Shown: positions 1 to 41,887 of the stretch, piece after piece
Position numbering within the stretch: position 1 is the first letter of the stretch
Layout: each line of letters begins with the position of its first letter
Origin: Candidatus Omnitrophota bacterium
Lineage (GTDB): Bacteria; Omnitrophota; Gorgyraeia; Gygaellales; Profunditerraquicolaceae
Reading direction: 5' to 3'
Assembly (NCBI GenBank): GCA_023818655.1
Contig: JAMWCI010000004.1
Coordinates: forward strand, 1 to 41,887
Length of the DNA stretch: 41,887 nt
Notes under the pieces: model-generated
Seen by the model: only the letters and a program-made list of their open reading frames with translations
Databases searched by the model: none
What the model was told of the DNA's origin: nothing
Program-made: the position numbers and the translations under genes

Positions 1-2
1 AA

Positions 3-956
3 TATCTGGAATATTTTTTGTTTTTTATAATGGTCAGGGACTCGCTAAAAGATATTAAACAGGCAAAGTTTTTTATAGCCATATTTCTCTTTACGGCTTT
101 TTTGACAGCCATATACTCCAATGTTTATATCGAAGAGCAATTGTCGGATAATGCCTCCTTTTTTAGGGTTGTCCCACCCGTTGAAACAAGAAAGGGACAA
201 GAATCCAATACGCTCGGAGGATACTTTATCTTTATGATGGGGATAACCGCAGGCATACTGCTATATACGCGCTCGTTGCCGATAAAAGTATCTCTGATAT
301 GTCTGGAATTAGCTATGTTCAGGGGCTTTCTCTATACTTTATCGCGCGGCTCTTATCTTGCTTTTGTTCCTATGATTATTGCGCTAGTCTATTTTACCAA
401 GCAGGGCAAAATAATTCTCATCTATGTATTGGTCACAAGCTCTCTCTTGTTTGTTTTATTTATGCCGCAGATAGTCAGAGAAAGAATACTGACTACTATT
501 ACGATAAAAGAGGATTTCTCGGGACAGCGCATAGAATGGGAGGCATCTCCTCAGGCCAGATTAGATAGTTGGAAGGTGGTTTTATTTGAGAGGTTTCCCA
601 GAAGCCCGTTTTTTGGACACGGGGTGGCTAAATTTTTTATAGACGGACAAATATTTCTTACGCTTTGCGAAGTCGGGCTGGTGGGGTTATTTCTTTTAGG
701 GTGGGTATTTCTAAGATTATTCATAATAATTAGGAATATTATTGAGCTGGATTGGGTAAAGAAGGATGATTTCGCTATTGGCCTCTCTATAGGATTCTTG
801 TCTGCCTTTATAGGAATGCTCTTTCATGGTATTGGCACAAACACGTTCATAGTGATAAAAACAATGGAGCCGTTTTGGTTTATGGCCGCTATTGTTATAT
901 CGCTACCACAATTACTGAGACAACAAAAGACCCCTAAAACAATTGATGCTACTTAA
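3..956 (+). CDS. O-antigen ligase/polymerase-like (Wzy_C family) membrane protein, 5'-truncated by window edge
   Basis: Frame open from nt 3 (YLEYFLFFIMV). Multi-TM protein with N-LGGY, LSRGSYLA, ARLDSW, PFFGHG and E-G-VG motifs. Sits directly before a Wzx flippase. Confidence 0.8.
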   Translation, partial: YLEYFLFFIMVRDSLKDIKQAKFFIAIFLFTAFLTAIYSNVYIEEQLSDNASFFRVVPPVETRKGQESNTLGGYFIFMMGITAGILLYTRSLPIKVSLICLELAMFRGFLYTLSRGSYLAFVPMIIALVYFTKQGKIILIYVLVTSSLLFVLFMPQIVRERILTTITIKEDFSGQRIEWEASPQARLDSWKVVLFERFPRSPFFGHGVAKFFIDGQIFLTLCEVGLVGLFLLGWVFLRLFIIIRNIIELDWVKKDDFAIGLSIGFLSAFIGMLFHGIGTNTFIVIKTMEPFWFMAAIVISLPQLLRQQKTPKTIDAT

Positions 957-2559
957 TCATAAAGAAATCTCTGATAAGACATTCTCACAAACAGAGGAAT
1001 CCATCTCAAAGAAGATAATCAGAAATACAATTTATAATATAAGCGGACGTTTTTTTAATGCAATTATTTGGGTTTTTCTGACTCCTTATGTTATCCAGCG
1101 CATAGGGGCAGATAGATTTGGAATTTTGGCTATTGTGGGAGGCGTAACCGGTTATTTTGGTTTGTTGGATTTAGGCATAGGCGTCTCTTTCGTGAAGTTT
1201 ATAGCCGAATTTTATGCGAAAAGAGATTACGAGAAGATAAACGAAGTTGCCAATTCTGGGTTTTTTTTCTATTTGCTCTTTACAGGAATAACTATCGCCT
1301 TCCTGCCATTTGTAATCCATCCCCTTATAAAGACCTTGGCAATACCTAACTATCTTTATGACGAAGCGGTTTTTGCTTTTTGGGGCGGTATCATTATCTT
1401 TTCTATTTCAAGTATGGCAAGCATATTTTTCGCCATCCAGAACGGGCTACAGCGTATGGATATAGTGAATAAACTAGGCATTCTTTTTTCTGTGCCAATG
1501 GTTATCGGTACGATTTTCTTTCTTGAGCATGGATATGGGTTACGCGGGCTGGTCATTAATGGCGTGATAATCTTCGTTATCTCCAGCATAGCCAATATAA
1601 TAGTTGCCTTCAGGATATTGCCGGAATTAAAGATATCCCCCCGACTATTTCGCGAAGAGATGTTTAAAAGACTATTCGGGTTTGGATTTAAGTTGCAGAT
1701 AGCCAGGGTATCCTCGATGGTGTGTTTAAATATTGATAAATTTCTTATCGCTTACTTCTTGCCTATTGCTACGGTTACCACTTTCCAACTGGGTAGCTCT
1801 GTAGTAGAACAGGTTAAGGCAGTTTCCCTTCTCTTTATGAGTGCCCTTATCCCAGCATGTTCAGAGGTAAACGCTAAAAATGGCAGGGCAGAGTTGATTG
1901 ACGTTTACACCAAAAGCACTAAATACCTGGCGCTTGTAGTTATTCCATTGTTCGTATTTGCTATAACTTGCGCAAGACAGGTTATGTTTATATGGATGGG
2001 AGCAGGGCATGAAAGAGCGGCTTGGATAATACAAATACTGGGGATTGGATGGGGATGCGCTGTTGTTGTTGGTGGGATACGGAGCGTAATGGTGCAGACA
2101 CTTGCCAAAACTGAGATTGAAATGAAATCAGGGTTGATCGCCATTATTTTCAATATACCTTTGAGCGTCATCCTTGTTGTTAAATTTGGATTGCAAGGCG
2201 TTGCTTTCGGGACTTCTATAAGCCTGATTATTTCAGCTATCTATGGCAATATGAAGTTGCATAAGGAGCTAAATTTGTCTTTCTGGCCTTTTATCAAGGC
2301 GACAATCCTAAAGATTTTTGCTGTCAGCGCATTTGTTGGTATTGTTGTATGGTATATAATATCTGCATCATCAAATTTCTGGGAATTAAATAGAGTAACG
2401 GCCGTATTTGTTTTTATTATAGAGGCAGCATTATTTTTCGCTATTTACCTGATTTTATTGACATATGTAAAACCTTTGGATAATGCTGATGTGAATATCT
2501 TATCAAGAGGGAAAATGTATTTTACCAGAGTTTTATTGGAGAAGCTGAGTCAAAAATAG
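943..2559 (+). CDS. wzx: Wzx/MOP-family polysaccharide flippase
   Basis: 538 aa with many TM segments. KIIRNTIYN...LTPY...G...FG...LDLG and DKFLI motifs are typical of Wzx. Confidence 0.88.
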   Translation: MMLLNHKEISDKTFSQTEESISKKIIRNTIYNISGRFFNAIIWVFLTPYVIQRIGADRFGILAIVGGVTGYFGLLDLGIGVSFVKFIAEFYAKRDYEKINEVANSGFFFYLLFTGITIAFLPFVIHPLIKTLAIPNYLYDEAVFAFWGGIIIFSISSMASIFFAIQNGLQRMDIVNKLGILFSVPMVIGTIFFLEHGYGLRGLVINGVIIFVISSIANIIVAFRILPELKISPRLFREEMFKRLFGFGFKLQIARVSSMVCLNIDKFLIAYFLPIATVTTFQLGSSVVEQVKAVSLLFMSALIPACSEVNAKNGRAELIDVYTKSTKYLALVVIPLFVFAITCARQVMFIWMGAGHERAAWIIQILGIGWGCAVVVGGIRSVMVQTLAKTEIEMKSGLIAIIFNIPLSVILVVKFGLQGVAFGTSISLIISAIYGNMKLHKELNLSFWPFIKATILKIFAVSAFVGIVVWYIISASSNFWELNRVTAVFVFIIEAALFFAIYLILLTYVKPLDNADVNILSRGKMYFTRVLLEKLSQK

Positions 2560-2757
2560 ATAGAAACAAAATTAATATATAAAATATTTATGAAATTTTT
2601 TATCTCAAGGCGTCGGTATATAAATAGGGAAAGATTACATGGTTTCTGTTGAATCAATCTTATCTTCGTTGCTAAAGGTTCTCCGCAGGCTTGTAAAGAA
2701 GGTAACTAGAATCAGGATAATACCTCGGATATTCTTGATGAGATTCAGGGACATAAA

Positions 2758-3504
2758 ATGTATGTAGATACCGGAGACAGGGTTATTTCCACTCTCCTTT
2801 TAAGGGATGGCTTTTACGAAAGCCATACCACGGATTTGTTTAAGAGATTAGTAAAACCAGATATGACCATTATAGATATCGGGGCCAATATCGGATATTA
2901 CACCCTTATGGCTGCGCAATTGGCAGGTAATAAGGGAAAGGTTTACGCCTTTGAGCCAGAACCACATAATTATGATTTACTGACTAAAAACATAGCCATC
3001 AATGGGTATACTAATGTCATACCAATAAAAACAGCAGTATCAAATAAGAGCGGGACAGCTCAGCTTTTTCTTGATAGGGTCGATTTTGGCCGGCATTCTT
3101 TTTCTCAAGAGACAAATATCCGACGAGGCAGGGTTATTGAGGTAGAGACAGTTACTTTAGATGAGTTCTTTGAACAGACGGTCAGAAACTTATCGGCGCA
3201 TATTATAAAAATCGATGCCGAAGGCGCAGAAGGTATGATTATAGAAGGCGCAGAAAAGATGTTAAGAAATAAACTGAAGATTATTATGGAGTTTTTCCCG
3301 CGTGGGATTAGAAACACCGGCATAGATCCGTTGCGGCTATTGCACCGAATGCAAGATATCGGTTTCAGGATAAATACAGTAATAGACGATATCAGGCATT
3401 CTGTATTGAGCGTTCCATTAACCCGCCAAGAATTAATAGAGCTTATCGGATTGTTAGAGAACGCCAAATGCGGAGAAGCCGTGAATATTATATTTGAAAG
3501 ATAG
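2758..3504 (+). CDS. FkbM-family SAM methyltransferase (N-terminus possibly frameshifted from ATG 2639)
   Basis: DIGANIGYYT, VYAFEP and IKIDAEGAE motifs. The reading frame extends upstream as NQDNTSDILDEIQGHK to TAG 2707. Confidence 0.9.
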   Translation: MYVDTGDRVISTLLLRDGFYESHTTDLFKRLVKPDMTIIDIGANIGYYTLMAAQLAGNKGKVYAFEPEPHNYDLLTKNIAINGYTNVIPIKTAVSNKSGTAQLFLDRVDFGRHSFSQETNIRRGRVIEVETVTLDEFFEQTVRNLSAHIIKIDAEGAEGMIIEGAEKMLRNKLKIIMEFFPRGIRNTGIDPLRLLHRMQDIGFRINTVIDDIRHSVLSVPLTRQELIELIGLLENAKCGEAVNIIFER

Positions 3505-3516
3505 GATTGGGCAGAT

Positions 3517-4573
3517 ATGAATTCCGTATACTATAATATAAAAAGTTTGGCCTATGGGACAAAGAATATCCTGTTAAGATATATTAACGGAACCTTATTG
3601 AAACCAAGATGGCTTTGGTTTGAGGTTACCGATAGATGTAACTCCCGCTGTTTGCACTGTAATATCTGGTCTAAAAAGCCCAAAAAAGACATCCTGGCGC
3701 CTGTGGAAATAAAGAAGTTGCTAAGCGAGCCTCTTTTTAATGATATTGAATGGATTTTGAACGCCGGAGGCGAGCCGGCGTTAAGGGATGATTTAGAAGA
3801 AGTTATCCTCAGTCAACACGAGGCTGTCCCCAAGGCAAAAATTATGATAAGCACCAATGGATTATTGCCTGAACGTATCGTCTCTGTAGTCAAGTCAGCG
3901 ATAATAAATAAAATCAATATTTATGTGGGAACATCTATAGAAGCCATAGGCAAGGAACACGATTCAATAAGGGGCATTGCAGGAAATTTTGAGAAAGTAG
4001 ACCGGTTATTGCGTGAGCCGGTTGTCATTAGGGACACCTATAAAAACGGATTTCCGAGTTTTGGTTTTACCCTTATTGACCGGACGCTTCCTCATTTAGA
4101 GGCAGTTAAACTTTACCTAGAAAATTGGGAGTGGATTTCTTAATACAATGGCATAATCAATCTTCTTTCTTTAAGAATATGGGAGCAGACTTGGTTAAGG
4201 ATAAGGTGTCGATGGTTAAAGTAATCAGAAGGTATCCGCCTTCTCTTATTAATGATAAGGGGATTCGGTGGTTGTTAGGTAAGTCCATAAAATTTCAGTG
4301 TTTTGCTATGCACACGTTCTGTATGTTACACTGCGACGGCGATGTTAGCCATTGTCTGGGAAAATGGGATATTGTGGCGGGAAATATCCGCAAGCAATCT
4401 CCTACGATTATATGGCAAAGCGAAAAGCCGATAAAATTAGAAGAATCGTTAAGGGTTGTAGCGGCTGTCTGAATTCCTGCGCCGTTATGTGGAGCGCCGA
4501 TTCCAGTTTTTATCCAAATCTAATATTTAGAATTAAACGAAAAGGAGCCGATATCCTTTCATACTTTACATGA
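3517..4573 (+). pseudogene. Radical SAM/SPASM-twitch protein split by two frameshifts (~352 aa restored)
   Basis: CNSRCLHC and GGEP in piece 1, CFAMH..DGDVSHC..GNI in piece 2, CSGCLNSC in piece 3. Adding one A at 4121-4124 and one at 4423-4426 gives one ORF whose TGA overlaps the next ATG (4570). Confidence 0.85.
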
Positions 4574-7146
4574 AGATATGCTTGATTAATCCGCCACAAA
4601 TTCTTAACCATAAATTTGGCATACCCAATGTTTTTCAGCCGTTGGGACTTCTATACGTTGCGGCCAATTTAGAAAGAGATTTTCAAGTCGAGATAATCGA
4701 TGCCTCCTTAGAGGGATGGAATGAGCTGCGCAAGGTCGGAAATAATTATTATCTTGGGCTTGATTTTGGGGAACTGGAAGAAAGAATAAGAGATATTAAA
4801 CCAGATATTGTCGGCATCACCATTCCATTCTCCATTAATGAAAAGGGCGCGTTAAAGGTAGGCGCTATAGCCAAAGATATTGATAAGGATATAATTACGA
4901 TTTTTGGAGGCGCGCATACTTCAGTGCGGCCTTTGGAGACATTGTCTTATAAGCAGGTAGATTATGTCGTAATCGGCGAAGGAGAGGATACCGCTCTGGA
5001 ATTGATTAAAACGCTGGAGTCCAAAGATACACGTAGCATAAATGATATCAAGGGAATAGGTTATAAGCTTAACGGACAGCCAATATTGACTCCGCCGAGG
5101 GAGTGGGTACGGGATATTGATACAATTCGTATGCCCGCAAGAAACCTGATACCGATGGAGAAATATTTTATTGCCGCCAAGTTAAATAAGGCTGCGCGCT
5201 CTTTGTATAATTTTAGCGAACGCTGGACGAGCATCATCACCAGCCGGGGCTGTCCTTATCGCTGCAATTTTTGCAGCATTCATCATACTATGGGAGAAAG
5301 ATTCAGGCCGCGTAGCCCGAAAAATGTGATTGTTGAGATAAAACAGGTTGTAGAAGAGTATGGGATCAGGCATATAAATTTTGAAGATGACAATTTGACA
5401 TTGGACAAAGAGAGAGCCAAGGAAATATTCAATTTGATAGAAGAGGAAGAATTGGATATAACCTGGAGCGCGCCGAATGGAATCAGGGCTGACAGCATAG
5501 ATGAAGAGTTGGTAAGAGCGATGAAGAGATCGGGATGCAGGAGGGTTTTTGTGGCTCCGGAATCAGGGGTACAACGCATAGTTAGCGATATAATAGGAAA
5601 ACAGCTGGACCTAAGGAAAGTGGAGAAGGCGGTTATACTCTTTAATAAATACGGCATTATTGTTGACGGTTCTTTTGTGATAGGATCTATAGGAGAGACC
5701 TTGGATGATATTCATAAGACTATACGGTATGCCCTGCGTCTGAAAAGATTAGGCATGCGTCTGGCGGGTTTTCATATAGCCACGCCATATTACGGAACCC
5801 GCCTTTATAAAGAGGCAAAAGAAAAGGGATTTCTAAGAAGCGACTTTGACAGTAGTTTATTGACTACGGCAGAGCCGTCCATTATTACTCCTGAGTGGGG
5901 TATGGATGAGATAAAAAAGATGTTAAAAAAAGCGCAATGGACGGTTAATTATAATTTTAAAGAAAAAGTCATATCTTTATTATCATCGCGTCATCCCCGC
6001 GTTTATAAAACTTTAAGTTTTTTGAAAAGATTATTCTTCTACCCATTTTACCTGAGGGAGTTATGCCTCTGGTTTTATTATATTATCGCTCTATCAAAAA
6101 ATAGTTGTAAGAATCTAATATCCAGATTAGTGCGTATGCCGCCTAAGGTCAAATATATGGTTTATGAGGTTACGGATGCCTGTAATTCACAATGCCAGCA
6201 TTGTTATATATGGCGGCATAAACCTGCAGCGCATATGTTAACTCCAGACGAATTGGAAGAAATTCTTAGGGATGATTTTTTCAGCAATCTAAAAGTAGTT
6301 TTGCTTACAGGGGGAGAGCCGGTGCTCCGAGGCGATATTCACGAAATTATCTCTGTTATACATAAGGTAAGGCCGTATGCGGAGATTACCTTAAGCACCA
6401 ATGCCCTGCTACCGGAAAGAGTGCTTGAGGTTTTGCGTTATACAGTAGCCCATAATATAAAAATAAATATTGGGGTTTCCGTTGATGCGATAGGAGAAAG
6501 ACACGATTTAATCCGGGGGGTGAAGGGGAATTTTGAAAAAGCCGATTATCTATTATCGGAACTTATAAAATTGAAACAAATATACAAAGATAAAATGGGT
6601 AGCATTGTCATTGGACAGACTGTTTCTAACCTGACCGCCGATACGCTTAAGGACGTCTTATCGTATGCACAGAGATTAAATGTAGGATACCTTCCGCAGC
6701 TATATGAAGAATTCATTTATTATCATAATATAAATAATAGCCGGGCAGAAAATTACCGGCTCGCTAATAACGAGAATTTGGAAAAAGCGATTAAAGAATT
6801 ACCTCCGACTTTCCATAACGAGTTGCTGATTGAATCACTTAGACACAGACTCAGGTTCAGATGTGCCTGTCTGATGAACTTTTTTGTATTAAGATGCGAC
6901 GGTTCGGTATCGCCGTGTTTAAAGTATTCTGAAACCAAGATAGGCAACATCAGATTAAAACCTCCGTCAGAGGTTTGGAATAGCCAAGCCGCTAAAATGG
7001 CTAAGGGATTAGTGGTAAAGTGCGATGGATGTTCTAATGCCTGGGCAACTGCCTGGAGCCTGGAGGATTGTTTTTTCCCGTTTTTAAGAACCCGCATAAA
7101 AGCGGATTTAAAAGCACTTATTAAAAAAATTATGGGGAACAACTAA
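4570..7146 (+). CDS. B12-binding radical SAM enzyme fused to a second radical SAM-SPASM/twitch domain
   Basis: N-terminal LINPP..PLGLLY..GGAH..GEGE B12 domain and TSRGCPYRCNFC (Cys motif at 5251-5274). Second CNSQCQHC (6181-6204), LTGGEP, DGSVSPC and CDGC. Confidence 0.9.
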   Translation: MKICLINPPQILNHKFGIPNVFQPLGLLYVAANLERDFQVEIIDASLEGWNELRKVGNNYYLGLDFGELEERIRDIKPDIVGITIPFSINEKGALKVGAIAKDIDKDIITIFGGAHTSVRPLETLSYKQVDYVVIGEGEDTALELIKTLESKDTRSINDIKGIGYKLNGQPILTPPREWVRDIDTIRMPARNLIPMEKYFIAAKLNKAARSLYNFSERWTSIITSRGCPYRCNFCSIHHTMGERFRPRSPKNVIVEIKQVVEEYGIRHINFEDDNLTLDKERAKEIFNLIEEEELDITWSAPNGIRADSIDEELVRAMKRSGCRRVFVAPESGVQRIVSDIIGKQLDLRKVEKAVILFNKYGIIVDGSFVIGSIGETLDDIHKTIRYALRLKRLGMRLAGFHIATPYYGTRLYKEAKEKGFLRSDFDSSLLTTAEPSIITPEWGMDEIKKMLKKAQWTVNYNFKEKVISLLSSRHPRVYKTLSFLKRLFFYPFYLRELCLWFYYIIALSKNSCKNLISRLVRMPPKVKYMVYEVTDACNSQCQHCYIWRHKPAAHMLTPDELEEILRDDFFSNLKVVLLTGGEPVLRGDIHEIISVIHKVRPYAEITLSTNALLPERVLEVLRYTVAHNIKINIGVSVDAIGERHDLIRGVKGNFEKADYLLSELIKLKQIYKDKMGSIVIGQTVSNLTADTLKDVLSYAQRLNVGYLPQLYEEFIYYHNINNSRAENYRLANNENLEKAIKELPPTFHNELLIESLRHRLRFRCACLMNFFVLRCDGSVSPCLKYSETKIGNIRLKPPSEVWNSQAAKMAKGLVVKCDGCSNAWATAWSLEDCFFPFLRTRIKADLKALIKKIMGNN

Positions 7147-8519
7147 TGCCGAAAGTTTTATACATTGGTTTTGGAATCTTTCCATTAATGCAGGGTGGGG
7201 CAATAATCTATCAGGAGTCGCTGGCGGAAAGAATAAGGGAGATGGGCTGGGAGACTGTATGTTTCTTCGGTATGCCAGTATCGGATTATACTTTTAAAAA
7301 CAAGCCGTATCTTGGGGTTCGATACGTAAACGGGATTAAATTTATCGAGTTTTATAACTCTCCGAATAAAGTAGGTTATTATATTAATCCAGAACAGCAG
7401 TGTTTGGATGCATACATAGATTCCCTAACCAAAAGAGTGCTGGATGAGGAGAGGCCGGATATTGTCCATATACATGAGTTACAGATGCATACCGCATCCA
7501 CAATTGAGGTAATCCGTAAAAACAGAATCCCTGTTTTAAAGACCATACATAACTATTTTGATATATGTCCTCAACGGGATTTATTGTTTCAGGCAAAAGA
7601 GATATGCCTCGATTACAGGGAAGGAGAGAGATGCGTTGAGTGTCTGAAGAGCTTACCCATAAAAAAAGAAGCGCCATTTATAAAAAAGATACTTTGGCAT
7701 TGTATGCCAAGACGCTTATATGAAGATTTATCCATTTTTTATGGAAAAATAAAACCTCTTCACGGCAAAGGCGCGCCGGATATTCGCCAGACGTATTATG
7801 CATATCAATATGCCAAACGAAGGAAATTCTTTGTGGAGATGCTGAATAGGCTTGATATCCTTCATTGCTCTTCGCACCGCTCCGCAGAACTTCTTACGAG
7901 ATATGGGGTATTAAAAGATAAAATCAGGGTTATTCCTATTTCTGTTAAAAACATAGAAAAAATTCATCCTAAACCTCTACGGGATACCCGTCTCCCAGTT
8001 GTTTTTGGTTATATGGGGGGAGAACATTTATCAAAAGGGTACGAAATATTGATAGATGCCTTTTTAAGACTCAATCAGGCCAAGGCAAAATTGATTATCT
8101 GGGGGATGCCTAAATCAGAAAGGTTAGCCCCGAGTCCGGCTATAGAATTCAGATGGCGATATCAGCACAACGATATAAACGAAGTATTAAAAGAGATAGA
8201 CATAGGAGTTGTTCCTTCAGTTTGGGAAGAGGTATTTGGAATTATAGGGATTGAATTTTTAGCTGCCAGAATTCCGGTTATAGGCAGCAATATAGGCGGG
8301 ATACCAGAGTGGCTGAAGGATAAAGAGAACGGTTTTCTTGTCTATCCCGCAGATACTGAGGAGCTTGTTCAGAAGATGCAATTATTTATTGAAAATCCAG
8401 AATTGATTGCCCAGATGCAAGAAAATATCAAGCCGCAAAAAACACTTAATGAACATGCCGTGGAAATCATTAATTTCTATAAAGAGATAATCTCAAGGAG
8501 AAAAACGACTGAAGGATAA
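7146..8519 (+). CDS. GT4 glycosyltransferase with internal Cys cluster
   Basis: PDIVHIH, KG, PSVWEEVFG..E and GGIPE motifs. Internal ICP...C...CVEC. Confidence 0.88.
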   Translation: MPKVLYIGFGIFPLMQGGAIIYQESLAERIREMGWETVCFFGMPVSDYTFKNKPYLGVRYVNGIKFIEFYNSPNKVGYYINPEQQCLDAYIDSLTKRVLDEERPDIVHIHELQMHTASTIEVIRKNRIPVLKTIHNYFDICPQRDLLFQAKEICLDYREGERCVECLKSLPIKKEAPFIKKILWHCMPRRLYEDLSIFYGKIKPLHGKGAPDIRQTYYAYQYAKRRKFFVEMLNRLDILHCSSHRSAELLTRYGVLKDKIRVIPISVKNIEKIHPKPLRDTRLPVVFGYMGGEHLSKGYEILIDAFLRLNQAKAKLIIWGMPKSERLAPSPAIEFRWRYQHNDINEVLKEIDIGVVPSVWEEVFGIIGIEFLAARIPVIGSNIGGIPEWLKDKENGFLVYPADTEELVQKMQLFIENPELIAQMQENIKPQKTLNEHAVEIINFYKEIISRRKTTEG

Positions 8520-8522
8520 ACG

Positions 8523-9509
8523 ATGGACATGGACCTTTCAGTAATAATAGTAAGCTGGAACGTCAGGGATTTTCTCAAGAGGTGCCTTGAGTCATTGTAC
8601 AGATATACCGTAGGCATAGAATTTGAGGTTTTTGTAGTCGATAATAATTCTTATGACGCCAGTCCCGATATGGTGCGGCAGTCCTTTTCGCAGGTAAACC
8701 TCATCGTAAACAAAGATAATCTGGGATTTGCCAAAGCCAATAACCAGGCGCTTACGTTCTGCTCCGGCCGGTATATACTTTTCTTGAATCCTGATACAGA
8801 ACTCCTGGATAATTCTCTTAAGTTGATGGTGGATTTTATGGATACCCATCCAGAGGCATCTGCGGCGGGGTGCAAGCTTATATACTCGGACGGCTCTCTC
8901 CAACACAGTTGCCGCCATTTCCCTTCCTTATTCACAGACCTTATGGAGAAGCTGTATCTGGATTATGTTTTTCCCCAAAGCCCGTTTTTTAATTTTTATC
9001 GCATGGGGCTTTGGCCGCATGACACCTTAAGGAAGGTTGATGTTCCTTATGGTGCATGCATAATAATAAGAAAACAGGCAATTGATATTCTTGGGGGAAT
9101 GGATGAGCGGTTTTTTATGTACTATGATGAGATAGACCTATGTTATCGGATAAAACAGACAGGGGGTTCTGTTTATTTTATACCGGATATAAATATAGTG
9201 CATCATGCAAACCGTAGCTCTAGTCAGGTATCTTTAGAAACGCAGCAATATAAATATAGAAGCAAGTTACTCTTTTTTAAAAAGCACTACGGTATGCTCT
9301 CAGCATGGGTCCTCTTCATCAACTTGTGTTTTAACAAGCTAATTGTCTGGGGTATACTTTGGCCTATTAACGCTATCGCGGGAAGGCGCTGGGATATAGG
9401 GCATCTGAAAAGTGCTATAAGGATAGAGTGGCAGGAATATATCCGGTTTCTAAAAAACAGATTTTCTTGTCATGGGAAGTGCGATGGTCAAGGCGCAGGT
9501 GTTCGCTAA
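8523..9509 (+). CDS. GT2 glycosyltransferase (WbbL/rhamnosyltransferase-like)
   Basis: SVIIVSWN, VVDNNS, NLGFAKANN, FLNPD and DERFFMY.DE.D motifs. Confidence 0.9.
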   Translation: MDMDLSVIIVSWNVRDFLKRCLESLYRYTVGIEFEVFVVDNNSYDASPDMVRQSFSQVNLIVNKDNLGFAKANNQALTFCSGRYILFLNPDTELLDNSLKLMVDFMDTHPEASAAGCKLIYSDGSLQHSCRHFPSLFTDLMEKLYLDYVFPQSPFFNFYRMGLWPHDTLRKVDVPYGACIIIRKQAIDILGGMDERFFMYYDEIDLCYRIKQTGGSVYFIPDINIVHHANRSSSQVSLETQQYKYRSKLLFFKKHYGMLSAWVLFINLCFNKLIVWGILWPINAIAGRRWDIGHLKSAIRIEWQEYIRFLKNRFSCHGKCDGQGAGVR

Positions 9510-11278
9510 GCAAAAGATAAGGTATTACGCCTTATTCTTAGCGGCGGTGACATTGTTTATATTTTTATCTAGTAGACGTATAACGCAGACCGTCTCCGGC
9601 GAAGAATTGGCTGTATTATCATGCTTTAACGATATTTTCCAGGTAGGTTTAACACAGCATCTGCGTGACTCCGGATTAAAGCCGTTAGACCTTGCTCTTG
9701 TCCACCCCCATCTTTATATGCTTACTGTGCTATGGGCATACGCGCTATTTGGCTACCATGATGTAAGCGCTCGCCTTGTAGGTGTATTTACAGGAATACT
9801 GACCATATTACTTGTCTTCATTATTGTCCAGAGATTTGCGCTGGGAGACCGTCTGAGGCGAATCAAGATAGCAGGCCTGGTGAGTTTAAGTTATGCCTTG
9901 GCTCCTACTACTATTACGGGGGCACTCTTGACGCAGATTGATACCACTGTTTTAATTCCTCTCTTGTTATGCGTTGTTTTGAGCGCAACCCGCTACGTTG
10001 TAGAAAAAAAGCGCATCTGGTTAGTATGGTTATGCTTAAACGTTGTGTTTTCATTCTGGGCGCGACTTTCTACCCCCGGCGTAATAGTGACACTTATCGC
10101 CATTTATTTTTTAGCAAGCAAGGCTGAAGTTTCAATAAAACGTATGATTATTTTAACTTTGGCAGGCGGGGTGTTGGCGTTTCTCGTATTATGGTTTATC
10201 TATTGCAAGATATTAGGTATTCCGTGGTTTAGACTCTTTGGTTATACCACATCCGTTATATACCGTTTTGGTATCGTCAGGAGCGTTGTGCAGAATATAC
10301 AAAATATTCTTTACGTCGTTTTATGGCTTGGGCCGGTGACGTTGTTTACTTTTCTTAATAGCAGGACGCTCTTTTCTGCGCAACCCAAAAGACACAGAAC
10401 CATACGGCATATTTCTTTTTTGCGGTTTTCTGATTTTAATCAGTTTTACTTTTATTTATGGCACTCATCATGGCTACCCGCGTTATCACAGTCCAGCCAT
10501 CCCTTTGGTTTATATCGGTGCAGGATTAATGCTTTCCCGAGAGAAGGGATTGTTTTTGCCAGTCCGTCAAACAGTACTTATTTTTTTGCTTGTATTTTTA
10601 GCGCAACTTATTATTATAGGCGATCCGCTTTATAGTATCAGGTATTTACTGCGCGAGGCCGCGGTGTATGCGCCAACCCAGATTCCCATAATTATCAAAA
10701 CCTTGGTGTACAGATTTTTACTTTTCTTGTTAGTTTGTTTCTTGTTGTGGTTTCGTCTTGTTCCAGCGGCGCGCCTCAACACATTTATAGGTTTTCTTGT
10801 CGTCTCTTCCCTTGCTTCAAGCACGGGAATGACTATTTCGCAGGGCCTCGCTCCTTACCACATAGGATTCAATTATGGCGAAGATGGTATGCAGGAACTT
10901 GTCCAATATCTGCATCGCAAGGTAAAGAAAGGAGACATCATTGTGGCTACGGATGATATTAGTCATAGGCTTGGTCTCTCATCAAAGGCATACCTGGATT
11001 ATTCCATCTGGCATGATACTGAGGCAATGCGCAGGTATCTTCAGGAACCAAAGGTATCCGCGCTTGTCATTAGTATTACCGCTAACACTATTGAGCAGCT
11101 TAGGGCGATACGCCAGGATTCCAAGCTTGCAGAAATACTCCAGAATCATTTTGAATATCGGCATATTGGGACTTACCGCGTCTGGACCAAGATAAAAACC
11201 GTAGCTGCCTCTGCAAGGCAGCTATGTCCGCGGATGCAAACTCTGGCATATAAAAACTGTTTTACCCAGAGAAGATAA
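9472..11278 (+). pseudogene. GT-C (ArnT/PMT-like) membrane glycosyltransferase with one frameshift (~601 aa restored)
   Basis: GEE, HPHLY and ARL motifs plus TM array in frame 1. After ~10345 the hydrophobic reading continues in frame 2 (LLFLIAG...YPRYHSPAIP) into ORF 10505-11278. Removing one T at 10345-10347 joins them. Confidence 0.78.
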
Positions 11279-11288
11279 TGATGCGAAA

Positions 11289-11951
11289 ATGAATATCTTC
11301 AAAGGACCTCTATTTATTCTAAAAAAACAGCAGCAGGAGATGATAAGAAGATACGTCAGGTATCTTACTGGTAGCCTCCTTGACATAGGTTGCGGCACAA
11401 GACCATTCAAAGAACTCCTTTCAGTTTCTTCCTACCTGAGCATAGATTGGTCAGAGTGCGTCGCTCCAGATGTAGTCGCAAAGTGCGAGCAAATACCTTT
11501 TAAGGAGGCAAGATTTGACAGCGTTATCTGTACCGAACTCCTTGAGCATCTGCGGCAGCCAGAAGAATGTCTTCTGGAGATTAAGCGCGTATTAAAACCC
11601 GGCGGTTTTGTTTACATCACCGTGCCGCAAAGTTGGTGCTTGCATTATGAGCCGCACGATTACTGGAGGTTTACAAAATACGGGATTGAGCATATTCTTA
11701 AGAAAAGCGGTTTTAATGTGCTTGATATTGAAAGGATAGGAGGAATCTTTTCGCTTATTGGAGTCAGGTTAACGGATGTGTTTTGGAACGCGCTTGCCGA
11801 CGGATTGTCTTTTATAAACCGCAGATGGGCTGAGAGGGTTGCTTCATTATTTTGCGCGCCGCTATCGCTTATATTCTACTGTTTAAGTAAGGCTTGGGAT
11901 ACTCTTGGCGATAAGGATGTCTTGGGATGGGCGGTTATAGCCAGAAGATAA
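11289..11951 (+). CDS. Class I SAM methyltransferase (Methyltransf_11)
   Basis: LLDIGCG, IPF..FDSVICTELLEH, RVLKPGG and H.EP.DYWRFT motifs. Confidence 0.9.
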   Translation: MNIFKGPLFILKKQQQEMIRRYVRYLTGSLLDIGCGTRPFKELLSVSSYLSIDWSECVAPDVVAKCEQIPFKEARFDSVICTELLEHLRQPEECLLEIKRVLKPGGFVYITVPQSWCLHYEPHDYWRFTKYGIEHILKKSGFNVLDIERIGGIFSLIGVRLTDVFWNALADGLSFINRRWAERVASLFCAPLSLIFYCLSKAWDTLGDKDVLGWAVIARR

Positions 11952-13057
11952 CCAAGGTCTGCCATATAGTTGACAGTCTATCCATAGGCGGTCTGGAAAA
12001 GATTATAATTGAGATAATTTTTAATCTTAAAGGATACGAGCAGGCAGTGTGGTGTTTAAAAGAAAAAGGTATCTTGGCCCAACATGTAGAACAAAGAGGT
12101 ATAAAAGTAAGAAATTTTGATTTCGGTGGTTCCTTGCGTTTTTCTGCAGCAAATAGACTTGCCTCGGAGTTAAAAAAGGAAAGGTTTGATATAGTGCATT
12201 GCCATGGCTTTTTTCCTTCTATCTGGGGCAGGATAGCTGCCATAATGGCCGGCATACCGATAAGGATTGTCCATTGCCAAAACATTTATTACGGGATACC
12301 TTTCAGAGAAAGGCTAAAATTTATAATTTTAACTTATTTTACCACCAAGATTATCGCGGTATCTGAAGCGGTGAAAAGATGTTTAACAGAATATCTTAAG
12401 ATAAATCCCCATAAGATAGTCGTGGTCTATAATAGCGCTTCTGCAATAACCCCCATAGAGCAGCAGGAGAGAGTATCGTTCCGTAAATCTCTTGGGTTAG
12501 GAGATGAGGATTTTGTCGTAGGGAGTGTAGCTAGATTAATACCAATTAAAGGACACCGGACTTTGATAGATGCTATAAGCCAGTGTAAGCGGTTCAGTCC
12601 ACAGTGCAAGTGTATTATAGTGGGCGACGGGCCGGAGAGAGAAAGACTGGCATTACAGATTAAAGGACTAGGTCTGGAAGGAAGAGTGTTGCTTTTAGGA
12701 TGGAGACGAGACGTCCATAATTTACTTTCCATAATCGACGTATTTGTCTTGCCGTCTCTGGAAAGAGAAGGATTACCTCTGGTTTTGGCAGAGGCCTCTG
12801 CAGCAGGGTTACCTCTTCTGGTTACGGATGTAGGAGGCAACGCCGAGATAGCCAAAGACGGGTTTAATGCGTTGCATTTTGGAGTGGGGCAACCAGAAGA
12901 GTTAGCGGAAAAAATAGAATTCCTGATGAGTAACCCTGAGGAGAGGAAACGAATGGGAGAGAATTCAAAAAAAATCTGGAAGGATAAATTTACGACAGAG
13001 ATAATGCTGGAGAGGATTGATGCTATATATAAGGCCTCTCTAACGGCCACAGGATAG
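11927..13057 (+). CDS. GT4 glycosyltransferase
   Basis: GGLEK, DIVHCH, VARL...KG, FVLPS..EGLP..LAEA and TDVGG motifs. Confidence 0.92.
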   Translation: MGGYSQKITKVCHIVDSLSIGGLEKIIIEIIFNLKGYEQAVWCLKEKGILAQHVEQRGIKVRNFDFGGSLRFSAANRLASELKKERFDIVHCHGFFPSIWGRIAAIMAGIPIRIVHCQNIYYGIPFRERLKFIILTYFTTKIIAVSEAVKRCLTEYLKINPHKIVVVYNSASAITPIEQQERVSFRKSLGLGDEDFVVGSVARLIPIKGHRTLIDAISQCKRFSPQCKCIIVGDGPERERLALQIKGLGLEGRVLLLGWRRDVHNLLSIIDVFVLPSLEREGLPLVLAEASAAGLPLLVTDVGGNAEIAKDGFNALHFGVGQPEELAEKIEFLMSNPEERKRMGENSKKIWKDKFTTEIMLERIDAIYKASLTATG

Positions 13058-13068
13058 TTTATAGTGCT

Positions 13069-13725
13069 ATGGGGATAAAAGATACGGTGCAGAGGTGGGC
13101 AGGTTTTCTATCTCCGCCAAGTCCTAATCTTAACATAAGCCATAAGATAAAAGAGTTGCTGGTTGAGTTGGACAATCAGGCTAAGTTATTGGATATAGGC
13201 TCTGGAAAACGCCGATTATCTTGCCGCGCCATAAATATGGATATAAAATTTTTTCCCGGGGTGGATGTCATAGGAGACGCGCACAATCCACCTTTTAAAG
13301 ACGATTATTTTGATTTGGTGATTGCCCGGGCAGTAATAGAGCATGTCAAGGACCCGCGGCGGACAGTAAGTCAGATATACCGCATTTTAAAAAAAGGCGG
13401 CTGCGTTTACGCAGAGGTGCCATTTTTGCAGCCATACCATTGCGCTCCGGATGATTTTCAGAGATATACATTGAGCGGTTTGGAGAATCTGTTTAAGGAT
13501 TTTAAGAAGTTAGATAGCGGATTTTGCGTTGGCCCTACCGGAGCCCTGTTAGGGATTTTGCAGGAATATATCGCGTTATTTATCGGTATTCCTATAGCAA
13601 GGGGCATAATTTATTTTCTGCTTGGCTGGATATTCTTTCCGTTGAGATACTTAGATTTGCTTTTTGCAAAACGCAAGAAAGCATCTCTTATTGCCTCAAG
13701 TCTTTATTTTTTAGGCAAGAAATAA
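13069..13725 (+). CDS. Class I SAM methyltransferase (Methyltransf_11)
   Basis: LLDIGSG, GDAH.PPF, VIEHV, LKKGG and PFLQPYH..PDDFQRYT motifs. Confidence 0.9.
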   Translation: MGIKDTVQRWAGFLSPPSPNLNISHKIKELLVELDNQAKLLDIGSGKRRLSCRAINMDIKFFPGVDVIGDAHNPPFKDDYFDLVIARAVIEHVKDPRRTVSQIYRILKKGGCVYAEVPFLQPYHCAPDDFQRYTLSGLENLFKDFKKLDSGFCVGPTGALLGILQEYIALFIGIPIARGIIYFLLGWIFFPLRYLDLLFAKRKKASLIASSLYFLGKK

Positions 13726-13727
13726 AC

Positions 13728-14855
13728 ATGGGATTAAGATACAATATACTCTATCTTCACGAGACTGCTCAAATGAGCGGAGCAGAAAATAGTCTTTTTA
13801 ATTTGGTTAAAAATATAGATAAGGCAAGATTTAATCCTGTATTTGTTTGTCCCGGAGGAGGGTTATTTTCTGATATGCTCAGGCGGTCCGGGATAAAGGT
13901 ATATGCGTTGAATTTTCCTGCATTGCGTAAAATTATCGGCGTAATCCCTACGGTAAAGAAGTTACGTTCTATTATGAGAGAAGAAAAAACCAACTTGGTG
14001 CATTCTAACAGTATCCGCACCAATATTTATGCCGCGCTGTCTGCGCGGCCCAAAGGCATACCTATTATTTGGCATGCCAGAAACCTGATTACCGATGAGG
14101 TCGTTGATTTGGACAGGTTATTTTCTTTTCTTGCCGATAAGATTATATGCAACTCTTATGCCATAAGCAGACGTTTTCTTAAGAAGGGCAAGGTGCCGGA
14201 TAAGGTTACAGTGATTTATAACGGCGTGGATACCGATATATTTAATCCGCGGGCAAATGGAGAAAGAATCAGGGAAGAATTTAACATCCCGTCAGAATCT
14301 CGCATTGTCGGCATCACCTCGCGTTTTCATGCGGATAAGGGACACGAATTATTCTTTCAGGCAGCCAGACTCGTCCTTAAAGAAATTGCGAATTGCAGGT
14401 TTCTGGTTGTTGGCGGTGCAGTATTTAATAAAGACGCTTGGAGGGAGAAATATCTGAGAAATTTGGTTAGAGAATATAATATAGCCGACAAGGTGATTTT
14501 TACCGGTTTTAGGCATGATATGCCAGAGGTTTACGCGGCAATGGATATATTTGTCTTGGCGGCAAAGGCAGAGCCTTGCGGCAGGGTTATTTTAGAAGCT
14601 ATGGCTTCTGGAAAGCCGGTGGTTGCCGCTAAAACCGGAGGCACTCCCGAGATTGTCGTAGATGGTGTAACCGGAATATTGCTTGACCCGCTAAACCCTG
14701 ACATTATGGCTAAGGCAATATTAAATCTGCTAAATAATAAAGAACTGGTCAGCGCCATGGGAGGATCCGGGCGGCAACGCGCCAAGCGCCTGTTTAGTAT
14801 CGTGCAGAATGTGGCCCAAACAGAAAAAGAATATTTTAAGATTTTGGGAGAATAG
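13728..14855 (+). CDS. GT4 glycosyltransferase
   Basis: Start reassigned to ATG 13728, 2 nt after the previous stop. SGAE, KG, EPCGRVILEAMA and GGTPE motifs. Confidence 0.9.
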   Translation: MGLRYNILYLHETAQMSGAENSLFNLVKNIDKARFNPVFVCPGGGLFSDMLRRSGIKVYALNFPALRKIIGVIPTVKKLRSIMREEKTNLVHSNSIRTNIYAALSARPKGIPIIWHARNLITDEVVDLDRLFSFLADKIICNSYAISRRFLKKGKVPDKVTVIYNGVDTDIFNPRANGERIREEFNIPSESRIVGITSRFHADKGHELFFQAARLVLKEIANCRFLVVGGAVFNKDAWREKYLRNLVREYNIADKVIFTGFRHDMPEVYAAMDIFVLAAKAEPCGRVILEAMASGKPVVAAKTGGTPEIVVDGVTGILLDPLNPDIMAKAILNLLNNKELVSAMGGSGRQRAKRLFSIVQNVAQTEKEYFKILGE

Positions 14856-14858
14856 AAT

Positions 14859-15620
14859 ATGGATAAGTTATCCGTTGTCATTTTGACTAAGAACGAAGAA
14901 GCTCAGATTAGAAAGTGCTTAGAGAGCATTAAATGGGCTGATGAGATAATAATTGTTGACGATTTTAGCACAGATAGGACGCTTCAAATATGCCGGGAAT
15001 ACACAGATAAGATATTTCAAAAGAAGCTTGAAGGATTTAGCGCGCAAAGGGAGTTTGGCGCTTTCCAAGCAGGTGGGCCATGGGTTCTTCATTTAGATGC
15101 GGATGAAGTGGTCACTCCTGCATTACAAGAGGAAATCAAGGAGATTTTAGAAAAAGGCACGGATTGCGATGGCTTCTTGATTTATAGACCAACAGTCTAT
15201 CTGGGCAGATTGATGCGTTATTGTGGATGGAGAGCGCGGCCGTTGCTTTTATTCCGGAAAAACAAGGGGCGCTACGACGGAAGATTAGTGCATGAAAGGA
15301 TTAGCGTTGACGGCAAGATAGGATGTTTGCGTAATGAGATAATACACAAAGGGTATAAAAATCTCTCTGAGCACTTTGCCAAGATGGATTTGTATACCAC
15401 TTATGACGCGGAAGAATTATGGCGAAAGGGCAAAAGATTAAATATTTTTAATTATCCTGTCTATTTTATCCTGAAGCCATCTTTCATTTTCTTTAGGAGG
15501 TATATCATCCAGAGAGGGTTTAAAGAAGGGCTAAGAGGGCTTTTTATAAGCGTGATAACCGCTTTTATAGTTTTTATGAATTATGCAAAGCTATGGGAAA
15601 AACAGAAGAATGCGCATTAA
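14859..15620 (+). CDS. GT2 LPS-core beta-glucosyltransferase-like (WaaE/KdtX family)
   Basis: LSVVILTKNEE, DEIIIVDD.STD, LDADE, VHE and GFKEG.RG motifs. Confidence 0.85.
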   Translation: MDKLSVVILTKNEEAQIRKCLESIKWADEIIIVDDFSTDRTLQICREYTDKIFQKKLEGFSAQREFGAFQAGGPWVLHLDADEVVTPALQEEIKEILEKGTDCDGFLIYRPTVYLGRLMRYCGWRARPLLLFRKNKGRYDGRLVHERISVDGKIGCLRNEIIHKGYKNLSEHFAKMDLYTTYDAEELWRKGKRLNIFNYPVYFILKPSFIFFRRYIIQRGFKEGLRGLFISVITAFIVFMNYAKLWEKQKNAH

Positions 15621-16725
15621 AACCTTGATAGAAAATTTCTATCTTTTTTCAAGAAGCTTATTGTTGTCTCCGTTGTTGGCCTTGCGCAAGACAAAGATAC
15701 CCGCAAATGACCAGATAAGAAAAATACTGCTATTGCGGCATGACAGGATTGGGGATATGGTGTTATCCACGCCTGTATTTTATGCCTTAAGACGTGGTTA
15801 TCCAAATGCCGTTATCGTCGTTTTGGCTTCCGTAAGTAATAAAGAGGTAATTAAGTATGATCCGGCGGTAAATGAGATAATTGTCTATCAAGGGATTTGG
15901 CATTTTCTTAAAGAGTTTAGGGATAAGGAAATCGATTTGGCAATAGACCTTTTTTATACCTATGAATTAAAGAGCGCATTTTTGACTTACATTTTCGGGG
16001 CAAGATACAGGATGGGATTTGAAAATGCCGGCCGGCAAATATTCTTTAATATCAAAGGGCCAAAGATAAAGCGTAGCGGCAATATGATTGAACATCTGCT
16101 TGAGCTAGTAAGTTGTTTGGGGATAGAAAAAAAAGCTATTAGACCAAGACTGTATTTACAAGAAGAGGAGAAGAATTGGGCAATAGATTATTTGAAAGAA
16201 AACGACATAGATTTAGATAAAATAACAATAGCGCTTCATCCTGGCGCATTTTTTCCTAGTCAGCGATGGCCGCTGGATAATTTTATAACGCTCTCTGATA
16301 AGATTAGGGATGAATTTGGCGCAAATATTATTTTCTTTGGAGAAAAGGATGATGAAGCATTATTAAGGCGTCACAGCGAGATTATGGGAAGCGACCGGAC
16401 TAAGCTTTTTTTTGATTTGAATCTTAGGCAGTTTATCGCTGTATTAGCCTGTTGCGACCTGTTAATATGCAATAATTCCGGACCACTGCATATCGCCTCG
16501 GCGTTGGAAATACCGACAGTTTCTGTTATGGGGCCTACCGATCCTATTTTGTGGAGTCCGACAGGCAAGGATGATACGGTGATAAGGAAAAATATATCCT
16601 GTAGCCCATGTAGCAGAGACTTTTGCTCCAGGCATGATTGTATGAGGCTAGTAACGGTTGAGGAGGTTATGGAGGTCGTAAGGTTACAGATAAAAAAGAT
16701 ATGTAGCGTAAAGGATAGGATATGA
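15610..16725 (+). CDS. GT9 heptosyltransferase-family glycosyltransferase
   Basis: DRIGDMVL, LHPGA, RWP, NNSGPLHIA and MGPT motifs, C-terminal CSPC motif. Start set to ATG 15610. Confidence 0.9.
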   Translation: MRIKTLIENFYLFSRSLLLSPLLALRKTKIPANDQIRKILLLRHDRIGDMVLSTPVFYALRRGYPNAVIVVLASVSNKEVIKYDPAVNEIIVYQGIWHFLKEFRDKEIDLAIDLFYTYELKSAFLTYIFGARYRMGFENAGRQIFFNIKGPKIKRSGNMIEHLLELVSCLGIEKKAIRPRLYLQEEEKNWAIDYLKENDIDLDKITIALHPGAFFPSQRWPLDNFITLSDKIRDEFGANIIFFGEKDDEALLRRHSEIMGSDRTKLFFDLNLRQFIAVLACCDLLICNNSGPLHIASALEIPTVSVMGPTDPILWSPTGKDDTVIRKNISCSPCSRDFCSRHDCMRLVTVEEVMEVVRLQIKKICSVKDRI

Positions 16726-17612
16726 CGACAGGATTACAAGACGCAGAAAGGAAGAATAGATGCGCCCTGTGTGGGTGTAGTCAGATAAATATATTGTATA
16801 ACCTGCCTGCTTTTAATATCATGAAATGCGAAAGGTGCAATTTTATGTTTAACGATAAATGGGATAGTTTTTCTGAGGAAACTACAATGGCAACACGAGA
16901 GAAAACTGACGCGTTAAATTCACAACGTGATTTTGAAGCAGAAAAAGAGGTTTATCGCGACAGGTTTCTCAGAGAATTGGCAGAGATATCGCGCTTGAAA
17001 AAGACAGGCAGATTATTGGATATAGGGTGTGCCTGCGGGTATTTTCTTAGGGTAGCGCAAGATACAGGATGGCAGGCTTACGGCATAGATATCGATAAGA
17101 ATGCGGTGGAATATGGAAGAAACAAATATGCCTTAAACCTCAAATATGGCGTATTAAATTACGGACAATATCCGGAAAAATATTTTGATGTGGTGACTTT
17201 GTTCCATGCCCTTGAACATATGCCTGATTTTGAGAAAGTTATATCGATTATCAAAACCATCCTGAAGGATAATGGCCTGCTGGTAATAGATGTCCCCAAT
17301 GTCAATGATTTGAGGCGAAGATTATTCGGAAGGGATTGGCCGATGTTTAGACAGGAACACTTATGGTATTTTTCAAAGCATACTCTTCAGCTACTCCTTG
17401 AAAGATACGGATTCAAGATAATAAAAACTAGATTGCACGGCGGCAGCAATATCGCGTTTAAATTGGATAAGGTTACTCATAGGGCTGCTACGGAGTTTAT
17501 AGCCAAACATTTTAGGTATATCCGCCATTTTAAACATATATTCAGACGAATATACAATTTATTGGGTTTTAACGAAGATATCCTTGTATATGCAAAAAAT
17601 ATTAATCATTAA
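16722..17612 (+). CDS. Class I SAM methyltransferase with N-terminal CxxC..CxxC Zn ribbon
   Basis: CALC...CERC, LLDIGCACG, FDVVT..H.LEH, VPN and EHLWYF motifs. Confidence 0.88.
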   Translation: MTTGLQDAERKNRCALCGCSQINILYNLPAFNIMKCERCNFMFNDKWDSFSEETTMATREKTDALNSQRDFEAEKEVYRDRFLRELAEISRLKKTGRLLDIGCACGYFLRVAQDTGWQAYGIDIDKNAVEYGRNKYALNLKYGVLNYGQYPEKYFDVVTLFHALEHMPDFEKVISIIKTILKDNGLLVIDVPNVNDLRRRLFGRDWPMFRQEHLWYFSKHTLQLLLERYGFKIIKTRLHGGSNIAFKLDKVTHRAATEFIAKHFRYIRHFKHIFRRIYNLLGFNEDILVYAKNINH

Positions 17613-18630
17613 TCTGGGCGGCATAGGCGATTTACTATTTTCCAGTGTCGCCATAAAATCGCTAAGAGAGTTGTATAAAAATTCTATCTTTGATATATTG
17701 GTTGTTGAACGGATAGCAGAAGCAGCTCAGGAGTTAGGTTTATTTGATACTGTATTTATACGTCATAAAGGTATCCTAAATACAGCAAGATTATTATCAA
17801 GATTAAGGCGCAGAAGATACGACCTGGTTGTAAATATGCGCACTATAACAGACTGGATAGGTGCAATCAAGATGTTTTTGCTTGTGAAAACAATAAACGG
17901 CTCTTGCTCAGCCGGTCGCAATACAGATAACAGGGGGTTCTTTTTTGATATTAAGGTCCCAGAAACTACCATGGGCAATCATCATGAGATGGAGTATGAC
18001 ATAGACACGGCAAGGGCGTTAGGGGCAGGGATTTGTGACAGAAAGATAGAATTGAATATAGATAAGCACCAAGAGAAGATGAAGCAGTTTTTAAGAAACG
18101 CAGGCTTAACTCAAGAGGATGTTTTGATAGGAGTGCATCCTGGCGGAAAGCCATCTCACCGCTGGCCGGTTGAGAATTTTATCAAGGTTATAGAATGGCT
18201 TGACAAAAAAATACAATGTAAGTTTATAGTTACTGGAGACGCCCAAGATAAAATTATTATAGAACAGATACGCAGAAAAACAGGGGTGAAGATAATCAAT
18301 CTTGAAGAAAGACTCAGTATAGGAGAGTTAGGCGCGTTGATAAGTATGTGCAGCCTTTATATTGCCAATGATACCGGGCCGATGCACATCGCAGCTATAC
18401 TGAATACACCGCTTGTAGCTATATTTGGTCCCGGATATATTAACCGCTTTGATCCAAGGAGCATTTCCAATAAGGCTGTGGTAATGTATAAAAGGTCAGG
18501 TTGCGCTCCCTGCGATAAGACAAGTTGCAAGAAGACAGACTGTTTAAGAAACATATCTCCGGAGGAAGTGCTGGAGGCGTCTTTAGGATTATTGCGCCAT
18601 AAGATAAGGGGAGTGGTAGAAAGACAATGA
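17590..18630 (+). CDS. GT9 heptosyltransferase-family glycosyltransferase
   Basis: GGIGD, HPGG, RWP, NDTGPMHIA and IFGP motifs, C-terminal CAPC motif. Start set to ATG 17590. Confidence 0.9.
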   Translation: MQKILIINLGGIGDLLFSSVAIKSLRELYKNSIFDILVVERIAEAAQELGLFDTVFIRHKGILNTARLLSRLRRRRYDLVVNMRTITDWIGAIKMFLLVKTINGSCSAGRNTDNRGFFFDIKVPETTMGNHHEMEYDIDTARALGAGICDRKIELNIDKHQEKMKQFLRNAGLTQEDVLIGVHPGGKPSHRWPVENFIKVIEWLDKKIQCKFIVTGDAQDKIIIEQIRRKTGVKIINLEERLSIGELGALISMCSLYIANDTGPMHIAAILNTPLVAIFGPGYINRFDPRSISNKAVVMYKRSGCAPCDKTSCKKTDCLRNISPEEVLEASLGLLRHKIRGVVERQ

Positions 18631-19313
18631 GATTTATCGCGAAGTTGTATTATTTAGTCCACACGTTAACTTCTAAGCCAGAGGAAAGAGGAGAGTATTC
18701 TGTCGGACATTGGCAGAGCCAAGTTAGGATCGAGGTATTTAATTTATGCAAAAAAATTAACGGACGGGTAGTCGAAATAGGGTGTGGCGAAGGTTTATTT
18801 CTCGTAAAGTTAGCCCAGTGTCATAACGGATTAGAGATATGGGGGTTAGATAATAACAGGAAGATACTTTCGCAGCTAAAAGATAAATCTTTGCAGGAGG
18901 GATTTGCCAATATGCATTTCGTATTGGGCGAAGCAGGGTATTTGCCATTTTCCGATGAATGTTTTGATACCGTTATTTGCATAAATACTTCTATCAATAT
19001 GCCGTCCATAGACTACCTTAAGATGGCATTGTCAGAGATGATGCGTATATGCAAAAAAGGCGGGAAGATAATTTTTGAGTACCGCAATTCGTTAAATAAA
19101 TTGCTCAATCTTAAATACAGACTGGCGCGTTATTACGATGAAACATTAGGACCGTTACCATTAAATACGTTCAGCACAGAAATGATAAATTCTTTTATAA
19201 AAAGTGCAAACTTTAGAGTATTGAATAGAAGGTTTATTCCTAAGTTTTTTGAACATCATTGGTTGAGGGCATTTTCGCCTATAATAATCGTAGAAGCAAT
19301 CAAGGAATGTTAA
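18627..19313 (+). CDS. Class I SAM methyltransferase (Methyltransf_11)
   Basis: VEIGCGEG, GLD, LPF.DE.FD and R.CKKGG motifs. ATGA overlap with the upstream GT9. Confidence 0.88.
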   Translation: MRFIAKLYYLVHTLTSKPEERGEYSVGHWQSQVRIEVFNLCKKINGRVVEIGCGEGLFLVKLAQCHNGLEIWGLDNNRKILSQLKDKSLQEGFANMHFVLGEAGYLPFSDECFDTVICINTSINMPSIDYLKMALSEMMRICKKGGKIIFEYRNSLNKLLNLKYRLARYYDETLGPLPLNTFSTEMINSFIKSANFRVLNRRFIPKFFEHHWLRAFSPIIIVEAIKEC

Positions 19314-20485
19314 AGAGAATACCTATAATAGGCGCATCGGCAAGCATAAAAGAACTTCTTTGCGCTTTCAATTTTATCCGTAGCGTTGATATCTTGGCCG
19401 AATTTGAATCTGCCTTTCTTTGCTTTGCAGGGATGAGATATGTATATATATTTGATTCGGGAACCTCATCGTTTTATTTCATCTTGAGGTCATTAAAAGA
19501 AATATCTGCACGACAGGAGGTAATCCTTCCAGCATATACGGCCGGCAGTCTTGTGGTGGCAGTTTTAAAGGCGGGCCTGAAGCCTGTATTATGCGATGTG
19601 TCACTGGAGGATTTTAATGCCAGTATAGCGTCTGTCTTAGATTCTGTTTCTGAAAAAACATTAGCCATAGTTTGCGTACATAGTTTCGGAATTGGTATGC
19701 GCCATATTCAAGAGTTAAAATCTATGGTTCCTCCAGAGGTATTCATTATAGAGGATTGCGCCCAATCGCTGGGGACCAGAATAGGAGGCAGGATTACGGG
19801 CTCTTTTGGCGATGCGGCATTTTTTAGCTTCAAGCGCGGGAAAAATATGCCCATATGCGGCGGTGGATGCGTTCTTACCAATAATCCAGAGATAGCAGTT
19901 CTGATAGAGAAAAATATCTCCCTATTAAGCAGCAACAAGTTCTTATGCGATATATTAGCTCCCTTAAAAGCGCTCGCCTTTTCAATAGGCACCAATCCTT
20001 ATGTATACGGTCTATGCTTTGGATTATCCTCGTCTTTTAGAGAAACCACACCGCCAAAGAAGATAATACCTAGAAGGATAGAAGACTTTTATATCCGACT
20101 CGGGTTAATCCTTATGCGCAGGCAAGAGGATATTTTTGTAAAGCGGCATGAGAATGGCGTTTTTCTCCTTGAATCGTTGAATAATGTAGAAGGGGTTATC
20201 TTGCCAAAGGTAGACAAGCAGGTATATCCGGTGTTTAACCGCTTTCCGCTTTTATTTAAAGAGGTTAAACGACTGGAAAAAACACAAGTGTTATTGTGGA
20301 AGAGCGGTTTTGAGAGTTCTAGGATGTATGGCAGGCCGCTGTATGATATGTTTGATTTGGGGTGCAATGGCAGGGAATTCCCGAATGCCCGGTATCTGGC
20401 AGAGCATTTGTTGACCTTACCTGTGCATCCTGCCGTAGAGCGGCAAGCACTCTTAAGGTTAGCCGCAGTTATTAAAGAGAGATGA
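19307..20485 (+). CDS. DegT/DnrJ/EryC1/StrS-family PLP aminotransferase
   Basis: SGT, EVILPAYT, VH.FG, IIEDCAQSLG, FFSF.RGK (PLP Lys) and LTLP motifs. Start set to ATG 19307. Confidence 0.88.
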   Translation: MLKRIPIIGASASIKELLCAFNFIRSVDILAEFESAFLCFAGMRYVYIFDSGTSSFYFILRSLKEISARQEVILPAYTAGSLVVAVLKAGLKPVLCDVSLEDFNASIASVLDSVSEKTLAIVCVHSFGIGMRHIQELKSMVPPEVFIIEDCAQSLGTRIGGRITGSFGDAAFFSFKRGKNMPICGGGCVLTNNPEIAVLIEKNISLLSSNKFLCDILAPLKALAFSIGTNPYVYGLCFGLSSSFRETTPPKKIIPRRIEDFYIRLGLILMRRQEDIFVKRHENGVFLLESLNNVEGVILPKVDKQVYPVFNRFPLLFKEVKRLEKTQVLLWKSGFESSRMYGRPLYDMFDLGCNGREFPNARYLAEHLLTLPVHPAVERQALLRLAAVIKER

Positions 20486-21636
20486 TACAGCGAAGAAACC
20501 TAAAGAGATTTTTAGGAAAAAGTTTTACGCAACCAGGTTACGCCTTTAAAGTGTTTACAAAGCGCTTAAGGGCCTATGCTGCCTACAGATTAAGGAGTGG
20601 CCGTAGTAGTTATCCGGAATCATTGACTATGTTTTTAACCAACAGGTGCAATCTACGTTGTAAGATGTGTGGCCAATGGGGCGATGGCGGTATTACCAAA
20701 AGATATGCGTCGAGTATTATTCAATCCGAGATTGCGTTAGATAAGCTTTATTCATTAATTGACGATATTTTCTTTTTTAAGCCAAACATTACGCTTTTTG
20801 GAGGAGAGCCATTGCTTTATGGTAATTGCATAGAGTTGATAAGTTACATAAAACAGAAAAGGATGCACTGTCTGATGATTACCAACGGCACCCTCCTTAC
20901 AGAAAAAGCAAATGAGATTGTCGCAAGCGGATTGGATGAATTGAATGTCTCATTGGACGGCGCCGGCGATCTTCATGACCAGATTCGCGGAATGCCCGGA
21001 TTATTCGCTAAAATAACCAGCGGCTTAAGATGTATACACGATATTAAGAAGAGAAATTCATACAATAAACCTTATATAAACCTGCAGTGCGCAATCAGCA
21101 GATATAATTATACGGAGTTAGAGGAATTGATAGGCGTGGCAGAAGAAACCTTTGCTGACTCTTTAACCTTTCATAATCTTATTTTTATAAACAGCGAAAC
21201 TCTGGAGCGGCAAAAAAAATACGATTCTTTCTTGAATTGCGAATCAACTGCATGGGAGGGCTTTATATCTGAACCAGGTATAGACCCCGCTATCTTATAT
21301 AACAAGATGGATAAGATATTGTCAAAACAATATCCTTTCCGCGTAGAATTTTACCCGAATTTCTCTTATCAGGGATTGAGGGATTATTACAATAGAGCCA
21401 TTTATTTTCCTCCGGAATATAAAGCAAGATGCCTGAGTCCTTGGGTGGTAGCGTACATTTTCCCTGATGGAGAAGTCAGGCCGTGTTTAAACTCCAGCTA
21501 CTCCTACGGCAATATAAAAAAGGATAGACTTACCAAACTCTGGAATAACGAAAAGGCGGTTAAATTTCGCCTCTGGCTAAAAAAAAATAAATTGTTTCCT
21601 GTATGTTGCAGATGCACTGAATTGTATAGATACTAA
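20482..21636 (+). CDS. Radical SAM enzyme with SPASM/twitch domain
   Basis: CNLRCKMC, GGEPLL, TNG, SLDG..HD.IRG and CLSPW..DGEVRPC..GNI..C.RC motifs. Confidence 0.9.
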   Translation: MIQRRNLKRFLGKSFTQPGYAFKVFTKRLRAYAAYRLRSGRSSYPESLTMFLTNRCNLRCKMCGQWGDGGITKRYASSIIQSEIALDKLYSLIDDIFFFKPNITLFGGEPLLYGNCIELISYIKQKRMHCLMITNGTLLTEKANEIVASGLDELNVSLDGAGDLHDQIRGMPGLFAKITSGLRCIHDIKKRNSYNKPYINLQCAISRYNYTELEELIGVAEETFADSLTFHNLIFINSETLERQKKYDSFLNCESTAWEGFISEPGIDPAILYNKMDKILSKQYPFRVEFYPNFSYQGLRDYYNRAIYFPPEYKARCLSPWVVAYIFPDGEVRPCLNSSYSYGNIKKDRLTKLWNNEKAVKFRLWLKKNKLFPVCCRCTELYRY

Positions 21637-21654
21637 AAAACACTGCTGCGAGAT

Positions 21655-22809
21655 ATGGATAGATTAAAAATAGCGGAGGTAGTTACGCGTATGGACTGGG
21701 GAGGCTCGCCCGATATAATAATGACCATCTGTACGGCATTGGATAAAACCAGATACGATATAAAACTTATTATCGGACCCACAGAACATCCCAGCGTTTC
21801 TACAAAGAAATTCCTGGAGGAGTTTAAAAATAACCTCATTGTAGTGCCTTGGTTAAGGAGAGATATAAATCCGTGGCGCGATCTCTTTGCATTCTTTAGG
21901 CTGTACAGTATATTTCGCAGGGAAAAATTTTATTTAGTCCATACCCATACTGCAAAGGCCGGCGCTTTGGCAAGACCAGCGGCATATTTAGCCGGAACGC
22001 GCAGAATAATCCACATGCCGCACGGACATAATTTTTACGGATATTTCAATCCTGTCACAAGCAGGTTGCTTATTTTTATCGAGCGGTTCTTAAGCAGGTT
22101 TACAACAAAAATAGTTGTGCTGAGTGAGTCTGAGAAAAGAGACTTGGTGGAATTTGGAGTTGCGGAAAAAAGTAAAATCCGCGGCATCACCTCAGGTTTA
22201 TCCTTGGGGCCGAAAGACAGAGATAGTGATTTAAGAGAGAGTAAGAGAATGGAGTTTAATTTAAGTTCTGCCCAGAAAATAGTGGGAATGGTTTCGCGTT
22301 TAGAGCCAGTCAAGGGCCCAAGCTACTTCATAAGAGCAGTCAGAGGCATAGCAGAAGAGAATCCGCAAGTAAAATTCATTATAGTCGGAGATGGCAGTTT
22401 ACGCCGCAGGTTGGAAAGGGATGTCAAAAGGTGGGGATTGAACGGCAGGGTTATTTTTACGGGATGGAGAGATGATGTTTTGGATATAATTTCTTTTTTA
22501 GACATTTTGGTGCAGCCTTCGTTGAATGAAGCTATAGGCCGGGTGCTCATTGAGGCGCAGGGGATGGGGGTTCCTGTAGTGGCCACGAGGGTAGGTGGGA
22601 TACCAGAGGTTGTGAGAGAAAATATTACGGGATTACTTGTTCCTTCCAGAGATTCGGAGAAATTGAAATTGGCAATTTCCAGTCTTCTTAAAAATGAAAA
22701 GTTAAGAAACGCAATGTCTGCGGCTGCCAGAGAATGGGTGAGCGAAAGATTTTCTGTTAAAAAGATGGTCAGCGAAATCGATTCTATCTATAGTGAGGTA
22801 GCGCAGTGA
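21655..22809 (+). CDS. GT4 glycosyltransferase
   Basis: VHTHTAKAG, SRLEPVKG, PSLNEAIG..IEA and VGGIPE motifs. Confidence 0.92.
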   Translation: MDRLKIAEVVTRMDWGGSPDIIMTICTALDKTRYDIKLIIGPTEHPSVSTKKFLEEFKNNLIVVPWLRRDINPWRDLFAFFRLYSIFRREKFYLVHTHTAKAGALARPAAYLAGTRRIIHMPHGHNFYGYFNPVTSRLLIFIERFLSRFTTKIVVLSESEKRDLVEFGVAEKSKIRGITSGLSLGPKDRDSDLRESKRMEFNLSSAQKIVGMVSRLEPVKGPSYFIRAVRGIAEENPQVKFIIVGDGSLRRRLERDVKRWGLNGRVIFTGWRDDVLDIISFLDILVQPSLNEAIGRVLIEAQGMGVPVVATRVGGIPEVVRENITGLLVPSRDSEKLKLAISSLLKNEKLRNAMSAAAREWVSERFSVKKMVSEIDSIYSEVAQ

Positions 22810-23489
22810 TTGTCTCTGTGCATCAGCCGCAGTATCTTCCATGGCTGGGGTATTTTCATAAGATATGTCAGAGCGATATTTTTGTATTTCTGGATAATGT
22901 ACAGTATAAACACAGGGAGTATCAGAATCGCAACCGGATAAGGACGAGTAATGGTTGGATGTGGCTTACGGTCCCCATTATAAAAGGACATGCGTATCCC
23001 AATATCTCAGAAGTTTATATAGATAATTCTCAGGGATGGAGCAGGAAGCACTGGAGGGCCATTACCTTAAACTACGCCCAGGCGAGTTTTTTTAACACTT
23101 ATAAAAGTTTCTTTAACGACCTGTATGGGATGCAATGGGAGCGGTTGATAGATTTGAATATATACATTATAAAAAAGATTAACGAATTTCTGGGGATAAC
23201 TAAAAAAATATACTTTGAATCCGAGCTTAATATAAAAACAATTAATACGCAACGCATTATTGACATATGCAAGACCTTAAAGGCGGATACTTATCTTTCT
23301 GGAAGCGGAGGGAAAAACTATCTAAACGAGGAACTTTTTAGGAGTAATAATATTAAGCTGGTGTATCAAGATTTTAGACATCCCGAATATGCTCAACGCT
23401 ACCAAGGTTTCGTTCCTTTTATGTCTGCCATAGACCTCTTGTTTAACCACGGTCCGGATTCATTGCGTATCTTACTTAGTAGTACCTAA
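22806..23489 (+). CDS. WbqC-family protein
   Basis: HQPQYLPWLGYF, D.VQY, NRNRI, YLSG.GG.NY and S.IDLLFN.G motifs. Confidence 0.92.
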   Translation: MIVSVHQPQYLPWLGYFHKICQSDIFVFLDNVQYKHREYQNRNRIRTSNGWMWLTVPIIKGHAYPNISEVYIDNSQGWSRKHWRAITLNYAQASFFNTYKSFFNDLYGMQWERLIDLNIYIIKKINEFLGITKKIYFESELNIKTINTQRIIDICKTLKADTYLSGSGGKNYLNEELFRSNNIKLVYQDFRHPEYAQRYQGFVPFMSAIDLLFNHGPDSLRILLSST

Positions 23490-23616
23490 GAGTTTTGTTT
23501 TTGTTGAATGTGCTGTAGGATACGCACTAGGAGTTTTCGACACTCTGTGCCTAGCATATCTCAAAGTGTATTTAATGTAAAAAATATAACGCATTAGTAA
23601 GATTTTAAGAAAATGT

Positions 23617-23646
23617 TTGCTGTTAGTTCGATGGGTATGATATAAT
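23617..23646 (+). promoter_or_regulatory. Sigma70 promoter for the PIG-L/WecA-like pair
   Basis: TTGCTG, 18-nt spacer, extended -10 TGaTATAAT. AGAGG SD before ATG 23689. Confidence 0.65.
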
Positions 23647-23688
23647 AAAAAATAAATACTTATACTTAAATAAAAGGATATAGAGGTT

Positions 23689-24306
23689 ATGAATATCTTG
23701 GCAATTGGTTCTCATCCGGACGATATAGAGTTTGGTTGCGGCGGTTCCCTTCTAAAATATAGTAGAAACGGCCACTCTGTTTTCCTCTTAATCTTGACAG
23801 ATGGTAGTTTTGGAGGCAACCCTAAGATACGCATAAAAGAACAGGAGGCTGCCGCGAAGTTTATTAAGACAAAAAATATTTTCTGGGGTGGATTTAAAGA
23901 TACAGAATTAGTTGGCAGCAGGGAGTTGATATTAAAGATAGAAAGAGTGGTGCAGAGAGTTTCGCCGGATATTGTTTTCTTAAATTATTGGGACGATGTT
24001 CATCAGGATCATCGCGCCGCAGCCAGCGCCGGCGTATCTGCCACACGTTACATCAAAGAAGTTCTTTTTTACGAGGTTCCTACGACGCAGAATTTTACTG
24101 CGGATATTTTTGTAGATATAACCAGCGTACTTAAAAGCAAGCTGAAGTTACTCTCCATACACCGCTCGCAAGTATCTAAGACCGGAGTAGAGAAACTCTC
24201 TATCTTGGAAAGCGCCATCTCCTGCGCTAATTACCGGGGATTTCAAGCGCGGGTCAAGTATGCAGAGGGATTCAAGGCCTCCAGGTTTTTAATGGATATA
24301 GCATGA
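23689..24306 (+). CDS. PIG-L/LmbE-family N-acetylsugar deacetylase
   Basis: HPDDIE.G.GG, R..E, D.HQDH, H.SQ and YAEGF motifs. Confidence 0.92.
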   Translation: MNILAIGSHPDDIEFGCGGSLLKYSRNGHSVFLLILTDGSFGGNPKIRIKEQEAAAKFIKTKNIFWGGFKDTELVGSRELILKIERVVQRVSPDIVFLNYWDDVHQDHRAAASAGVSATRYIKEVLFYEVPTTQNFTADIFVDITSVLKSKLKLLSIHRSQVSKTGVEKLSILESAISCANYRGFQARVKYAEGFKASRFLMDIA

Positions 24307-25325
24307 TGATTGCAGTTTATTCTGCCTTAGCTTTTCTCCTGTCATTTTTTTTAACATATCTCTGTGAATGGCTCTCGTGGAGATTTAAAGTATTAGACCA
24401 TCCTGGCAACGATACGATACACAGCCATTCTACACCGCTTTTAGGAGGACTGGCTATATATCTTTCTTTTATGCTTACCGTATTTTTTCTCCTAAAAGAA
24501 GGAGGCCGTCCATACACCAGCTTATTCTTTGCAGCCACGATAATTTTTATAAGTGGATTAATAGATGATATAAGACCGCTTTCTTCCATAGTCAGGCTGC
24601 TTATCCAGATTATCGCTGCCAGCATCATCATAAAAGACGGTATTTGCTTTACATTCCTGTCGAATAATGTCGTAGGAATATTCGGAAATTATTTTTTATC
24701 CCTCTTCTGGATAGTGGGTATGACTAATGCCTTTAATTATCTTGACGGGCTAAATGGTTTGTTGGCTGGGGTATCTATTATAAGCGCCGGATTCTTTTTT
24801 ATATTTACGCATTTAACCAAACAAGTCATCTTGGGAGACATATTAGTTATTTTTATCGGTTCCTGTTTTGGTTTTTTCCCGCATAATTTTTTCCGCAATA
24901 AGATTTTTATGGGCAACGCGGGGAGTTACTGGATAGGGTTTATGCTGTCAGTGTTGGCTATAATAGGAGATTGGATAGTGGAAAGCAATCCGATAGACAT
25001 GATTATTCCTATTTTGATTTTCGCGGTGCCCATATACGACATCGCAACTACTACCCTTGAAAGGTTTATTTTTAAAAAGATAAGGAATATTGTGGAACTG
25101 TTTGAGTATAGAGGCAAAGACCACTTTCACTATAGATTGTCGCAAATAGGCTTAGGAAATAAAGGAGCGGTATTTTTTATTTTTCTTGTGTGTATTCTAC
25201 TTGGATTAAACGCCCTGCTATTAAAGTTATCCAGTAGTATGCTTAACGCCGGCATAATATTAAGCAGCAGCATTATATTTTTTATTCTCATATCATTGTT
25301 AATAATAACCCCGTATCAAAAATAA
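24303..25325 (+). CDS. WecA/TagO/MraY-family polyprenyl-phosphate HexNAc-1-P transferase (atypical motifs)
   Basis: D.P....H...TP.LGG, GLIDD, NAFNYLDGLNGL, HNF...IFMGNAGS and HFHYRL motifs. Confidence 0.88.
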   Translation: MMIAVYSALAFLLSFFLTYLCEWLSWRFKVLDHPGNDTIHSHSTPLLGGLAIYLSFMLTVFFLLKEGGRPYTSLFFAATIIFISGLIDDIRPLSSIVRLLIQIIAASIIIKDGICFTFLSNNVVGIFGNYFLSLFWIVGMTNAFNYLDGLNGLLAGVSIISAGFFFIFTHLTKQVILGDILVIFIGSCFGFFPHNFFRNKIFMGNAGSYWIGFMLSVLAIIGDWIVESNPIDMIIPILIFAVPIYDIATTTLERFIFKKIRNIVELFEYRGKDHFHYRLSQIGLGNKGAVFFIFLVCILLGLNALLLKLSSSMLNAGIILSSSIIFFILISLLIITPYQK

Positions 25326-25466
25326 AAAATTTGCGCAATAAATATTTTAGTTTTTTATACATCTTTACCAGAGACACACAAGAAAAGTTAAAGTCGTTTC
25401 CGAGGTTAGACTAGTAGGTCTTTTCTGATTTTGACGATTTTGTCATATCTTAAAGAAGGAGGGTAA

Positions 25467-25526
25467 GTGCTCTTTAAAAAGACGATGTTTCTATTTTTGT
25501 TATTAATTTGCGCTCGCGTTGTATAA
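25467..25526 (+). CDS. Candidate 19-aa hydrophobic small protein MLFKKTMFLFLLLICARVV
   Basis: AAGGAGG at 25456-25462, GTG at 25467, TAA at 25524-25526. Not in the ORF track. Confidence 0.35.
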   Translation: MLFKKTMFLFLLLICARVV

Positions 25527-25534
25527 AATTATAT

Positions 25535-25562
25535 TTGACTTCATTAAATTTTATGTTATACT
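25535..25562 (+). promoter_or_regulatory. Sigma70 promoter of rplM-rpsI
   Basis: TTGACT, 16-nt spacer, extended -10 TGtTATACT. Confidence 0.65.
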
Positions 25563-25571
25563 TTTTTTTCT

Positions 25572-26003
25572 ATGAAGAGAACATACACACCCAAGAAAAA
25601 AGATATACAGAGATGCTGGTATCTAGTAGATGCCAAGGATAAAATCCTTGGCAGGTTAGCGGCAAAGATTGCCTTAATCCTGCGCGGAAAACATAAGCCA
25701 ATATTTACTCCGCACCTTGATACCGGAGATGGAGTAATTGTCATTAATGCCGCCAAGATAAAGGTTACCGGAAGAAAGTTGCAGCAGAAGGTATACCGGC
25801 GTTATTCTGGGTATCCCGGAGGTTTAAGAGAAGTTAGTCTGGCAACTATGCTGGATAAGAAACCGACGGTAGTGGTAAAATTGGCAGTACAGCGGATGCT
25901 TCCCAAGGGCCCCATTGGTCGCAATTTAATTAAAAAGTTAAAGGTATATTCTGATGATAAGCATTATCATACCGCTCAGCATCCTGTGGTATTGGAGGTA
26001 TAA
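25572..26003 (+). CDS. rplM: 50S ribosomal protein L13
   Basis: W.LVDA...LGRLA, LRGKHKP.FTPH.D.GD and HTAQHP motifs. Confidence 0.99.
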   Translation: MKRTYTPKKKDIQRCWYLVDAKDKILGRLAAKIALILRGKHKPIFTPHLDTGDGVIVINAAKIKVTGRKLQQKVYRRYSGYPGGLREVSLATMLDKKPTVVVKLAVQRMLPKGPIGRNLIKKLKVYSDDKHYHTAQHPVVLEV

Positions 26004-26010
26004 TTCATAA

Positions 26011-26406
<396 letters not shown>

Positions 26407-26445
26407 TATGCTGTATAGTTAATAATTCATAGTTAAATATATAGA

Positions 26446-26480
26446 ATAAAAAGTCCCGCTGGACTAGCGGGATTTTTTAT
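26446..26480 (+). terminator. Intrinsic terminator after rpsI
   Basis: TCCCGCT-ggact-AGCGGGA stem followed by T6 and preceded by an A-run. Confidence 0.88.
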
Positions 26481-26498
26481 TTCCGACGATAAAAATAC

Positions 26499-26527
26499 TT
26501 GACTACCTATATTTTTTAGCTTAATAT
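26499..26527 (+). promoter_or_regulatory. Sigma70 promoter of the arg-lys run
   Basis: TTGACT-N17-TAATAT, with an extra TATAAT at 26533-26538. Confidence 0.55.
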
Positions 26528-26551
26528 GGGCGTATAATAAGAAAGAGGCAG

Positions 26552-27580
26552 ATGATGATTAACGTAGGAATTATAGGCGTTACTGGCTATGCCGGCGAGG
26601 AACTGCTGGATATCCTTCTTAGACATCCGCAAGTCCGGATAAGAAGTGTTTCGGCAAAGGTAGACAAACCCGTGAAGATTCAGGAGATATTTCCTAAATT
26701 TACGGGCAGGACAGATCTTTTTTGCAATACACCAGACCTTAAAGAGATAATCTCTTTATGCGATGTAGTGTTTCTGGCGTTGCCGCATACTGTCTCCATG
26801 GGGATAGTGCCAAGACTATTGCAGGCAGGCAAGCGGGTTATTGATTTGAGCGCGGATTTCCGCCTTAAAGACCTTAAAGTATACGAGAAGTTTTATCAGG
26901 TAAAACATACGGATAAAGACGATGTCAAAGACGCAGTTTATGGCTTGCCAGAACTTTACCGGCAGGATATTAAAACCGCAAAGCTTATCGCTAATCCCGG
27001 ATGTTATCCGACGGTAAGCATACTGGCGCTGGCTCCTCTGGTAGCGTTAGGATTTATCCAGACAGAGACCATTGTTATAGACGCAAAGTCAGGGGTCACC
27101 GGCGCAGGAAGAAAGATTGCTGAAGGATTTCTCTTTTCCGAGGTAAATGAAGACTTTAAGGCATATAAGGTGAATGTTCATCAGCACGCACCAGAGATTA
27201 ATCAGGAACTTTCCAAGCTGGCAGGCAAAAAGTTGAAAGTAACCTTTGTCCCGCATCTACTACCTTTAAACAGGGGGATTTTAGCGACCATATATGCGCA
27301 AAAAAACCAGAAGGTCGTCAATTCACAGGGTCAGAAGTTAATAAATTTATATAAGAAGTTTTATAAAAAAGAACCGTTTGTCAGGGTGCGGGAAGAAAGG
27401 GATTACCCGCGGTTAAAGGATGTGATCCATACCAATTTCTGCGATATCGCTATAAAAGAGGAAAAAGAGAGAGTAATCATCGTGGCAGCTATTGACAATC
27501 TTCTTAAAGGCGCTAGCGGCCAAGCAGTGCAAAATATGAATATAATGCATGGCTTCGGAGAGCAAACGGCGTTGGTATGA
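26552..27580 (+). CDS. argC: N-acetyl-gamma-glutamyl-phosphate reductase
   Basis: G.TGY.G, DLSADFR, ANPGCYPT, SGVTGAG and DNLLKGASGQAVQN motifs. Confidence 0.98.
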   Translation: MMINVGIIGVTGYAGEELLDILLRHPQVRIRSVSAKVDKPVKIQEIFPKFTGRTDLFCNTPDLKEIISLCDVVFLALPHTVSMGIVPRLLQAGKRVIDLSADFRLKDLKVYEKFYQVKHTDKDDVKDAVYGLPELYRQDIKTAKLIANPGCYPTVSILALAPLVALGFIQTETIVIDAKSGVTGAGRKIAEGFLFSEVNEDFKAYKVNVHQHAPEINQELSKLAGKKLKVTFVPHLLPLNRGILATIYAQKNQKVVNSQGQKLINLYKKFYKKEPFVRVREERDYPRLKDVIHTNFCDIAIKEEKERVIIVAAIDNLLKGASGQAVQNMNIMHGFGEQTALV

Positions 27581-28713
27581 AGGTATATAAGAAAGCAATT
27601 CTGCCTTTGGGGTTTGCTGCCTCTGCAGTCAGTTGCGGCATAAAGAAGTCAGGAAAGCCGGATCTTGCGCTTTTTTATTCTGATATATTCGCAAAGGCAA
27701 GTTGTAAATTCACCAAGAATTGTCTTGCCGCAGCTCCAATCAAGGTAAATAAAGAAATATTGAAGACAGGCAGAGATTTTCAGGCAATTATTGTCAATAG
27801 CGGTAATGCCAATGCCTTTACCGGTGTTATAGGGATAAAAGACACCAAGGAGATTTCTCGGTCTCTTGCTGGATATCTTGGGATAAGTTATAAAAACATC
27901 CTTTCCGCTTCCACTGGCATCATTGGCAGGCGTCTTCCGGTAGATAAGATAAAAAGGGTTATCCCAGCACTTGTGAGAAATTTATCTCTGGAAGGTATTA
28001 ACCAAGCCAAGAAGGCAATTTTGACCACAGACACCTTTGCCAAAGAGATAACCGTGCGTTTCCAGATAGGCAAGGTTACGGTAACAGTCTGTGGCATAGC
28101 CAAAGGCGCAGGGATGATTGCGCCAGATATGGCTACAATGCTGTGTTTTATTTTGACCGACGCCAACATCACCAAGAGGGCAATGGATAATGCGCTTTCA
28201 AAGGCAGTGGACAATTCCTTTAACTGTATAACCGTGGATGGTTGTATGAGCACTAATGACAGTCTGATGCTTTTAGCCAATGGCGCAAGCAATAACCATC
28301 TGATAGACCTTCATGCTAACTTTGACATATTTATGAGCGCATTGGGAAAGGTATGTCTTGAGTTGTCAAAGATGATTGTCCGGGATGCAGAAGGCGCGAC
28401 AAAATTTATCCGGATAACAGTAAAGGAGGCCGCAAGTTTTAAAGAGGCCAAGGCCGCGGCATTGGCTATTGCCAATTCCAATCTTTTTAAAACCGCTATT
28501 TATGGAGAAAATCCGAACTTTGGCCGTATTGTCGCTGCTATAGGCGCAAGCGGCGTCAGGGCAAGGGAGGATAAACTTAAAGTCAAGGTGAGCAATTTAA
28601 ACAGGAAAGATATTTTTGTGGATGTAAGCCTTGGTCAGGCAAAGGCATCGGCGACAATATACACTTCGGATTTAACGCCGGCTTACATTAAGATAAACGC
28701 CCGGTACAATTAA
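27577..28713 (+). CDS. argJ: Ornithine acetyltransferase ArgJ
   Basis: NSGNANA, STGIIG, KGAGMIAPDMATML (autocleavage Thr), STND and DAEGATK motifs. Confidence 0.97.
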   Translation: MKVYKKAILPLGFAASAVSCGIKKSGKPDLALFYSDIFAKASCKFTKNCLAAAPIKVNKEILKTGRDFQAIIVNSGNANAFTGVIGIKDTKEISRSLAGYLGISYKNILSASTGIIGRRLPVDKIKRVIPALVRNLSLEGINQAKKAILTTDTFAKEITVRFQIGKVTVTVCGIAKGAGMIAPDMATMLCFILTDANITKRAMDNALSKAVDNSFNCITVDGCMSTNDSLMLLANGASNNHLIDLHANFDIFMSALGKVCLELSKMIVRDAEGATKFIRITVKEAASFKEAKAAALAIANSNLFKTAIYGENPNFGRIVAAIGASGVRAREDKLKVKVSNLNRKDIFVDVSLGQAKASATIYTSDLTPAYIKINARYN

Positions 28714-28737
28714 TTGTGTTGGGTCGGAGAGGGATTT

Positions 28738-29592
28738 ATGGAAGAGGCGATTAAAAAGGCAGATGTCCTTATTGAGGCATTGCCGTATATTAAGAAGTTT
28801 CACAAGAAGATAATCGTCATAAAATACGGTGGCAGTATCCTTGGCGAAGAGAAAATACGCAGTGGCGTTCTGGAAGATATCGTCTTCTTGACTTTTATGG
28901 GGATAAAACCTGTGCTGGTGCATGGAGGTGGCCCTAATATAAGTGAACGGATGCGTTCTCTGGGTAAAAAAACGGAATTTGTAGACGGTATGCGTGTTAC
29001 TGATGAAGAAACGGTGAAGATGGTTGAAGAAGAATTGCAGATTTTAAATGACCTTATTGTCAGAGAGATTAACGCGCTTGGCGCAAAAGCAGCGGGATTA
29101 AACGGTAAAGATAATGATATCATTCAGACAGAAAAGAAAAAGGCAAAGGTAGATTTGGGTCTGGTGGGGCATATCATCGCTATCAATAATGAGCCGATAA
29201 TGAACGAATTAAAAAAAGACAGGGTTGCGGTAATCTTGCCAATGGGTATCGGCAGGGATAAGAGGGCTTACAATGTAAATGCCGATGAGGCGGCAGCGGC
29301 TATTGCCGCTTCTCTCAAAGCGGAGAAGCTAGTGCTCTTTACAAACGTCAAAGGGATTATGCGCAATAACGAAGACCAGAATTCTTTTATTTCTACTTTG
29401 ACTACCGCGGAAGCCACCCAGCTTATCTCCGATAAGATTATACAACAGGGGATGATTCCTAAAGTAATGGCCTGTATTGACGCCTTAACCGCGGGAGTCA
29501 AAAAAACGCATATCATTGATGCCCGCACGCCGCACGGTTTATTGCTGGAGATTTTTACGGACAAAGGAATAGGAACGGAGATAGTTCAGTAA
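28738..29592 (+). CDS. argB: Acetylglutamate kinase
   Basis: EALPYI, VIKYGG, VHGGGP, GMRVTD, NVNAD and GMIPK motifs. Start set to ATG 28738 after GGAGAGG. Confidence 0.97.
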   Translation: MEEAIKKADVLIEALPYIKKFHKKIIVIKYGGSILGEEKIRSGVLEDIVFLTFMGIKPVLVHGGGPNISERMRSLGKKTEFVDGMRVTDEETVKMVEEELQILNDLIVREINALGAKAAGLNGKDNDIIQTEKKKAKVDLGLVGHIIAINNEPIMNELKKDRVAVILPMGIGRDKRAYNVNADEAAAAIAASLKAEKLVLFTNVKGIMRNNEDQNSFISTLTTAEATQLISDKIIQQGMIPKVMACIDALTAGVKKTHIIDARTPHGLLLEIFTDKGIGTEIVQ

Positions 29593-29631
29593 CTGATTAA
29601 TCGGTAGATTGACAGAGGGTAAGATTATAAG

Positions 29632-30813
29632 ATGAAGAAGCAAGAGGTGTTCCAGAGTTACAAAGAGAATATAATGCCTACTTACAGCAAAGCGCCTTTG
29701 ATATTTGTCAAAGGCAAAGGTTCTCGGCTCTGGGATATTCAGAACAGAGAGTATCTGGATTTTTTTCCTGGCTGGGGCGTAGGGAATTTAGGGCATTGCC
29801 ACCCCAAGGTTGTTTCGGCAGTAAGGGAGCAGATATCCAAGCTGATTTTTATACCGAATAATTACTATCACATCCAACAGGCGAAACTGGCAGAAGAGAT
29901 TGTTTTGCGTTCTTATCCGGCAAAGGTCTTTTTCTGTAATTCCGGAGCAGAGGCAAACGAGGCCGCGATAAAGTTTTCCCGCAAATTCGGTAAAGGCAGA
30001 TGTGAAATTATCACTTTTGAAAACTCCTTTCACGGCAGGACGATGGCTACGGTTAGCGCTACCGGACAGAAAAAATATCAGGAGGGGTTTGAACCGCTGG
30101 TGCCGGGTTTCAAGAGCGTTAAATTCAACGATATCGACGCGGTGAGAAACGCTGTAAATGAAAAGACGGTTGCGGTGATGCTGGAGTTGATTCAGGGCGA
30201 GGGTGGAATAAATGTGGCAACTAAGGATTTTGTGCTTGGCTTAAGAATGCTTTGCGATGAAAAGAATCTGCTTTTAATTATTGATGAGGTGCAGACGGGA
30301 ATTGGCAGGACAGGCAAACTTTTTGCCTATCAGCATTATGGGATGGCGCCGGATATCCTGACCTTAGCCAAGGCCTTGGGTGGCGGGTTACCCATAGGAG
30401 TTATGGTAGTCAAGAAAGAGATAGCCGATATCCTTCAACCGGGTATGCACGCCTCTACTTTTGGCGGCGGTCCGGTTGTCTGCCGGGCAGCGCTGGGAGT
30501 GCTGGAGGCAATAGAAAAAGAAAAGTTGCTCCTCAACGCGCAGGAGAAAGGCGCATACCTTTTTGAAAAGCTTAACCTGCTTAAAGATAAATATCCGGTC
30601 ATAAAGGAGGTGCGGGGTTTAGGTCTGATGATAGGAGTGGAATTGAATATCTCCGGAAAGATAATAGTGGAGAAATGCCTGGAAAAGGGTTTGTTGATTA
30701 ACTGTACTCATGATACCGTCTTGCGCCTGATGCCTGCCTTAAACATAACCGGTAGAGAGATTAATGCGGCATTGCAGATACTCGATGAGGTTCTCAAGGA
30801 GTATTCTGGATAG
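29632..30813 (+). CDS. argD: Acetylornithine aminotransferase
   Basis: NSGAEANE, FHGRT, IQGEGG, DEVQTG.GRTG and AKALGGG motifs. Located in the arg run. Confidence 0.95.
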   Translation: MKKQEVFQSYKENIMPTYSKAPLIFVKGKGSRLWDIQNREYLDFFPGWGVGNLGHCHPKVVSAVREQISKLIFIPNNYYHIQQAKLAEEIVLRSYPAKVFFCNSGAEANEAAIKFSRKFGKGRCEIITFENSFHGRTMATVSATGQKKYQEGFEPLVPGFKSVKFNDIDAVRNAVNEKTVAVMLELIQGEGGINVATKDFVLGLRMLCDEKNLLLIIDEVQTGIGRTGKLFAYQHYGMAPDILTLAKALGGGLPIGVMVVKKEIADILQPGMHASTFGGGPVVCRAALGVLEAIEKEKLLLNAQEKGAYLFEKLNLLKDKYPVIKEVRGLGLMIGVELNISGKIIVEKCLEKGLLINCTHDTVLRLMPALNITGREINAALQILDEVLKEYSG

Positions 30814-30838
30814 GTTTCTTGAATATTAAGAAGGCAAG

Positions 30839-31756
30839 ATGAAAAAAGATTTTATTTCAGTAAAGGATTTGGAAAGCGCGGAGATAGAAGAGATTTTTTT
30901 ATTGACGGATAAACTCAAGCGGCAGAAAGAAAAGTTTACTAAGGCATTAAGCGGAAAGACCATCGTGCTTATTTTTCAGAAACCATCTAACCGGACACGG
31001 GTTTCTTTTGAGGTGGGGATGTATCAGTTGGGCGGGAACGCATTGTATCTTTCTCCTCATGAGATAAATCTCGGTGTGAGAGAATCCATCCATGATGTAG
31101 CAAAAACCATTTCACGGTATGCGGATGCCATAGTCTTAAGGACATATGCGCATGAGACGATATTGCAGATGGCCGAGTCAGCCAGCGTGCCGGTTATTAA
31201 CGGCCTCTCTGATTTTGAACATCCCTGTCAGGCATTGGCGGATGTATATACGGTGCGGGAAAAGCTTAAGAGACTAAAAGGGATTATCCTGGCCTATGTA
31301 GGAGACGGAAACAATGTGGCGCATTCTCTTCTTTATACCTGCGCAAAGACCGGAATGGATATACATATAGGTACACCTTCCGGTTACGAGCCAAAAAAAG
31401 AGGTGGTAGAGGAATCTAAGCAGATTGCCAAAGCCAAAAAATCTTCGGTTATTCTCTTTGATAATCCGCATCAGGCGGTTAAAAATGCAGATGTAATTTA
31501 TACTGATGTCTGGACGAGTATGGGCCAGGAGGAAGAGGCGCAGGAGCGCAAAAGGATATTCCGGGACTTTCAGGTTAATGAAAAGCTGCTACGGGTTGCC
31601 AAGCCCATGGCTTTGATTATGCATTGCCTGCCAGCCCATCGGGGAGAAGAGATTACAGACGAGGTAATGGATAGCAAGAATTCCATTGTTTTTGACCAGG
31701 CAGAAAATCGGATGCATGTGCAAAAGGCGATATTGATTAAATTATTGGGTAATTAG
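30839..31756 (+). CDS. argF: Ornithine carbamoyltransferase
   Basis: S(N)RTR.SFE, HPCQ, GDGNN, SMG, HCLP and QAENR motifs. Confidence 0.97.
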   Translation: MKKDFISVKDLESAEIEEIFLLTDKLKRQKEKFTKALSGKTIVLIFQKPSNRTRVSFEVGMYQLGGNALYLSPHEINLGVRESIHDVAKTISRYADAIVLRTYAHETILQMAESASVPVINGLSDFEHPCQALADVYTVREKLKRLKGIILAYVGDGNNVAHSLLYTCAKTGMDIHIGTPSGYEPKKEVVEESKQIAKAKKSSVILFDNPHQAVKNADVIYTDVWTSMGQEEEAQERKRIFRDFQVNEKLLRVAKPMALIMHCLPAHRGEEITDEVMDSKNSIVFDQAENRMHVQKAILIKLLGN

Positions 31757-31770
31757 CAAGAGGGGTTTTT

Positions 31771-32955
31771 ATGAAGAAAAAAGTAGTACTGGCATATTCA
31801 GGAGGGCTGGATACATCTTGTGCTGTACGGTGGCTTAAAGAGCGCAATTACGAGGTAATTTGTTTTGTGGCTGACTTAGGTCAGGGCTTAGGTGAAGGAG
31901 AAAGTTTTGCGCAGATTGAAGGACGGGCGCTTGCTGCTGGCGCAGCCAAGGTTTATATCAAAGACCTTCAGGATGAATTCGTAGAGGATTTTGTCTTGCC
32001 GGCGCTAAAAGCCAACGCAATATACGAAGGAAAGTACCTTCTGGCTACCGCCCTTGGTCGACCACTAATCGCCAAATATCTAGTCCAGCTTGCGCATAAG
32101 GAAAAAGCCGAGGCTGTAGCGCACGGCTGCACTGGAAAAGGCAATGACCAAGTGCGTTTTGAAGTCAGTATAGGCATATTGGACAGCAAACTGGAAGTTA
32201 TTGCGCCGGTAAGGAGCTGGGAGTTCAAATCGCGGGAAGAAGAGATTGAATATTGCCTTATGCACAATATCCCCATTGATGTTACCAAGAAAAAGCCATA
32301 CAGTATTGACCGGAATATCTGGGGGGTAAGCATTGAGGCGGGCATACTGGAAGATTTGGAGAGGGAGCCGCCGGAAGACGCCTATTTAATTACCAAGAGC
32401 CAAACGCAACATTCAGGGTATCCTAAATATATCGATGTTGCATTTGTAAAAGGCATCCCTAAAAAGATAGATGGAAAGGCGTATAAACTAAAGACGTTGA
32501 TTAGCCATCTTAATGAGGTCGGCGGAACTTATGGCGTAGGCAGGAGTGATTTGATAGAGAATAGGCTGGTTGGCATTAAATCACGGGAAATTTATGAAGC
32601 GCCGGCAGCCACTATCCTATTTACTGCACACAAAGAATTAGAAGCCCTCACCCTGGACAGGGAGTTGAGCCATTTTAAAGAGATGATTGCCCTGAAATAT
32701 TCAGAGCTAGTTTATTACGGATTATGGTATTCGCCTTTAAAAGAGGCGTTGGATGCTTTTGTGGAGAAAACCCAGAAACACGTAACTGGAAAAGTGCGGC
32801 TTAAACTTTATAAAGGAAATTGTACAGCTGTAGCCAGGAGTTCTCCTCATTCGCTTTATAAAAAGGAATTAAGTACCTACGGAAAAGAAGACAAGTTCAA
32901 TCAGTCACTCGCAGAAGGATTTATTAAAATCTGGGGTATGCCATATCAAAAATAG
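31771..32955 (+). CDS. argG: Argininosuccinate synthase
   Basis: AYSGGLDTS, HGCTGKGNDQVRFE and ENRLVGIKSRE motifs. Confidence 0.98.
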   Translation: MKKKVVLAYSGGLDTSCAVRWLKERNYEVICFVADLGQGLGEGESFAQIEGRALAAGAAKVYIKDLQDEFVEDFVLPALKANAIYEGKYLLATALGRPLIAKYLVQLAHKEKAEAVAHGCTGKGNDQVRFEVSIGILDSKLEVIAPVRSWEFKSREEEIEYCLMHNIPIDVTKKKPYSIDRNIWGVSIEAGILEDLEREPPEDAYLITKSQTQHSGYPKYIDVAFVKGIPKKIDGKAYKLKTLISHLNEVGGTYGVGRSDLIENRLVGIKSREIYEAPAATILFTAHKELEALTLDRELSHFKEMIALKYSELVYYGLWYSPLKEALDAFVEKTQKHVTGKVRLKLYKGNCTAVARSSPHSLYKKELSTYGKEDKFNQSLAEGFIKIWGMPYQK

Positions 32956-33002
32956 AAGATAGATATTTTTTAATTTAAATAAATTGTAAATCGGAGAAAA
33001 TA

Positions 33003-34379
33003 ATGACAAAGAAATTATGGGGTTCTAGATTTCCCAAGAAAACAAGTATTCTTACTAATAAATTTACCTCCAGTATTAACTTTGATAAGCAGTTGGCAGT
33101 GTATGATATTTTAGGCAGTATTGCTCATGCCAAAATGCTGGGGATTCAGAAAATTATCCCCCGGCAAGATGCGAAATTAATAGTAAAAGGATTAAATGCG
33201 CTTTTAGAGGATGTAAAATCAGGCAGATTTAAATTTGATTCCTCTGCAGAAGATGTGCATTCCAATATTCAGGAGGCGCTTTTTAAAAAGATAGGTCCTG
33301 CTGCCTACAAGTTGCATACAGCGCGTTCACGGAACGACCAGATTGCCTTGGATATCAGGATGTATCTAAAAGACCAAATCTGTCAGATTACAGAGTTGTT
33401 AACCGGCCTACAGAAGGCAATATTAAAGTTCGCCAAGAAGAATATAGATGTGATTATACCGGGCTATACGCATTTACAACTAGCCCAGTGCGTACTCCTG
33501 GCACATCATCTGCTGGCTTATATAGAAGGCCTGCAGAGGGATAAGACCCGGCTTCTTGATGCCTATGAACGGCTGGATAGTATGCCACTAGGAAGTGGGG
33601 CGTTGTCCGGAACAAGTTTGCCTATTAACAGAGAGTTTGTGAGGAAAGAGCTTGGTTTTAAGTCCATTACTGCAAATAGTATCGATAGCGTAGCTGACCG
33701 GGATTTTATCATTGAAGTCCTCAGTGATTTAGCTATTATGGCAGTGCATCTGTCGCGCATTGCCGAAGACCTTATTCTTTGGTCAACCAAGGAATTTAAT
33801 TATATTGATATAGATTTTTCGTTTTGTACCGGCTCCAGTATTATGCCTCATAAAAAGAATCCAGATGTCTTGGAGTTAATCCGGGGCTATGCGGGAAGAA
33901 TGCAAGGAAATTTGTCCAGCGTGCTTATCCTGATGAAGGGCATACCCTTTTCCTATAATCGGGATCTTCAGCTGGATAAACCTCCGCTCTTTGATGCCAT
34001 TGATACCACTAAAGAGATTCTGGGAATTTTCATTTCTCTTTTTGGAAATATCGCCATTAATAAGGAAACAGTGGCTTCCCGCATAAAAGATGAATCTCTT
34101 TTTTCTGTAGATATCGTAGAATACCTGATTAAGAAAGGTCTCTCTTACCGAAAAGCGCACGATGTCGTTGGAAAAATGGTGAAGGAGTGTCTGGATAAAG
34201 GCGCAGCTATATCCCGGTTAACTGATAAGGAATTAAAAAGATACTCACCGAAATTAGGCAGTGATGTGAAGAAGATTATAAATGCCTGGGATTCGGTAAA
34301 TCTTAAAAAATCCTACGGCGGGACAAACCCAAAACAGGTAATCTTACAGATACAGAGATGGAACCAAAGATTGGGATGA
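33003..34379 (+). CDS. argH: Argininosuccinate lyase
   Basis: KLWG.RF, LHTARSRNDQ, PGYTHLQ and GSSIMPHKKNPD motifs. Confidence 0.98.
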   Translation: MTKKLWGSRFPKKTSILTNKFTSSINFDKQLAVYDILGSIAHAKMLGIQKIIPRQDAKLIVKGLNALLEDVKSGRFKFDSSAEDVHSNIQEALFKKIGPAAYKLHTARSRNDQIALDIRMYLKDQICQITELLTGLQKAILKFAKKNIDVIIPGYTHLQLAQCVLLAHHLLAYIEGLQRDKTRLLDAYERLDSMPLGSGALSGTSLPINREFVRKELGFKSITANSIDSVADRDFIIEVLSDLAIMAVHLSRIAEDLILWSTKEFNYIDIDFSFCTGSSIMPHKKNPDVLELIRGYAGRMQGNLSSVLILMKGIPFSYNRDLQLDKPPLFDAIDTTKEILGIFISLFGNIAINKETVASRIKDESLFSVDIVEYLIKKGLSYRKAHDVVGKMVKECLDKGAAISRLTDKELKRYSPKLGSDVKKIINAWDSVNLKKSYGGTNPKQVILQIQRWNQRLG

Positions 34380-34415
34380 ATTCTCCATTGAAACTTAAGG
34401 CCGCGATAATAAATA

Positions 34416-35687
34416 ATGCACGAATTCAAATATAAAAACAATCATCTTTATTGCGAAGCGGTAAAAGTAGAGGATTTAGCCCGGAGATTCGGCACTCCTC
34501 TTTACGTTTATAGTTACCGCACCATCATTGACCATTTTTTCAAATTACAAAGTGCCTTCAGACCAGTGGATGCCTTGGTCTGTTACTCGGTAAAGGCAAA
34601 TTCCAACCTTGCTATCCTGAAGGGCTTGGTGGATAAGGGCGCTGGTCTAGATATTGTTTCTGGAGGGGAATTATTCCGTGCTTTAAAGGTGGAATGCCCT
34701 CCGGAGAAGATAGTTTATGCCTCAGTAGGAAAAACTGAGAAAGAAATAGAAGAGGCAGTAAGAAAGGGAATCCTCTTTTTTAATGTGGAATCCCTTCCAG
34801 AGTTGGAGTCCATTAATCGCGTTTCCCGGATGCTAGGTAAGGTGCCGCGTATAGCCATACGCATAAATCCGGATGTGGAAGCGGGCACGCATAAATTTAT
34901 TACCACAGGAAAACTAACCAATAAATTTGGCATTGATTTAAAGAGTGCATATAAAATCATCCTTTTACGCGATAAATTCTCTTATGTTAATATCTGCGGA
35001 TTGCATATTCATATAGGTTCTCAAATAACTAGCCCCGGTCCTTTTGTGGCGGCAATAAAAAAGATTAGCGCATTTATCCTTGAGCTGAAAAGAAAGGGCG
35101 TGAGTCTTGAGTATTTAAACATAGGAGGCGGATTGGGGATTGTCTATAATCAAGAGACTCCGCAGACTGCCCAAAGATATGCTAGGCGCATATTGCCCTA
35201 TCTAAAAAAGACAGGATTAAAAATAATTCTTGAACCCGGTAGATTTATCGTCGGTAATGCCGGCATACTAGTGACAAGGGTGCTTTATGTAAAAGAGAGC
35301 TCAAAAAAGAAGTTTATTATTGTAAACAGCGGGATGAATGATTTAATCCGCCCAGCATTATATGGCGCTTATCATAAGATACTCCCCTTAAGGTTGCAAG
35401 GTCGCAAGTTCGCAGCGTTGCAGAAGGCGGATGTGGTCGGCCCGATCTGTGAAAGCGGGGATTTTCTAGCCAAAGAGAGAAAACTCCCTAAGGTTAAAGA
35501 AGGTGATTTTCTGGCGGTAATGAGTGCAGGCGCATACGGTTTTAGCATGTCTAGTAACTATAATTCCCGGTGTAGGGCTGAGGAGGTAATGGTGGTAGGT
35601 GACCGGGTTTTTGTCATTAGGAAGCGCGAGACTTTTGATGACTTAATCCGCAACGAAAAGATTCCGCAATTTCTATTGGGTTTATAA
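34416..35687 (+). CDS. lysA: Diaminopimelate decarboxylase
   Basis: YSVKAN, HIGSQ, GGG, EPGR and GPICESGD motifs. Confidence 0.97.
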   Translation: MHEFKYKNNHLYCEAVKVEDLARRFGTPLYVYSYRTIIDHFFKLQSAFRPVDALVCYSVKANSNLAILKGLVDKGAGLDIVSGGELFRALKVECPPEKIVYASVGKTEKEIEEAVRKGILFFNVESLPELESINRVSRMLGKVPRIAIRINPDVEAGTHKFITTGKLTNKFGIDLKSAYKIILLRDKFSYVNICGLHIHIGSQITSPGPFVAAIKKISAFILELKRKGVSLEYLNIGGGLGIVYNQETPQTAQRYARRILPYLKKTGLKIILEPGRFIVGNAGILVTRVLYVKESSKKKFIIVNSGMNDLIRPALYGAYHKILPLRLQGRKFAALQKADVVGPICESGDFLAKERKLPKVKEGDFLAVMSAGAYGFSMSSNYNSRCRAEEVMVVGDRVFVIRKRETFDDLIRNEKIPQFLLGL

Positions 35688-35689
35688 AG

Positions 35690-36511
35690 ATGAAAATATA
35701 TTTTACCAAAATGGTTGCCTCTGGCAATGATTTTGTCCTCATAGATAAAAATTGCCGGTTGCCGATTAGCAATTGTCGTTTCTTGGCTAAAAAAATCTGC
35801 GCGCCTAAATTTGGCATAGGTGCAGACGGTCTTTTAATTTTGGAAAAGTCAATGGTAGCAGACGTAAAGATGCGTATTTTCAATGCCGATGGCTCTGAAG
35901 CACAGATGTGCGGAAATGGCGCTCGGTGCGTGGCTTTATATATAAGTCGTAAGTTTAAGAAGTCAACAGGTTGCTGCTTGAAGATTAAGACTAAGGCAGG
36001 CATCATAAATGCAGAAGTAAACAAGGATAATGTCAGGATTAAACTTACCGACCCTATGGAACTAAAACCGGATATACCCATTAGATTAAATAACCGTATA
36101 CTGGAGGTTAATTTTATACATACCGGCGTTCCCCATGCAGTAGTTTTTGTAGAAGGGTTAGAGAAGATTGATGTGTTTAATTTGGGCAGGCATATACGTT
36201 ATCATCGGCAGTTTAAGCCCGCAGGGACTAATGTAGATTTTGTGGAGGTTATCAATAGCCATTCTATAAAGGTAAGAACTTATGAAAGAGGAGTGGAAGG
36301 TGAAACCCTTGCCTGCGGCACTGGCAGCGTTGCTTCTGCCTTAGTTACAGTTTATCAATTGGGGATTACCGATTATGGAAAGATAAATGTGTATACCCAA
36401 AGTAGAGAAGTTTTAAAGGTTTATTTTGAAAGGCAAGGCGATAGTTTTAAAAATGTGTGGTTGGAGGGCAGGGCAAAGATAGTTTATACAGGGTGCTGGC
36501 ACGAAGAATAA
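35690..36511 (+). CDS. dapF: Diaminopimelate epimerase
   Basis: GNDF, MCGNG and ERGVE.ET.ACGTG motifs. Confidence 0.97.
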   Translation: MKIYFTKMVASGNDFVLIDKNCRLPISNCRFLAKKICAPKFGIGADGLLILEKSMVADVKMRIFNADGSEAQMCGNGARCVALYISRKFKKSTGCCLKIKTKAGIINAEVNKDNVRIKLTDPMELKPDIPIRLNNRILEVNFIHTGVPHAVVFVEGLEKIDVFNLGRHIRYHRQFKPAGTNVDFVEVINSHSIKVRTYERGVEGETLACGTGSVASALVTVYQLGITDYGKINVYTQSREVLKVYFERQGDSFKNVWLEGRAKIVYTGCWHEE

Positions 36512-36578
36512 GAGACCTGAGGGGCGGAGAAAAAACTCAGTTTAGTGTATCAGCCGAACGCAGGGTAAAGGAGGCAAG

Positions 36579-37454
36579 ATGTTTAAGGGGTCAATAGTAG
36601 CTATAGTTACACCGTTTAAAAATGGAAAGGTTGATGAGAAAGGGCTTAGGGAGCTGATTGAATTCCAGATTAAAAACGGCACCTCGGGTATTGTGCCTTG
36701 CGGGACAACCGGCGAATCCGCCACTTTGTCTTTCGAGGAGCACGACCGCGTCATCGAAATTACTGTGGAGCAGGTTAAAAAAAGAGTTCCAGTGATTGCC
36801 GGTACAGGTTCGAATGCCACGGAAGAGGCAATGATGCTGACCAAACATGCGGAGAAGGCCGGCGCTGATGCGTCGCTTCAGGTTGTTCCATATTACAACC
36901 GTCCGACGCAAAAAGGCCTTTACGAACATTTTAAATCCATCGCAGACAGCGTATCCATACCGATTATACTTTATAATATCGCCTCGCGCACAGGTGTAAA
37001 TATTGAGCCAGAGACCATTGCCCGATTGGCTGATGATTGTAAAAATATCGTTGCAGTTAAAGAGGCCTCTGGCAGCCTTGATCAGATGTCGCGCATTAAA
37101 CAGTTGTGCGGAGCAGGGTTTGATTTGCTTTCCGGTGATGATAGCCTGACCCTTCCGATTTTGAGTATCGGAGGTACAGGAGTCATCTCTGTGGTGGCTA
37201 ACATCGTGCCAAAAGAAGTAGCCAGCCTTGTGGCTGAATTTGAGAAAGGAAACCTGAAGAAAGCGCAGGAGCTGCATTACAGACTGTTACCTCTGATAAA
37301 GGCCATGTTTATAGAGACAAACCCCATACCTATAAAAACTGCTATGGGACTCTTAGGAATGTGCGAACCTGCGCTCCGGCTTCCTCTGACGACAATGTCT
37401 GCGGAAAAGGTAGAAATAATCAGAAAACATCTCGAGGATTTCGGTCTCCTCTAA
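36579..37454 (+). CDS. dapA: 4-hydroxy-tetrahydrodipicolinate synthase
   Basis: GTTGE, PYYN, YNI..RT, KEA and ETNPIP motifs. AAGGAGG SD. Confidence 0.98.
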   Translation: MFKGSIVAIVTPFKNGKVDEKGLRELIEFQIKNGTSGIVPCGTTGESATLSFEEHDRVIEITVEQVKKRVPVIAGTGSNATEEAMMLTKHAEKAGADASLQVVPYYNRPTQKGLYEHFKSIADSVSIPIILYNIASRTGVNIEPETIARLADDCKNIVAVKEASGSLDQMSRIKQLCGAGFDLLSGDDSLTLPILSIGGTGVISVVANIVPKEVASLVAEFEKGNLKKAQELHYRLLPLIKAMFIETNPIPIKTAMGLLGMCEPALRLPLTTMSAEKVEIIRKHLEDFGLL

Positions 37455-37463
37455 ACCGGAAGA

Positions 37464-40076
37464 ATGACGAAATTTCTTTCTCTAAAAGGTAATCCTTACT
37501 TCTTGCGTAGAATCGGAATAATCGCTGCGCTGTTTGCTTCTTTGGGTTTAAACTTATATTTTCGCCTGCCAGCCATAGGATTTTATTATCTGGATAATTT
37601 AGCCCGGGATCAGCTATACACTGAGATAAAAAACAATTTGGAAAATAAATTTCTGCTGTTTATCCAAACCTATATGATAACGCTAAAGAGGCAGTTCTTT
37701 ACCGTTTGTTTAAGGCATACCTGTTTGAGTATAAAGCAGATATTTTGCGCGAGATTTTCAAAAGGGCCAAAGAAAATAAGGATTTTTTTAGCGACAGCCG
37801 CGGTTGGCCTTATATCCAAGAGGTGGATGGCTACCGTTGGATGCGCAGGATAGAAAATTATTTAGCTACCGGGCAGTTCGGCGCGCTTGGTTCCGATGGC
37901 AGAGAATACGATAACCTCATGAATGCGCCGTTAGGGAGGGAAATCGAACCATTAAAAGCACATTATTACATCGGTTTTATTGGTATAAACTGATTCATTT
38001 TATTAATCCCAGTCTTTCTTTAATGAATGCGCTGTCCCTTCATCCGCTTTTTATAACGGTTTTAATGATCCTGCTCTTGTTTTCCTTTTGCAGATCGCTG
38101 GGCATATCTTACCCAGGAAGCTTTCTGGCGGTCTCGGCACTATGTTTTTCCAATACGATTCTGACTCATACGAGCTTTGGCTGGTTCGATACAGATGGAT
38201 ACAATGTGTTTTTTCCGGTATTGATATTATTCACTCTTAGCCATGCCTTTCGCAAAGATAATCGTTGGCATTATTTTTATCTCTGCTTGGCAGGTGTATT
38301 TGTAGGCATATATTCCGGAGCATGGTCAGTATGGTGGCTACCTTTCTATATCATTGTGGCAGGTCTTTTTGTATATACCCTGCGGATTATCGCAGACGAC
38401 GCTAAAAAACAACTGAAAGTAGGAATATTGCGTACCTCTCTATCCGTACTCATTTTTGCGGGCGCAGCTTATGGTTCTGTATTGATTATTTCTGGCCGAA
38501 CAGGATTAAAACAGGTATTCTTGTTGCCGTTCTCTATATGGTCAGACCGTACAAACATATGTCTAAATGGTTTCTGGCCTAACATCTCAGCGAAAATAGT
38601 AGAATTGATGCCGGTGCATTTTTCCGAAATTATATCGTGGTTGGGAGGCAGGACAGTTTTACTCTGTACTATCGGTGGTATTGCCGGGATGTTCATTTCT
38701 AAAGATTATTTAAAATCCTACCCGGAAAGAAAACTTATTGTTTACACCTTGTTTATCTGGTGGGTGGTTACAGGAGTCCTTAGTTATTTTAGCAGAAAAT
38801 TCGTTTTATTGTTAGCCATACCCGTAGGTATATTCTATGGAAAGATATATGATTGGTTGGATATTTTTACCACAGGCCTCTTGGCTAAGGTTTTCTCTTC
38901 CCAGCGGAAGGCCGCTAAAATCAAAACAGGGATTTTGGTTTCTTTATTCTTGGCGGCAGTTTTATTAATATCCGCTATGCATATAAGGTCAGAACGCAAG
39001 GTGCATTTATTATGATGAACGATAGCCTGATGGAGGTTTTCAATCAGATACAGAAACTAACTCCACCGAATGCTATTATCTGTAGCCACTGGCAGAATGG
39101 CGACTATATTATGTATTTTTCCAAACGGGCAACTTTTTATTGTGCAGCTATCCAGCAGATACCCGTTACATATTAGGTGCCGCGCGCCCTCTTGAACAAC
39201 AACGAGAAAGAAGCGGTGGGTATTCTTAGAATGTTAGCCAGCGGTTCCACCAGCGCATTTGATGAATTATTACCTATTTTAGGGCAGGATAAGCTAAAGA
39301 CGATGGAGCTACTTAAGAAGATGTTTCTTGTAGATAAAAATGAGGCAAGACGCCTCCTGAGTAGTTATACGCCTGACCAGCGGAGCATAGAAAGAATTCT
39401 TGCATTGGTCTACGAAGCTAAGCGTCCTGCGCACATCCTTATTGACACCAATTCTCTAATGCCAATACAGTTAGAAAACAAATTAATGTCGTGGGACTTT
39501 AAAAAGGCCTCTTTCTGGAATCTATACATAACACACAAAAACGCAGATTTTTTGCGTCTGGCAGAGAAACGCTTTGGGTATTCTTTGCGGGAAGTAGAGA
39601 AGAATGCCATTCTGATGCGATTTTTTAATTCCGAAACCGTATGGGATTGGATTACAGAAGGAGCTTGGCGTTTTACTAATTTTGGAAATAATATAGAAAA
39701 GCGGATCGGTTCAGGTAGCACCGTTCTTTTTGACAATGCTATGGTAGCGGATTTAGACAGAATGAAAATCTATGGTTATGGCATTGTGACCAAGAGGTGG
39801 ATACTTCCCAGTTACATAGTTTATTATGACCGTTCCAATGGCGAAATGAAGGAATATACGGATAATGACAGCAACCATGCGCACGCGGCATTTATTCTCC
39901 GTCAGGATAAAACAACATACAAGGGTATGCTTTTGAGCCGTCCATTTGCAGAAAGCTTATTTTTTAAGTTATTTTTCATGAATGGGGCAGGGCTTAATCA
40001 TTTTAAGTTGCTCTATCATCAGCACTCGAGAGCACAAGATAAGGATTTTTATCTTTATGAAGTCAAAATGAATTAG
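37464..40076 (+). pseudogene. STT3/AglB/PglB-like oligosaccharyltransferase, disrupted by 3 frameshifts and 1 nonsense codon (~871 aa restored)
   Basis: EVDGYRWMR, NAPLG, GWFDTD, IVELMP, TM array, then TPPNAIICSHWQNG..YFSKRAT at the WWDYG position. +1 nt at 37647-49, 37975-78 and ~38960-63 plus TAG 39174-76 read as Trp fuses all pieces. Confidence 0.8.
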
Positions 40077-40104
40077 GGCAACAACCCGGAAAGGAAGAAC
40101 AAGA

Positions 40105-40815
40105 ATGATTAAATTGGGAATTGCGGGTGTATGCGGAAGGATGGGCAGGCGAATTTTTGAGCTTGCCTGTCAGGATAAGGATTTTGAGGTGAGTCTCGCC
40201 TTGGAGAAAAAGGGGACACCAATGATAGGAAGAGAGTTGGGTAAGATAAAGATTTCCTCCAGTCCCGACGGGATTTTTCTGATAGATGTATTCGTGGATT
40301 TTACTACACCAGAAGCCACAGAGACAAACCTTGATTTTGTAGCCAGATATAAAAAGGCTTTGGTATTGGGAACTACGGGGTTAAGCGATAACCAGATAAA
40401 GAAAGTAGAGGAAGTATCTGGGATTGTGCCGGTGGTTTTTTCTCCGAATATGTCAGTAGGAGCGAATGTATTGTTTACTATTCTTCCTGAAATAGCAAAA
40501 AAATTAGGTCAAGATTACGGTATTGAGATAGTGGAGGCGCATCATAAAGCAAAAAAAGATGCCCCTTCTGGCACGGCAAAACGTTTTGCCGAGATTCTCA
40601 GGCAGGCGACGAATAAGGAGATTCCAGTTCATGCCATAAGGCTGGGTGATATAACCGGAGACCATACTATTATTTTTTGCGGTAACTCCGAGAGGATAGA
40701 AATAAAGCATCAGGCGCATTCGCGCGACCTTTTTGCCTTAGGTGCGCTAAAAGCCGCAAGGTGGGTGTATGGGAAACCAGCGGGATTATATTCAATGCAG
40801 GATGTGTTAAAATAA
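40105..40815 (+). CDS. dapB: 4-hydroxy-tetrahydrodipicolinate reductase
   Basis: G..GRMG, DFT, GTTG, EAHH..KKDAPSGTA and FA.GA motifs. Confidence 0.97.
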   Translation: MIKLGIAGVCGRMGRRIFELACQDKDFEVSLALEKKGTPMIGRELGKIKISSSPDGIFLIDVFVDFTTPEATETNLDFVARYKKALVLGTTGLSDNQIKKVEEVSGIVPVVFSPNMSVGANVLFTILPEIAKKLGQDYGIEIVEAHHKAKKDAPSGTAKRFAEILRQATNKEIPVHAIRLGDITGDHTIIFCGNSERIEIKHQAHSRDLFALGALKAARWVYGKPAGLYSMQDVLK

Positions 40816-40872
40816 AAAACAATTATAGTTTATTTAAGTCTTCAGAGAAACGAAGAAACAGGAGTTCAAAAA

Positions 40873-41887
40873 ATGTTTAGACTTTCTGAGAAAATTAAAA
40901 GTTTACCGCCTTATCTTTTCCTTGAAATTGACAAGGAGAAACGGAAAGCGCGCAGCCAAGGCAGGGATATCATTGATTTAGGAATAGGAGACCCGGATCA
41001 GCCCACGCCTAGTCATATTATTGAAGCGCTTTACCGGGCTGCTTGCGATCCGGCTAATCACCGTTATGCCTTAGACCAAGGGATGCCGGCATTGCGGCGC
41101 GCCATCCAGGAATGGTACAGGAGGAGATTTGGAGTAAATCTTAATCCTGATACGCAGATTTTGCCTTTGATTGGCTCAAAAGAAGGAATTGCCCATTTTC
41201 CTCTGGCATTTCTCAATACCGGGGATTACTCCTTGATACCGGATCCCTGTTATCCGCCTTATAAAGGAGGTACAATCTTGGCCGGAGGCAGGCCTTATCT
41301 TATGCCATTGCTTGAAGAGAACGATTTTCTTCCTGACTTAAAAAAAATTCTTCCCAGCATAAAGAAAAAAGCGAGATTATTGTTTATTAACTATCCCAAT
41401 AATCCTACTTCTGCTACCGCAGAAAATGATTTTTATCAGGAGGTTGTTGCATTTGCGGAAAAAAATAAGATTATCGTTGTTTCAGACTTGGCGTATTCTG
41501 AAATAAGTTATGGCGGTTATAAACCCTCAAGTTTTCTTGAGGTTAAAGGCGCAATGGATGTCGGTATTGAGTTTCATTCACTTTCCAAGACATATAATAT
41601 GACCGGCTGGCGTATTGGCTGGGCCTGCGGTAACCCTGAGCTTATTGCCGGATTGGCCAAGGTAAAATCAAACCTGGACTCGGGAGTATTTTCCGCTATT
41701 CAATTAGCCGGCATTGCTGCGCTGGAAGGGTCGCAACAACATATAGCCGATATGTGCGCTCTCTATGAAGAGCGGCGCGATATCCTTGTAAATGGCCTGT
41801 GCTCATTGGGCTTGGAGGCGCGCCTGCCGAAGGCCACTTTTTATGTCTGGATTAAGGTTCCCAAGAAAATGAAATCCATCCAGTTTT
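40873..41887 (+). CDS. dapL: LL-diaminopimelate aminotransferase, 3'-truncated by window edge
   Basis: Own translation: MFRLSEKIKSLPPYLF..LGIGDPD..GSKEG..NYPNNPT..DLAY..EFHSLSKTYNMTGWRIG. Follows dapB. Missing from the ORF track because there is no stop. Confidence 0.88.
   Translation, partial: MFRLSEKIKSLPPYLFLEIDKEKRKARSQGRDIIDLGIGDPDQPTPSHIIEALYRAACDPANHRYALDQGMPALRRAIQEWYRRRFGVNLNPDTQILPLIGSKEGIAHFPLAFLNTGDYSLIPDPCYPPYKGGTILAGGRPYLMPLLEENDFLPDLKKILPSIKKKARLLFINYPNNPTSATAENDFYQEVVAFAEKNKIIVVSDLAYSEISYGGYKPSSFLEVKGAMDVGIEFHSLSKTYNMTGWRIGWACGNPELIAGLAKVKSNLDSGVFSAIQLAGIAALEGSQQHIADMCALYEERRDILVNGLCSLGLEARLPKATFYVWIKVPKKMKSIQF

Follow-up and report, generated by a model that had tools for sequence, protein, structure and literature searches.

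A probable exported surface polysaccharide locus with embedded radical SAM enzymes in a Candidatus Omnitrophota bacterium

The window (the whole stretch of DNA analysed, 41,887 nucleotides of one contig from an uncultured bacterium) carries a single co-directional, closely coupled gene array from position 3 to 25325. Pfam and NCBIfam scans of all + strand ORFs of at least 100 aa gave 10 glycosyltransferases (GTs), five SAM methyltransferases (MTs), four radical SAM (rSAM) domains, and DegT, WbqC and PIG-L proteins. Between 2639 and 24306 the GTs comprise four GT4 (starting at 7146, 11927, 13728 and 21655), two GT2 (8523 and 14859) and two GT9 genes; a WecA-like PF00953 gene starting at 24303 is the ninth, and two ORFs lacking a Pfam match (9472-11278), which form one GT-C-like membrane protein, supply the tenth. 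The MTs are FkbM (2758), Methyltransf_11 (11289 and 13069), Methyltransf_23 (16722) and Methyltransf_25 (18627). The four rSAM domains belong to three genes, at 3517, at 4570-7146 (two domains within an 858-aa protein) and at 20482. Neighbouring genes overlap by 4 nt (ATGA/GTGA) at 16722, 18627, 20482, 22806 and 24303 and by 1 nt at 7146, and intergenic gaps of around 200 nt occur only at 2560-2757 and 23490-23688. The initial annotation had listed about nine GTs, five MTs, four rSAM domains, DegT, WbqC and PIG-L, many of them coupled by ATGA-type overlaps, and both the inventory and the coupling were confirmed. The genes it placed at 2639-24306 are real, but these bounds are too narrow, the locus extending from base 3 or earlier, with Wzy and Wzx, to the end of WecA at 25325. 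The GT density is high, with 9-10 in a 22-kb stretch versus 25 GT-class ORFs across the other 1.52 Mb of the genome. Six-frame searches with PF01370 and PF00483 gave no match on the window contig, in agreement with the reported absence of NDP-sugar genes; however, other contigs of the genome hold 15 and 8 matches above cut-off, respectively, and the contig starts inside the locus. Hence the lack of these genes is a property of the contig rather than of the pathway.

The array opens with a Wzy_C-domain membrane protein (3-956; PF04932, 36.4 bits), a putative polymerase whose 5′ end is lost at the contig start and which is 54% identical to residues 144-460 of the Wzy of a related locus, L037. 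An FkbM-family MT (2758-3504; PF05050 84 bits; TIGR01444 112 bits, above cut-off) is 52% identical to L037 8537-9898, which has an additional N-terminal class-I MT domain. It is followed by an interrupted rSAM/SPASM-type gene (3517-4572), recovered by three-frame translation, in which the CxxxCxxC motif is present and two frame changes are required (frames 0, 2, 1). An intact 351-aa orthologue, 61-62% identical, lies at L037 9917-10972, and public contigs cover the frameshift sites in part only; the gene is either a pseudogene or an assembly error. A single frame change, near 10348, splits the gene for the GT-C-like (PMT_2/DUF2142-like) membrane protein of ~605 aa (9472-11278) into ORFs at 9472 and 10505. 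A public contig that is otherwise identical has 11 extra bases behind 10348, which place both ORFs in one frame, and several of the apparently broken genes may be assembly errors. This protein has a multi-TM N-terminal and a soluble C-terminal part, gave no Pfam match and has PMT_2 as its atlas lead (score 0.98). Beyond it lie a class-I MT (Methyltransf_11; 11289-11951), 50% identical to L040 11904-12593, the glycosyltransferase GT4b (11927-13057; PF00534, 147 bits), 41% identical to L040 12590, a further Methyltransf_11 class-I MT (13069-13725), GT4c (13728-14855, likely start ATG 13728) and GT2b (14859-15620), the last being 44% identical to the GT2 part of L041 15168-17084; the MTs, GT4c and GT2b were assigned by Pfam.

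The centre of the array contains a cassette of Wzx, an 858-aa fusion of a B12-type rSAM with a SPASM/twitch rSAM, a GT4 and a GT2, which is common to MAGs of at least six other phyla at 39-67% identity and is accompanied in some copies by an MT and GT4b. The Wzx-type flippase (946-2559; PF01943/PF03023/PF13440) travels with the cassette: an orthologous Wzx, 40-56% identical, adjoins the fusion upstream in all seven full-length fusion loci, whereas the Wzx of the cassette-less L093 matches at an E value of 3.9e-10 only. GT4a (7146-8519; 457 aa; PF00534/PF13439) has an orthologue directly downstream of the fusion in six of these seven loci (45-62% identity in L037, L039, L040, L041, L042 and L043), mostly with overlapping or abutting junctions, and in L046 its homologue adjoins the split halves of the fusion. 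GT2a (8523-9509; PF00535) is 39-57% identical to its counterparts in L040, L042, L038 and L046.

In the fusion protein (4570-7146), Pfam places a B12-binding domain and rSAM in residues 1 to ~475 and a second rSAM with SPASM/twitch in residues ~525-858, a long linker helix spanning 476-520 in the structure model (pLDDT 91.5). We found 25 further full-length members at 46-64% identity, and across all 26 sequences both CxxxCxxC motifs (C228/C232/C235 and C538/C542/C545) and the four C-terminal cysteines (C765/C783/C818/C821) are invariant. The nearest solved sequence relative of the N-terminal half is AprD4 (E 1e-18, a superfamily-level similarity); among NCBIfam models HpnJ ranks second (166 bits, cut-off 577.6), and the AprD4 model, which has a cut-off of 500, reaches 90.6 bits. 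A fold search returned TsrM, AprD4 and MgmA all at around E 1e-22 and did not separate methylases from non-methylases. The pathway had initially been called oxygen-sensitive and B12-dependent. The former agrees with the established oxygen sensitivity of rSAM enzymes, which stems from their [4Fe-4S] clusters. B12 dependence is no more than a possibility: AprD4, which does not use B12, fits the fold about as well as the B12 methylases do, and CobS was looked for in the MAG (91% complete) and not found.

The 3′ block has the order GT9-MT-GT9-MT-DegT-twitch rSAM-GT4-WbqC-PIG-L-WecA and is kept within the Omnitrophota family, recurring from GT9 to WecA in L093-L095 and partially in L096 (contig end) and L097; the WbqC, PIG-L, WecA order is unchanged in 9 of 12 loci examined. 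It starts with GT9a (15583-16725; PF01075, 131.6 bits), a heptosyltransferase-family protein that exceeds the TIGR02195 cut-off (140.3 versus 134.6 bits) and is conserved in L093, L094, L095 and L097. A class-I MT (Methyltransf_23; 16722-17612) separates it from GT9b, of the same family (about 17584/17590-18630; PF01075, 92 bits), for which matches in L093-L097 have E values of 1e-74 to 1e-110. Directly 5′ of DegT lies another class-I MT (Methyltransf_25; 18627-19313), found in L093, L094, L095, L096 and L097. The DegT-family PLP aminotransferase (19307-20485; PF01041) retains the invariant Lys179 (PLP lysine) and Asp150, and its second to fourth PDB matches are scyllo-inositol and 2-deoxy-scyllo-inosose aminotransferases. 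Translationally coupled to it is a 384-aa rSAM with a twitch-like C-terminal domain (20482-21636; Pfam rSAM and SPASM), which has C56/C60/C63 and five C-terminal cysteines only and matches BlsE (1.4e-8) and BtrN (1.4e-5) at superfamily level; the DegT-rSAM adjacency is present in four of five relatives examined.

The block ends with GT4d (21655-22809; PF00534, 141 bits), conserved in L093-L096, a WbqC-family protein (22806-23489; PF08889, 271.5 bits), a PIG-L-family de-N-acetylase (23689-24306; PF02585, 86 bits) and, at the end of the locus, a WecA/MraY-family polyprenyl-phosphate HexNAc-1-phosphate transferase as putative initiator (24303-25325; PF00953, 109.5 bits; TIGR02380, 98.5 bits, under cut-off). 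BshA is the second-best NCBIfam match of GT4d (120.8 bits, under cut-off) and BshB1 the best match of PIG-L (109.8 bits, cut-off 182.5), and all NCBIfam matches to named rSAM, Bsh and PEP-CTERM families were under cut-off. The model of WbqC, a putative sugar-amine ligase, has a compact HUP (class-I aaRS-like) fold (pLDDT 91.9) closest to BshC (4wbd: Z 13.6, rmsd 3.3 Å, 216 of 227 residues aligned; Foldseek probability 0.99, E 0.022). This predicted BshC-like fold suggests a deacetylate-then-religate step.

Judged by sequence conservation, the locus consists of two conserved parts, the 3′ block kept within the family and the central cassette shared across phyla. The family scaffold comprises Wza-Wzc-ATPase-HD, then Wzy, and the 3′ block, with a variable centre. 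In L037, L040 and L093, Wzy is immediately preceded by the genes for Wza, Wzc, an AAA_22 ATPase and an HD protein. A separate contig of the same genome, C104, has the same gene order at 53-76% identity to L037 and ends where a membrane-protein ORF opens, a candidate N-terminus for the contig-cut Wzy; C104 and the window contig have no overlapping sequence, and their proposed adjacency is read from synteny. WecA-like, Wzx and Wzy_C proteins and 10 GTs in one coupled array support the surface-glycan locus recognised initially, and we consider it likely that most of a Wzx/Wzy-dependent locus of ~30 kb lies in the window, that its product is an exported EPS- or capsule-type surface polysaccharide and that the rSAM enzymes tailor this glycan.

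The initial annotation had spoken of a heavily modified LPS or surface glycan. An LPS locus (O-antigen plus outer core), in which the Wzy_C protein would polymerise the glycan or act as a WaaL-type ligase and the product would end up on lipid A-core, appears unlikely to us. Typical GT9 enzymes belong to the LPS inner core, and the locus has two such genes, one above the TIGR02195 cut-off, as well as a protein with a Wzy_C (O-antigen ligase) domain; WecA initiation combined with Wzx/Wzy is the classical layout of O-antigen loci, and the genome encodes LpxC, a Kdo transferase (WaaA) and GmhA (208.4 bits, cut-off 209.45). However, Wza (OPX) and Wzc (PCP-2a type, with a P-loop kinase domain) are the mark of capsule/EPS export and not of O-antigen, and both are found directly upstream in the three syntenic loci, as well as on C104. 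A better candidate for a core locus is the second GT9 cluster of the genome, which lies on C62 and has three GT9 genes and one GT4. Since C104 supplies the upstream Wza/Wzc, exported EPS/capsule is favoured over specifically LPS.

The same export genes argue against en bloc transfer of a lipid-linked glycan to proteins, by the Wzy_C protein acting as a PglL-type O-oligosaccharyltransferase or by an STT3-like enzyme, which we regard as improbable. Wzy_C domains do occur in O-oligosaccharyltransferases, around 10 GTs would make a unit that is long for a repeat unit, and STT3-like genes are found 13 kb downstream (37464-40076) and on C68 (844 aa). Yet the STT3-like gene in the window is in three ORFs, and ribosomal and amino-acid biosynthesis genes stand between it and the locus.

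The assignment of the rSAM enzymes to glycan tailoring draws on their genomic context elsewhere. A linkage of rSAM and MT genes to GT/Wzx loci had been anticipated, and we found B12-type rSAMs inside Wzx-type loci of the same genus, family and order; Pfam confirmed that their neighbours include Wzx, GT, NDP-sugar and MT genes, also in the same-genus L019. Regions around B12-rSAMs in relatives contain GT/WecA genes in 13 of 20 cases and GT or DegT in 15 of 20; since these regions were chosen around rSAM/WbqC matches, partly for long ORFs or clusters, 13/20 is not an unbiased frequency. By the same method, glycan genes turned up near distant B12-rSAM homologues from other phyla in just 3 of 28 loci. 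In one case (L029) a single 1383-aa ORF unites GT2, B12-binding, rSAM and GT4 domains, and among the best 120 matches listed there are eight clusters with GT2+B12+rSAM+GT4, 13 with GT2+B12+rSAM, one with B12+rSAM+GT4 and five with GT4+rSAM+SPASM. In the genome itself, outside the window, a GT lies within 5 kb of 5 of 19 rSAM ORFs versus 6.6% of background ORFs (permutation p ~0.007); the other 14, many on short contigs, have no GT within that distance. Embedding in Wzx loci, GT-rSAM fusions and the sparse control loci tie these enzymes, at the level of gene context, to glycan assembly.

It is very improbable that the rSAM and MT genes are merely co-located with the glycan genes and have a substrate other than a glycan, such as a ribosomal peptide, a lipid of the membrane or the polyprenyl carrier, although RiPP and lipid pathways are the best-known settings of SPASM/twitch and B12-type rSAMs. 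The 14 rSAM ORFs distant from GTs fit such a role, and the nearest NCBIfam/PDB names include the peptide maturases SkfB, CteB and anSME and the lipid enzymes HpnJ and the ladderane family. However, translational coupling joins the fusion to Wzx and GT4a and leaves no space for a precursor gene, Wzx, GT4 and GT2 stay with the fusion across phyla, GT-rSAM single-chain fusions recur and the DegT-rSAM coupling is conserved. A decaying, non-functional island whose frameshifted genes yield no defined product is the most improbable case, since the interrupted frames (two shifts in the 3517-4572 rSAM, one in the GT-C gene and three ORFs for the STT3-like gene) are set against the 11 bases that restore one of them, a contig depth there of mostly ~3-4, which makes consensus indel errors likely, and 21 other array genes that are intact and closely coupled.

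Among known systems, Wzx/Wzy capsule/EPS loci with Wza-Wzc (E. coli group 1 capsule, colanic acid and XrtA/PEP-CTERM-associated EPS) are of related type, sharing the initiating polyprenyl-phosphate sugar-phosphate transferase, Wzx, a Wzy_C protein, many GTs and, in the syntenic loci and C104, upstream Wza and Wzc. The XrtA/PEP-CTERM system ATPase is the best match of the AAA_22 ATPase, but PEP-CTERM family scores are all under cut-off and the MAG, which is 91% complete, yielded no exosortase. Unlike these loci, the assembly line here contains three rSAM genes (four domains, one two-rSAM fusion) and five MTs, and its GT9 genes are unusual for EPS loci. The adjacent GT4d, WbqC and PIG-L resemble bacillithiol and mycothiol synthesis, in which BshA/MshA is a GT4, BshB/MshB a PIG-L deacetylase and BshC/MshC ligates to the sugar amine; besides the sub-threshold BshB1 and BshA matches, BshC is the top structural match of WbqC and MshC is listed too (Z 6.8). 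WbqC, however, has 227 aa versus 540 aa for BshC and no similarity to it at sequence level, and the triad is tied to WecA within a polymer locus, not to a thiol pathway.

The aminoglycoside-like chemistry proposed initially receives weak but consistent support from the AprD4, BlsE/BtrN and inosose aminotransferase matches. The direct coupling of a twitch-type rSAM to an aminotransferase of the DegT family recalls aminoglycoside tailoring (BtrN with BtrS/R), and AprD4 is the nearest solved relative of the B12-type half. The likeness is at superfamily level only, as the BtrN E value and the AprD4 NCBIfam score indicate, and a Pfam scan found no 2-deoxy-scyllo-inosose synthase in the window. Aminoglycoside pathways make small molecules, whereas this is a Wzx/Wzy polymer locus with Und-P initiation. 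GenK and GenD1 are further rSAM tailoring enzymes of aminoglycosides, and GenK-type sugar C-methylation is an established activity of the B12-type class (PMC9204698). In hopanoid side-chain synthesis, as described in PMC12583986 and PMC9204698, the GT HpnI and the deacetylase HpnK precede HpnJ, a B12-type rSAM that performs ring contraction to the cyclitol ether; lipid-linked GlcNAc, glycosyl transfer, de-N-acetylation and then radical chemistry by an rSAM with a B12-binding domain would be the shared logic. In contrast to that pathway, the deacetylase here is of the PIG-L family, the carrier is presumably undecaprenyl phosphate, and the N-half, whose HpnJ score is far under cut-off, is fused to a second rSAM.

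For the exported polysaccharide we propose a speculative scheme in which WecA would load HexNAc-1-phosphate onto undecaprenyl phosphate, PIG-L would then take off the N-acetyl group and the BshC-like HUP-fold WbqC would ligate the freed amine to another carboxylate or amino acid, following the logic of bacillithiol and mycothiol synthesis. The twitch rSAM may oxidise a sugar C-OH to a ketone for transamination by the coupled DegT, a BtrN/BtrS logic that would not need an NDP-4-keto sugar. GT4, GT2 and GT9 enzymes would extend the unit and the class-I MTs add O- or N-methyl groups, while the sugar that GT4a handles may undergo two radical reactions on the 858-aa fusion, initially either C-methylation or a rearrangement or dehydration of the HpnJ/AprD4 kind, and then oxidation, epimerisation or decarboxylation. 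The cassette's own Wzx would flip the unit and Wzy polymerise it, the GT-C enzyme might add a periplasmic branch, and Wza/Wzc would export the polymer.

Literature searches found no description of such a locus. What is unusual is the placement within a sugar assembly line of oxygen-sensitive radical enzymes that normally belong to antibiotic or lipid pathways, an arrangement that recurs in related and unrelated microbes.

All large ORFs of the 41,887-bp contig lie on the + strand (the genome as a whole is a 1.57 Mb MAG of 147 contigs and 42% GC), and Pfam and NCBIfam scans bore out the gene inventory of the initial annotation. The glycosyltransferase (GT) genes comprise four GT4, two GT2 and two GT9, together with a WecA-like PF00953 gene. 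They are accompanied by five SAM methyltransferases (MTs; one FkbM, two Methyltransf_11, one Methyltransf_23 and one Methyltransf_25), four radical SAM (rSAM) domains (one at 3517, two in an 858-aa protein at 4570-7146 and one at 20482) and the amine-related genes DegT, WbqC and PIG-L. The tight coupling described earlier was also seen: neighbouring genes overlap by 4 nt at five junctions and by 1 nt at one, and only two gaps reach about 200 nt. The same holds for the reported absence of NDP-sugar genes from the contig, which has no PF01370 or PF00483 match; other contigs of the genome carry 15 and 8 matches over cut-off, respectively.

The glycan locus had been placed at 2639..24306. This span does hold a co-directional glycan array, but the array really starts at base 3 and ends with WecA at 25325. 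It opens with a Wzy_C protein cut at its 5' end (3-956, +; PF04932, a domain that alone cannot tell polymerase from ligase) and a Wzx flippase (946-2559, +; PF01943/PF13440), and it closes with a WecA-like initiating polyprenyl-phosphate sugar-1-phosphate transferase (24303-25325, +; PF00953, 109.5 bits). Downstream lies a second array (25572-41886, +) of rplM-rpsI followed by argC, argJ, argB, argD, argF, argG, argH, lysA, dapF, dapA, dapB and an aminotransferase. The locus is real and well delimited; it belongs to the known class of Wzx/Wzy surface polysaccharide loci, and its tailoring layer is undescribed. Contigs C106, C110, C118, C139, C102 and C62 of the same genome also mix GT, rSAM, MT and DegT genes, C106 reading GT2, DegT, GT9, GT9, MT, DegT, MT and two SPASM rSAMs, and C62 carrying three GT9 and one GT4. 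There are probably several such loci in this genome, fragmented by assembly.

Several genes in the window appear interrupted. The rSAM gene at 3517-4572 is readable solely via two frame changes, and an intact orthologue is present in L037, the closest syntenic locus, which comes from a MAG labelled Omnitrophota; public contigs, which cover bins 4005-4606 only partly, list no indel for this gene. ORFs 9472-10635 and 10505-11278 are two pieces of a single GT-C-like membrane protein, broken near 10348. A public contig otherwise identical over 10226-10577 has 11 extra bases behind 10348, and by coordinate arithmetic these place both ORFs in one frame, clear of the second frame's last stop. Contigs at 10348 have a depth of 3.1-6.4, mostly 3-4, which makes consensus indels plausible, so that the ‘broken’ genes are not to be taken as decay; other frameshifts in this assembly likewise call for caution. 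The halves of the GT-C gene have no Pfam or NCBIfam match, and an Atlas lead (score 0.98) points toward PMT_2/DUF2142 GT-C enzymes. An STT3-like gene (oligosaccharyltransferase/GT-C; 37464-40076, between dapA and dapB) is divided into three ORFs of 129, 330 and 299 aa. Its relatives are single ORFs of 835-877 aa (50% identical in the same-genus genome, G001:C7), and contig C68 of the present genome carries a second STT3-like ORF of 844 aa. The three-way split may be a further assembly indel. A 198-nt gap (2560-2757) precedes the FkbM gene, whose product is 248 aa; in L037 the orthologue has 453 aa and an additional N-terminal class-I methyltransferase domain, of which the gap may be a remnant. 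One RNA run compared with the stretch yielded no contigs on it, which speaks neither for nor against expression.

In L037 and in the Nitrospirae locus L040, Wza-type export and Wzc-type chain-length/P-loop proteins precede Wzy-Wzx, and in L037 an AAA_22 ATPase and an HD protein are found upstream as well. Contig C104 of our genome (5.2 kb) carries Wza, Wzc, AAA_22 and HD in the L037 order at 53-76% identity and terminates in the start of a membrane-protein ORF; the window begins inside Wzy. We infer from this synteny that the two contigs, which have no overlapping sequence, adjoin. Locus L093 (genome G078) holds 18 contiguous genes, with NTP_transf_5, Wza, Wzc, AAA_22, HD, Wzy and Wzx in its 5' part and then GT4, GT4, GT9, GT9, MT, DegT, rSAM, GT4, WbqC, PIG-L and WecA. 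The upstream genes in L037, L040 and C104, together with the contiguous L093, point to a full locus of about 30 kb of the Wza/Wzc-exported type.

The initial annotation had proposed LPS or a surface glycan, and an LPS-linked product is a rival reading. The genome can make LPS, having LpxC, Kdo transferase (WaaA) and a GmhA match of 208.4 bits against a cut-off of 209.45. The GT9 domains score 131.6 and 92.1 bits with PF01075, and TIGR02195 (cut-off 134.6) gives 140.3 for the gene at 15583-16725 and 99 for that at 17584-18630. On the side of the Wza/Wzc-exported polysaccharide stand the OPX (Wza) and PCP-2a (Wzc) genes, which lie outside the window, on C104, in the order seen in L037 and L093. 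An XrtA/PEP-CTERM exopolysaccharide system differs from the present locus, since no exosortase (EpsH/XrtA, PF09721) was matched in this 91% complete MAG and all family scores fall under the NCBIfam cut-offs (export protein TIGR03027, 118.9 against 180, and ATPase TIGR03015, 216.1 against 324.5, for the L037 orthologues; the PEP-CTERM GT model TIGR03088, 151-188 against 409).

The 858-aa protein (4570-7146) is a fusion of a B12-type rSAM N-half and a SPASM/twitch rSAM C-half. Its family has 25 other full-length members of 824-872 aa and 46-64% identity, from MAGs labelled Omnitrophica, Deferribacteres, Firestonebacteria, Spirochaetota and Thermodesulfobacteriota, which the database names merely ‘radical SAM protein’. 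All 26 sequences keep both CxxxCxxC motifs and four C-terminal cysteines without change. A lack of conserved linkage of the rSAM and MT genes to GT/Wzx loci in relatives had been named as one ground for refuting the original proposal, and linkage was found: each of the seven loci with a full-length fusion has an orthologous Wzx (40-56% identical) upstream of it. An orthologue of the GT4 at 7146-8519 (45-62%) directly follows the fusion in six of the seven, and one of the GT2 at 8523-9509 (39-57%) comes next in L040, L042, L038 and L046. The halves of the fusion are separate genes in L046 and in the Woesearchaeota locus L045.

The window Wzx matches that of L093, which lacks the cassette, weakly (E 3.9e-10) and the window Wzy matches its L093 counterpart strongly (5e-98), so that Wzx goes with the cassette. 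No full-length fusion orthologue was found in the 40 closest relatives (0/40), the best match being 48% over the N-half. In the same-genus genome, G001, the best fusion match is 41% over the N-half, the best WecA is 31% identical and the WbqC query was unmatched; members of the genus therefore do not share the content of this locus. We read these identities and the patchy presence of the fusion as consistent with horizontal transfer. In L045 the halves are neighbouring genes, 48% and 40% identical to the fusion, and L048, from a Woesearchaeota MAG, carries DegT, MT, GT2, GT4, B12-rSAM, SPASM, PIG-L and GT9. These archaeal DPANN contigs hint at a sharing of such gene classes across domains.

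The structural model of the fusion (pLDDT 91.5, pTM 0.61) shows a long helix joining the two halves. In the N-half a PF02310 B12-binding domain (69.2 bits) is followed by a PF04055 core, with C228, C232 and C235 invariant, and the domain order, the CxxxCxxC motif and the fold are those of class B (cobalamin-dependent) rSAM enzymes. The N-half superposes on the class-B methylases TsrM, MgmA, CysS and TokK and on the non-methylases AprD4 and OxsB; the C-half superposes on SkfB, CteB, anSME, SuiB and BlsE. AprD4, which is not known to use cobalamin, fits the N-half about as well as the B12 enzymes do, and the fold search could not tell methylase chemistry from that of dehydratases or rearrangements. 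The best scores of the N-half fall short of the NCBIfam equivalog cut-offs, namely those for Sden_1168 (210.5 against 575), HpnJ (166 against 577.6) and BchE (146.1 against 481). HpnJ is described as the final step of a GT, deacetylase and B12-type rSAM series acting on lipid-linked GlcNAc, and several enzymes of its B12-type rSAM class as non-methylases (PMC12583986, PMC9204698). CobS (PF02654) was not found in our 91% complete MAG, although this genome has seven or more B12-binding-type rSAM ORFs; any cobalamin that these enzymes use would then need to come from scavenging.

A two-domain query matched 41/41 genomes (ours and 40 relatives), and the 2-24 matches in a genome often lie in clusters. 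We took 20 regions around such matches, nine as the best per genome and eleven for long ORFs or clusters. GT/WecA genes were found in 13/20 and GT or DegT genes in 15/20 (phmmer with window exemplars), fractions that describe regions chosen around matches and are not population frequencies. Pfam scans of seven of the 20 showed classical Wzx loci and NDP-sugar genes around B12-type rSAMs, including the same-genus locus L019. Locus L029 is a single 1383-aa ORF with GT2, B12-binding, rSAM and GT4 domains, and L030 contains a B12-rSAM-MT fusion. Among the best 120 database matches to the L029 protein, the full GT2+B12+rSAM+GT4 combination occurs in 8 clusters, GT2+B12+rSAM in 13, B12+rSAM+GT4 in 1 and GT4+rSAM+SPASM in 5. 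When the same method was applied to distant B12-rSAM homologues of other phyla as a control, glycan genes were found in just 3/28 loci. In our genome outside the window, a GT lies within 5 kb of 5/19 rSAM ORFs against 6.6% of background ORFs (p ~0.007), a modest enrichment in which ORFs of one cluster are not independent. Two further arrays were observed among these regions. In L034 (G025:C1) a 1440-aa ORF at 10463-14785 contains three tandem SPASM-type rSAM units and adjoins B12-type rSAM genes of 656-789 aa; in L017 (G009:C2, 1470-15721) four class-I MT/B12-type rSAM pairs alternate, with one GT2 among them, and then come a 596-aa ORF that matches no family, a carbamoyltransferase and an SxtJ-like protein.

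The 3' part of the locus is the other conserved part. WbqC is present in 43 of the 151 genomes of the order, ours counted, and the order WbqC-PIG-L-WecA is kept in 9/12 loci examined. In five larger regions (L093-L097), selected from the WbqC match list for long contigs, the series GT9-GT9-MT-DegT-rSAM-GT4-(unknown)-WbqC-PIG-L-WecA was found again in L093, L094 and L095; L096 has the block from MT onward until its contig ends, and L097 lacks separate matches to DegT and to the last GT4 (GT4d; 21655-22809 in the window). Directly upstream of WbqC many relatives have a conserved protein of about 480-500 aa without Pfam family (L094, 3917-5359; L095, 16189-17688; similar in L082-L089), which is absent from the window.

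Within this block, the DegT gene overlaps the gene for a 384-aa rSAM (20482-21636) by 4 nt, and the two are adjacent in 4/5 relatives, which speaks of linkage, not activity. The rSAM has C56, C60 and C63 and just five C-terminal cysteines, a number that suggests one auxiliary cluster. Its solved relatives include BlsE (1.4e-8) and BtrN (1.4e-5, matching residues 315-370 only), and the twitch NCBIfam model gives 85.8 against a cut-off of 170. DegT retains the PLP lysine, and its PDB matches of ranks 2 to 4 are scyllo-inositol and 2-deoxy-scyllo-inosose aminotransferases.

Searches of the PDB with the single WbqC sequence gave chance-level matches only (E >= 0.5), and a profile search gave none. 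The model of WbqC (pLDDT 91.9) has as its first match BshC of the bacillithiol pathway (Foldseek probability 0.99, E 0.022); the comparison with 4wbd_A gives a VIA Z of 13.6 and an rmsd of 3.3 A over 216/227 aligned residues. WbqC thus shares the fold of BshC without a sequence match to it; further fold matches are class-I LysRS (Z 11.3), GluRS/GlnRS (8-9) and MshC (6.8). BshB1 is the best NCBIfam model of PIG-L and BshA the second-best of GT4d, at scores below the equivalog cut-offs (109.8 against 182.5 and 120.8 against 273.7, respectively). PIG-L, GT4d and WbqC together suggest, by analogy with bacillithiol, a deacetylate-then-religate step that would act on the primer sugar. An N-acetylglycyl amino sugar is the product of the original wbq cluster (E. 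coli O121) and would agree with such a step. To our knowledge, the BshC reaction has not been reconstituted in vitro.

Sugars are established rSAM substrates in small molecules (aminoglycosides, nucleoside antibiotics) and in hopanoids; for polysaccharide assembly lines no such chemistry is known. Full-text searches outside subscription journals, their matches screened on titles and abstracts, gave no B12-type or SPASM rSAMs in polysaccharide loci and no function for WbqC. A 2026 Omnitrophota preprint, in the parts consulted, reports merely that GT group 1 and radical SAM Pfams occur together in long proteins, and a term search of a 2022 review of cobalamin-dependent rSAM enzymes did not return the word polysaccharide.

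We tentatively propose a joint reading, to which we give somewhat less than an even chance: that rSAMs are routine tailors of polyprenyl-linked glycans in anaerobic, mostly uncultured lineages, that the fusion cassette is mobile and that WbqC is a minimal ligase. B12-type and SPASM/twitch rSAMs may have been recruited to polyprenyl-linked surface polysaccharides in Omnitrophota above all, and perhaps in Woesearchaeota, Elusimicrobia, Nitrospirota, Firestonebacteria, Spirochaetota and Armatimonadota. The cassette, in which the 858-aa two-rSAM fusion has a Wzx, a GT4 and a GT2 of its own, may be horizontally mobile and may install, say, a C-methyl, ring-contracted (cyclitol-like) or deoxy-amino sugar, a radical modification that may be made by no described polysaccharide pathway. 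WbqC may be a minimal BshC-type ligase that re-acylates the de-N-acetylated primer sugar.

The fold link between WbqC and BshC suggests, for a widespread family of O-antigen clusters, a function that can be tested, and it may inform the BshC reaction, and the conserved cassette and the GT-rSAM fusions are defined proteins for enzymology. If these enzymes tailor lipid-linked glycans, anoxic habitats would hold a large set of surface polymers, C-alkylated or modified by radical chemistry in other ways, that is so far unexplored, and the many unassigned B12-type rSAM paralogues of Omnitrophota would gain a functional context.
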